DNA of 64,000 nt, from NCBI GenBank assembly GCA_030390025.1, contig CM059431.1, forward strand, positions 141,362,001-141,426,000. Reading direction: 5' to 3'. The notes beneath the pieces were generated by a model. It was given only the letters and a program-made list of their open reading frames with translations. It was not told where the DNA came from and ran no database searches. How positions within the stretch are numbered: the first letter of the stretch is position 1; each line of letters opens with the position of its first letter. This DNA is from Squalus acanthias (Eukaryota). Positions 1 through 64,000 of this stretch are shown piece after piece. The position numbers and the translations under genes were made by a program.

Positions 1-525
1 CGCCATTCAGCCCCTGGAATCCGTTACATAGGAATAGAAAGAGGTCAGTGAGCCACTTGACCCTGTAACCCAGGAACAGGAGGACGCCATTCTGCCCCTG
101 GAACATGTTACATAGGAACCGAAGGAGGCCAGTTATGCACTCGATCCTGTTACATGGTAAGAGGAAGAAGCCAGTTAGTCTCTCGAGCCTATTACATAGG
201 AACAGGAGCAGGCCATTTACCTCATCGAGCCTATTGCACAGGAACAGGAATAGACCATTTAGCTCTTCGAGCCTGTTACATAGATAAAGAAGTAGACCAT
301 TCAGCCCTCGAGCCTGTTACATAGGAACAGGAGAATAACATACAACTCTGAGAGCCTATTACGTAGGAGCAGGAGTAGACCATTCAGCCTCTCAACTCTG
401 TTGCATAGGAGCAAGAGTAGACCATTCAGCCTCACACCACTGTTGCATAGGAGCAGGAGTAGACCATTCAGCCGCTGAAACCTGTTACATAGGAACAGGA
501 GAAGGCCATTCTGCCCCTCGAACTT
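1..525. repeat. Degenerate ~42-bp minisatellite derived from the reverse-complement CR1 3' tail
   Basis: Repeating unit close to GAGCCTGTTACATAGGAACAGGAGTAGACCATTCAGCCCTC, with a 14-aa period in ORF 105..287. It runs on into normal CR1-tail sequence (TTGTTCCACCATTCAGT..ATGGCTGATCTG) at about 520-560. Confidence 0.85.
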
Positions 526-733
526 GTTCCACCATTCAGTGAAGTCATGGCTGATCTGTATCATAATTCTATTTAGATATTGTTCAAGTGAGATAAAAAA
601 AGTTGTTTATGGCCAATTTAAAAGTGGTGCCAATCGGTTGACAGTAATAGTTATTTGTACTAATATTCCTATAAATGGATCAGTCATATTTTGTAAATTG
701 CTATTTTCATTCACATTCGCTTATTTTTTATAG

Positions 734-903
734 CTGAGGATAAAGATGGAATCAGTCAAACACTGGACAGTTACAGTCACACGAAGTTAAACATGATCAC
801 CCAGTTTTACCGTCAGAGATTAGAGGAGGCGATTTTGGAACTGGTGGAGAATATCGCCCTGGCACTTATGGCCGCAGATTTGTTGAGTGGCGAGGAATAT
901 GGG
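734..903 (+). CDS. NLR gene internal exon, first half of an N-terminal death-fold (CARD-like) domain
   Basis: TTTTTTATAG acceptor and GGG|GTAGGT donor; phase 1 in, phase 0 out. Reads EDKDGISQTLDSYSHTKLNMITQFYRQRLEEAILELVENIALALMAADLLSGEEYG, resembling the FYR.RLE.AI N-terminal segment I recall from shark NLRs. Confidence 0.75.
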
Positions 904-1628
904 GTAGGTTGGATTACACGAGTCCTATGTTAAAACTAATTTTTTGTTAAGGTTCAATCGAACAGAAAGCTCATTTTGAGTCAAGGGTAAAGTATCAAAT
1001 AGTGCTTATGAAAGAGATTAAAATGGAAAGGAAATTCGAGCCTGGTCGAATTTGGACGCTCCCTGCAAGGAGGGCAATTTTCACTTTGGGAAATGCTGTA
1101 AATTGGGTGTTCGCCAATTGGTCACCCATTAAACGCCATGCCCGATTTATTTAATTTAGGCGCACAACTGCTCCATTCCCCAAATACCTCCAACATGCCC
1201 AGCATTTACCAACCAAGACAGCTGGTTGGCAGTCAACTGCTGGATCCTTCCCCATGTGTCTAACTGGCGCCAGCAAATGCTCGGATTAACTCCAGAGCGA
1301 TTGGCCCACTTGTCTTTCCTCAGCTTCTCTTGAAATCTTAGCAGAAGCTTCATTGGAGGTTGCATTCAGCTTCGATGGAATAATGTAGGGTGCTGAAAAT
1401 CAGACATGTGTAATCGAGCTGTGGAGCAAATACCCGCAATAAAAGATCGAGGAAACTCTGCTGCAAGCGTGTAACGCTATACCTGAATTTCCTCACTGTT
1501 TTTGCTTGTCTGTCAATCCATGCCCTCAAACTTATCTCGGCACATTATAATAGGTCGGCCTCCAGGCTTAAGAGTCATAAACGCGCGAATTTCCAGCAAT
1601 TGTTCTGGTCAACTGAATTGTATAATTA

Positions 1629-2424
1629 AGCCCAGAATTTTAGCGGCAGCATTAATTAATGGCACGGATTTTGCAGTCAGCGGCTAAGGAATGTTGCTTG
1701 TCATTCACCTCGCTGACAGCTGACGACGACGATTTGACGGGCTTCAGAGTGGAGACTTGCTCTAATCCAGAGTCTGATCCAGCATGGTGCCCTCTACGGG
1801 GGATCTGTGGCATCTGTGAAACAGCGAGTCTGTTCAATCGATCAAATTGGAGAATCCGCACTGAGGCACGCAGAGTGCAAACCAGGATGTATAAAGCAGG
1901 AAAAGTAAATTAGATTTAAATGATTGCCAAAAGCAAAATAAAGACTGGGAAATACAGATGGGATTAAGGGAGAGAGATGAAAGTAACAGATGGGCAAAAT
2001 ATATATATTTTTAAATCTCAAACACTAATTGTGTTCTGAAGGAATGAAACACTACACTTTTAAAATTACTTTTTCAGGACCAGAGAGGTTGTTCAGCAGT
2101 AATTATTATTTATCACGCCGTTAAAAACTCACTTACTCCTGAAGGCACCTGCCAGGGCTTTTCCAGCTGCTTTATGCAGAACTTGTGCGCAAGTACAGCA
2201 AGTGAAGCAGTTGCAGTCATTCTGTAGACGAGTACTGCAACAGCGCATCCTGTGAGGGAGCAGGGTATCTTTGACAGCAACTTTTGGATATCCGGGATAC
2301 ACTGCGCATGTGTGGACACCAGAATTTGCTGTCACATTTACCCGAGAAGTTGCTGTCCGATTTACCCCGGAGTAACGGTGAACGCTGATACCATCACCGT
2401 TATTATTACAGCAAAATCCGGGTC
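1629..2424. mobile_element. Non-autonomous DNA transposon (PIF/Harbinger-like termini)
   Basis: Imperfect TIRs AGCCCAGAATTTT ... AAAATCCGGGTC followed by AAT. The interior is the reverse complement of 21489-22190. Confidence 0.65.
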
Positions 2425-2573
2425 AATAATTGTTCTAAATTATCCTCACTGAGACCTGCACTGTATTTTCTGTTTCTTTGAATGTTAAACTTAACTCCAT
2501 GAAACCCTAAACTTGGAAATCCATTGAAAGGTGTTGCTGTTGCAGCACAGGGGACGCAGCTAACACATTCACT

Positions 2574-3021
2574 GGTGTCAGGCGTGGCTCAGTGCATCTC
2601 ACTTCCGCCTCTGAGTCAGAAGGTCGTGGGTTCAAAGACCCAGTTCAGAGACTCGGGCTCTATAATCGAGGCTGACACTCCACAATGTCAGTGCCGAGGG
2701 AGCGCTGCAGCGTCAAAGGTGCCTTCTTACAGATGAGATATTAACCTGTCCTGTCAGATGAAAGTGAAAGCTCTCATGAAACTGCTTCCGAAGTTGAGCT
2801 GGGAGTTCTCCCGAGTTTCCTGGGGAGAATATTTATATCTAAACCAACATCACTAAAAATTCTGATGATCTGGTCGTTATCACATGTTTGTATGTAATAC
2901 AGTTGCAGCACTTCCTGCAATACAACCGTGAGTACATTTCAAACGAACCTTATTGGCTGTAAAGCCCATTGCGATGTTCTGCGGTCATGAAGGACGTTTT
3001 ATACAGATTAAAGTCTCTCTA
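2574..3021 (+). mobile_element. tRNA-head Deu-domain SINE (SacSINE1/AmnSINE1-like)
   Basis: A box TGGCTCAGTG, B box GGTTCAAAG, Deu-like core GGGAGTTCTCCC..AATATTTAT..CAACATCACTAAAA, and a TTGGCTGTAAAGC tail. Confidence 0.8.
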
Positions 3022-5007
3022 TTTTTACCACCAAAGTGGATAACCTCACATTTATCCACATTGTACTTCATCTGCCATACATTTGCCCATTCACCCAACC
3101 TGTCCAAGTCACTCTGTAGCCTCCTAGCATCCTCTTCATTGTTCACACTGCCTCCCAATTTAGTGTCATCCGCAATTTGGAGATATTACATTTAATCCTT
3201 CGTCCAAATCATTAATTTATATGTAAACAGCTGGGGTCCCAGCACCGAACCCTGCGGTACCCCACTTGTCACTGCCTGCCATTCTGAAAAGTACCCATTT
3301 ACTCCTACTCTTTGTTTCCTGTGTGCCAACCAGTTCTCAATCCACGTCAACACATTACCCCCAATCCCATGTGCTTTAACTTTGCTCACCAATCTCTTGC
3401 GTGGGACCTTGTCGAAGGCCTTCTGAAAGTCCAATACACCACATCTACTGGTTCCCCCCTGTCCACCCTATTGGAAACATCCTCAAAAAATTCCAGAAGA
3501 TTTGTCAAGCATGATTTCCCTTTCACAAATCCATGCTGACTTGGACCTATCATGTCGCCACTTTCCAAATGGTCTGTTATGACATCTTTAATAATTGATT
3601 CCATCATTTTACCCACCACCGATGTCAGGCTGACCGGTCTATAATTCCTGCTTTCTCCCTCCTCCTTTTTTAAAAAGTGGGTTTACATTGGCCACCCTCC
3701 ACTCCATCGAACTGATCCAGAGTCTAAGGAATGTGGAAAATGATCGTCAATGCATCCACTATTTCCAAGGCCACCTCCTTAAGTACTCTGGGATGCAGAC
3801 CATCAGGCCCCGGGGATTTTTCAGCCTTCAGTCCCATCAATTTTCCCAATACCTTTTCCCGACTAATAAGGATTTCCCTCAGCTCCTCCCTCTTACCAGA
3901 TCCTCTGACCCCTTTTATTTCGGCAGGTTGTGTGTGTCCTCCACAGTAAACACCGAACCAAAGTACTTGTTCAATTGATCAGCCATTTCCTTGTTCCCCA
4001 TTAAGACTTCCCTGTTTCCGACTGCAGGGACCTACGTTTGTTTTTACTAACCTCTTTCTTTTTACATATTTATAGAAGCTTTTGCAGTCCATTTTAATGT
4101 TCTCTGCAAGCTTCCTTTCATATTTTATTTTCCCTGCCCTAATCAAACATTCGTCCTCCTCTGCTGAGTTTTGAAGTTCTCCCAGTCCCCGGTTTGCTGC
4201 TACTTCTGGCCAATTTGTATGCAACTTCCTTGGTTTTAATACTATCCCTGATTTCCCTTGTTAGCCATGGTTGAGCCACCTTCCCTTTTTTATTTTACGC
4301 CAGACCGGGATGTACAATTGTTGTAGTTCATCATGCGATCTCTAAATGTCTGCCATTGCCCTTCCACTGATAGCCCCTTAAATATCACTTGCCAATTTAA
4401 CCTCACCAATTCACGCCTCATACCTCAAAGTTGCCCTTATTTAAGTTCTGGACCATGGTCTCTGATTAACTGTTTCCTTCTCCATCCTAATGTAGAACTC
4501 CACCATACTATGGTCACTCTTCCCCAGGGGGCCTCGTACCACAAGATTGCTGATTAGTCCTTCCTCATTACACAACACCCAGTCCAGGATGGCCTCCCCT
4601 CGAGTTGGTTCCTCAACATATTGGTTCAGGAAACCATCCCGAAAACACTCCAGGAAATCCTCCTCCACCGTATTGCTTCCAGTTTGAGTAGCCCAATCTA
4701 TATGCATATTAAAGTCACCCATGATAACTGCCGTGCCTTTTTTGCACGCACCTCTGATTTCCTGTTTCATACCCTCCCCCACCTCACTACTGCTGTTTGG
4801 AGGTCTGTACACAACTCCCACTAACGTTTTCTGCCCTTTGGTGTTCGGCAGCTCAACCCATATTGATTCCACATCCTCCAAGCTGATGTCCTTCCTAGCT
4901 ATTGCATTAATCTCCACTTTAACCAGCAATGCTACCCCAGCCCCTTTTCCTTTTATTCTATCCTTTCTAAATGTTGAATACCCCTGGATGTTCAGTTCCC
5001 AGCCTTG
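3022..5007 (-). mobile_element. CR1 LINE ORF2 fragment (endonuclease to RT), truncated at both ends
   Basis: ORFs 4441..4929 (GVVYRPP, IMGDFN, ILDWVL, SDH), 3386..3619 (QHGFVKGKSCLTNL) and 3192..3434 (DFQKAFDKV, GVPQGSVLGP). Several 1-nt frameshifts; no 3' tail. Confidence 0.95.
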
Positions 5008-5039
5008 ATTGTTCTGGAAGCTATCAGAAGATCTAAAAG
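5008..5039 (+). pseudogene. 3' remnant of an NLR linker exon
   Basis: Reads LFWKLSEDLK+G followed by a perfect GTAAGT donor (5040). Its phase 1 end matches the NACHT exon start (G|GC ATC CAA = ...DLK-GIQKQHKE). The 5' side abuts CR1 with an in-frame TGA at 5006-5008. Confidence 0.7.
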
Positions 5040-5494
5040 GTAAGTGAATGGCCAGTTTCTGAAATAATCATTGAATGATACAACACAGAGGAACCCATTA
5101 CAGGCCATCGTGGCTCTGCCGGAATCAGATAAATGGATTATTCCACTTATATGATAATCTCCTACAGTTACTGTAAGGTGTTATCAAACTTAATACACTA
5201 AGGGGGTGAACACCGATTTGGGCGGGGGTGTAAAATGGGCTGGTATTGCATCTGCCGCAAGTTATATGCCCCGTGCCCGATATTCGGTTCTGTTGAAGTA
5301 AATTCAATGGCAGATGAGATACCCGCCTGAGTTGTGTCACTGCCCAATTATACTTTCACCCCACTGGCACTGAATATCTCCAGTTTCTGATGCCCGTGTG
5401 ACAGTATGGAGCTGTACTAGTGAGAAAGGCCTCAGCTTTATCTCTGGCGTGTTCCCAGTGTGCCAAAATAAAGTTGCATTTGTTTTTTCCTTTG

Positions 5495-7730
5495 TTCATA
5501 CCTAAGATGTTGTCGCTGATGACCAGGCCGGAATTTATTGTGCATCCCTCAATTGTATATAAACTTAACCCCTTGTTAGGCCCACTGAAGAGGGACTACA
5601 GGAAACGGACAGTTTGGAGATGGACTGGAGTCAGATATAGGCCCAGATGGGGAAAGACTGGAATCACATATATGTCCTGACTAGGTGGGGACGGGTGTCA
5701 CAAAAAGGACCAGACTGGGCAAGGATTGAAGTTATATATATGCCCAGATTGGATAAGGACTTGAGTCATATATAGCCCCTGACTGGGTAGGAACTGGAGT
5801 CAAATCGAGGCCCACACTTGGGAAGGACTTGAGTCACATAGAGGCATGGACTGCGTAAATACTAGAGTCACATATAGATCTAGACTGGGTAAAGACTAGG
5901 GACACACATAGACCTAGACTGAGTAAAGTCCAGCATCACATATAGACCTAGACTTTGTAAAGACTAGGGTCACATACAGGCACAGAATGCATAACGACTG
6001 AAGTCAGATATGGTGCCTGGCCTGGTAAAGACTCGAGACACAAATACACACAGAATGGATACGAACTCGAGTAGCGTAGAGGCCCAGATTGGATAAAGAC
6101 TGAAGTCAGATATATGCCCAGATTGGGAAAAATTGCAGTCAGATACAAACCCAGATTGGGTAAAAGACGGGAGTCACATATAGCCCGGACCGGGTAAGAA
6201 CTGGAGATTCATCTAGACCCACACTTGTTAAGGATTTGAGTCACATAGAGTCCGAGACTGGGTAAGGACTGGAATCATATATAGGCCAAGACTCGGTAAG
6301 GAATGGAGTCATGTATAGGCCCAGACTGGCTAAGGACTCGAGTCACCTATAGGCCTAGACTGGAAGCGAATTGGAGACACATTTCGTCCCAGATTGGGTT
6401 ACAACTGGAGTCAGATTTCGTTGCAGTCAGACTAAGGACTGCAATAACATATTGGTCACGACTGGTTAAGCACTGAAGTCACATACAGTCCCAGTCTGAG
6501 TCAGGACTGGAGTCAAATATAGTCCCAGACTGGGTAAGGACTGGAAACATATAAAAGTCCAGACCTGGTAAGGAATGGAGTCACAAAATTGCAAAGACTG
6601 GGTAAGAGCTGGAGACATATATAGGCCCAGAATGGGTAAGGACTGGAGTCACATATAGGACAAGACTGGGTAAGGACTGTAGTCACATATACACCCGGAC
6701 TGGGCAAGGATTGGAGCCATAGATAGGCCCAGATGGGGTAAGGACTGGAGTCACATATAGGCCTAGACAGTGTAAGGACGGTAGGTGTCACATATAGGCC
6801 AGACAGGTTAAGGACTGGAGTCACATATAGGCCCAGGCTGAGCAAGGACTGGAGTCATAGATAGGCCCAACTGAGTAAGGACTGGAGTCACATGTAGGCC
6901 GAGACTGGGGAAAGAACGTAGTCACATATATTCCCAGACTGTGTAAGAACGGGAGTCAAATATAGGCCCAGACTGGGTAAGGACTGGAGTCACATATAGG
7001 CCCCGACTGGATAAGGACTGAAGTCATCTATAGGCTTAGTATCTATAAGGACTGGAGTCAGATATAGGCCCAGACTGGGGAAGGAATGGAGTCACATATC
7101 GGCCCAGACTGGGCAAGGACTGAAGTCACATATAGGCTCAGTATCTGTAAGGACTGGAGTCATATATAGGCCCAGACTGGGTAAGGAATAGAGTCACATA
7201 TAGGCCCAGACTGGATAAGGACTGAAGTCATCTATAGGCTTAGTATCTATAAGGACTGGAGTCAGATATAGGCCCAGACTGGGTAAGGAATGGAGTCACA
7301 TATAGGCCCAAACTGGGTAAGGACTGAAGTCACATATAGGCTCAGTATCTGTAAGGACTGGAGTCATATATAGGCCCCTACTGGGAAAGGACTGGAGTCA
7401 CATATAGGCCCAGACTGGGTAAGGATTCGAGTCACATACAGGCCCAGACTGGGTAAGGACTGGAGTCAGATATAGGCCCAGATGGAGTAAGGACTCGAGT
7501 CACATACAGGCTCAGACTGGGTAAAGACTGGAGTCACATATATGCCCAGACTCCGTAAGGACTGGAGTCACTTATAGGCCCAGTCTCGGTTATGACTGGA
7601 GTCAGATGTGGTCCCAGATTGGATAAGGATGGCAGCTGTCCTGTCCTAAAAGGACATTACTGAACCAGTTGGGATTTTAGGACAATCTGACAGCTTCATG
7701 ATCACTTTTTTATAGATGCCAGCTTTTTCC
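5495..7730 (-). mobile_element. tRNA-derived SINE (LINE-tailed family) with a large internal tandem expansion
   Basis: Flanks 5495-5620 and 7620-7730 match the copies at 33420-33815 and 47001-47459. Confidence 0.75.
5620..7630. repeat. 34-bp minisatellite GGCCCAGACTGGGTAAGGACTGGAGTCACATATA
   Basis: About 2 kb of tandem copies. Divergent on the left, more homogeneous at 6950-7560. Confidence 0.95.
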
Positions 7731-8659
7731 TTTATGCTGGTTATCCTATGAATCTCTACAGATACTGTGTCTATCTATTAGAAGCTGCTCAATTGGACAA
7801 GGCAGCGATACGATTAATCGAATTCTGGGTTTTAGGGTCCGTAGGAATATAGGAATAGCTTGAGGAGTGTTGCGTAAAAGAAGTTTCCTCTTGCAAGTAG
7901 ACAAAGGGACAGAATATGAAACTAAACAAATATAGAAATTTCTATTTGGCCATTAGGGCAGTAAGTCAGAAAGGTTTGGCACGGTACTCCTTTGTCTCGC
8001 AGCCACCAGCATTAAGCGTTGTTACCCTGACATGGCTAACAGTCATTTCTTCTATAGGGGGGTAAGTTCATCTTGGGCGGTAGTGCAAAGTGGGCGAGAT
8101 CGAATCAACAGTTCGTTTAGTGCTACACCAAAATATTCTTTCCATTGTCTGTAGTTTTAACTTTTGGCGATGATGTAAATTGGTAGATATTGAATCAGCT
8201 GTCAATTATACACCCTCCCTGATTTCCCTTTCCACTGAAGTTAATGGTCGGTAAAATTGGTCTGGGTGGATAACGGGCGACAATTCGACGTTGTCCATTT
8301 TACCAGATCTCTCGTGATTAAATGTAAACCCCAATGGAAAAGGAAGTAGTTGTAGGGTGTAAATTTTTCTTGGCGCTAGAGCAAAATGGGCGGCATCGCA
8401 TCTGACACCCGTTAAAGGTGCCGGCCCAATATTGCCGTTAATGGAATTGAATATCAGGCAGGGCGTATAACGGCGGCCGATCTGATATCGCATCTGCACA
8501 AGATGAATTTCTACCCCGTCGAGTGTAAAATTGGCGTATGATTCGCCAGTTTTGCGTTACCACCCAAAACGTCTGTCCAAATGTTTCCCGGCCATTTTGG
8601 TGTCTAACAATATTACAATTAGAGCGACACTAATAGCATTCTTAATATTTCAACGAAAG

Positions 8660-10406
8660 GCATCCAAAAGCAGCACAAGGAACATCTCCTCTCCAAAAAC
8701 GGGAACGTGAGCAATGGCACGATCCGAGGAAGGGACAAAACAAAGACCTTCTCAATCGCTGATCGATACACTGAACTGATAATCATTTCCCCTCTCCGCG
8801 AGCGGAGACTGGTGGAACACGAGCTGCTGGCCAGAGGCAGGGACAACAAGGAGTGGCAGCGGAAGCATGTCAGCAGCGACCTTGAGAAAATCCGCATCGA
8901 TCAATTGTTCAGGAGCAGTTTCGGCCACTCCAGCCTGTCTGGGACCTCGGTGGTCAGCGGGGTGGCCGGGATCGGCAAGACCACCATGGTGGAGAAGATG
9001 GTTCATGAATGGGCCGCGGGGAACATCTATCCCCAGTTTCAATTTGTCTTTCATTTCAAATTCAGGAACCTTAACGCCATAAATGGGACCACTTCTCTGA
9101 AAGAAATAGTGCTGGATTCCTACCCTTATTTGGAAAAGATACTTGGAGATATATGGATGAGGCCGGAATATCTGCTCTTGGTGTTCGATGGGTTGGATGA
9201 GTTCCAACACACGATAGATTTCACAGATCGTGGGGCAAATAAAGACTCTGGGAACAGCTGTACCGGACCCGAATGCAGAAGTGAGGTTTCCGAAATTGTC
9301 CGCAGTCTGGTACAGCAACAGATGCTAAAAGGTTGTTCCGTGCTAGTCACAAGTCGGCCAACCGCTCTTGACTCATTGGAGCAGGCCAATATCAACCTCT
9401 GGGCCGAGATCCTTGGCTTCCTGGCCGCCGAAAGGAAGGATTATTTCAAAAGGTTCTTCAGGAACGAAAAGCTCGCCACCCATGTCTTCAAGCACGTGGA
9501 GGAGAATGAAATCCTGTACACCATGTGCTACAACCCTTCCTACTGCTGGATCATGTGCTCGACCTTGGGCCCGCTCTTCACTCAACCGGAGGGGAGAAGA
9601 CCTCTCCCTAAAACCATCACCGAACTCTTTTCCAACTACATTTACAACCTCTTGAAAAACCACGGGCGTGATGTTGAGGACCAGCGAGCGGTGTTACTCC
9701 GAATCGGGGAGTTGGCCTACCAGGGAGTTTCCAACAGGGTCATTGTCTTCAATGAAGACCACTTATGTCAACATCAGCTGGAGCCCTCCAAGTTCATTTC
9801 CGGGTTTATGATGGAGATCCTGGAGCGAGATGACGCAGCAAAAAATGTTGTGTACACGTTCCTCCACCTTACCATCCAAGAGTTCTTGGCAGCCCTCGCT
9901 CAGTACTTGACTCAAAGGCGCCAGAACGTATTGGAGCTCCTTCAATGGGCTTTTAAGAAGGTCGACGGTCGCTTTGAGATATTTATGCGATTCTTGGTAG
10001 GTCTCTCATCGTCCACTTCAGCCCGGCAGCTGGAAGAAATCCTGGGCCCGCTGTCTCACCAAACCACCTGCCAGGTGATAGATTGGCTGAAGATCAACGT
10101 GCAGGCAGAGATCAAGAACATCGACACGAACACGGGTAAGAGGAAGCTCCTGAACATGTTCCACTACCTGTGCGAGTCTCAGAACTTCGCTTTGGCCCAG
10201 AAGGTCGTCGGATCGGTGGAGAGGCTGAACTTTGGGGACTCCAACCCGCGGATCGCGCTGCGATTGAGCCCGCTGGATTGTGCCGTGCTTTCCCACGTGG
10301 TGCAACTGTGCGCAACAGTGGAGGAGCTGAATTTGGAGAAATGCTACATCCAGGAGGAAGGGATCAAGCGACTGGCCCCCGCGATGCACAAATGCAAAGT
10401 TCTGAG
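8660..10406 (+). CDS. NLR gene main exon: FISNA + NACHT + winged helix/HD2 + first LRR (NLRP3/NLRC3-like)
   Basis: Lies within ORF 8707..10494. FISNA-like DRYTELII; Walker A GVAGIGKT (8959-8982); Walker B LLVFDGLDE; sensor-1 VLVTSR; CYNPSYCWI; FLHLTIQEFLAA; LSPLDCAVL. Acceptor AAAG|GC, donor AG|GTATTT. No stops. Confidence 0.95.
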
Positions 10407-10609
10407 GTATTTATTAATGGGGGTGAAATTGAACATGGCTAGTGACGCCAAACAGGCGGTATCCCATTGGTCGCCTGTTATAGGCTCCACCTGATATTCA
10501 GTTCCCTTGACTTCAATACCTACCACTATTCTGTCTATGCGCATTTCTTTTCGGGCCACGGGTGCCTTCTCCGCCTTGCCAGATTTCCCCTGCTCACTTC
10601 AACCTCAAT

Positions 10610-11510
10610 AGGTGTGGCACTGAGCCCCACACACAGAGCAGGAAGGTCCCAAGTTCCATCCACGGCCTGTGCCGAGTTACCTGATCTGACCAGGTGTGGC
10701 ACTGAGCCCCACACAGAGCAGGAAGGTCCCAAGTTCCACCCACGGCCTGTGCTTAGTTACCTGATCTGACCAGGTGTGGCTCTGAGCCCCACACACAGAG
10801 CAGGAAGGTCCTAAGTTCCACCCACGGCCTGTGCTGAGTTACCTGATCTGACCAGGTGTGGCACTGAGCCCCACACACAGAGCAGGAAGGTCCCAAGTTC
10901 CATCCACGGCCTGTGCTTAGTTACCTGATCTGACCAGGTGTGGCTCTGAGCCCCACACACAGAGCAGGAAGGTCCTAAGTTCCACCCACGGCCTGTGCTG
11001 AGTTACCTGATCTGACCAGGTGTGGCACTGAGCCCCACACACAGAGCAGGAAGGTCCCAAGTTCCATCCACGGCCTGTGCTTAGTTACCTGATCTGACCA
11101 GGTGTGGCACTGAGCCCCACACACAGAGCAGGAAGGTCCCAAGTTCCATCCACGGCCTGTGCTTAGTTACCTGATCTGACCAGGTGTGGCTCTGAGCCCC
11201 ACACACAGAGCAGGAAGGTCCTAAGTTCCACCCACGGCCTGTGCTGAGTTACCTGATCTGACCAGGTGTGGCTCTGAGCCCCATACACATACAAAACAGG
11301 ACGGGACGAGGTTCAATTTACGGGCTATGCTGACTAGTTGCTCTCATCCAGTGTAGGGCCGAGCCCCACACACAGAGCAGGAAGGGCCCAGGCTCCAACC
11401 CCGGCCTCTGCTGTTAGCGGATCTCATCCAATGCAGGGCCGACCCCACACACAGAGCAGCTCGGTGAAAGGTTCCATCCCCGGGCTGTGTTTTTGGTTTA
11501 TTTAATCTGA
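10610..11510. repeat. ~82-bp tandem repeat from a tRNA-like SINE head
   Basis: Unit CAGGTGTGGCACTGAGCCCCACACACAGAGCAGGAAGGTCCCAAGTTCCATCCACGGCCTGTGCTTAGTTACCTGATCTGAC. About 8 near-identical copies plus 3 degenerate ones. Confidence 0.9.
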
Positions 11511-12099
11511 GGCAGGTGGTATTAGTGCAAATTCACCACATTTTTTAAACTATAAACTAGTGGATATCCGGCGAAATATCAGCATTTGATATTAAATTAA
11601 TTTAATTATAAATCCTCCAATTTGACCCCATTTTTAAAAATTCTGTCAACGTTTACATATGTCACACAGCAACCCCGATAGCAGTCACTTTCCTCAGGGA
11701 TATTGCAACCACTCCCACCAGGATGCTCTAAGCACCAACTCCAACGGGCGATACAACCTGTACCGCCAGTGTAGCGCTACCGCCAAGATCAGTTTCCTCC
11801 ACCGCAGTGCGCGTCCAACCAACGAAAATGATGCATCATCAGGTCGGGTTTTTGACCCCGCCGCTAACATGGAAATAGGACAGGAAGGTTCTATATTTCA
11901 ATTCCAGGGCGTCCACGTGATGACTCAGTGAAGCTGTCAGTCAATGCACCACAGCCATCACTGAAGGAAGGAGGCAAGGTGGGATAGAAATGAAGGGTGA
12001 TCATAAACAGCAGGTAGTCAACGCTGATTTCCAAGCGGCATATTGATGCAGAAATTTGACTTGTGCGCACGTGCGAAATTGGCGCTCGCAGTCGGGAAG

Positions 12100-13682
12100 A
12101 CTGGGAAATGGGCGATGGTGGTCGGGGGGTGTGGAGAATGGGAGATAGTGCTCAGGGGGAGTGGAGAATGGGAGATAGTGCTCGGGGGGTGTGGAGAATG
12201 GGGGATATTGCTCGGGTGTAGTGGAGAATGGGAGATAGTGCTGGGGGGAATGGAGAATGTGGGATAGTGTTCGGGAAGTGTGGAGAATGGGAGATAGTGC
12301 TCGGGTGTAGTGGAGAATGGGAGATAGTGCTCGGGGGGTGTGGAGAATGGGGGATAGTGCTCGGGGGTAGTGGAGAATGGGAGATAGTGCTCGGGGGGTG
12401 TGGAGAATGGGAGATATTGCTCGGGGGTAGTGGAGAATGGGAGATAGTGCTGGGGGGAATGGAGAATGTGGGATAGTGTTCGGGAAGTGTGGAGAATGGG
12501 AGATAGTGCTCGGGGGGAGTGGAGAATGGGAGATAGTGCTCGGGGGGAGTGGAGAATGGGAGATAGTGCTCGTATTCATGGAGAATGGGGGATAGTGCTC
12601 AGGGGGGTGGAGAATGGGAGATAGTGCTCGGGGGGAGGGGAGAATGATAGATAGTGCGCGGGGGGGAGTGGAGAATGGGAGATAGTGCTCGGGGGGAGGG
12701 GAGAATGGGAGATAGTGCTCGGGGGGAGGGGAGAATGCGATATACTGCTCGGGGGGAGTGGAGAATAGTAGATAGTGCGCGGGGGGGAGTGGAGAATGGG
12801 AGATAGTGCTCGGGGGGAGTGGAGAATGGGGGATAGTGCTCGGGGGGAGTGGAAAATGGGCGATCGTGCTCGGGGGGAGTGGAGATTGGGAGATAGTGCT
12901 CGGGGGGAGTGGAGAATGGAAGATAGTGCTTGGGGGGAGTGGAGAATGGGAGATAGTGCTTGGGGGGAGTGGAGAATGGAAGATAGTGCTTGGGGGGGGG
13001 AAATGGGAGATTATGCTCGGGGGGTGGGAGAATGGGGGATAGTGCTCGGGGGGAGTGGAAAATGGGCGATAGTGCGGGGGGGGGTGAATGGGAGATAGTG
13101 CTCGGGGGGAGTGGAGAATGGGGGATAGTGCTCGAGGGGAGAGGAGAATGGGAGATAGTGCGGGGGGGGGTAAGAATGAGGGATAGTGCTCGGGGTGTGT
13201 GGAGAATGGGGAATATTGCTCGGGGGGAGTGGAGAATGGGGGATAGTGCTCGGGAGAAGTGGAAAATGGGGGATAGTGATTTGGGGGAGTGGAGAATGGG
13301 AGATAGTGCTCGGGGGGAGTGGAGAATTGGGATAGTGCTCGGGTTAATTGAAAATTGGGGATAGTGCTCGGGTTAATAGAGAATTGGGGATAGTGCTCTG
13401 GGGAAATGGAGAATGGGGGATAGTGCTCGGGGGAAATGGAGAATGGGGGAAAGTGCTCGCGGGGAGTGGAGAATGGGGGATAGTGTTCGGGGGGAGTGTA
13501 GAATGGGAGATAGTGCTCGGGGGGAGTGGAGAATGGGAGATAGTGCTCGGGGGGAGTGGAGAATGGGAGATAGTGCTCGGGGCGAGTGGAGAATGTGGGA
13601 TAATGCTCGGGTTAATGTAGAATGAGTGATATTGCTCCGGTTAAAGGAGAATGGGTGAGTGTGCTCGGGTTAATGGAGAATG
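12100..13682. repeat. 30-bp G-rich minisatellite GGAGAATGGGAGATAGTGCTCGGGGGGAGT
   Basis: About 1.6 kb tandem array; 10-aa periodic spurious ORFs on both strands. Confidence 0.95.
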
Positions 13683-14069
13683 TGTTGCCAAGGAGCCATA
13701 GCCCACTTTGCGCTGCCTCCCATGTTGACATTTTAACCCACGATGCCTTGCAATGGATTACACCGCCATTGTGTCATTTCAGAATTATTCAGTTAGACTG
13801 GAATTTATTTCATGATTGAAAAGGTACCTTTCCTTACATAGCTTGAATTTCAGCCCGTGTCTGGCTGGGATTTTAACCCGCCCAGCTGGACGTTAATAGA
13901 ATATATTCGGCCAGAGGTTTTACTCCTCGCCGGGTTTTACACACCGTTGACTTCAAATGAGAGTAATATTGACGAATTGTTCAAAGCAGCGATGGGCACA
14001 TTCCCATCAGTTTACTGTCAAGCAATGAAATTACTCCCAAGTTTAAGTTAACATGGATGTACTGTGTCA

Positions 14070-14440
14070 TAGAATCATAGAGTGATACAGCACAGAGGAA
14101 GGCCACTCGGCCCATCGTGCCTGTGCCGGTTCTTTGAAAGAACTGTCCAATCATCCGACTTCCTTCCTCTTTCACCACAGCCTGCAAATTATTGCCCTTA
14201 AGGCATTCATCCCATCCCCTTTTGAAAGTTGCTATTGAATCTGCATCCACTATCCTTTCAGGCAGTGAAGTCTGGATCATAACAACTCGCTCTGTAAAAA
14301 AAAATCTCCTCATCTCTGTCCTTTGGTTTTCGAGCCTTATGCCAGTGGAAACAATTTCTCCTTATTTACTCTATCAAAATCTTTCATGATTTTGAACAAC
14401 TCTATTAAATCTCCGCATGCTTCTCTGCTTCTAATGAGAA
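14070..14440 (-). mobile_element. CR1 LINE 3' fragment
   Basis: ORF 13981..14313 (RRFFFTERVV..SLPERIVDADSIATFKRGWD) and the CATAGAATCATAG tail. Confidence 0.8.
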
Positions 14441-14537
14441 ACTTCTGAGAACGTTTCTTGTGACATGGAACTGATCTTTATGTAAAGAGCGACTTTTTCC
14501 TTCCCTTATTTCTGACACTGTTTCTCTTGTCTTTCAG

Positions 14538-14624
14538 ACTGAATCACAATAATATTGGAGACGCAGGAGTCAAACTGCTGTGTGCAGCACTGAAGCACCC
14601 GGACTGTAAAACGCAGAGACTGGA
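14538..14624 (+). CDS. NLR LRR exon (87 nt)
   Basis: TCTTTCAG acceptor, GA|GTAAGT donor, phase 2-2. Reads [29 protein letters not shown], a ribonuclease-inhibitor-type LRR. Confidence 0.93.
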
Positions 14625-14787
14625 GTAAGTGACTCTCCCGATTTTAAACTAACACGCCGCCCGGTGGGTGCGAGTCGAACACTTGTTTCACACCCCTCCC
14701 AATATTACCATTGACCAATTAATGCCTGGCGGGTTAGGTTATAATAATTGGCTGTTCTTTTCATATGATGCAGTGCTGTGCATCATT

Positions 14788-15395
14788 ATGGAAATTATGT
14801 TAGAGCTGTACAGAGCTCTGCTTAGACCCATTCTGGCGAACTGCTTTCTGTTCTGGGCACCACACCACAGAAAGGATATATTAGCCCTGGAACGGGTGCA
14901 GCCCAGATTCATCAGAATGAAACCGGGTCTAAATGGTTATATTATGCGGACAGGTGACTCATACTAGGCTACTGTTCCCTTGAGTATAGAAGATTAATGG
15001 GTGATCTAAATCAGGTGTTTTAGTTGATTTTAGGATTTGATAGCGTCGATCTGAGAAACTATTTCTTTTGTTGGGCGGAGTCCAGAACCAGGGCGGATAA
15101 TTATAATTTAAAACTAGGCCGTTCAAGGGTCATTTCAGGAAATACTTCTCGATACAAAGTTTGGTGGAAATCTCGAACTCTCGCCCCCAATATGCTGTTG
15201 AGGCTGGCGGGGGATGGGGGGGGTCAATTGAAAATTTCAAAACGGAGATTGATAGATTTTTGATAGGTAATGGTATTAAGGCTTTAGGGACCTAAGGCGG
15301 TTAGATGGAGTTAAGATACAGATCAGCCATGAGCTAATTGAATGGAAGAACAAGCTTGAGGGGCTGAATGGCCTTCTCCCTTTCCTGTGTCCCCA
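14788..15395 (+). mobile_element. CR1 LINE 3' fragment
   Basis: EIMLELYRALLRP..FWAPHHRKDILALERVQ, followed by a CR1 3' UTR (GATCAGCCATGA..GGGCTGAATGGCCT). Confidence 0.85.
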
Positions 15396-15477
15396 TTTTA
15401 CTTCCTATATTCCTAATGTAATATCTTATTGCCTTTTCGAGCTGAAGTAAATCCGGATTTTAATTATTAATCTTTAG

Positions 15478-15645
15478 ATTGCAGGATAACAATCTGACAG
15501 CTGCTTGCATTGAAGATCTCAGGACAGCATTCAGTATGAACCAGTCCGTGACGATGCTGTACCTGGACGGAAATCAGTTCACGGACCAATGTGTTCCCGA
15601 TCTGAGAAACCTCATACTGAGCTGTAAAACCGTAGAGCTGATCCA
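15478..15645 (+). CDS. NLR LRR exon (168 nt, two LRRs)
   Basis: TCTTTAG acceptor, CA|GTGAGT donor, phase 2-2. Reads LQDNNLTAACIEDLRTAFSMNQSVTMLYLDGNQFTDQCVPDLRNLILSCKTVELIQ. Confidence 0.93.
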
Positions 15646-16309
15646 GTGAGTGCTTGTGTTCATCTTGAATTATTAAATCTGTGGATAATGCTTTCTGTTA
15701 TAAAATAATATGTGTGAGATATTCTTCTGGGGCAGTGTCACGAATTGGATGATATGTCACACGTGCTGCCCGTTTTAATCTTCTCGCGATATTCCGTTCC
15801 ACTGGCATCAGAGGTAAATTTCAATCTAACTGGCCGGGCGGGAACACCCGTTTTGCACCCACCCCCCCCCGCGATATTGCTCTCCGCTTCCTTCAGTCGA
15901 GAGTAAACTCAGGCGGATGTAAACATCTGTGTCCCAGCCAATCTTGTCAGATTCCCGACAGCTGCGTTAGGGTACGATTGCTCCCGGTACTGAAGCTACA
16001 GCGCCACGTATAACAGGAGGCCTGTGTCTGTTGCACGCAGCCCTAATAATTTCTACCCCATAGATTTTTACAACATAGAGGGGGTCATTCGGCCCATCAG
16101 GCCTGTTCTGGCTCTTTGAAAGAGCGATCAAATTAGTCCCACACCGCCTGCTCTTACACTACAGCACTGCAAAATCTTTCATTTGCAAATATTTATCCAA
16201 TTTCCCTTTCGAAAGTATAAAACTATATTTTGCTTATATGATTGAAATGTTAAAAATGCTTTTGTCATTTTGGCCTAATCTGTTAGTTGTCTGTTTCCCT
16301 CTGTTTCAG

Positions 16310-16397
16310 AGTCTGGAGGAATCAGTTCAGTTCAGATGGACAGAAACAGCTCAGGTCGCTGAGAGAATCCAGGGCTGGACTGCGAGTCTTTGTGTGA
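16310..16397 (+). CDS. NLR terminal exon
   Basis: CTGTTTCAG acceptor, phase 2. Reads VWRNQFSSDGQKQLRSLRESRAGLRVFV*. Confidence 0.88.
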
Positions 16398-16534
16398 TCA
16401 CGGGGCCGAGGAAGCGATTGTTAATTGGTCGGTTAGCAAAGCCTGAAATGTGTTTTACTGAGATTCATGAGCAACAAAATGAGATACACGGGAGATTAAA
16501 ATTAATCTAAAACAGCACGTGCTTGAACTCCAAA

Positions 16535-16540
16535 AATAAA
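16535..16540 (+). terminator. Candidate polyadenylation signal of the NLR gene
   Basis: First AATAAA downstream of the stop codon. Confidence 0.5.
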
Positions 16541-16974
16541 ACTGGAAATACAGAAAGTAGAAATGGGACTATCTTTATTTTTAAAGATAAAAATAGCTTT
16601 ATTAATTATCAACGTCCGTCGGGAAACTGAGGGAATCGGGAGCAACGCTGGTTTTACACCCCTCCCGATTTTACTCTCCTTCGAAGTGCTCGGAAGCAAA
16701 ATCTGGCCGGCTGTGAAACACGCGTTGCTCCCGATCCCGTGTTCTCCCGCCCTGCGATTTACGTTAACATAAGAGACACATGAGCGCAAGTTTAGGACGT
16801 AGATGCTTCGTCAGAATTCTATTTCAAACATGAAAAATCTCTTTTATCAGATTGATTTCATGGGTTTAACTCCTTGACTGATTTTAAAGCCGTTTCACCT
16901 GCTAATAACCAGGCTGAGCTAAATAACAGGCCTGCTCCTGCCAGCTCTGTATGTGTAAGTGTTTCACCTCCGCC

Positions 16975-17180
16975 AAGAAAGAGAAGTTTGCAGAGAGACA
17001 TGAGAGATATGGAAAGAGAGGGGATCGCTCAGAGAGAGAGAGACTGGGATGAAAAGAAAGAGATGCAGAAATAGAGCAGATGCAGAAAGAGAGAGATATA
17101 GAAAGAGAAAGAGATAGATATAGAGAGAAATACAGAAAGAGACATTGAGAAAAGAGACCTCGCGGCATGGAGAGAGACGC
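16975..17180. repeat. GA-rich low-complexity tract
   Basis: Degenerate (GA)n. Confidence 0.7.
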
Positions 17181-18219
17181 AGCGATTGGAGATGTAGAAT
17201 ATGAAGCCAAACAGAAATGTCACCGTGTAATCCTCGCCCAAAGTACAGAGCGTCCTATCTTATTGACTGTTACCGCTCATAACCGCAGACCTTTTATAAT
17301 CCAAACTTGGTGCCACTAATGGATAATGTGGAGAGGTACAGAGAGGCAAAGATGAGAAACAGGCCAGGGTCGGAGAAACTGCAAAGTGAATAATAAGAGA
17401 CAATAACCAGCGACAGTCCTATTCTGCTTTTATTCCTCGGCATGTTCCGTTCCTTCCAATGGAAGGTCAGAACAAAATACGAGAGAAGTGGTTTGCTGAC
17501 GCTGTCTTTTTTCCGGGGTTTCTGGCACAATTACGGTGGGACATTCGCCAAACATCTAGGAAATTCCAAGTGAGAGCAACTGAGCGACTGAGCGGGAGTA
17601 ATTGTGCAGCGTTGCTCACATTTTTTGCCGAGAAATGAGCGTTGGGTGCTGACTTCCGGGCGGCAATGTATCCGCGCCAGATCACCTCTGGAAGTGTCTT
17701 CCAAGTGTTCACAACATCCCGTCGCGACGCTGCCAAATTCGTAATCAATTGGGTGGAGTATGCGCAGTACATTATCCCCTCAGTTATATCCGGTATACAA
17801 TGGTTGACGACTGATCCCTAAAGTAACCTCGGGAGGCCGCTCAGCGAAGGTAAGTAAAATAGTGTTTGACTTCCCTTAATGTGGGGTCAGGTGGAGCAGG
17901 ACTGGGACCTTGATTCGCACTTACTGTTAACTCCTTTCCTTCCCCTTGGGTTTACTCGCTGGCCCTGTCTGACGAAATTTACGATGGCCCTAGCGACGAG
18001 CTGCATCAGTCGATTGGCGTTTGGACCTCGCAGATTTTAGGCAGAGAAAGCACGAAGCCCAATTTTCAGTAAGCTTTGGGCCCACGGCTTTGAGCTCATG
18101 CTCCACTTGTGCAACACATTTGGCGATGGTTTCCGGCACTAGATCATTTTATCCCGCAGAGTAGACAATGGGAAGGAAACTCGGGCGGTACTAATGAAAG
18201 GCAGCTGATCCGCATCATC

Positions 18220-18785
18220 AATAACAACAACTTGCATTTATATAGCGCCTTTAATGTAACGATTATCAAACACAATTAGAGCACCGTGAAACATCAGGAG
18301 TTATTAAGACAGGTGAACAAAAGCTTGGGCAAAGATGTAGGTTTTAAGCAGCATCTTAAGGCTGGAGACAGACGTAGAGAATTGCACAGATTTAGGGAGA
18401 ATTTACCGTTGTTTAGGGTCGAGGAATCTGAAGGCACGGCCGCCAACGTTGGATCGATAAAACCAGGGCTGCGCAAGAGGCCAGAATTGGAGGAACCCCG
18501 ATATTTCTGAGGTTTGTAAGGCTGTAGAAGGTTACAGAGATAGGGAGGGGCGAGGCCTTGGAGGGATTTGAAAAAATGATGAGAATTTTCAAAATGCGGC
18601 ATTGCCGGACCAGGAGTCAGTGTAGGTCAGAGCGCCCAGGGGGTGATGTGTGAACGGAACGTGGTGCGAGTTATGATGATCCGTCAGAATGATGGATGAG
18701 CAGAAGTTTGCCGAGGGTGCAGGGGGGAAGGCCGGCCAGGAGAGCATTGGAATAGTCCAGACTTGAGGCAATAAAAGCAGGATGA
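18220..18785 (-). mobile_element. L2-like LINE 3' fragment
   Basis: FKSLQGLAPPYLCNLLQPY..SSNSGLL in ORF 18294..18602. Tail on the minus strand reads AAAGGCGCTATATAAATGCAAGTTGTTGTT. Confidence 0.75.
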
Positions 18786-20271
18786 GTGATTGAACACCTG
18801 TTTTAGGCCCCTACCTTTAGCTGAAAAACTATTACACAAAAACAGAAATAGGTCTGTGCGACTGAACGATAAGCTGTGAGTCTAGAAATTACTGCTTGCG
18901 ATATTAGCAGACTAAATCTAAGTTGTAATATCTACAATATAATCCCTCCGTAACATTTTAATGGTGGTTTGGAGCTTCATATCATGAATGGCTGGCGAAG
19001 TTACTTGAAATGAGTGAAGTAACCATTCCGATACTAATACTTTACAGCAAAACATCGGAGAGAAAGACCGGGCTAATCTTAACATTTTTTCAATGGGAGG
19101 GTGAAATCAGGCGGAGTTTAACATGAGCGGGAGACCAGAACCCGCCCGTTTACGGCCCGACCAGTTTGGTTAAATTACCCACCCTGGTGTTTTAACAAAT
19201 ACTTTCATAAAGAATGCCGGTGCCATGTTACTCCTTGGGAATAACTTTGTTGACTCGCTGGAAGATTCCTACCAAATTACCCAGCACCGTTCCATTTCCA
19301 CAACCTGCCTGAAGAGCCCAATCATTTCCTTGTAGATTCATGTGTCTCTGTGAGCTGAAGGTCACTGCATGTGATCTTAGAGGAAGAATGCAACCTGTAA
19401 CATTCCCCTTCTTTAGCGGAGGTGTTGACCAATTTAAAATGGAAATACATTTTCCAATCAGGTGTCTGCTGAGTGCAAGGCCTCTCCCCAGGCTTTCAGA
19501 CTAGAACCGAAAATCCGCTACATTTCCTCATAGTCCGGTACAAATAAGTAATATTGGATACAGGGATATGGGCACAACACGTGCACCAGCTAACATCTGC
19601 ATTTCCTATTCCACAGATCCGTCCGTTTAGGCAAACAGAGTAGGAATGCCCAGGTTCTAGACTGGCTTAGAATTCGTTGGGAGGGGGAACAGGAAAATGA
19701 TTACCGCTCTTGGAGACAATTTTAAATTAACCTGGAAATCGGGAAACTGATGGAATCGGATGAACGTGTGTGTTGCACACCACATTATTTCACTCTCATT
19801 GAATTCAACGGAGAGTAATATAGAGGGATGGGAAGGATGTAAAACTGTCAGTTTCCCGCCCGGCCTGTTAAGTTAAAATTACAACAGTGCGAGGGGTGTG
19901 TGTGGGGGAAAGCCCAGCTTGTATGAGTGAGCAATCGCCGGACACGCTGAGAAATGTCGAGTTGACACCCACCCGATTGCCCGACTGATCGACGCCACCA
20001 ACAAGTAATGAAGCTCATCAGAGGTGAAAGGTGAGGTGGGGGCGGGGGCAATTGGCGGGAGGTGTAGGAAGAAAATAAGATCGTCTTAATTCAAGATTAA
20101 TACAACGCCGCTGGTAGTTTATTTCAATCGTTTAAACAGCACGTGCATTACTTCATCAAAGATCAACAAAGTTGTTCACTGGAGAAAGTACAATGATTCA
20201 GATCTGGTAACTGTTGTATTCCAGGGTGATTTTTCCCAATATGAACCGTTTTGACTTGTCTTAAATTTCTC

Positions 20272-20277
20272 TTTATT
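20272..20277 (-). terminator. Candidate polyA signal of the minus-strand MS4A copy
   Basis: AATAAA in context AAACAGAATAAAGAGAAAT, identical to the context at 55658-55678 in the plus copy. Confidence 0.6.
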
Positions 20278-20399
20278 CTGTTTATTTATAAGTTGATTTT
20301 TCAGGTAATGCTTTTAGCTTCACACGTGTTGTTCGATGGAAGAATAACGTCATTCATGAACTGGATTTAGACGCCACTGCACCAAATGGTCTTCTTGCT

Positions 20400-21210
20400 G
20401 AATCATAGAATCACAGAATGATAGGGCACAGAAAGAGGCCATTCGGGCCATCGTGCCTGTGCTGATTCTCTGAAAGAGCGATCCAATTACTCCCACTCCC
20501 CTGTTCTTTCCCTATAGCCCGGCATATTTTTCCATTTTAAATTTCTTTCCACTTAACTTTTGAAAGTAACAATTGAATCTGCTTCCACCGCTATTTCAGG
20601 CAGTGTGTTCCAGATCACAACAACTCGCTGCGTTAATACATTTCTCCTCATCTCCCCTCTTGCACTTTTACCAATTACATTAAATCTGTATCCTCTGTTT
20701 ACCAACTCCTCTGTCAGTGGGAATAGCTTCTCCTAATTTATTCTATCAAAACGACTCATAATTTTGAACACCTCTAATGAATTATCCTTCCCTGGTCTAA
20801 GGAGAATAATCCCAGCTTCTATAGGCTCTCCACATAACTGAAACCCCTCATCCCTGCTAACATTCTAGTAAATCTCCTCTGCACCATCTCCAAGGTCTTG
20901 ATATCCTTCCTAAAGTGTGGTGTTCAGAATTGGAAACAATGCCCCAGTGGAGGCTTAATCAACGATTTACAAAGATGGAGCATAACTTCCGTGCTTTTGT
21001 ACGCAATGCCTCTATTTACAAAGCAAATGACCCCGTATGCTGTTAACAGCTATATCTGCTTGTCCTGCCACCATCAAGGTTGTGTCCCCCTGAACCCCCA
21101 GGTTCCTGCACCCAATTTAAAATTGTACTATTTCGTTTATAAAGATTCTCCTCATTCTTCCTTCAAAAATTCATCAATTCCCACTTCTCTATGTTAAATT
21201 TCAACTGTAA
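20400..21210 (-). mobile_element. CR1 LINE 3' fragment inside the MS4A 3'UTR
   Basis: Typical CR1 C-terminal sequence and 3' tail; absent from the paralogous 3'UTR. Confidence 0.8.
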
Positions 21211-21262
21211 TATATCCCATTGTACGATCTCCATTGAAAATCATTCTATAACGGTGGTGGTA

Positions 21263-21337
21263 TCAGACTGTTGTAGGTTGGACCTTGGGGATTGTTGTTT
21301 GAGACGTGTTGTCCTGATCAATAGGCTCATGGGAAGG
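21263..21337 (-). CDS. MS4A copy A exon 6 (terminal)
   Basis: TTTCTTTCTCAG|PSHEPIDQDNTSQTTIPKVQPTTV*; paralogous to 55412-55489. Confidence 0.8.
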   Translation of the reverse strand, partial: PSHEPIDQDNTSQTTIPKVQPTTV

Positions 21338-22194
21338 CTGAGAAAGAAAACAGAATTGTCGGAAAACAGTAAATAAATAAACAAACATATAAACATGCAA
21401 ACAAACAAACTGAGGTAAACGATGAAGATTTGTTCCACTAATGTTTGAAATTCCTCGATAAAATGACAATCGCGGTACACGTTATAATGGGCTGGAATTT
21501 GCTGTCAAAATAATTGTGAGGCTAAAAGCACTCACTGTTATTTCTTCTCAAATCGGACAGCTACTTTCAACCAGCACAGTTGCACATTCAACACAAAAAC
21601 CTGGAGTTACTGTCCGAAATCCACCGCTATTCTCTAAGCTGCTCGAAAATGGCATCTCGCTGGCTGGCTCCCCATTCAAATGTACTACGCTGCGTGAATT
21701 TTCTATACTTGCCCGGTAGAGAGGGAATAATCTCGCCACAGAAAGCGAGGGATTGTCCATATCAGTCGAAGTAGCATTTTTAAAAGCGTGATCATTTTTA
21801 ATTACTGACAAACAACCTCTCCAGCACTAATAATTAACTTTTACGAATGTGGAGTCTCATTCATTCAGAATTTACATGTTCACGGAGATTATTTTAAACA
21901 TTAAAAATTTAAATAAATAGCTTATCTTTCTTCTGTCTCTTTTTTCGCTCTCTGAATCCAACCTTTCTTTTGCTCTTTCTATTTAGCTTTCAATACCTGA
22001 TTTGACATTGAATACACTATGCTAACTTTCACTTCCACTTGCAGAATCTGCGCTGTTCCCTACTTCAATCCTTCAATATGATTGGTGAAGGGAATAAACA
22101 GTTGCTTGTTCTGTTCACACAGGTCCCAGATGCCCTGTAGAGGGCGCCGCAACATTTGTATCTCTTACTTACTGCAACTTCAAGTACAAAAGGA

Positions 22195-24279
22195 TATAGA
22201 AATTAAATGGACATCCACATCCTCAATGATGGCGCAGCCCAGTACACGAGTGCAAAAGACAAGGCTGAAGTTTTTGCAACCATCTTCAGCCAGAAGTGCC
22301 GAGTGGAAGAACCATATCAGTCTTCTCCTTAGTTCCCCACCATCAGAGAAGCCAGTCTTCTGCCAATTCAATTCATTCCATGTAAAATCAAGAAACGGTT
22401 GAGCGCACTGGATACAGCATGCGCCCCGACAACATCCTGGCTGTCGTGCTGAAGAGTTGTGCTAAAGGCCTAGCCTCGCCTCGAAACAAGCTATTCCATC
22501 CGACAATGTGTAAAACTTCCCAGGTATGTCCTGCCCATAAAAAAAGTAGGACAAATCCAATCCGACCAATTATAGCCCCATCATTTTGCTCACAATCATC
22601 AGCAAGGTGATGGAAGGTGTCTTCGATAGTGCTATCAAATGGCATTTGCTCGCCAATAACCTGCTCACCGAAGCTCAGTTTGCGTTCTGCCAGGACCACT
22701 CAGTTCCAGACATCATTACAGCCTTGTTCCATACATGGACAAAATAACTGAATTCCAGAGGTGAGCTGAAAGTGACTTCTCATGACATCAAGGCAGCATT
22801 TGATCGAGTTTGACATGAACGAGCACTAGTAAAATTTAATTCAAAGGAATTCAGGGTGGGGGTGGAAATCTCCATTGTTAGGGAAAACTAAAACCAGGGG
22901 TCACAGTCTAAAGATAAAGGGGAAGCCATTTAAGACTGAGATGAGGAGGAACTTCTTCACCCAGAGAGTGGTGAATCTGTGGAATTCTCTACCACAGAAG
23001 GTTGTTGAGGCCAGTTCGCTAAATATATTCAAAAAGGAGTTAGATATAATACTCACAACTAGGGGGATCAAGGGGTATGGCGAGAAAGCAGGAATGGGGT
23101 ACTGAGGTAGCATGTTCAGCCATGAACGCATTAAATGGCGGTGCAGGCTCGAAGGACCGAATGGTCTACTCCTGCACCTATTTTCTATGTTTCTATGTTT
23201 CTATGTTTGGAGTCATACCGCGCACAATGGAAGATGGTTGTGGTTGCTGCAGGTCAAACATCTCAGCCCCAGGACATTGATGCAGGAGTTCCTCAGGGCA
23301 GTATCCTAGGCCCAACCATCTCCAGCTGGTTCATCAATGAACTTCCCACCATCATAAGATCAGAAGTCGGGATGTTCGCTGGTGATTGCACGATGTGAAG
23401 TTCCATTCGCAACTCCTCGTATAAAGAAGCTGTCCATACAGGCATGCAGCAAGACCTGGACAGCATTCAGGCTTGGTCTGATAAGTAGCAAGTAACTTCC
23501 GTGCCACACAAGTGAAAGACAATGACTATCTCCAACAAGCGAGAATCTAACCACCGCACCTTGACATTTAACGGCATAATAATAGTCGAATCCCCCACCA
23601 TCAACATCCTGGGGTTCACCATTGACCAGAAACCTAACTAGACCAGTCACATATATACCGTGTCCACAAGAGCAGGTCAGAGGCTGGTTATTCTGCGGTC
23701 AGTGTCTCACCTCCTGACACCCCAAGGCCTTTTTAACCATCTAAAAGGCACAAGCCAGGAGAGTGATGGAATACCCCACACTTGCCTGAATGAGTACAGC
23801 TCCAACAACACTTAAGAAGCTCGACCCCATCCAGGACAAAGCAGCCCGTATGATTGACACCAAATCCACCACATTAAACATTCACTCCCTCCACCACCGG
23901 CGCACCGTGGCTGCAGTGTGTACCATCTACAAGATGCACTGCAGCAACTTGCCAACGCTTCTTTCACAGCACCTCCCAAATCAGCGACTTCTTCCATCTA
24001 GAATGACAAGGGTAGCAGGCGCATGCGAACACCATCACCCGCAAGATCCCCTCCAAGGTACATACCATTCTGACTTGGAAATATATCGCCGATCCTTTAT
24101 CGTTGCTGGGTCAAAATCCTGGGATTCCCTCCCTAACAGCACTGTGGGAGTACCTTCGCCACGCGTACTGCAGCAGTTCAAGAGGGCAGCTCACCACCAC
24201 CTTCTCAAGGGCAATTAGGAATGGGCAATACATGCTGGCCTTGCCAGCGACGCTCACATACCAGGAACGAATAAAAAAA
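22195..24279 (+). mobile_element. Second LINE family (CR1-clade-like RT), 5'-truncated with an intact 3' tail
   Basis: PDNILAVVLKSCA, DIKAAFDRV, AGVPQGSILGP, FAGD; tail CACCACCTTCTCAAGGGCAATTAGG..AATAAAAAAAG. Confidence 0.85.
22876..23207 (+). mobile_element. Young CR1 3' fragment nested in the LINE
   Basis: KTRGHSLKIKGKPFKTEMRRNFFTQRVVNLWNSLPQKVVEA followed by a (TTCTATGT)n tail. Confidence 0.9.
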
Positions 24280-24445
24280 GACGAACGAATGGTGGGCGCA
24301 GTTAGTCCGCTGGCTACAGTAAATCCTAGCGCAATATTTCAAATTGCAATACCTTTGAGTGGTATAAACCATCTCCGATTTTTAAGAGTCAATATTCAGC
24401 AAAGGCGGACATATTGATTTGTAATTTGGTCTTGTATCTACAAAC

Positions 24446-24571
24446 CTTATTGACATGTATTTTGGAATGGTTCCACAACTCCTTGCCCTCGAAAATGGAA
24501 ACGATCATTGATAACAACAGATCCAATACTGCCAGCGGGTAGACAACGAGTACGACACTGAAAGGGTATAT
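24446..24571 (-). CDS. MS4A copy A exon 5 (TM4)
   Basis: CCGCAG|IYPFSVVLVVYPLAVLDLLLSMIVSIFEGKELWNHSKIHVNK|GTTTGT; 126 nt, same length as the paralog. Confidence 0.82.
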
Positions 24572-25244
24572 CTGCGGATCAGTGGCAAGAATATTTTCAG
24601 GGCAGTCAGAAATAATACGACTTCAGGCAACGAGAACTGTCGTACACACAGCGACAGCACAATTCAAAACGAATCTCAAAGAGAACTTACGAATTCTGGG
24701 CAAACAAAGAATATTGGGAGCAGAATTGATCTCCGCCAGTAATGCTAAACGGGCATCGGAAACCCGTTTTATGCTCCTCCGGATTTTCCTCTGCGATTGA
24801 AAAGAAAATCGGGAGGAGCGTAACGCAGACTAATTTCACCCCCATTTTCTCAATATTCAGCGACCGCCGACAGGGCATCAAGAATATTTCTTCAGCTGAA
24901 AGCATATTTCAGTGTGGGGGAGGGAAATAATGGACCAGGGCGTGGAAATGTTACTCAGCCCCCGTTTGCAAGTCTGACATTTGCATTTAGATAACAAACT
25001 GACTGCAATGTTTGAAGTCTGGAAGAACATTTCATTGAAGCTTCTCTGCACTCCAGGCTGAGAAGGGAGCAGCCGCAAAACACAGGAGCTGCAGCGCCGC
25101 CATAGGCAGGCGGGTGTAATTACAGCATAAACTCTGCTCGTTACAAAAGTGAACAAATGGAAATGAAATTGGAAATGTTATAGCAGGTTGTACACATATT
25201 ATATCCGAACAGGTCAAAGTTACTTTAATCTCCGCAGTACCAAT

Positions 25245-25600
25245 TCATAGAATGATAGAATGATACAGCAGAGAATGAGGCCATTCGGCCCATCCTGCGT
25301 GTGCTTGCACCTTGAAAGAAATATCCAAATAGACACACGCCCCTGCCCTTTCCCCATAGCCCCGCATTTTTTTACATTCAAGTATTTATCCAATTTCCTT
25401 TTGAAAATTAGAATTTAATCTGCTTCCACCATGCTTTCAGGCAATGCATTCCAGATCATAACAAGTCGCTGTGTAAAAAAACAATTCTCATTATCTCCCC
25501 ACTGGTCCTTTTGCCAATTACCTTCAGTCTGTGTCCTCTGGTTACCGACCCTCTGCTACTGGAATCAGTTTTTCATGATTTATTCTATTAAAAAAAACAT
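25245..25600 (-). mobile_element. CR1 3' fragment
   Basis: CATAGAATGATAGAATGATACAGC..GGCCATTCGGCCC tail. Confidence 0.75.
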
Positions 25601-26019
25601 GATTCACATGACCAAAGAAATAAATCATATTGTTAGCTATTTGGAGATTTTGAGCAAGTTTATACTGCCTCTGTAAAGATTTATATTAACTTCAAGCTTG
25701 TTTCCTGTATACATGACTTCACAGGATGTCCGTTCATCCCATTGAAACGCTGAATTGACAGTATATTAAGGTTACACGTCGTAAGATAAAAACCCAGAGC
25801 GGTCTTAGAACGCCTCTTAAAGGGATTTCTCACTGCTTCTCTCTCAAGTTGATCCGCCGTTTATTACGCCTGTGTGTGCCTGGGAAATGCAAAGCGACGC
25901 AAAGCTGAACTGTGAAGGGTAATCTCAATTGTTTTTATATGACTTTATTTATTTGTGCAATCAACCATAACACGGCCAGAGGGAGTGCTGATTTGAAACT
26001 GTTATTCATGTATTAAGGG

Positions 26020-26452
26020 AGCTTTGCTAACGCTGTATAACACAGTGCTTATGCTTCAGTTGGAGTACTGTGGCCAATACTGGGCACCACAATTTCGGAA
26101 TGATGTCAAAGCCTTAGAGAGGGCGCAGATTAGATTTTATAGAAAGTTACCAGGGATGAAAAACTTCAGTTACGTGGATAGACTAGAGAAACTGGGGCTG
26201 TTCTCCTTAGAGCAAAGAATGTTAAGGGAAAATTTGATCATGAAGGCGTTTGATAGATAAATAAAAGAGAAATCGGTTCCAATTGCAGAGCGGTCGGTAC
26301 CCAGAGCCACAGATTTAAGGTAATTGGAAAATTAACCAGAGGCGACCTGAGGACAAAAGATATGCAGCGAGTTGTTGTGATCTGGAATGCACTGTCTGAA
26401 AGTGAGTTGGAAGCAGATTCAATAATAACTTTCAAAGGAGAATTGGATAAAA
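26020..26452 (+). mobile_element. CR1 fragment ending just downstream of the MS4A exon 4 donor
   Basis: LEYCGQYWAPQFRNDVKALERAQ..LEKLGLFSLEQR in ORF 26024..26260. Confidence 0.85.
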
Positions 26453-26468
26453 ATAGTTCTATACTTAC

Positions 26469-26613
26469 AGCCAAAGTAAAACACCAGAATCATAGATACA
26501 ACCAGAAGGCAGAGAATGAGTGGGGTCCTAACCTGGATGTAAATGAACAACAGGACCAGACTGGCTGCACCAAGAAGGGCACTCATTGCACTCAGCGCCA
26601 GACAGGTCGCCAC
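26469..26613 (-). CDS. MS4A copy A exon 4 (TM3 + loop; 145 nt)
   Basis: TTCTTCGAAG|VATCLALSAMSALLGAASLVLLFIYIQ...|GTAAGT. Acceptor context is identical to the paralog. Confidence 0.8.
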
Positions 26614-27663
26614 CTTCGAAGAATAAGCAAAAGATTACTAAAATATTTGAATTTGGTGTGATCTTCACAATGCCATTAGTTGTCTTGGTGGAAAATCTCA
26701 TTCAAAGCACCCATCTAAAGACATTAATAAGTTCCAAATTCCATACAAAACGGATTTATTGCAATAAAAATAGTATCATAAAAGCTTACAGCACACAGTG
26801 CGGCCATTCGGTCCATAATGGCGGTGCTGGCTCTTTGAAAGAGCTCTCAAATTAGAGTTTTTTTTTCCTGGAAATAACATTTAACCTATAATGTCAGGAT
26901 CTGTAGTTGGCATAAAGGACAAACCGAAGAATTGGTATTTATTTCAATCTAATTTATAGAGGGAAGCGTTTTTTCTATTTTGGATTTCGCAGAGCAATCT
27001 GAGCAGTGTGAGTAGTGGGAAACTGCAACTGATCAGGGGTAGAGTCAAATGAACAAACAATGAAATAATTACATAGAAAATCTCGTCTAGACAGTCATTA
27101 GGAACACAGGAACTTAGGAACGGGAGTAGGCCATTCAGACCCTCGAAACTGTTCCGCCAATCAATTACATTATTTCTGATCTTCAGCTAACTATACCTTT
27201 CCGTCTTGGTTCCAAAGAGCTTTAATACTCCTGCCCAGTAAAAGTGCAATGAGAACAAGTGTCTAGAAATACAACTGGGCCTAGTGGGTAAAACACTTTG
27301 GGGTAGAACTTAAAACGAGCTGCCGACTCGCTATCACTCGTTTTACTGTCAACGAGGTCTAAATTGAGCCCCATTGAAGGTAAAAAAGACAATATCGATG
27401 ATGAATTCAACGGAACTGAATACTGGGCCGGACGTCTAACGGACGACCGATGCACTACCGCTTGCTTTTCCAAGCTGCAATTCTCCAATTTCATACCCAA
27501 ACCTACCCAATTATACGGGTTAACACATATCTGAACAATTCCAGTTAAAGTTTCTTTTCCAATACGTCCATAATCAGCTCAGCAACCAGAATGTCAAATT
27601 AGAGCAGTATTCCGTGCAATGGACTGTGGTGTTTAAATGGGGCGTCATCGTGGAGATACTTAC

Positions 27664-27720
27664 AAGGCCTGTAGATGATGTCTTTTCCACAATACACCAC
27701 AGGCTCCCAGAAATAAGAAA
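27664..27720 (-). CDS. MS4A copy A exon 3
   Basis: TTTCCCAG|FLISGSLWCIVEKTSSTGL|GTAAGT; 57 nt. Confidence 0.88.
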
Positions 27721-28184
27721 CTGGGAAAGAAACATGAAATATCAATTCCACATGATAAAGCCTGAGTATAATTAATGTAATACAGAATGATGACTTGCTC
27801 ATTCAGCCTCTCGAGCCTGTTCCACCGTTAATTAGATTATGGCTTATCTGTAAATTGACTTCATCTACTTGCCTTGGTTCCGTAACCCTTAATAAACGCA
27901 TTTAACATAAATCTAGCAGCCTCAGTTTTGAAATTTCCAATTGATCCCTACCCTCAACACCTATTGGAGGGAGACAGTACCAGATTCCCAATATCCTTTA
28001 CGAGAATAAGTGCTTTCTGACATAACTCCTGAATGGACTACTGCTAATTTTAAGGTTATGTTCTGGACTCCCCCACACGAGGAAATAATTTCTCTGTATC
28101 AACCATATTATATACTGTCATCATCTTAACCACCTCAGTTAGATGACCCCTTAATCCTCTATACTCTTGAGCACGTAAAGCAAG

Positions 28185-28541
28185 GATGCCACTCCAGTGC
28201 AGTAATGAGGGATTGTTGTCGGAGGTGCCGTCTTTCGGATGAGACATTAAACCGCCCTCTCAGGTTGACGTAAAACATCCCGTGGCACTATTTCGGAGAA
28301 CAGCAGGGGAATTATCCCCGGTATCCTGGCCAATATTTCTCCCTCAACCAACATAACCAAAACAGATTATCTGGTCATTTTCACATTGCTGTTAGTGGGA
28401 GCTTGCTGTGCGCAAATTTGCTGCTGCGTTTCCCACATTACAACTGTGACTCCACTTCAAAAGTATTTCATTGGCTGCAGAGCGCTTTGAGACGTCCGGT
28501 GGTCGGGAAAGGCGTTATATGAATGGAAGTCGTTCTTTCTC
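28185..28541 (+). mobile_element. Deu-domain SINE (5'-truncated), nested in a CR1 fragment
   Basis: TTTCGGATGAGACATTAAACC..ATCCCGTGGCACTATTTC..CCTGGCCAATATTT core and tail. Confidence 0.85.
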
Positions 28542-29015
28542 GAGGGAATGCAAGTCTAGTCTATGCAACCCGTCCACGTAATTAAAATTAATTTAACCCC
28601 GGTATAATTCTGGTGAACTATAATATCTAACTTAAATTCTGAAACATAATTTTCTGACTAATTATTCACAGACCATCAAAAGTTCAATACGATAGCAATT
28701 AACAAATAACAATATCGATACATAAAGATTTTAAATGAAGCTGGGCGCAGATATTATTATTTTTGCCTTTACCTTCGGAATTTTCGTTCGTCTGACATTC
28801 CATTTGTTCGCTATTGTAACGGGAATGTTATTCGGTTTAGAATAGTTGATGCCTCCGATAAAATAGCGAGAATCAGAAGAATATTATAGCGAGGCGCTAC
28901 ACTTCCATGCATAAAATTGCAAAAAATAAGTCGTCTGACAGCTCATCGAATCAATTCTAACCAAATTTAAATTCCTCCAAACTGTTTCTACTATAGTCTT
29001 TGGACGGAAACTCAC

Positions 29016-29126
29016 CGACAGCCCGCTGCACAAGAGTACTCTGTGTCCTCCTGCCATCGATATCGAATTCAGAATTAAAGGCGACCAGATTATTAGTAAA
29101 AATATTCCCAACAGAATCTGCATAAC
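29016..29126 (-). CDS. MS4A copy A exon 2 (TM1-TM2)
   Basis: CTCTTTTAG|VMQILLGIFLLIIWSPLILNSISMAGGHRVLLCSGLS|GTGAGT; 111 nt. Confidence 0.88.
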
Positions 29127-29588
29127 CTAAAAGAGAACAAGTATCGCACTGTGGAAAACAAGCTAACATGTAGAAAATCATACAAAATAGAACCGTGTGT
29201 GTGAGAGCGAGAGAGCCGGGTAGTGAGAGAGAGGAGAGAGAGATCAAGGTAAGAGACAAGTAAAACTTTGTTGAAAGTTGATTGGGACGATTAGATTAGC
29301 ACATGGTTAGAAAGCTTTAAGATCATTTAAATGGTCAAGGTGTCCCACTGTTCTTCCATTAGTATATTTAGTGTTAGACCAAATGTGGGAGAAAGGGGAA
29401 CTTGACTCTTGTATGAACAATAAACAGTTTGGAAACGCAAAGACACAAATTGATACAAATCCAGCTCAAGTAATAGGCTGAAAAGAGACTAGTTGCCAAG
29501 ACACCATCTACCACAGTAAAACATAAACATGGACCTACTTACTGCATTATAAACAAAGTTTGTGGAACAGAGGCCAGGTCCGAATAAT

Positions 29589-29770
29589 GGCCTAGAAATT
29601 TACTCCGGCGGTGATACAAAATGGGCGGTATCGGATCGGCGGCCCAGATATCCCCAGTTATATTCAGTCCTGTTGACTGCAATGGAACTGAATATCCGGC
29701 GCTCTGAATAGCAGCCAACTACCCGATACCGCCTGTTTTGCGCCAGCGCCCGAGACGAAATTCTAGTCTA
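29589..29770. mobile_element. Palindromic ~180-bp hairpin MITE (clearest of many copies)
   Basis: GGCCTAGAAATT ... AATTCTAGTCT, with internal arms GGCGGTATCGG/CCGATACCGCC and centre TTGACTGCAA. Confidence 0.75.
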
Positions 29771-30289
29771 AAAAGCGGGGTAAACACCTGAAAACGTGGC
29801 CTCGCCAAAAAGTGCAACTGTGTATTACGTAGGCTCAGGCCAAGCTTGTACTATAGTAAAAGAATAGAAACTGTTTGCACCCAAGGCTGAGCGTTCTCGG
29901 GTTGGTCAGGAGCCACGCAGCCACAGGGGTGTCCTGGAGGATGGAGCTGGGCGCTCCATGCCTGGGAAACACGGGCTGGGTGGTTCTCTTGGCGGTCGGA
30001 GCGCTCTCAGGGTAAGTCGGATGCCCGTAAACATGCAGGCAGCCTAGAGCCGAAAGTGATCACTCCGGGTCGGGGAATCAATTTGTATACTTTGCATGTC
30101 ATCTTGTCATTAAATATAACACTGCAGAACAGTTATATAAAATCGAATACTGTTATTGTTCAATGTAATAAAGCTTGCTATTATAAAAAACAAATTTGTT
30201 CATGAATCATGAGCTGAGTTATTGTCGCCGGACTACCAACACTTTGTTACGACGATAACCACGGGGGAAATTCTCCAAGAATCTATCCC

Positions 30290-30695
30290 CGTGGACCATA
30301 TTAAACATTCACTCCCTTCACCACTGGCGCACCATGGCTGCAGTGTTGCACCATCTACAGGATGCACTGCAGCAACTCGCCAAGGCTTCTTAAACGGCAC
30401 TGCCCAAACCCGGGAACTCCACAACCCAGAAGGACAAGGGCAACAGGCGCATGGGAACACCATAAACTCCGCTCCAAGTCACACACCATCCCGACATGGG
30501 CAGATATCCCCCGTTCCTTCATCATCGCTGGGTCAAAACCCTTGAGATCCTTGGCTGACAGCACTGTGGGAGCACATTCACCTCATGGATTGTAACTGTT
30601 CAACAAGAAGGCGAACCACGATTTTCTCCAGGGGACATGGTCTGAGAAATAAATGCTGACCTTGCTAGCGAGGCCTATATCCCCAGAATTAATTT
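30290..30695 (+). mobile_element. 3' fragment of the second LINE family in MS4A intron 1
   Basis: Matches 23870-24270. The counterpart in the paralog is at 46620-46980. Confidence 0.8.
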
Positions 30696-30900
30696 TAAAA
30701 GTATATCTCAGACATGTACTCATGAACATATTTCCCGGTTAGTAGTCCCAGTGAAATTCTACCTGTGATCACAGTGAAGTTATTTACAATTTCGCTACGG
30801 GAACTAACCTCCAAGGCGTGTTGAAACTAAAGCATTGCATGTTTAAATTGTGATCTACTTGAGAAGGATTAAATGAATAAAATAAAAGCATTAATCTTAC

Positions 30901-31065
30901 CCCCAGAACTTTCGCTTTTCCCATCTGAATTCCTGGACTGTTTACTCTTCTGTTTGGTGAATGAGTCTGGAAGCCTCCCCGTCTCACTAGGGCTTCCCTT
31001 GTACCAGATTGTGGCTTAATATAGGGACTGATGACGCTCCCTTCAGTGCCCAGTGAAGTTGCCAT
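30901..31065 (-). CDS. MS4A copy A first coding exon
   Basis: MATSLGTEGSVISPYIKPQSGTREALVRRGGFQTHSPNRRVNSPGIQMGKAKVLG|GTAAGA; 165 nt. Confidence 0.88.
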
Positions 31066-32910
31066 GTTCCAAATTAGGACTGGTCACTCGACCCTTAGTG
31101 AATAAGAAGATGGTTCCACAGACATTAGAATGCCAACATTTCACTTAATAGTAACTAAACAGTACTCTTTATAGGATTATAATCTAACAATGGAAATTTA
31201 TAACATGTCAGCCATCCTGGCAGCGAATCTTTAACTATTTTGTACGAATTCAATTCATTTCGGTTGAACCCATCAATTTGCCACGTTCATGTCATGTTCA
31301 TAAGGTTCTTTCCTTTGAATCTTGAGAAGTGCTTCGTTTTTACGAATCACATGTTGGAGATTTTAATAATTCAGTTATAAAAATCTAACAAGCTAAACCT
31401 CTGAAGGAAATTTTCCACCCAATGTTGAAATTTAATCGGGGCAATGGATTTGGGCCAAATCGATGGCCGTATTTTTCCTGCGGTGGTGAAGTGCTTTGTT
31501 CTGTCTGATATTCGTTCTGAAATCGCAAGCATGTATTTTCAATTGTGATTTTTGCTATAATTACCAACCGAAATAACATTTCCATGCACACCTAGGCAAT
31601 CGTTTCAATACAGCCTAGCGAACATCTTCCCATTTAAGTTTCATCCCGTTCTCTATATTTATAACAATAAAGCACTCAACAAATATGTTATTAATGAGGA
31701 GGTTACACTTATCATTGAACTAAAAAAAGAAAAGTAATTGCATCAATGTAAAAATTAGTGCCTTATTTCGGCTGAAAAACGATTAGTTTTAATTCTGCAT
31801 TTTGTTAAATGCAAATTGATTAATCAGTTGTTAAAAATCATCTAACGGGACATGTTCCTTGTGTTTGTCGAACAGACACATATTTCGAGGCAAATATCTT
31901 CACTCTCTTCTAATTTCAGAATGCAACATTACCTCAAGCAGGCATTGAAATTTACTTCAGTCGTTACAAAGGACATTGTTGCAATAACCAGATAGAGGAA
32001 AATAATGCATAGAAGTTACAACACAAAAAACAGGCCAGTCAGCCTAACAAGGCGGTATCTGTGTTTAACCTTGAAACGAGCAAATTACAGAAAAAAATTG
32101 AGCGAAAATAGCAGGTTTGAAACCTGATTATTACGTTCAGTGTATCTACATCTGATCCATACATTCAGGATCCAGCGCAGACTCGATGGGCTGAATGGCC
32201 TTCTTCTGTGCTGTACTATTCTATGATTCTATAAGCGGTTGTGAAGTTTACAGCCACAGATCGGAATTTCTATCCATAATTATTAGCGCAGGAAATTCTT
32301 ATCAGTTCACATGGGATTTTTCCGTCTGATCCCCTGGACTGCTATTGATCGACGGAGGGGGCCGCAGAGGGGTTTTCCAGCTTATGTTTTCCTTATTGGC
32401 CCTGAGTTTTTTACTCTGGTTATTCTGCCTCTCCCAGGAGATTACATGGCTGCCGGGGTGGGAGGTGGGGACGTGCGATGATGCTCCGGCCAACGTGGTG
32501 TGGGGAAGGCTTGACGCAGCAGCTGGTCTCTTCCTGCCCACACATTCCGTATGTTGGTGTGATATTGTCTGTAATGGTTGGATTGCATTTGAGGACAGGA
32601 CCTCAACTGACAAATTCGGACTAAAGATATTCATCATTCCGAGCAGATACTGTAATATGTATGCAGATAAACATGTTACAATTCTGCACATTTTGGTTGC
32701 GTAAAACGGGCGATTTTCTGCCCTCGCCAGATTTTCCCTTCAATGGATCTCAATGGAAAGGAACATCTGGCGGGCGTGAAACGGGGGCTAATTCCACATC
32801 GCCCATTTCACACCATCGTCCAGGGTTTAAATTGTCCCCATTGATCGCAACAATAGCCATGACTCTGGTAAAATGAATCACATGGACAATATGAAGTCGG
32901 CTTAACTTAC

Positions 32911-33010
32911 CCGTGAGGATCGGTCACCGATCGGAACTCTGCGCCCACCTTCAGAGCTCGCGAGCCTTTCTGACGGGACACTTGAGTAACACTGCGGGGT
33001 GTGTCTGATA
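32911..33010 (-). other. Putative 5'UTR exon of MS4A copy A
   Basis: Ends CACGG|GTAAGTTA and is homologous to 44420-44516. The 5' limit is approximate. Confidence 0.55.
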
Positions 33011-33419
33011 CAACCGGTTAGCTGGGGGTGGAGTTTGGCCCTGTTCTCTCACTAGCTTCTCAAAAGAGCAGTCCAACCATTTTATCTTTTCTGCAGCTGT
33101 ATTCGTCAGTTCAGTTCCGTGAAGAACAGCTGATATTTGTAGGATAGAATGCGGAAATGCCGATCTGTAATGTGAGTCTAGATATTACACTTGGTCCTAT
33201 AAGTGGAGAGACGTTTCCTGTGTCCGTACTGATGATAATTTTATCGGAAGGTTCAACGTTTGAAGTGAAGGAATAGGCGCTAAAGTTGGAAAGTAGATTT
33301 TCAAGAATCACTGATTAGTCAATTATCCCAAAATAATCTCCAAGCGATAATTTCTTATCTTGTTCATTGTCTCCTGAAACCTAGTAGCAAATTACCATAT
33401 TAATCCGTTCAATTGTTTT

Positions 33420-33815
33420 TATTCATTCTAGGCATGTGGGTGTCGCTGGAAAGGTCGGAATTTAATGCCCATCCCTAGTTGTCCTGGATACAGCTGACAG
33501 GCTCGCTAGTCCACTTCAGAGGGGCCGTTAGGACTCAGCCACCTTGGTTTGGGACTGGAGTCACACAGAGGCCCAGACATGGTAAGAAATGCAGGTTTCC
33601 TTCTCTAAAGGACATCAGTGAACCAGTTGCGTTTTAAGACAACCCGACAGCTTCATGATTGGTTTTACTGGTTCCAGCCTTTTATTTCCAGAACTTTTCA
33701 GAAACCGAATTCAAATACTCAAGCTGGCATGGTGGGATTTTAACTCACGTTCTCTGGATTATTACTCGAGGATACCAAGTCAGTATTCCAGTAGAATAAG
33801 CATGGCATTACCATA
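33420..33815 (-). mobile_element. tRNA-derived SINE sharing its 3' tail with the second LINE family
   Basis: Same structure as 47001-47459. Confidence 0.8.
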
Positions 33816-34249
33816 CCTGATAAAATTGGTTGAATTGTGATATTATTCTTCAAACACCAGAACTCGTGGCCCGTGTTGACTGATCTTATGATATTGCGAG
33901 ATTCTGAGTTATGAATTATGTGTATATAAATCCGAAACACATTCTCTGTACACGGGTTAACGATTCGGCGAGACTTAGGGAGCAGGGGAACTTTTGGAGA
34001 TTGCATATAACTGGTTATGTGTCCTTCCTACTATTGATCTAGAACAGAACGGTGATGACTGCAGTCTGTTCCAACTCGAACCGCGGGCTAACGGTGCAAT
34101 TATCATTGTCGGTGTCAATGCAGAATGGAAATTTGCACAGATTTACACAAACATTTGACAGAAATGTAGTTGGGGACGATTAATGTATTTACCTTTCGGG
34201 CCTGGATGGAAGAAGGAAATCAGGGCGTTGAATTCCCTTCTCTCCCTCT

Positions 34250-35062
34250 TTAGTGTCAGCCGCGGCTCAGCTGGTCACTCCCTCGCCTCTGAATCAGAAG
34301 GTTATCGGTTAAAATCCCAATCCAGAGACTTGGGCAGAAAAATCTTGGCTGACACTCCAGTGGGGTGCTGCACTGTCGGAGGTGCCTTTCTTCAGATGAT
34401 ACTTAAGCTACATAGGATATATGGCACAGAAACAGGCCATTCGGCCCAAGCAGTCCATGCCGGCATTTATACTCTGCTCGAAACTCCTCCCATCTTTCAT
34501 CAACTAAATCTATCAGCACATCCCTCTATTCCCTTCTCCCTCATATGCTTGCCTAGCCTTCCCTTAAAAGCATCTATACTATTGGCTTCAACTACTCCCT
34601 GTGGTAGAGAGATCAACATTCTCACCACTCTCTGGGGAAACAAGTTACTTCTGAATTCCCTAATTGATTTCTTTGTGACTATCTTATACTGATGGCCTCA
34701 GTTATGCTCTTCCCCACAAGTGGAAACACTATTAAGTGGATACGTAAGCCCGAGGCCCCTTCAGCCCTCTCAAATGACGTAAAATATGCCTAAGCGCTAT
34801 TTGGAAGAAGAGCAGGGGAGATATCCCCGTGTCCTGGCCAATATTTATCCCTCAATCAACATCACTGAAAATAGATTATCAGATCATTAACGCATTGCTG
34901 TTTATGGGAGCTTGCTGTGCGCATATTGGCTGCCGCCGTTCCTAAATTACAATGGCGACTACACTTGAAAAAAAAACATTTATTGGATGTAACGCGCTTT
35001 GGGTCGTCCGGTGGTGGTGAACGGTGCTATATAAATACAAGTCTTTCTTTTTGTTTCCTTTT
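34250..35062 (+). mobile_element. Deu-domain SINE interrupted by a CR1 3' fragment (about 34410-34730, minus)
   Basis: tRNA-like head at 34250-34400; Deu core and tail at 34745-35062. Confidence 0.8.
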
Positions 35063-35130
35063 TTTCTGCCCGGGCTGTTGTTGGAAGTTGGTTTCTCGCA
35101 GCCTGAGTTCAGATGGTCGATTATCTCAAT

Positions 35131-36295
35131 GGGCCGAAAATTGATCCCGGGACGCGAGAGTACGCACTGCGTACTCTCGCTTTTTCCCACTCCAATTGCC
35201 GGTTTTCTGCATGCCCTGCGCATGCGCTGAAAACCGGCAATTGCTCTTCTGAAAAGGGGGCGGGTCCTGGGTGCATCGCGTGCGCGCTACAGGCTGCGCG
35301 CACGCTGTGCACTTCATGCTTTGGACGCGCAGGTAAGTAGGGAAGATTTTGGAAATGTAAAAAGGAGGAGTAAGACCCGCTTTTAGAAACATAGAAACAT
35401 AGAATCTAGGAGCAGGAGTAGGCCATTCGGCCCGTCGAGCCTGCTCCGCCATTCAATACGATCATGGCTGATCATCCAAATCCAGTACCCTGTCCCTGCT
35501 TTAATCCCCACCCTACCCCCGTAACCCCACGTATTTAATTCCCCTTAACATATCCCATCCTATCCCCATAACCCCACATATTTAATCCCCCCCTAACACT
35601 AAGGGTCAATTTATCATAGCCAAATCAACCTAACCCACACATTTTTGGACTGTGGGAGGAAACCGGAGCACCCGGAGGAAACCCACGCAGACACGGGGAG
35701 AATGTGCAAACTCCACACAGACAGTCACCCGAGGTCAGATTCGAACCCGGGTCTCTGGCGCTGTGAGGCACCAGTGCTAACCACTATGCCACCGTGTTGC
35801 CCTTTTAAGAAGGTAAGTAGTGAATTAAGTATTTTTTTGAATTTTTTTTCACAGGTATATCTTTTTTAGAGACTTTAAAGACAGGTAAGTTTATTTTTAT
35901 AACTTTTTAAAAGATTTTAAATTTTTTCAAAAATTTAATTTTTTATTTAAAATGGTTAATTTAATTAACTATACTTATTTTATTAATGTGATGGGTTTTT
36001 TTTAAATTTAATTGAGGTTTAGCTGTTATTTTGGGGGGGTGTAAGATTCATAGATTTCAAAGCCATGCTGTGAGACTTATGAATGGAAGATGGTGTGCCG
36101 CCATTGGCTCTAACTGAGTCACGTGATCCCACAGCTCGCACGAATTCACTACGCCGCTGGGATACGCAAGCCCAGCACAGCTGATGTCTGGAACATCAAG
36201 TTCGTGCGAGCTGGATCTGAAAAAGCACAAGCGAGGTGAGACATCGCGGGAAAGGCTTACCCCCGCGGGAACAGAGCGAGATCAATTTCTGGGCC
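35131..36295. mobile_element. Harbinger-like non-autonomous DNA transposon containing an HE1 SINE
   Basis: TIRs GGGCCGAAAATTGATCCCG / CGAGATCAATTTCTGGGCC with AAT on both sides. Related to 48231-48965. Confidence 0.8.
35385..35802 (-). mobile_element. HE1-type V-SINE, full length and well preserved
   Basis: Minus strand reads GGGCAACACGGTGGCATAGTGGTTAGCACTGG..GGGTTCGAATC, V-domain GTGGAGTTTGCACATTCTCCCCGTGTCTGCGTGGG, and a CR1-type tail with (TTCTATGT)n. Confidence 0.92.
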
Positions 36296-36299
36296 AATG

Positions 36300-39200
36300 T
36301 ATTTCAGAGATATGGGCTGTCCAGAAAGCTGGCGCTGCATTTCACTTCGGCAGTTCAGTTGGGTCAAGTGGAGAATATCACAGTGGGGGAGCATCTCTGA
36401 AATATTCATCATAGTTACCATAATGTTTAGATTAGCTATTGAGAAGGACACTGAGCAATACAGAATAAAAAAACTTAACTGGAGGAGGGCTATCTTCAGC
36501 GAATTGAGGAGCTATCTGTCCCGGGTAAACTGGAGTCAAAGACTGGCAGCAGAAATGTAATGGAGCAACGGGCGGACTTTAAAGAGGAGATGGTTCGGGC
36601 GCATTCTAGGTACATTCCCACAAGGGAGAAAGGGAGGACAGCCAACGCTGGAGGACGAAGGGGTTAGAGTAGGATGAAGCATAAAACCGGGCGTATGACA
36701 GATATCAGCTTGATAATACAAGCGAGAATCAGGCTGAATATAAAAAAGAAAAATGGACAAGTTAAAAAGGAAGTAATAGAGGAAAAGTGAAGTACGAGAA
36801 GAGATTAGCGGCTAACATAAAAGGGAATCCGAAGGGCTTCTATCGGCATACTAACAAAAAAGTTATGTCATATAGTGGGGTCAATTGGGCAAAAATGTTC
36901 ATCTATTGGTAGAGGCAGAAGGCATTGCGGAGGCACTAAATGAGTACTATGCATCAGTGTTTATCAAGAGGAGGACTTTGCCAAAGTTTCGGTAAACACG
37001 AAGGTTGTCGGGATACTGGATGAACTAATATAAATAAAGAGGATGTACTCGAAAGGCTGGCTGTAGTTAAAGTGGATAAGTCAGCCGGTCTGGTTGGGAT
37101 CCATCCTAGGTTGCTGAGGGAAGTAAGGTAGAAATTGCCGCGTTGTTGGCCACAATTTTCCAATCCGCATTAGATACATAGAATCACACAATCATAAAAA
37201 ATTACGGCACAGAAGGAGGCCATTTGGCTCCTCATTTCTCTGGGGCCAAAAAAGAGCTATCCAGCCTAATCCGACTTTCCAGCTCTTGGTCCCTAGCCTT
37301 GCAGGTTACAGTACTTAAAATGCATATTCAAGTACTTTTAAAATGTAATGGGGGCGTCTGCCTCTAACAACTTTTCAGGCAGTGAGTTACAGACCCCCAC
37401 CACCCTCCGGGTGAAAAAGGTTCTCATCAACTCCCCTATAATCCTTCCACCAATTATTTTAAACCTATGCCCCCTGGTTATTTACCTCTCTGCCGGGGAA
37501 ATAGATCCTTCCTTTACGCTCGTTCTAGAACCCTCATAATTTTATATACCTCAATTAAGTCTCCCCTCAGCCTCCTCTGTTCCAAAGACATCAACCCCAG
37601 CCTATCCAATCTTTTCTCATAGCTAAAGGTCTCCAGTCCTGGAAACATGGTCCTAAACCGCCTCTGTGTCCTCTCTAGAGCAATCATATTTTTCCTGTAA
37701 TGTGCTGATCGGAACTGTACGCAGTACTCCAGCTGTGGCCTAACCAGTGTTTCATAAAGTTCAAGCATAATCTCCATGCTCTTATATTTAATGGTTCGGC
37801 TAATAAAGGAAAGTATCCCGTATGCCTTCTTAACCGCATTATCTACCTGTTCTGCTACCTTCAGTGGTGTGTGGACATGTACTCCAAGGTCCCCTGTTCC
37901 TCTACGCTTCTCAGTATCCTACCATTTATTGTGTATTTCCTTGCCTTGTTAACCCTCCCCAAATGCATTACCTCACACTTCTTCGGATTGAATTCCATTT
38001 GCCACTTGTCTGCCCAGCTGACGAGCCATTGATATTTTCCTTCAGTCTACGGCGTTCTTCCTTACTATTAGCCACACGGCCATTTTTTGTATCATCTGAA
38101 AACTTCCTAATCATACCCCCTAAATTGAAGGATAAAATATTGATATATAACACGAAAAGCAAGGGACCTATCATTGAGCCCTGCCGAAACACACTGGAAA
38201 CAGACATCCAGTCACAAAAACATCCGTCGAACATTACCTTTTGCTTCCTACCACTGAGCCAAATTTGGATCAAACTTGCCAGATACAGGGGTGGTGCCAG
38301 AGGACAGGAGGATTGCAAATGTTGCATCCTTGTTCAAAAAAGGGAGCAGGATGGCAATTACAAAGAAGTCAGTTTAATGTCGGTGGTGGTGAATCCGGGA
38401 GATGATTAACAGCCACTTGGGCAAACATGGACTAATAAAGGAGAGCCTGCACGGATTTGGTAAGGGCAAATCGTGTTTGACTCAACTGATTACGTTTTTT
38501 TATGAAGTAACGCAGAGTGTGGATGAGGGCAGTGCAGCTGATGTTGTATATATGGGCTTTCAAAAGGCTGTGAGAAATAATACATATTAGTCTTGTTAGC
38601 AAAACTGAAGCACATGGGATAAAGGGCAGTGGCAGCATGGACACAAAACTGGCTGAGGGATAGAAAACAGAGAGTTGTGATGAATGGCTCTTCTTCGGAA
38701 TGGAGGCAGTTATACAGTTTTGTTCTCCAGGGTTCAGTACTAGGACCACACCTGTTTTTGATATACATTAATGACTTGGACTTGGGGTTACTGGATTCAA
38801 TGTCGAAATTTGCAGCTGGCACGAAACTTGGACGTGTAGTAAACAGTGAGTAGGATAGTAATAGACTTCAAGAGGACATAGCCATGTAACAATGTTAAAG
38901 GGGGTGCAGGAACAGAGAGTCCTGAGCGCATTTGGGCACAACTTTTTGAAGGCGGCAGATTAGGTAAAAAACGCAGTTAATAAAGCATATGGGATCCTGG
39001 GTTTTATAAATAGAGTCATAGAGTCCAAAAGTCAGGAAGTTATGCTAAATCTATATAAAACACTCGTTCGGTCCCAGCGTGAACATTGAGTACAATGCTG
39101 GGCACAACACGTTAGGAAGGAGCTGAAGGCTTTGTAGAGGGTACAGAAGAGCTTTACTAGAATTGTTCCAGGAATGAGGGATTACAGTCAGGTGGGCAGA

Positions 39201-39620
39201 CTAGAGAAGCTTGGGTTGTTCTCCTCAGAGCAGAGAAGGCTAAGCAGAGATCTGATAGAGGTATTTAAAACCATGAAGGGTTTAGATAGAGTAAATAAAG
39301 AGAAAGTGCTGCCAATGGCTTATGGATCGATTACCTGAGGGCACAGATTGAAGGTAATTGTCAAAAGGACCAGAGGCGACATGAAGGGAAACGTTAATGC
39401 AACACGTGGTTAGGATTTGGAATGCACTGCCTGATAGGGTGGAGGAAACGGATTGAATCGTAGTCTTCAAAAGGGAATTTGACAAATACTTGAAGGAGAA
39501 AGAATTGCAGAGATATGGAAAAAGAGCGGGGAGTGGGAATAAATGGATTGCTCTTCGAAAGAGCCGGCACAGACTGGATAGACCGAATGGCACCCCTCAA
39601 TGCTGCACTATTCTATGAGG
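36300..39620 (+). mobile_element. Old CR1 ORF2 to 3' tail, with a nested inverted CR1 fragment (about 37177-38280)
   Basis: HGFGKGKSCLTQL, QGSVLGP and a 3' tail at about 39600. Nested minus-strand ORFs 37514..37777 and 37968..38327. Confidence 0.88.
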
Positions 39621-39649
39621 CTATTCAAATTTAAACGTCCATTGAAATA

Positions 39650-40066
39650 AAGACGTTGGATTTCTATAGCTCCTTTCACGACCTCGGGACCAACGCGCGT
39701 TACAGAAAATTAAATACTTTTGAAGAAAGGACACTGTTGTAATGAAGGAAAGGCGGCAGCTAATTTGGGCACAACAAGGTCCCATGAACAGCAACGTGAT
39801 AATGACCACGTTAACTGCTTTTTAGAGATCTTGATTGAGGGGCAAACATTGGTCCCAGGACACCGGGGAGAACTCCTCTGCTCTGCTTCGATATAGATGG
39901 AGCATTGGTTCAACGTCTCTTCCGAAAGACGGCAATGCCGACAGTGCAGCGTTCCCTCATTACTGGCACTGGGAGAGTCAGCCTGGATTTTGTGCTGGAG
40001 AGGGAATCTAGCCCTCAACCTTCTAACACAACGGTGAATATGCAATCACTGCCCAAATGCTGACAC
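39650..40066 (-). mobile_element. Deu-domain SINE
   Basis: Reverse complement of the family at 2574-3021. Confidence 0.8.
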
Positions 40067-40478
40067 TTAATTACCGAGAACGCGAAATAAACGACCTCTC
40101 CCTTTTCAGCAGCTAAAACGTGCGGCCAATGCGCCTCTCGATGGGCCCAGTACGCTGTAGGTAGATAATGGCGGAGTTCAAGGGGTCAGCTGTCTGACAC
40201 TGACGCAATACTGGCGTATTCGTTTCGTTATTTAGTTCTCATAACAGAATGTGACAGATATCTGCCGGCAAGGGCTCGATCGGCCGAATGCCCTCCATTT
40301 GTGCTGCACCATTCTCTGAATCCATTTAATTGGGGAGTAATGCTGACTGTGCCCGAGTGTTGGACGGTATACAGGGATGTTTTTACCAAATAATTGGCTG
40401 ATTATGAGAACGAGAAAATGTATATTTTCTTGCTCCCTGTTCTCACCTTCACTCGCTACATCCAACCACTCAATAATC

Positions 40479-40705
40479 CAGAAAATGCTGGAAATACTCA
40501 GCAGGTCAGGCAGCATCTGTAGAGAAAGAAACAGAGTTAATGTTTCAGTCCGATGACCTTTCGTCAGAACTGTTCTGACGAAGGATTATCGTCCTGAAAC
40601 GTTAACTCTGTTTCGCTGTCCACTGATGCTGCCTGACCTGCTGAGTATTTCCAGCATTTTCTGTTTTTATTTCAGATATCCAGCATCCGCAGTATTTTAC
40701 TTTTC
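40479..40705. repeat. Long palindrome (Penelope-like element terminal sequence)
   Basis: Arms of about 92 bp (CAGAAAATGCTGGAAATACTCAGCAGGTCAGGCAGCATC... and its reverse complement) around centre 40571. Confidence 0.85.
40572..40606 (+). ncRNA. Minimal type-I hammerhead ribozyme motif
   Basis: GUU-CUGACGA-AGGA(UUAUCG)UCCU-GAAA-C-GUU-AAC: full catalytic core, 4-bp stem II, palindromic AACGUU stem III and 3-bp stem I. Confidence 0.6.
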
Positions 40706-41364
40706 TGATGTTGTAATCAATAACCCATCTGGGTTTAGGTGGTGATCGATAATGTGATTCTAAGACGGCGGGACACGCACGTCCGCATGACATTATCTGG
40801 GTCAGGACTTTGCTTTGCAGCAATTTCTGCACATTGTCAATAGCAACTCAACCGCAGCCAGTGGTTTCAGCAGCTGAACATCTGCTGGAGGTTTGCAATT
40901 TGAGTTTAAGTTGTGTCGAGTTTATTTCCGCAAAAAAAACAGCGAAGCAGAGGGATGGTTACTACTTTTTGTTCATTTCTGTGGAGTTGAATTAGTTTTG
41001 GTCCTGTCGAGACACTGCAAGGATTTCTGTTTATTGCCGATTTTGATCTTTGTCTCATGTTGAGCACATCTCCGAATGTGGGTCGCTGGGGTTTGATCTG
41101 AACTTTGCGCCAATCTGTAACCCGAGTACAAAAGTCAGTTGTTGGACAAACTCTTGAAATCAAGAATCCGAGATATAATTAGTGAGGATTAAGAAATGCA
41201 CGGGTTAATTTAAGGGCTGGCTGCATGGATTTAAGAAAGTCAAGTCATGTTTGATAACTTGTACAGAATCCTTTATAAAGTAATCTATTATACAGATGGA
41301 GGCTATTAAGTAAATACATAACATTTTTATCAGGTTTTTAATAATGTTTTCCACAAACGACTTG

Positions 41365-42150
41365 TTAGGAACATACGAAACATGGCGGACAGGAAGCGAC
41401 CTACTGGTCCATCCAGCCTGTCCCGTGCAGTTGTGATGCCTCGTGCTTCCCAATAAATAAACTCGCCTCCCCACCCAAAACCATGTGATCTACTGGAAGG
41501 GGCGACAAGACAGATCAAAACCCAGGATCATGAGTGGTCAAAAATCTGCAAACTTCCTCTCCGAACTCTTTAGGTGATTAAAATCAGTCCATGAGATCAC
41601 ACTGCCCCGGATTAACGTTGCCAGTTACCTTCCCGTTGTACGAGGTGACCTCCGTACCAGTTCACAGCAGATCCAGATCTGATGGAATTCAGCGACTCGG
41701 CTTCCACCGCACAGGCCAACAGCCGGTTCCACAGAAGCACTATCATTTAAGAAAAGAACTACTTCCTGAAATATTAGCTAGATCTGTCAGGATACACCTT
41801 GCGATTCTGATCCCTGATCCTCTGCAACCTATTTAGTTGAAGCATTTTGTCTAGAAAAAGGAAATTTAAGCCCATCATCATCTTATAAACCTTAAACAAT
41901 TCACCACTAAGTCTACGCTTCTCCAAAGTGTACAGACTAATCTCTTAGAGTCTATCTTATTAACTAGGATGCTTCAAACAGGGTATTAGTCTAGTGGCCT
42001 TCCTCTGCACCTATTCTATCCTTAATTTCGCCCATCCTGCGAGGAGACAAAATTGGACACCGTTTCTATCTGAGACCTGACCAAGGCCTTATACAAGAAC
42101 ACAATAGTTGGCTGCTTTTTATATTTAATTGTCTTGTAACTACGCCCTAG
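41365..42150 (-). mobile_element. LINE 3' fragment (CR1/L2-like, different family)
   Basis: GAACATACGAAACATGG tail and an LYKALVRSQIE motif on the minus strand. Confidence 0.65.
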
Positions 42151-43529
42151 AACAATCAGATCTTTTGGATAAGAGCAGATGTAGCTGCGTGGATATGACG
42201 GCGGCTGATGGACGGTCAGCTTCAACTGATGGTAGTTGGAATGTGGAAGGTTGGAGCTGGGTTCGAAGTGTGCCACAGGAATCCAGTTTCCTGCTTTGTC
42301 TATTTGGAAATAGCAAGAACAATCTCGAAATTTTCTTAAAACACGTAATCAAGCGGTTTGTTAAACAGCGACCAGGACTGTCAGCACCTTCAGGAAAATA
42401 GGTTGTACAAATGGGGAAAGAGATGGCAGCTGGTGTTTAATATGGGTAATTGAGATATAACAGATTCCGTCAGGAATGATCGCATATATTTAATGGAACG
42501 ATACTGAATGATGTCATTGAAAAGAGAAACCAAATGTTCTAAGACATAATTCCTTCGAAGTACCCATGTAGGTAGATAAAATCATGAAAAAAGAAGAAAT
42601 GCATTTTGGATGTAGGGATATAGGGATAGGATGAGGCCATTTAATCCCTGGAACCGTATCCACAATCTCATTAAATATTGGCTGATCTGTATCTGAACTC
42701 CATCCACCCGTCTTGGATCTGTAACACTTAATACCGTTGTTAACAAAAATCTATTAATCTCAGTTTTACATTTTGAATTGACCCCCAGTCTCATCAGCTT
42801 TGTGGGGGAGAGTGTTCCAGAATTCCACTACCCTTTGAGTGAAAAATTACTTCCTAACATCAATCCTAACGTGCCCAGCTCTAATTTTAAGGCTGTGCCC
42901 AACCAGACTATTTTGTTTTATTTCTATCTACCGTATCAAATACTTTAAGTACCTTAAAAACTCAATTGGATCACCCTTCTTCACCTTCTATATTCAAAGG
43001 TTTAGATTCCGAGAGTTGCGACTTCAGCACATATGGACGCTGACTCCAAGTTTTCGGATGATGTCACGAAGGGGCAGTTATGAATGAGGAAGAGGAGAGA
43101 GCGAAGCTTAAATCTTTGGGGAATCTCCAAAAGTAACAGTGCTGGGACAGGGAGAGAAGCCATTGCTGGAGACACTGCGGCTATATTTGTATACATAAGA
43201 ATGGAATCAAGCGGGTGCAGTCCCATTATGCTGGAATCGCAAACTCCACCAAAATGTGCAGCTGTTGAACTACTGGCTGTGGTTCGGTTGCTATTGACAA
43301 TACGCAGAGCTAACTACAAAGCACAGTCCTGACCCAGATAATGTTATGCGGACGTGCGTGCCGCGCCGTCTTATACGCACATTGTAAATTACCACCTAAA
43401 CCGAGATGGGTTATTGAATCGTCAGATGCATGGAGTGAATGTGAGAACAGGAAACAAGAACATGAACATTTACTCTCTCTTGCACATATTTGATAGTCAA
43501 CTTTATATCCACAACTAAATATATCACAT

Positions 43530-44050
43530 TTTATTATGAACACTAAACAAAACTGATATGGTGTCAGTAGCAGAGTGCTGACTCCTTTATCTCTACCTAG
43601 AGTGTACTCAGCCAGGGAGCGGTCGATTATCTGCATATTTTAGCCATTGTGAAGGGAGAAGTCGTTTACTCTGTAGAATTGAAACACAGTGGGTCAACGC
43701 TGCATATTCGGGTCATTCATATAAAAATCCGCTTCCCATTTTTAGCGCGGGTACCAAATGCTTTCCTTGTCATGTTTAACATTACGATAAAATTACCATC
43801 GGATGACTATCATAAGGGCACGCGCAGGGAATGAAAATGGCCCTGGGCGGGAATGGAAAACAGGTGGTATTGCATGTGTCGCCTGATATATGTTGCACCC
43901 GATATTCAGTCCCATTGACTTCTCCCTTTACAATGGCTAAACTATGCAGATCATCGACTTCTCTCTGCGCTGAGTACCCTCGAGGTAGAGATAACGGGGT
44001 CAGCACTCTGCTACTGACAGCATATTAGTTTTATTTAGTTTGCATAACAA
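43530..44050. repeat. Inverted repeat with ~135-bp arms (43530-43663 / 43916-44050)
   Basis: TGTCAGTAGCAGAGTGCTGAC..TTATCTCTACCT..TTTAGCCATTGTGAAGGGAGAAGTC recurs as its reverse complement. Confidence 0.85.
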
Positions 44051-44419
44051 ACTGAAAATCAGGTGTGTCGTATAGCAGTCCGGAAATGGGATTCCGCCTG
44101 ATTTGTTCACCTCACGTGTTCTATTTCAGCCCGAAGCGTCTCTCCTCTGATAGGACGAAGTGTAATTTCCAGACTCACATTACAAGTCAGTATTCCGGCG
44201 ATATTGCTTTCAAATACCTGTTGTTGGCCTCTGAATCGAACTGTTTAGAACAGTTCCAGAGACGATAAAGGGATTGGACTCATGCTGTGAGACACTAGTG
44301 ACCCAACGAATGGACAGAAGTTACAACATAAAAGCAGGCCAGTCGGCCCAATGAGTCCGAGTCACAGTACTAGTGAACATGAACCAAACCGTCCCCGAAC
44401 GCGAGCCAATCGCTAATTT

Positions 44420-44516
44420 CCGTTAGATCCAGCAGTATTGCCTAAGTGCCCGGTCATAAAGTATCTCGGGCTCTAAAACAGGACCCAGAGTCCCGAGCGG
44501 TGATCGATAATCTCGG
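44420..44516 (+). other. Putative 5'UTR exon of MS4A copy B
   Basis: Ends CTCGG|GTAAGTTA, homologous to 32911-33010. CCAAT at 44406. A matching acceptor (TTCTTATTCACAAAG) lies at 45989 before the ATG exon. Confidence 0.55.
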
Positions 44517-46017
44517 GTAAGTTATCGAAGAGGCATGGCTCTTGTTAGGAACAATGCGGGTAATTTTATCTCTGAGCGATGGTGTTTAATGGGCGATATG
44601 GAATTAGCGCCCGTTAGATGTCCTGTGTGATTTCCCTTCCATTGAATTCCATGGAAGGGAAAATCTGGCAGGTTGATGTCAAAGCCTATTCGATATCGTC
44701 CGTTTTGAGCTGTCGCTCAACGTTAAAATATATGTAGAAATGTGATAAGTTTATCTGCATAAATAGTGCAGCATCTTCTCGGATTGTTGCATATCTTCAG
44801 TCTGAATGTTTCAGTGAAGCTCATGTCTTAAATGTACAATATTGCGTGTGTACTGATACGAATTTTCTGTGCTAACATTTAATATAGAAATTACAAGCTG
44901 TGGTTGATTAGTTCTCAACCGGCTCGATAGTGAATATCAGTACAAGCTTTTAAACAAGGTCCTATTTCTCAAATTGTATTTTCGGTAATTTGCTCGCTTT
45001 GACGTTAAACGCCAGCAGTGACTTGTTCGGCCGACTGGCCTGTTTTATTGTGTTATAACTTCTAGGCCTTTCAATTTCTATATCTGTTTGTTGGATGATT
45101 GTTGTTTGGAACGTCAGCAGTGAATACAAATGGATGTTTGAGGTGACGTTGCATTTTGTAATTAGAAGAGAATGAAGCTATTTGCACCGAAATCTGTGGC
45201 TCTTCGGCAAACAGAAGGAGCTTATCCCATCAGTTTATTGGTAACAACTGATTATACAATTTGTACTGATCACAACGTAGAATTAAACAATTGTCTTAAC
45301 TTGTATACATTCAACCGAATTAAGACATTAATGTTTACATTGATGCAATTCTGTTAATTTTTATTTCAATGGACAGTGTAGCCTCATACATTAATATTAT
45401 TAATTTTTTTTAAGTGTATTATTATAATGATAGACAACAGGATGTAACTTAAGTGGGAAGATTTTCGCTTGGCTGTATTGGATGATTAACTAAAATATGC
45501 CCCGGAAACATTATTTTGGTTGATAATTGTAGTGAAATCTCATTTCAAAACACTATGCTTGCGATTTCAGGATGAATACCAGACAGAAAAAAACATGAAT
45601 GCAGCAACAATATGCTGATCGATTGGGGCCTAAATCATTCCCTTGACTAAATTTCAAGTCTGGGGAAGAGTGTTTTTTCCCAGAAATTCGTTTTTTCGGG
45701 TTTTGTGAACTGAAATACTAAAATCCACAGCACCTGATTCGTGAAAAGAAGCACTTGTCAAGATTGAAAGAAAATAACTTCATGAACATGACGTAAAAAT
45801 ATCACATTGATAACTTCAATCGAAATTTATTGAGTTCGAAATATATATTTATAGATTGGGTGCCAGCCTGGTTAAAGTGTCACAAATTGCCATTGTCAGA
45901 CTGTAATATCATAAAGAATATTGGTTAGTCAGTATTAAGCGAAAATTTGCTGTATTAATATGTGTGACATTTCCTTCTTATTCACAAAGTGTTTATTGCC
46001 CAGTCTTTACTTGGAAC

Positions 46018-46182
46018 ATGGAGACTTCACTGAGCACTGAAGGGAGCGTCATGAGTCCCCATATTAACCCGCAATCCGATAGAAGGGAAGTCCCAGTGAG
46101 ACGACGAGGCTCCCGGACTTATTCACTGACCAGAAGAGTAACCGGTCCCGGAAATCAGATGGGAAAACCAAAAGCATTGGGT
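46018..46182 (+). CDS. MS4A copy B first coding exon
   Basis: METSLSTEGSVMSPHINPQSDRREVPVRRRGSRTYSLTRRVTGPGNQMGKPKALG|GTAAGA. Confidence 0.88.
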
Positions 46183-47000
46183 GTAAGATAAAAACATTTC
46201 TATTATTATTTTTTTCCCTTCTCAAGTAAATCACAATTTCAGTTGGCAATGGTCTACTTTCAAGGCGTCTTGAATAAAAATGGTTCTGGTCACTAGGGAT
46301 AAGGACATCATTAATTAGCTGCTGAAGATTAATTCCCATCTCTATTTCTGCCGAAATTGATGTAATTAGTGAGAAGCTAGATAAGTACCTGGCGGAGGAA
46401 GGGTTGAAGGTTATGTTATTAAGTTGGGATGGAAAGGTATGGTTGGGGTGGACCATAAGGCCAGTTGGGCAGAATAGTCTCCCTCTGTGCAGTAGACGCT
46501 GTGTAATTCTATATAATGTAAATTGTAAACACCATTAGTATGATCGCATGCACGATTTCGCTAGGGATACTAACTGGGAAATATTTTCCTGAGTGCATGT
46601 TTGAGTTTTCAGAGTCAGTCTCGGGATATGGGGATCGCTGGATTGCTCATCTCTAGCTGCCCTTAAGTAGGTGGTGGACCATCTTCTTGATCCTCTGCAT
46701 TCCATGTGGTGAAGTTACTCCCACGATGTTGCTAGGTAGGGTGTTCCAGGGTACAGCGACTATGAATGAGCGGCGATATATTTCCAAGTCGGGGTGCTGG
46801 TTGACTTGGAGAGGGACTTAGCGATGATGGTGTACCCATGCACCTGCTGCTCTTGTCCTTCTGGTGGAGATCCCGGTGTGAGAGCTGCTTTCGAAGAAGC
46901 CTCGATGAGCTACTGCAGTACATCCTGTACATGGTACACACTGCTTCCACGGTGCGCCGGAGGTGGAAGGAATGCGTTTGCCCAATTGTGTAGGCGTTTC

Positions 47001-47459
47001 TTTTTTCTTTTTCCTTATTCGTTCACGGGATGCGGGCGTCGCTGGCATGGCCAGCATTTATTGCCCATCCCTAATTGCGCTTGAACAGGTGGTGGTGAGC
47101 CACTTTCTTGAACCGCTGCAGTAACGATTTCGTACAACTGAGTGGCTTGCTAGTCCATTTCAGAGGGCAGTTAATATCAACCACATTGCTGTGGGTCTGG
47201 AGTCACATATCGGCCTCACCGGCTAAGGACTCCAGGTTTCCTTTCCTAAAGATAATTAGTGAACCAGATGGGTTTTACGGCAAGCCGGTAGTTTCAATGG
47301 TCACCATTACTGATACTCGCATTTTATTCCAGATTTATGTATTTTACTGAATTTAAATTCCCCGGCTACCATGGTGAGATTTGGAACTCATGTCTCTGGA
47401 TCATTAGTCCAGGACTCTGGATTAATAGTTTATTAAAATAACCACTATGCTACCGTACC
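47001..47459 (-). mobile_element. tRNA-derived SINE, near full length, LINE-derived tail
   Basis: Head GGTACGGTAGCATAGTGGTTA..GAGTTCCAAATCTC. Tail CTCACCACCACCTGTTCAAGCGCAATTAGGGATGGGCAATAAATGCTGGCC matches 24190-24270. Confidence 0.85.
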
Positions 47460-47626
47460 ACTTATCCAGTGATCTCAATCACTTTTCATGGAAGTTTTAT
47501 TTGTGTGGATCCTTGACCTCTCTCTTTCCCACCCCCTCTCCCTCTTTCGCACACGCACACTGACATGTTGGTTGATTTTATATAGTTTACCTTTATTTTG
47601 CACAGTACGATATTGTTCTCTTTTAG

Positions 47627-47737
47627 GTCACTCAGATTGTGTTGGGAATAGGTTTTATAATATTCTGGACGCCATTAATTCTGAGTCCGATATCGATACC
47701 AGGAGAACACAGAACACACTGGCGGAGCGGCCTGTCG
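47627..47737 (+). CDS. MS4A copy B exon 2
   Basis: CTCTTTTAG|VTQIVLGIGFIIFWTPLILSPISIPGEHRTHWRSGLS|GTGAGT; 111 nt. Confidence 0.9.
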
Positions 47738-48230
47738 GTGAGTTTCCATCCAATGTCCTTAACAGAACATATTTGGAAGAATTTCACTCCGCTTGGAATT
47801 GAATAGATGAGACGGGTGTATTTCTTTGCCCTTTTTTGCACAGAAGGCTTGCTATAATATTCCGCTGATCGTCGTTATATCATCCGGGGGTAAACTATTT
47901 TTTTTAAACAAGTAATGTATCCGTTAAAATAGCGAACAGATGGAATGTCAGACTAACGAGATTTCATACGGTGAAATCAGAAACAATAAATTCTAGAAGT
48001 CGATTTATTTAAATCTGTCGGTTGTATAGAGATCGCTTATTGTTTATTGTTTTTTGTCCGAGGTTTGATGGTCGGGGAGCACACGAACAAAGGGAGGCGA
48101 TTCAACATCTCCAGAATGTTTCGCTTTTCAAGTGGCTGATCTTTACCTCAACTCTATTTACCTGCCTTGATTCATTATATTCATTAATGCCCTTACCCAA
48201 CAAAAATGTAGCTATCTCAGTCTTGATAAT

Positions 48231-48965
48231 AGCCCAGAAATTAGGCTCCCTGGATTCCCGTGGGTGCAAGGATCCAATGCGCACCTACCTACCACGCCTG
48301 CCGTTGTCCTCTTGGCCCACGGGGACTTCAGCTCCTGGGCCTCTCCCAACTGCCGGCGCGCAGTGCTTGTGTATCCCAGGAGCGCAGTTAGTGTGATGCG
48401 TCCCCTGGGATCACGTGGGCCATGGAGAGCCACTGGCAGCAGACCATCTATCATTCATAGATTTGACAGGAAGACCTGTCAAATCTATGAATTGAAATCG
48501 GCCCCAAAACAACACCTAAACTTCAAATACATTTTTTAAAAATCACATTTTTAAAATAACTATAAGTTAAATAAATTAACTACTTTAAACAAAAATTTAA
48601 ATTTTTGAAAAAATTAATGTACTTTTTCACAGTGCTGAAAATAAACTTACCTTTCTTTAAAGTATCTAAAAAAGATAAACCTGTTAAAAAAAATTTTTTA
48701 TTGTAATTAATTAACCACTTACCTTGTTGAAAACGGGTCCTGCGCCTCCTTTTTAAAAGCGCAGCGTCTTCAATATTAACCTTCCTGGATAAAACTGAAA
48801 AAAAAACTCAGTTGGCAGCGTGCACACAGCCTCCACCACACACGCGGTGCACCTCTGAACCGCTCCCTTCACGAGACCGGAAGTTCCGGTTTCCCGCGCA
48901 TGCAGCAGGCTTTACGGGTGAGTACACAGCGCGTACTCACCCGGCTAGTGCCGAATTTTTGGCCC
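48231..48965. mobile_element. Harbinger-like non-autonomous element nested in a CR1 fragment
   Basis: AAT|AGCCCAGAAATTAGGC ... GCCGAATTTTTGGCCC|AAT; CR1 sequence resumes on both sides. Confidence 0.8.
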
Positions 48966-50780
48966 AATGTCATTCGACCGAACCCCGACAGCTTCGAGGG
49001 TGGGAGAGTTCCAGATTGTCACTATCCTTTGTGTGAAGATGTGCTTCCTTACATCACCCCTGAAACTGTACATCTCTAATTTGAAGGCTGTAGCCCCGAA
49101 TTCTGGACTCCCCCACCATAGGAAATTAGTGTCTCTCTAGCCCATCAAATCCTTTAATCGTTCTATACACCTCAATCAGATCACCTCTTCATCTTTTACA
49201 TTCAAGCGATTACAAGACTAGTCTATGCAAACTGTCCTAATAAGTTCCACACTTTACGCCCCGGTAGAATTCTGGTGAATTTGCGCTGCAGCCCATCCAA
49301 GACCAATATATCCTTCCTGAGGTGCGGTGCCCGGAACTGTGTGCAATAATCCAGTTTGGGTCTGCCCAGACATTTAAACTGTAGAATAACCTGCATCCCT
49401 TTGTATTCCGGCTCCCTTGAGAGAAACGCTAACATTACATATAAAGTATCAAGAAGTTTTTTTTTTCATAGAGATCCATATTAGATAGAATTACAGAAGA
49501 GGGACAGGCAATTTGGCCCTACTGGTCTGTGTCGGTGTCTATGCTCTGCACGAGCCTCCTCCCACCCTTATTAATGTAACCCTATTAGCCTATTCCTATT
49601 CCATTCTCCTTCATGAATTGATCTAGCCTTCCCTTAAATCCCTCAATGCTAATCGCCTGAACTATTCATTATGTTGTAAGTTCGACATTCTAACCACTCT
49701 CCTGAATCCCTTATGGATTTATTGGTGACTATCTTTTATTTATGACTACTAGTATTTGACTCCTCAAATCTTCTCGACGTCTACCCTATCAAAACCCTTG
49801 TTAATTTTAAAGCCATCAAAAGGTCACCACTCGGCCGTCACTTCTGTAGAGAAAAGAGACCCAGTCAGTTCAGTCTTTCCTGATAGTTATAAACTGTCAG
49901 TTCTGGTATTATGCTTGAACATCTTTATTGCACCTTCTCCAGAGCTGCTATAACCTTTTGTTATATGGAGACCAGAACACTCCAAAGTATTCTACGAGTT
50001 TCTACATAAGTTCAACATAAACTCTCTTCTTTTCAATTCTATTTCTCTAGAAATGAAACCCAGTGCTATTTGAATAGAAATTAAATCCACTCTGTCTGCA
50101 TTTTAATAGCCTTCTTAACCCGCATCTCTACTTTTAATGATTTATGAATCAGTACCCCTAGATCTCTTTGTTCCTATATCCCATTCAGACACTTTTTTTC
50201 CTTTCAGTTTATGGCCTCCTTATACCTCCTATCAAGATGTACCAGCTCACACTTATCTATATTTAAATTCATTTGCCAGCTGCACGTCCATTCTGCAAGC
50301 TTATTAATGTCTTCTTGTATTTTGTCGCAGCTTTCCTCCATATTAAGTATATTCTCTAATTTGATTTAATCCAGAAATTTTGAAATTGTACTTCCGATTC
50401 CTGAGATCAAATCATTTATGTAAATGATTATGTAAATGCTGCACCTGATTTTCGTGATTTTACTATGCGGAGCCCTAAATCTTGCTGCGCCTCCACAGTG
50501 CAAACCTTCTCACCATTTAGAAAATACACTGATCCATTTTCTCAGGTCCACATTGAACTCAATCTGCCACAGTTTAGCCCGCTCACTTAATTTATCAATG
50601 TCCCTGTAAAACTTTCAGCCCCCATCTCCTAACTTTAATGTGCCACCTAACTTGTTGTCGACAGTAAACTTGTTAACATGGTTCTCTATTGCTTCATCTA
50701 AGGCTTTGATAGATATAGTGAGAAGCTGAGGCCTCAGTCCAGATCCCTGGGCGACACCACTACTCACAGCCTGTGAAGGT
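48966..50780 (-). mobile_element. Cluster of CR1 fragments
   Basis: ORF 49223..49435 (RPKLDYCTQFRAPHLRKDIL), with further RT C-terminal sequence to about 50780. Confidence 0.75.
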
Positions 50781-50872
50781 TCAAACAGAAATAAATATTT
50801 ATAGTTTTAGAGTGTTGTTATAATTATAGACAGGCGTTATCATCAGAAGTTGATATGTCACATTTTTTTCAG

Positions 50873-50929
50873 CTAATAATTTGTGGGTGCATATGGTGTG
50901 TTCTGGAAAAGACAACATCTACAGTCCTT
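50873..50929 (+). CDS. MS4A copy B exon 3
   Basis: TTTTTTTCAG|LIICGCIWCVLEKTTSTVL|GTAAGT; 57 nt. Confidence 0.88.
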
Positions 50930-51339
50930 GTAAGTATCTCCATAATGGTTTTCCACTTAAACAAGCTCTCCATTGCAAGGAGTACTGTTTCATCCTGAAA
51001 TTCTGGTTACTGGGCAGATTATGTGCATATTAGCAAAGTAACCGTCAACTGGGATTGTTCAGACAACTAATAGCTCATATAATGAGGATGGATCTTGACT
51101 TTGTGCGAGAGTGTGAAAGTAGTCATAGCCAGGCAGCAGCCCGTCTTACATCTGCCCTTATTTATATTTCCATTGACTGCAATGGAATGGAAAATGGGGC
51201 GGGGTTGTAAAATTGGCGATTAAATCGACATCACTTGTTTTACACGATTGTCCAAATGTAAAATTAGACTCAATGGGGCTCTATGTTGACTTTGTGCGAA
51301 TCTGCAGCACATTTTACCTCTCCTCCGGTTTACATTTCT

Positions 51340-53000
51340 AGAGCAATACAACTCAAAAGCAGAAAGTTTATATTAAACTGATACAAAACCTTGGTTAGAC
51401 CACACTTAGAGTATTGTTCACTGTTCTGATCTCCATATTACAAAAGGGTTATAGAGGCACTGCAGAAAGTAACACATAAAACAATTTACAAGGATGAAGG
51501 CAGAAAATAATGGTTTCAACTATCAGAAAAGACCGAGAAGGCTGGAGATCTTTTCTCTTGAAAAGAGAAGAATGTGAGATGAATTGAAATTATGAAGGAG
51601 TTCGCTATGGTAGACCTAAAGAAAATGATTCCACTTGTGTGTGGGGAGGAAGGGGGGGGGGGGGGGGGGGGTCCACCAAAACTAAGGTCTTCAATATAAG
51701 ACAGTCACTACTAAATCCAATAACGAATTAATGAGAAACTTCTTTACTCAGAGAGTGGAGAGAAATAATTGCATTTATGTGGCGACTACTAATACCTCTG
51801 GACGTCCTAAAGCGCTTCACAGCCAATGAAATACTTTTGAAGAGTAGTCACTGTTGTAATGTTACGTGCTACCGCATGGAGTGGTTGAGGTGAATATCAT
51901 AGAACCATTGAGGCATCAAATAATACAGCACAGAAGAGGGCCATTCGGCCCAGTGTGCCTGTGGTTGCTCTTTAGTAGAGCTATCCGATTAATCCCATTC
52001 CCCTGCTCTTACCCCATAGCCATTCAAGTATTTATCCAATTCTACAATGGATGCTTTAACAGGAAGCTGTACAAGTACATGAGGGAGAAAGGAAAAGAAG
52101 GATAGGCTGAGATGAATTATGTTGGGAGAGGCCTCTGTGGAGCAGAAACATCGACATGGGCCAGTTGGCCCGAATGGCCTGTTGGTGTGGTGTAAAATTC
52201 TATGTAATTCTAAGTAATATATATCTTCAGAGGACTTCAATGGAAATAAAAATGAGGATAAATGAAATCATATTTCCGGCGCGCTACCACAGTTTCACAC
52301 TATCGCACAATGTCAAGATCAATCCATCTGTGTTTTACTCATTAGCAGTAGCTGCATTTCTAAACACTTGTTCTAACTGCTTCCTAGATTGCATTAAAGG
52401 TTATCTAGAAAATATTCCTCTCTGTAATTATTATGTTATCCGTTCATTTTATTGATCAATATAGTTTTCCAGAACTCACACTACATATTTACTCCCTAGA
52501 AAACCCTTTCTCCTACAAATTAGAATTATAGAACCATAGGCACAGGAGGAGGCCATTCTGCCTGTCGCGCCTGTGCTGGCTCTTTGTAAGAGCTATCCAT
52601 TTAGTCCAATTCCCCCTGTTCTTTCCCCATTTAGCCGTGTATTTTTGTTCCTCTTTAAGTATATATAGAATTCCCTTTTAAAAGTTACTATTGACTCTGT
52701 TTCCATAATCCTTTCAGGCAGTGCATTCCATATTGTAACCAATTGTCATAAATATGTGCTCTCTGGTTACCACCCTTATGCCAGTGGAAACAGTCCCTCT
52801 CTATCTACTCAAAACAACTCATAATTTCGAACACCTCTATTGTATCTACCCATAACCCATCTATTCTGAGGAGAACAATCCCAGCTTCTCTAGTGTCTAC
52901 ATATAAAATAATTCCCTAATCCCTAGCACCATTCTTGTAAATCTCCTCTGCTCCAACTCCAAGGTCTTGAGACCCCTCCTAAAGTGTGGTTCCTAGAAAT
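51340..53000. mobile_element. CR1 fragments (plus 51340-52210 with nested pieces; minus 52520-53000)
   Basis: LYKTLVRPHLEYC motif, NFFTQRV and CR1 tails; poly-G run at 51652-51671. Confidence 0.75.
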
Positions 53001-53254
53001 TAGATTGAACAATTCTCAGTTCCATTGTTTATGCTTTATGCTAACAATATCTCCTACTCTGCTGGGTCAAATGCCATTCCTAAAAATGAAATCTATTTCT
53101 TAATTTTGGAAAATTCGTATTGGATGGAATTTCAAACTACTTCCTATCTTTAGACAGATGCTTTGAATGAGAATTTTTGCAAACATTATTGCAAGTGTTG
53201 TGAAAATACCACCAACTACAGATATCTGAATAAATAATTGCTTATTCTTCGAAG

Positions 53255-53393
53255 TTGGCGGCGTATCTGGTGCTGAATATGATCAGTGCCCTTATTGCCA
53301 TAGCGGGTCTGGTCCAGCTTTCCACTGACTCACAGATTTGGTCCACAAGCGTTGTCTGGAAGTGTCTGTGATTCTCGGTTCATTACTTTGGAT
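53255..53393 (+). pseudogene. MS4A copy B exon 4 (TM3 + loop), disrupted
   Basis: TTCTTCGAAG|LAAYLVLNMISALIAIAGLVQLSTDSQIWSTSVVWKCL*. The frame needed to join exon 5 reads ..ALSGSVCDSRFITLD|GTAAGT. Confidence 0.82.
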
Positions 53394-54447
53394 GTAAGTA
53401 CAGAATTGCAATCTTAATACGTAATTAATATCTTTAAATCAACCAAGGCTGCATTTGCATGTGTTCTGAATTGTTTTATAGAGAATGTACAGCACAGAAA
53501 GAGGTAAATGTGTCCCAGCAGATCTATGTAGTGTTTATGCTCCGCAAGGGCCTCCTCTCACCTTACTTCATCTAACCCTATCAACATAGCCAGATTGTCT
53601 TTCACCCTCATGTGTTTATCTCACTTCCACTTAAATACATCGATAATATGCACCACAACCTCTCCATGTGGTAGTGAGTTCCACATTGTCACAACTCTCT
53701 GGTTAAAAGGTTCCTGCTGAATTATTTGTTGAATTTATTCGTGACTAATTATATTGATGGTCCCTAGTTTTGGACCCCTCTACACGTGGAAACATCTCTA
53801 CGTCTAACCTGCCTTAATTTTAAAGACGTCTATTAGGTCACCTTTCAGCCTTCTCTATTCTAGAGAAAAGAACCCACCTTATCAATCTGTAACACATTCT
53901 CCGACAAAATTGGCAAAAGCATCTTGCTTGAATTGCCTGAAAGGGCGGTGGAAGCAGATTTAATGGGGAAAGAGCAAAGGGGAGTGGAAGAAATTGCACA
54001 GCTCCTTCAAAGAGCCGACACAGGCACGATAGGCCGAACGGCCACCTTCTGTGCTGTATGGTTCTATAATTCACATCCTAGTCCAATATTTCCATCCCCC
54101 GCCCTCGAACATCACTTCATCTGAAGAATTATTCTTGACTCCCTGTGGCTGGTCGCCTAGTATTGAAACAAGGGGTTTGAAATTGATTTGCAGCAAAGCG
54201 ACTGATGTTCTGCTCCATTGAACTCAATTGGAAAGGAAATCGTGATGAGAGTAAAATGGGCGTCCGATGGCGAAGACCAATTTCACTCCCAACGTTCTAC
54301 ATTGGACCAAAATTTTCAATGTCTAATCCTAAATTTCAATTTGAGTTTCTACTTCAATTGTGCTGTCGCTGGGAGTTGCACCATTCTCCTTGCAAGAAGC
54401 AGTCTTAGTTCCAATTGTGTTAACATATTATTGCAACTGACCCACAG

Positions 54448-54573
54448 AGATATCGTTTCGGCCTCAGCCTCGTTCTCTTGCTCCTGGTGCTGTTGGAGCT
54501 GTCGGTATCAATCGTCGGTTCCATTTGCGGATGCAAAGTGTTGTGGAACAATTCTAAAACACAATTCAATAAG
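54448..54573 (+). CDS. MS4A copy B exon 5 (TM4)
   Basis: CCCACAG|RYRFGLSLVLLLLVLLELSVSIVGSICGCKVLWNNSKTQFNK|GTTGGT; classic MS4A TM4 pattern LLE.xxSI...GCK. Confidence 0.9.
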
Positions 54574-54734
54574 GTTGGTAGTTACAAGGCCACATTGCCA
54601 ATTCATATTTCCGGTTGAGCTGCTTAGAAAGAAAGACCTTGGGTCAGAAATTCTTCACGGGCGGGGGCGCAAAACGGGCGGCCGATCCGATCCTCCCGTT
54701 TTGCGCCACCGTCCGAGACGAATTTCTCGGCTCT

Positions 54735-55190
54735 TGCATTTATAAAGTGCAGATCATGACCCCGGGACGTCCCAAAGTGCTTGACATTCAATGAAACACT
54801 TTTAAACTGTAGTTAAGGTTGTAATGTTGGAAACTCGGTAGTCAATTAGTGCACAGGAAGGTCCCATAAACAACAATTTTATAAATGAGCCGGATACCTG
54901 ATTATTTTATGGTAGTGTTTCAGAGATAAATATTTGTCCTGGAAACGCGGAAGAACTTCCCTGCCTTACTTCTAAATAGTTCCATGGAATCTATTGCATC
55001 CACCTGAGAGAGCAGATTCGGCCTCGGTTTAACGTCTCATCCGAATGATCACACCTCTGACAGTGCAGTGCTTCCTGACTACCGCACCAGGACTGTCATC
55101 TTACATTTTGCTGCTGAAGTTTCTGGAGTGGGATTCTGAACTCACAACATTCTGACTCAGAGGCGAGCGAGCTATCACCTGAGCCAAGGG
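54735..55190 (-). mobile_element. Deu-domain SINE
   Basis: GGCCTCGGTTTAACGTCTCATCCGAA core and TTCTGACTCAGAGGCGAG head, in reverse. Confidence 0.82.
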
Positions 55191-55411
55191 GGGCACACAA
55201 TAGCTATTTGATCAATTCAGAATTTGGTGTTCACTTCCCAAAGTCTTGCAATGAGAAATCTCGTAATGTACCCTGCAATACTTCACTCCTGAGGAATTTG
55301 ACATCTGGCACGGAGGAAATCACCATCATTTATGTCAGTTTGTTTGTTCGTACAATTAATTATTTGTTTATCTATTTACTATTTAGATTTCAATTCCGAT
55401 TTCCTTTTCAG

Positions 55412-55489
55412 CCTCCAAATAAGCCTTCTGATCAGGACAGCACCTCTCAAACACCGATACACCAAGGTCTGATGTCTACAGCAGTCTGA
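55412..55489 (+). CDS. MS4A copy B terminal exon
   Basis: TTCCTTTTCAG|PPNKPSDQDSTSQTPIHQGLMSTAV*; AATAAA at 55665-55670. Confidence 0.82.
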   Translation, partial: PPNKPSDQDSTSQTPIHQGLMSTAV

Positions 55490-55696
55490 TGCCTTCAGCA
55501 CCGGTGTAGAATGGATTTCCATTATAGAGTGGGAGATTGAGCAGGAAGACTAATTGTTGCCGTGGAGTATAAATCCAGTTCATGACTGACCTCGCTTACT
55601 TTAATACAGCAAGGCATGTGAAACCAAGGGCTTTACCTGAAAAAAGCAACTAATAGATAAACAGAATAAAGAGAAATGTGAGAACTGAGCAATAAA

Positions 55697-56660
55697 ACAT
55701 AGGACCTTACAGAACAGAAGGAGGCAATTATGCCCATCGTGCCTGTGCCGGCTTTTTGAATGATCTATCCAATTAGTCCCTCTTCCCTGCCTTTTCCCCG
55801 TAGCTCTGCAATTTTTCCCTTCCAGTATATATCAAATTCCCTTTTGAAAGTAACTATTGAATCCGCTTCCACCACCATTCAGGCAATGCATATTGCTCAT
55901 CTCTTATATAAGAACATAGGAATTAGGAGCAGGAGTCGGCCGTACGGCCCCTCGAGCCCGCTCCACCATTCAGTAAGTTTATGGCTGAACTTCTACACCA
56001 ACTCCAATTTCCCGCGGATCCCCATATCCCATGATCCCATTAGTGCCCCAAAATTTACCGATCTCAAACTTGAACATACTCATTGAATGGACATCCGCAA
56101 CCTTCTGGGGTAGACAATTCCAAAGATTCACAATACTCTGAGTGAAGAAATGTCTCCTCGTCTCAGTCGTAAATGAACGACCCCTTATCATGAGACTATG
56201 AGCCATAGTTCTACACTCTGTAGCCAGGGGAAAACGTCTCTCAGCTTCTGCACGCTAAGAATTTGGAAGTCACTATATGATAACCTCACATTCTACTCAA
56301 TATCTCCTCAGAGGACAGCCCTCTCATCCCAGGAGTCAATCTAGTGAAGGTTCGTTGCACCCCACTAAGGCAAGTTTATCCTTCCGGCTCTTTGAAGGAG
56401 ACCGAAACTGTGCACAGTACTCCACGTGTGGTCTCATCAAGCCCATTATAATTGCAGCAAACCTCTTTACTCTTACACTCCAACACACTTGCAAAAAAGT
56501 CGAAGGGTGCATTGCCCTTCTTAAATGATTGCTCTAACTCCATGTTAACTTTCTGTGATCCGTGTACAAGGGCAGGCAAACTCCTCTGAATAAAAGCATT
56601 TTACTGGTCTCTCACCTTTTAAAAATATTCTGCTTTTCCATTCTTCGTGCCAAAGTGGGG
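55697..56660 (-). mobile_element. CR1 3' fragments
   Basis: ORF 55979..56206 (HSLMIRGRSFTTETRRHFFTQSIVNLWNCLPQK) and two CR1 tails. Confidence 0.85.
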
Positions 56661-56756
56661 TCCATGTACATAGATCATTAAAATGTCCTGGACAGGTACA
56701 GCTGTCCTTTGTACCAAGAGGACTAGAATACAAGGGTGTATACACCTGGAGTACTG

Positions 56757-57652
56757 TGTACGAAAGACTGCTATTAGAGATTCTTAGTAGATGGGAATCA
56801 TACATGTATAAATTCAACAGTAGCCATTGACCAACTAATCTTACCCATGATTCTCTGAGTATGGAAATGCTAAAGACTGTTCGAATGTAGCCATGAAGAC
56901 AGTTAAAAAGCAGTTTTGACTAAGCTCAAATAACTAACAACCACAGGCTGCGAGTGAAGGTTAAATTGTTATATCACATATTATAGTACTCATAACATAT
57001 TATAATGCTAATAGGAATTAGAGTTCGCTTAACAAAACTAATTACAAAGATATTTGAAAGATAATTAGTATAAAAGATGTAAAATGAAAGAGATCTTGGG
57101 AGTTAAAGTATCCACTTGGTAGATCAAAGTAAGATAGCCAGAACGCCGTCAAGATAAGGGAGACAGCTCTGACATGGGCCCGTTGGTATTAGGCCGTATA
57201 CTGCTTGTAACAGGGAGATGAGAATAAGAGAGATAAGATAAGTTCCAATAGAGTAGAGTTATTGGAAAGAAATTCTGAGCCAGGAGGAGTCAATATGCTG
57301 CCCTTAGTCTGAGGGACCATTAGAACTTATGAAAAAGGCAATTTTTTTTAAAGACCATATATGGACACTGGCCAAACGAATTGTTAATAAGAAAAGGGTT
57401 AAAACCTCGATACTAAAAGAGTAACTTCCCACAGAACTGCTGCGAAGGCAAAGCAACAGATTGAAGATGGCGTCACCTGTGTCTGAGAGGTTCCAGAGAC
57501 CTAGGGCTGCGAGCTATTTGTTAAAACTATCACCTATTGTTAACTATTTACGCTGTAAGCTTAATAAATCTTGATGCATTGCTCAAACCATACTGGCTGC
57601 TGCATATTTGTGTCTTGTCCAAGAAATCTGAGGGATAATTTAACATTTTACA
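56757..57652 (+). mobile_element. Putative 5' LTR of the endogenous retrovirus
   Basis: Non-CR1 block starting TGTA.. where CR1 sequence stops. AATAAA at 57563; ends ..TTTAACA or TTTTACA; followed by PBS-like GGTGATATCACAGATGGGAC. Boundaries are unverified because the second LTR is outside the window. Confidence 0.55.
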
Positions 57653-57971
57653 GGTGATATCACAGATGGGACAAGACAAAGTTGCTAGTATTGTGCAATA
57701 GGTTGGACCTGGAAAGTAGCTTACTGACGAGCTGCTGCTCTTGAGGAGGGATTAACGCCTCGTGGGGAATGCCTGTGGATTGCTCGCTGATAGTTACTAA
57801 TTTTAGAGCTTTGTTTAGAAATTCACAAAATGGTTAGTAATAGTTTCATTAACGCATATAAGAGTAAGTTAGACAGAGGTGCTGTGAGGAGGAGGTACAG
57901 GTATTAATGGAATGATTAACCAAAGGAGACCGAGTCCCCTTTGAAAAAGTGCTAACTTTATTCAGGGAAGT

Positions 57972-60010
57972 GTGAATCTAAAAATAAATAAAAGTGATAA
58001 GGCTACTAGGCTACCAGGCTATGCAGTATTTTACTGTGCTCAAAGAGATGATGAGTATTGTAAGAAACGAAGTAAAGAGATAGAAGAGCTAAAAGCACAA
58101 CACAATGAGTTAGAAGAAAAACATATTCAGGAGGCAGAGGACTTAAAAAAGCAGCAAGAGCTGAAGATGGAACACATAAATGGAAAGCAGGTTCAGGAAG
58201 TGGTAGAGTTGAAAAGGCGAATTACCGACTCAGAGAGCCAGAGCTCTCAAGCTGCGGTAGTTCTACAACAACAGAGCGTGTGCGCGTTCCAGGCAGGGGG
58301 CGCTATGCGCGGTCCAGGCAGGGGGCGCTACGCGCGGTCCAGGCAGGGGGCGCTATGCGCGGTCCAGGCAGGGGGCGCTATGCGCGGTCCAGGCAGGGGG
58401 CGCTATGCACGGTCCAGGCAGGGGGTGCTATGCACGGTCCAGGCAGGGGGCGCTATGCGCGGTCCAGGCAGGGGGGCGCTATGCGTGGTCTAGGCAGGGG
58501 GCGCTATGCACGGTCCAGGCAGGGGGCGCTATGCGTGCTCCAGGCAGGGGGCGCTATGCGTGGTCAAGGCAGGGGGCGCTATGCGTGGTCTAGGCAGGGG
58601 GCGCTATGCGCGTTCCAGGCAGGGAACGCTATGCGCGGTCCAGGCAGGGAGCGCTATGCGCGGTCCAGGCAGGGGGCGCTATGCGCAGTCCAGGCAGGGA
58701 GAACTATGCGCGGTCCAGGCAGGGGGCGCTATACGCGGTCCAGGCAGAGAGCGCTATGCGCGGTCCAGGCAGGGGGTGCTATGCGCGGTCCAGGCAGGGA
58801 GTGCTATGCGCGGTCCAGGCAGGGAGCGCTATGCGCGGTCCAGGCAGGGAGCGCTATGCATGAACTAGCAGAAACAAACAGGCGTTAAAATGTTGTGAGA
58901 TAGAGAGGGAGAATCTTACACGCGATCTACAAGATGCCAGAGGCGCCTTGAGGGAAGCTCTCCAGCGCCCTTATAGGGAGACGGATCACTTCACTGTAGG
59001 TGGAAGATATACGAAATGGAGGGAAAGCTGGGGAAACGGGAGGCTGTTGTGGCTGCTTTTACTGCCAGATCATATGATTCAGCAGGAGGAGCAGCTGGGG
59101 GAGGCGAGGTGATAAACTGGGACGCACTGGAAGAAAAGGTATATCAGTACGGCCGTCATGATGGTTGGGGAAACCCCGGGGTGTCCCTCACCCGTAGTAA
59201 AGGGTCGGCCCCTGTGAGTCCCATAGTTAGCACCCTGGCCTATGATGACAAGGGGGAAGCGCTCCGTTCCTCTCAATGCTGCCGAAGTACAAGCTTGTAT
59301 TAATGAGTTGGGCCCCATAACACTATCCGAGTGCCCCATTGACGTTGAGGCTCGATGGAATGCTTGGAAGCGGCGACACAGCGAATTAGAAGACACCGAT
59401 TTGAAACGCGTCCTCCTGCCTGCCACCAACTCCAAGATATGGCAAACTCTTCCGTTCCTGGTTTCTAATATCGCCATTACCTCGGCAGCAGTATTGGAGT
59501 CGATTCAGGAACAGTTAGGGATTAAGAGCATGGATATGGCTAAGAAATGTTATCAAACAACACAGGGACCAGTAGAATCACCCACTGTATACAGTGAGAG
59601 GATCTACACGGTTTATGGTGAAATCCAAGGGGACGCTCCTGACTCCGATGACGAAGGGAAGGACCAGGAACAGTTCAAGATACAATTATTGAATGGCTTG
59701 AAAAGCTCATTGAGGCGCGCTCTAGGATACACGGTCTTGGCCGAGACTAGGTGGGCTGAGCTAATCCAGAACACCAATCAGGCATAGACTTTTACAAGGG
59801 AGAAGTGTAGACCGAAAAAAACTGTTAGTGTGGTAGATGGCCATGGGCCAGAAGTTACGGTCTCTGCACCCAACCGCCCTTCCCACGTCGATTCGAAGGA
59901 AATTGTTTCAACTGTGGGAAACCTGGGCACTATTCTAAAAATTGTAGGAAACGTCGACAGCAGGGCCAACGCTCCCCTCCCTTTCGGGGAAATCCACCCC
60001 CACACGCGAT
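57972..60010 (+). pseudogene. gag: Degenerate gag region: N-terminal coiled coil plus capsid-like domain
   Basis: K/E/Q-rich heptads in ORF 57972..58493. ORF 59242..59787 contains QGPVESPTVYSERIY..FKIQLLNGL (MHR-like). Stops and frameshifts present. Confidence 0.7.
58275..58860. repeat. 25-bp GC-rich minisatellite GCGCTATGCGCGGTCCAGGCAGGGG inside gag
   Basis: About 23 copies; 25-aa period across three units in all frames. Confidence 0.95.
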
Positions 60011-60199
60011 AATATCATCTAATCCTCTGGAGACCAAGGTAGATCAATTGCCCTGAGGAATGAATAAATTAACAGCCATACTGAGCACCCACATTGCTAC
60101 AAGAGCTAATCCGGTGGCGGCCGCCTCGGATCCGGCTGGGCAACAGCCACAGGGATCCCAGGCGACGGCCCAATTAAGGGGACAGGCCCCCTCTTGGTC

Positions 60200-63100
60200 C
60201 GAAGTGGGGTTCCGACGTGATGTTAACGGGCGACCGGAAATTTCAGTTGGTCTACCATGGGGCCGACAGCAAATCATGCTTATTGATATTGGCTCATCCG
60301 TTACCATCATCCATACCACACACCCTGAACGCCATGCTGCGGCGGGCAAGGGTTGCTTGACGCTACGACGCTTTGATGGGAGGTCAACTTCCGCTTTTAA
60401 GGAAGAAATGATAACTTTGCGCAGGAAAGCAGTTGATTTGACTGTTGATGACCCTGTCATGATGACAACTCCTGAAGGAATGGGCATATTGGGAAGCGAT
60501 GTTTCGGAAAGCTATGTAACAAGCATTGATTACAACCAGAGGTGTATTTAGATTGGAACAGGAGGTAGTGATTTGGTCGAAATATCGGATGCCCACTCTG
60601 TATTTACTATTAAGAAGGCTTGCTGGTACGAGGCACCAGATCACCCAGATGAGCGATTCAAATTATTAATTCAAACGCACTCACTCGCATTCGCCACTAG
60701 TAAGCATGACTGTGGCCGAATGGAGGGTGAGGAGACGATTAAGGGCCCGCCCCACTCCTTTGTTAAACAGTACCCAATTCCCAAAGAAAGTCATCCCTAT
60801 ATTAGAGATGTCATCGAGTCCCTCTTAAAGTATGGCATTCTGAGAACTGGCACTTTCACGACCAATTCACCAGTTTGCCCAGTTCGGAAGCCGGATGATA
60901 GCAGGAGGCTCACTATTGATTACCGAAGCCTTAACAAGGTTACGCCCAAGAGCGGCCCTATTGGTAGGGGTGCTCCAACCTTATTATCAGAACTGCTGAA
61001 AGACTCTAAATATTACATCACCCTAGACATTGCGAACGGCTTTTGGAGTATTCCCGTCAGAACAGAGGATCAATATAAATTTGCTTTCACCTTTGAAGAC
61101 CAGAGTTACACGTGGACGTGCCGACCCCAAGACTTCCACAACGCCCCAATCTTCCATACCAGAATGGTACAGATCCTGAAAACTTTTTCTAAGCCCCAGT
61201 GTCTGCTTCAGCCTAATCGAGGACTTGCTACTTGGCTACTAGTACAATCGAGGAGCACCTTGAACTGCTAGATGAACCTTTAACACTGTGAAGCAGTGCA
61301 GGCTTAAACATTAACCCTTGAAAAGCTCAGCTTTTGCAGGAACAGGTCACCTATTTGGGAGTGATAATCTCTCCGCCGGGTCTAAGTCCCGACGAACACA
61401 AGATATCGGTCATTCAACGACTCCTGCAACCTGTGTCCAGGACAGCGCTCCGATCATTTTTGGGAATCGTGGGAAACCAGCGTAATTTTATTCCTGGATT
61501 TGCAGAACTTGAAAAGCCCCTCTATGAACTGTTAAAAGGAAAAGAGGATCAAATCTCCTCCCTGTTGGGGTCAGATCACACCGCTGCAGATGAGAAATTG
61601 AAACAGGCTGTTATGCAGACAACCTGTTTGATGTCACCCGACCCAACACAGCTATTCCATCTCGAGGTCGCATCTCCCGACCATAGTCTGACTGCAGTCC
61701 AACGCCAAGAACGACGAGACAGGTTGCAACCGATTGCATATCCCTCACGGGTTTTGCAGGGGGTAGAAATGACTTATTCAGCGTGTGAGCGCCACCTACT
61801 GGCGACGTTCTGGGCCTCTCGACACATTACCTAGATTACGGGTTTACAGAGGATTATTTTACATTCCCCTCACAACACATTGAATCTCCTTATCAAACCA
61901 GGCGATTCTTTGATCTCATCCCAACGCATCAGTAAAGTGACTTTGGAACAATTACAAAGGGAAATTGATATAACATCCAAACAGACTACTCTTTTACCAC
62001 TGATGCTTGCGTAGGAGGGACACCCTCACAAGTGTCCACTACATCTAATAGACTTTGAGTCCCATCCTGTTTTGCGATCACCAATAGAAGGAGCCTCAGA
62101 AGTATACGTGGGTGTCTCCTCCTAACACATACAGGGCTCACCCCATACCGGTTGTGCTCTAGACCTACCCGAGAAGACTTTCAAGTTTAAAAGTAACAAA
62201 CAATCAAGCCAATATGCAGAGATTTTGGCCCTCCTCATTGCCGTTCAAGAAACTTCGAGCTACCGGCAAACATTTCGTCTGACAATGCCTATACCATTAC
62301 TGCCATGCTGTCCCTTGCCCTTTACCAGAAGAATTCCTCCTCCTCGTCAGATGGTAAACCCCTAATCCATGGGCCATGGCTACATCTCCTATGGCAGGAA
62401 TTGAAGGCACTACAGAATCCCTGTCACATTGGAAAGGTTAATGCCCATAAGAGAGACCAGTCCACTCGCACACTCGGAACAAGGCGGCACATGTAACTGC
62501 TAAAGAAGCTGAACTGGCCGGCGATTCCCTCCCTCTACAACTTGAGGAGGTAATCCCAGTTGCTGCAGTTAGCTCAGCTCTCGACCTGGCTTCCCTTCAG
62601 ACAGAGTATAGCCCTATCAAACGGTCATCAATTGGCATGACCAAGGTAAACCCTTACCGACAGCCAGCACATAGGCCTCCAAGACCCTCCTTACCACAAA
62701 TGTCTCAGATAGGTACCCGATTTTCTGTATTCTCCCAAACCTGGCAGACGAACTCTTGTTCCTATTTCACTCCCAAACTGTAGGAGGTCATTACTCAGTA
62801 GACATCACTTTCGGAAAGATTGCCTCCATGGCCTGGTTGCCTAATATGAAGGAAACTGTAAATTTATGTTTGACGAAGCGTATCTTGTTTGTAGCAGAAC
62901 CCCTCCCCTTGTTCCAACCGAGCCCTCCTTCGAAGTCAGACAGGCCCTGATGGGCCCTGGACTCATGTTCAAATTGGTTTTATTGGTCCCCTCCCCCTAT
63001 CGCAGGGCAATTGTAAATATGCCCTCGTCGTTAACGACCAGTTCACTAAATGGATCGAAGCCTTCCCCTCCCGATCCAACACTATGCTTACTGCGGCCAA

Positions 63101-63808
63101 GTTGTTATTGTGTGAGGTGTTCTGTAGGTGGGGACTGCCACTTCAAGTTGATAGCGATCAAGGCACCCACTTCACTGTTGAAGTATTTTCCAAATTACTG
63201 GATATTATGGGAATTAAGCATAAGCTACATACAGATCATCATCCCCAATCGTCCAGGATAGTAGAAGAGGGAATTGTACACTGAAATTCTTGTTAGAAAA
63301 AATGTGTACAGAACACCCCACTCAATGGGTCAACATGTTACCCATGTGTTTAATGGCAATTCAATCCACACTACCTAGGACCACGAGGATATCACCTTAC
63401 CAGGCAATGACTGGGAGGTTGATGAGGACTCCAGGCCATCTAAATTTGACTGGCACTACACCCCTCACGCAACAACCATGGAACCACTCGTGGTTGGAGC
63501 GCACAGTAGAGCCTATTAACGAAGTTAAATGACACCTGGCAAATAATTTAGGGAAATCGAAAAACCAAATCAAGAAATATTTTGCCCAGAAGTTGCGACC
63601 TTTCGAGTATCAGTTTGGTGAAAGAGTCATGTTAGAAAATTATGGGAAAAAGGAAAATGCGATTGACCCCAAGTGGAACGGACCCTACTCGATGGTGGAT
63701 AAATTGAATCCAGCCATGTATCTGGTTCAGTACCCTAAAGGGAGAGTGGAAAAGAGAAAAGTAACTAAATGGTACCATATCAAGCAGTTAAAGACGGTGA
63801 AAGAATAA
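60200..63808 (+). pseudogene. pol: Degenerate pro-pol: protease, RT, tether, RNase H, integrase with GPY module
   Basis: LIDIGSS; KQYPI..NSPVCPVRKPD..RLTIDYRSLN; LDIANGFWSIP; PQDFHN; QVTYLG; LRSFLG; PIAYPSR..YSACERHLLA; VYV.xSS/QYAEILA/KVNAH; DQFTKWIEAFP; DSDQGTHFT; HPQSSRIVE; KWNGPY. Many stops and frameshifts. Confidence 0.92.
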
Positions 63809-63842
63809 ATGCTTCATTCTTTATTCCTCCAAGTTGCCCAAA

Positions 63843-64000
63843 ATGGCAGGACTCAAACCCATAGTGGGACTTCTGATGATTGTTGGTATCGACCAGACTT
63901 CAAACGTTATCATCATCCAGAATGGAATAAAGATGCCAACCGACGATATGCCGCCATTAGAATGGGGAGCGGCTTCAGAAGACGGAAGCAATATGACCGT
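63843..64000 (+). CDS. Start of an env-like ORF (runs off the window)
   Basis: Pyrimidine tract plus AAG acceptor at 63811-63833, then AAAATGG. Reads MAGLKPIVGLLMIVGIDQTSNVIIIQNG..GSNMT, with a signal-peptide-like start and an N-x-T site. Confidence 0.55.
   Translation, partial: MAGLKPIVGLLMIVGIDQTSNVIIIQNGIKMPTDDMPPLEWGAASEDGSNMT

What the first reader, a model, noticed from the sequence alone, without database searches (positions are those of the whole stretch)
20270..55690. Hidden head-to-head pair of MS4A/CD20-like genes from an ancient inverted duplication
Seen: two six-exon genes on opposite strands with matched exon sizes (165/111/57/145 vs 139/126/75 vs 78 nt) and matched splice contexts. 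Homology extends through introns, a 5'UTR exon, upstream sequence (33060-33215 vs 44135-44300) and the 3'UTR/polyA context. The ORF track shows only fragments. Established: the GxPKALG-VxQI, SGSL, LNxxSA and LLExxxSI..GCK motifs mark MS4A tetraspanins. Inference: a lineage-specific MS4A subfamily, easily missed by annotation.
Basis: partly seen in the sequence, partly recalled or inferred. Interest (0 to 1): 0.72.

Follow-up and report, generated by a model that had tools for sequence, protein, structure and literature searches.

The report
Back-to-back shark MS4A pair, loop-less copy
These are two back-to-back shark genes of the CD20/MS4A membrane-protein family, one of about twenty copies of the same pair in this genome; both carry a frameshift in the exon for the outer loop, and the left gene likely survives by splicing that loop out while the right gene is likely dead.

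Summary
Observation confirmed: two six-coding-exon genes face away from each other, with an 11-block anti-diagonal at 67-77% identity. They are diverged MS4A genes. Joined in a script they score 56 and 88 bits against a profile of Pfam-CD20 proteins (shuffles at most 6.5), and relatives are annotated in four other sharks.

Corrections: (1) It is not one pair; the gene-spacer-gene cassette occurs about 20 times. (2) The 145- and 139-nt exons are frameshifted; the ancestral exon is 147 nt. Gene B has a stop inside it and a second frameshift, so it is likely a pseudogene. Gene A's clade (19 copies) shares the frameshift yet shows 0 indels in its other coding parts (16.6 expected) and has an in-frame splice donor 81 nt into the exon. 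Using it would drop the second extracellular loop and both cysteines. No RNA was available to test the splice.

The scan found this family before on another cassette 3.9 Mb away (e1-9982541). The donor and the per-exon frame test are my own results.

The parts
32586..33217 (-). Gene A upstream conserved block, with candidate non-coding exon 1 ending at 32911 (donor GT at 32910)
   Evidence: exon use inferred, no RNA
30901..31065 (-). Gene A coding exon 2 (ATG; 55-aa cytoplasmic N-tail)
29016..29126 (-). Gene A exon 3 (TM1 + first outer loop)
27664..27720 (-). Gene A exon 4 (57 nt, FxISGSL motif, TM2)
26533..26613 (-). Gene A exon 5, proximal 81 nt (TM3), ending at an in-frame donor CAG|GTTAGG (GT at 26532)
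   Evidence: use of this donor is inferred
26469..26532 (-). Gene A exon 5, distal 64 nt: former second-loop coding part with two 1-nt deletions against the 147-nt ancestral exon; old donor GTAAGT follows
24446..24571 (-). Gene A exon 6 (TM4)
21263..21337 (-). Gene A last coding exon; 1 nt shorter than in-frame B copies, which shifts a TYxSL tyrosine motif out of frame
20272..20286 (-). Gene A candidate polyadenylation hexamers
33218..44132 (.). Spacer between the two 5' ends; homologous in blocks across the other cassettes (76-98%), so part of the duplicated unit
44133..44834 (+). Gene B upstream conserved block, with candidate non-coding exon 1 ending at 44516 (donor GT at 44517)
   Evidence: exon use inferred
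46018..46182 (+). Gene B coding exon 2 (ATG; ends GKPKALG)
47627..47737 (+). Gene B exon 3 (TM1 + first outer loop); 72% DNA match to the canonical MS4A exon on contig C5
50873..50929 (+). Gene B exon 4 (57 nt)
53255..53393 (+). Gene B exon 5, 139 nt: 8 nt shorter than the ancestral 147, frameshifted, TGA at 53369-53371, no good in-frame internal donor
54448..54573 (+). Gene B exon 6 (TM4, LLE..VSI..GCK)
55412..55489 (+). Gene B last coding exon with a 2-nt insertion against other B copies (second frameshift)
55665..55670 (+). Gene B candidate polyadenylation hexamer
49372..64000 (+). First copy of a 15.2-kb tandem duplication (99.9%) that runs past the window edge and repeats B exons 4-7 without exons 2-3

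Best explanation
The window holds one copy of a back-to-back pair of MS4A (CD20-family) four-pass membrane-protein genes that is repeated about twenty times in this shark genome; both genes have a frameshift in exon 5, gene B is likely a pseudogene, and gene A likely stays active by splicing at a new donor 81 nt into exon 5, which would give a 204-aa protein lacking the second extracellular loop and its cysteine pair. Shown: exons, homology, cassette repetition, frameshifts, the in-frame donor, frame conservation in gene A's clade. Inferred: which splice is used, expression, and function. History (inferred): an MS4A gene related to the canonical one on contig C5 was duplicated in inverted orientation before the split from cat, bamboo and epaulette sharks; the whole gene-spacer-gene unit was later amplified, in part together with NLR genes; B partners mostly decayed while A copies kept their frame. 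How it would work (inferred from the family): MS4A proteins oligomerise in the membrane with partner receptors and modulate calcium entry. A form with no second loop and no tyrosine motif in its tail would act through its transmembrane helices and first loop, as a partner subunit and not as a stand-alone signalling receptor. I put an immune-cell role at about 0.5, a chemosensory role at 0.25, other at 0.25.
For: Ancestral exon 5 is 147 nt with C-x5-C in the C5 outgroup gene and in 5 paralogues; the matching segment is 49 aa in P0005 and P0009. In the 19-copy clade under the frameshift, exons 2, 3, 4, 6 and the first 81 nt of exon 5 show 0 indels vs 16.6 expected from flanks (P 6e-8; 0 vs 9.6 for the 7 chromosome-placed copies) and 5 stops vs 18.3 expected (1 vs 9.8 on internal branches). 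The distal part of exon 5 shows no deficit (3 stops vs 1.5, 1 indel vs 2.1). Exon 6, downstream of the frameshift, has 0 indels vs 3.9 and 0 stops vs 4.1. The proximal donor pairs with U1 at -7.6 kcal/mol in gene A vs -7.3 for the old donor; -5.5 to -8.2 in the 16 frameshifted copies that keep exon 5 vs -3.1 to -4.2 in the five 147-nt copies. It has 1 change at its six key positions on the tree; the old donor has 5 at +1..+6, including two GT losses, vs 1-2 for each of four ordinary donors. With this donor 9 of 19 clade copies are open with canonical sites; with the old donor 0 of 19. Gene B: stop 148 nt before the last junction, second frameshift, best in-frame internal donor only -3.8, and only 1 of 18 B-type models in frame.
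Against: No transcript evidence either way was obtained. U1 pairing energy is a crude donor score, and the old donor is intact in gene A. Three of the 19 clade copies were left out of the exon-5 alignment because a deletion removed the acceptor and 5' part; counting that as one lesion gives 1 vs about 3.8 expected for the proximal part, no longer significant. A control frame of exon 6 also shows a stop deficit (3 vs 8.0; the other control 2 vs 3.2), which weakens the stop part of the exon-6 test. Amino-acid changes are not depleted (296 vs 309 expected), so there is no ordinary purifying signal. 10 of 19 clade copies are not open even with the proximal donor. In gene A's own 6-copy subclade the test has little power (0 stops vs 1.2). 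A loop of about 0-4 residues is shorter than the range given for human MS4As (printed as '1046', which I read as 10-46 aa; PMC11663944 passage). I could not fold the spliced form.
Confidence: 0.5

Rival explanations
1. Gene A uses the old donor. The two frameshifts turn the distal 21 codons into a new hydrophobic fourth helix followed by a new 41-residue tail read from exon 6 in another frame, giving a 200-aa four-pass protein.
For: The shifted segment is open and strongly hydrophobic in 6 of 6 copies of the 145-nt subclade (mean hydropathy 2.4-2.7). The stop ends 1 nt before the last junction, so nonsense-mediated decay is not predicted. The old donor is intact in gene A. In that subclade the shifted frame of exon 6 shows 9 synonymous vs 6.3 expected and 17 non-synonymous vs 19.8.
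Against: The shifted frame of exon 6 is open in 24 of 26 A-type copies, including unshifted ones, so openness is not a sign of selection. It cannot explain the 146-nt copies, 7 of 10 of which stop after 7 codons. Counts are small. The old donor has weakened at +6 in 2 of the 6 copies.
Confidence: 0.15
2. Exon 5 is skipped altogether (exon 4 joins exon 6 in frame), giving a three-helix protein; this would also rescue gene B.
For: Skipping opens 15 models, including both window genes. Exon 5 is lost whole in one copy, loses its acceptor in four and its donor in several. RefSeq models of other elasmobranch MS4As lack this segment (P0006, P0008, P0012, P0013). A human exon-skipped MS4A7 isoform is reported as a surface protein (PMC10031966, passages; a different exon).
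Against: In the 16 clade copies that keep exon 5, its acceptor has 0 changes and the first 81 nt have 0 stops and 0 indels vs 1.2 + 2.6 expected. Three helices would invert the last helix and put the tail outside (inference).
Confidence: 0.15
3. Both window genes are dead or dying passengers copied along with neighbouring NLR genes; the frame conservation reflects older selection or chance.
For: Non-synonymous changes run at the flank rate. Near-identical copies (96-99%) of the window's NACHT exon lie within about 10-40 kb of 5 other A copies. Most B copies and over half of the A copies are broken.
Against: The indel and stop deficits were counted on branches after the frameshift. The path from the clade root to gene A has 0 stops vs 3.2 expected (P 0.04). 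Gene A has no other lesion, and ordinary splice sites are conserved across the clade.
Confidence: 0.17
4. The exon-5 frameshifts are assembly errors and both genes are intact.
For: Single-base indels are a known long-read error type (own knowledge).
Against: The same 1-nt deletions are shared by 16 and 6 copies that form clades; B's 8-nt deletion is also present in its tandem copy; other B copies carry different 11- and 39-nt deletions.
Confidence: 0.03

Closest known systems
Shark RefSeq models XP_067864859 (Heterodontus francisci, 'MS4A4A-like'), XP_043539111 (Chiloscyllium plagiosum), XP_060709394 (Hemiscyllium ocellatum), XP_038654752 (Scyliorhinus canicula); the last three 'uncharacterized'
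   Same: One clade with the window genes (100/100); 33-50% identity over most of the length for the three tested (E 1e-32 to 1e-61); same segment lengths.
   Different: They keep the full second loop with two cysteines. The window genes have frameshifted this part, and gene A has also shifted its tail frame. Whether they lie head-to-head or are amplified in those species was not tested.
Canonical MS4A gene on contig C5 of this genome and its relatives annotated 'FcεRI beta-like' in catshark and rays (P0001, P0011, P0020)
   Same: Sister clade (97/91); same coding exons 165/111/57/147/126; its exon 3 hits PF04103.
   Different: On another chromosome, keeps the PWWGG motif and the loop; about 28-29% identical to the subfamily's intact members.
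Mammalian MS4A2 (FcεRI beta; 8yvu, 8y81, 8k7t) and MS4A1 (CD20; 6y90, 6vja), Pfam PF04103
   Same: The Heterodontus relative's best sequence hits in the PDB are CD20 and FcεRI beta (6 of 6, E 0.001-0.011) and the top 8 fold matches of its model are these two proteins (E 0.001-0.05, TM up to 0.70 by target).
   Different: No ITAM seen; gene A's predicted product lacks the second loop that carries the cysteine pair in most MS4As (PMC11663944 passage). The fold was tested on the relative, not on the window's products.
Lineage-specific MS4A expansions in zebrafish (21 genes; PMC2826416 passages) and ascidians (clustered, selected sites in outer loops; bioRxiv 10.1101/2022.08.15.492342 passages)
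   Same: Clustered recent duplicates, fast amino-acid change.
   Different: Here the unit is a two-gene inverted cassette, the fast-changing exons include transmembrane helices, and the second loop is lost rather than diversified.

Membership tests
MS4A / CD20-like (PF04103) | Pfam CD20 match above the 27.9-bit cut-off | tested here: inconclusive
   Single exons give no CD20 hit (0 of 10; 0 of 15 exon-6 copies; 0 of 5 cluster exon-3 copies vs 6 of 6 canonical ones). The joined proteins could not be scanned against Pfam itself. Intact relatives score 27.5, 23.7 and no hit.
MS4A / CD20-like (PF04103) | Full-length homology to proteins that pass the Pfam cut-off | tested here: met
   Profile of 18 such proteins: gene A short form 55.8 bits, gene B read with X at the break 88.1 bits; 0 of 200 shuffles each reach this (max 6.1 and 6.5). 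The 18 were retrieved with a profile that included window exons, so not fully independent.
MS4A / CD20-like (PF04103) | Four-helix CD20/FcεRI-beta fold | tested here: inconclusive
   Met for the relative P0005 (four long helices, pLDDT 69; top 8 Foldseek rows are CD20 or FcεRI beta but none at E below 0.001). For the window products only hydropathy was possible; gene A's short form has one 59-residue hydrophobic run for helices 3 and 4.
MS4A / CD20-like (PF04103) | Motifs LGAXQI, GYPFWG, FIISGSLS, N-x2-S-x3-A-x2-G (listed in PMC11663944 passage) | tested here: inconclusive
   LGVxQI in both; FLISGSL in A only; the third-helix motif in B only; PFWG degenerate (W kept in B, lost in A).
MS4A / CD20-like (PF04103) | Two cysteines in the second extracellular loop (most members, PMC11663944) | tested here: not met
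   Present in the outgroup gene and unshifted paralogues; out of frame or removed in both window genes. The review names MS4A8B and MS4A12 as members without them, so this does not exclude membership.
MS4A / CD20-like (PF04103) | Shared exon plan with a PF04103-positive gene | tested here: met
   C5 gene has 165/111/57/147/126, all phase 0.
MS4A / CD20-like (PF04103) | Membrane oligomer, calcium entry or receptor-partner activity | not testable with these tools
   Needs expression and assays.
Classical tetraspanins (CD9/CD81 type) | Large second loop with CCG motif (recalled) | tested here: not met
   No CCG and no large loop in any copy; tetraspanin folds rank below MS4A folds for the relative.

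The most novel reading that the evidence does not exclude
A shark-specific expansion of at least nine live MS4A genes was founded by a frameshifted gene that a new splice donor rescued, producing a loop-less four-pass receptor class whose first and third helices change faster than neutral; in gene A's subclade a second frameshift may add an alternative isoform with a newly made fourth helix. Co-duplication with NLR genes would make it an evolving immune recognition module.
Probability: 0.3. Interest if true: 0.65.

Novelty: new variant of a known kind. Interest (0 to 1): 0.42.

Why it matters
The 2010 family survey knew three MS4A genes in one shark and none in elephant shark (PMC2826416 passages). 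This genome has about 40 copies of one subfamily alone. If gene A is spliced as inferred, it is a natural MS4A without the second extracellular loop, a ready test of whether these proteins need that loop or act through their helices. It would also be a clear case of a frameshifted gene being rescued by a splice site and then amplified. If not, it is an ordinary decaying gene cluster.

Tried and rejected
RNA: no RNA holder was listed for 53000-55700; this is no evidence on expression, and no reads could be laid. Word-seeded protein searches with B exon 6, the exon-6 alignment and the exon-2 alignment found nothing at E 10 or less (weak evidence by the tool's own note). Exon-6 profile vs PDB gave only PsbZ at E 3.5; exon-3 profile gave FcεRI beta at E 1. 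The only own-genome PF04103 hit at E 0.001 or less (contig C10) looks like sarcospan (recalled from sequence) and is not this cluster. The ESM Atlas gave CD20 clusters at 0.78 for B exon 6 (lead only) and no usable hit for A exon 3. A missing small exon between exons 5 and 6 was considered and dropped: the outgroup gene and the unshifted paralogues go straight from a 147-nt exon 5 to a 126-nt exon 6, and B's stop precedes its donor; I did not scan the introns for one. Positive selection was considered but is left open: omega is 1.4 overall and about 2 for exon 3 plus proximal exon 5 (LRT 6-12), but those exons were picked, and against the flank rate the signal is mostly a lack of synonymous changes (87 vs 127). 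Literature: searches listed no paper on a shark MS4A expansion or head-to-head pair; subscription papers are not covered. The supplements of PMC2826416 were term-searched only (alignment file cut when stored, no 'PLILS' match), so whether a dogfish gene there belongs to this subfamily stays open. bioRxiv supplements were not seen.
Full report
Observation. A self-comparison of the window shows 11 collinear inverted blocks between 20259-33217 and 44133-55683 at 67-77% identity, among many off-diagonal repeat matches. Gene A (minus strand) has coding exons 30901-31065, 29016-29126, 27664-27720, 26469-26613, 24446-24571 and 21263-21337. Gene B (plus strand) has 46018-46182, 47627-47737, 50873-50929, 53255-53393, 54448-54573 and 55412-55489. 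An invariant strong donor upstream (A 32910, B 44517; 10 of 10 aligned copies) and polyadenylation hexamers fit the claimed 5' exon and 3' end.

Family. No single exon hits Pfam CD20 (0 of 10). A loose PF04103 scan of the own genome found canonical MS4A exons on contigs C5 and C2617 (6 of 6 tested hit PF04103). The C5 gene at 5.77-5.78 Mb is also the best match outside the cluster for B's exon 6 and has the same exon plan, 165/111/57/147/126. A mixed exon-3 profile retrieved 27 proteins: 24 hit PF04103, 2 are unrelated, 1 has no hit. Three of them (P0005 Heterodontus, P0009 Chiloscyllium, P0017 Scyliorhinus) are the subfamily's own members, at 33-50% identity to the joined window genes. A profile of 18 proteins above the Pfam cut-off scores the joined genes at 55.8 and 88.1 bits, with 0 of 200 shuffles each above 6.5. 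For P0005, all 6 PDB sequence hits and the top 8 fold matches are CD20 or FcεRI beta. The organism is taken to be a shark because the nearest relatives in the tree are shark proteins.

Age and copy number. In a 26-protein tree the subfamily is one clade (100/100), sister to the C5-type genes (97/91). Gene B groups with three other sharks' proteins (98/96) apart from gene A, so the A/B duplication is older than those species splits; the Heterodontus protein is unresolved at the base. Exon 2 matches 40 places in this genome (40 of 43 candidates scored), which I class as 25 A-type and 15 B-type. They form 8 back-to-back pairs on C7 between 137.4 and 144.3 Mb and 12 on unplaced contigs; some of the latter are probably haplotype duplicates. 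The spacer is homologous among cassettes, so the unit copied is gene-spacer-gene. I built 45 gene models from the DNA I fetched; it does not cover the whole 7-Mb region.

The frameshifts. All exons but exon 5 are phase 0, so 145 and 139 nt cannot join exon 6 in frame. The ancestral exon is 147 nt and encodes helix 3 plus a loop with C-x5-C. Gene B lacks 8 nt, stops at 53369-53371, 148 nt before the last junction (a target of nonsense-mediated decay by the 50-nt rule, own knowledge), and has a 2-nt insertion in its last exon. Only 1 of 18 B-type models is in frame; genome-wide searches for exons 4-7 found 6 B-type copies, and other B copies have separate 11- and 39-nt deletions in the same exon. 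Gene A lacks 2 nt: one deletion is shared by the 16 copies of a 19-copy clade that keep exon 5, the second by 6 of them.

Is gene A alive? On a tree of 30 models with at least four exons, within the 19-copy clade, exons 2, 3, 4, 6 and the first 81 nt of exon 5 show 0 indels against 16.6 expected from flanking DNA (14.9 without homopolymer gaps; 0 vs 9.6 for the 7 C7 copies) and 5 stops against 18.3. The distal part of exon 5 shows no such deficit. Exon 6 lies after the frameshift and still has 0 indels vs 3.9 and 0 stops vs 4.1. At nt 81 of exon 5 there is an in-frame GT donor in 16 of 16 copies, as strong by U1 pairing as the old donor in gene A and stronger than the same site in unshifted copies; it is better conserved than the old donor. 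It opens 9 of 19 copies, the old donor none. On the P0005 model the removed part covers the outer ends of helices 3 and 4 and the loop between them (residues about 135-156).

Results against this reading. Three clade copies were dropped from the exon-5 alignment because they deleted the acceptor and 5' part; counting them removes the significance of the proximal-exon test. One control frame of exon 6 also has few stops (3 vs 8.0). Amino-acid changes run at the neutral rate (296 vs 309). Over half of the clade is broken anyway. Skipping exon 5 would open 15 models, including both window genes, and RefSeq models of other elasmobranch MS4As lack that segment. In gene A's 6-copy subclade the old donor gives a 200-aa product whose shifted segment is hydrophobic enough for a new fourth helix and whose stop escapes the decay rule. 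These three splice forms are not exclusive, and only RNA can rank them.

Function. By family knowledge, MS4A proteins oligomerise, partner other receptors and modulate calcium entry (PMC11663944, passages); some act as odorant receptors (PMC11026480, passages and abstract start). All A-type copies shifted a TYxSL tail motif out of frame, so gene A's product would have neither the second loop nor that motif. I read it as a membrane partner subunit acting through its helices and first loop. Exon 3 and proximal exon 5 have omega near 2, with the caveats under Tried and rejected. An NLR NACHT exon sits 10 kb from gene A's 3' end and near-identical copies lie near 5 other A copies, which tilts me to an immune role (0.5) over chemosensation (0.25). 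All of this is inference.

Prior knowledge. PMC2826416 (passages, supplements term-searched) reports three dogfish MS4A genes and 21 in zebrafish. The ascidian preprint (passages) and PMC10031966 (passages) give parallels for expansions and for an exon-skipped isoform. Searches listed nothing on this cassette. An earlier report of this scan on the 137.4-Mb cassette (e1-9982541) reached the same outline; I saw it after forming my reading and treat it as a lead, not as support.

Verdict. Real feature, known family, subfamily already in public gene models. The amplified cassette and the likely splice rescue with loss of the outer loop are a new variant, untested at the RNA level. Interest 0.42.

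Noticed in passing
window 8623-10494 (+): 623-codon open frame with FISNA (weak), NACHT, NOD2_WH and NLRC4_HD2 domains: an NLR gene exon, tail-to-tail with gene A. Seven other copies at 96-99% identity, five of them within about 10-40 kb of an A copy.
   Followed up: partly
window 49372-64000 and G000:C7 141426542-141441707: 15.2-kb tandem duplication at 99.9% identity repeating B exons 4-7; a very recent duplication or an assembly artefact.
   Followed up: partly
G000:C5 5.56-5.78 Mb and C2617 0.23-0.39 Mb: A second, canonical MS4A cluster; at least three near-identical copies on C5 and four distinct genes on C2617 by exon 3.
   Followed up: partly
G000:C3498 703900 and 815600, C3500 216635: A three-copy subclade deleted the start of exon 5, and a 14-nt deletion in the last exon puts the TYxSL tail motif back in frame in two of them.
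   Followed up: no
window 24446-24571 (-): Gene A and its nearest C7 paralogue have proline at the third residue of exon 6 where most copies have arginine, right where the short form would need a turn. Could be chance.
   Followed up: no
window 60552-61834 (+) and 4441-5067 (-): Reverse transcriptase and RNase H-like fragments of a retroelement, and a LINE-type endonuclease fragment.
   Followed up: no
window 2-528, 5614-7629, 10610-11413, 12107-13611, 58281-58859: Minisatellite arrays with periods 42, 34, 82, 30 and 25.
   Followed up: no
P0009 and P0013; P0005 and P0004: In Chiloscyllium plagiosum and in Heterodontus the subfamily member and a canonical MS4A list the same longest-contig length, hinting that they share a chromosome there, unlike here.
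   Followed up: no
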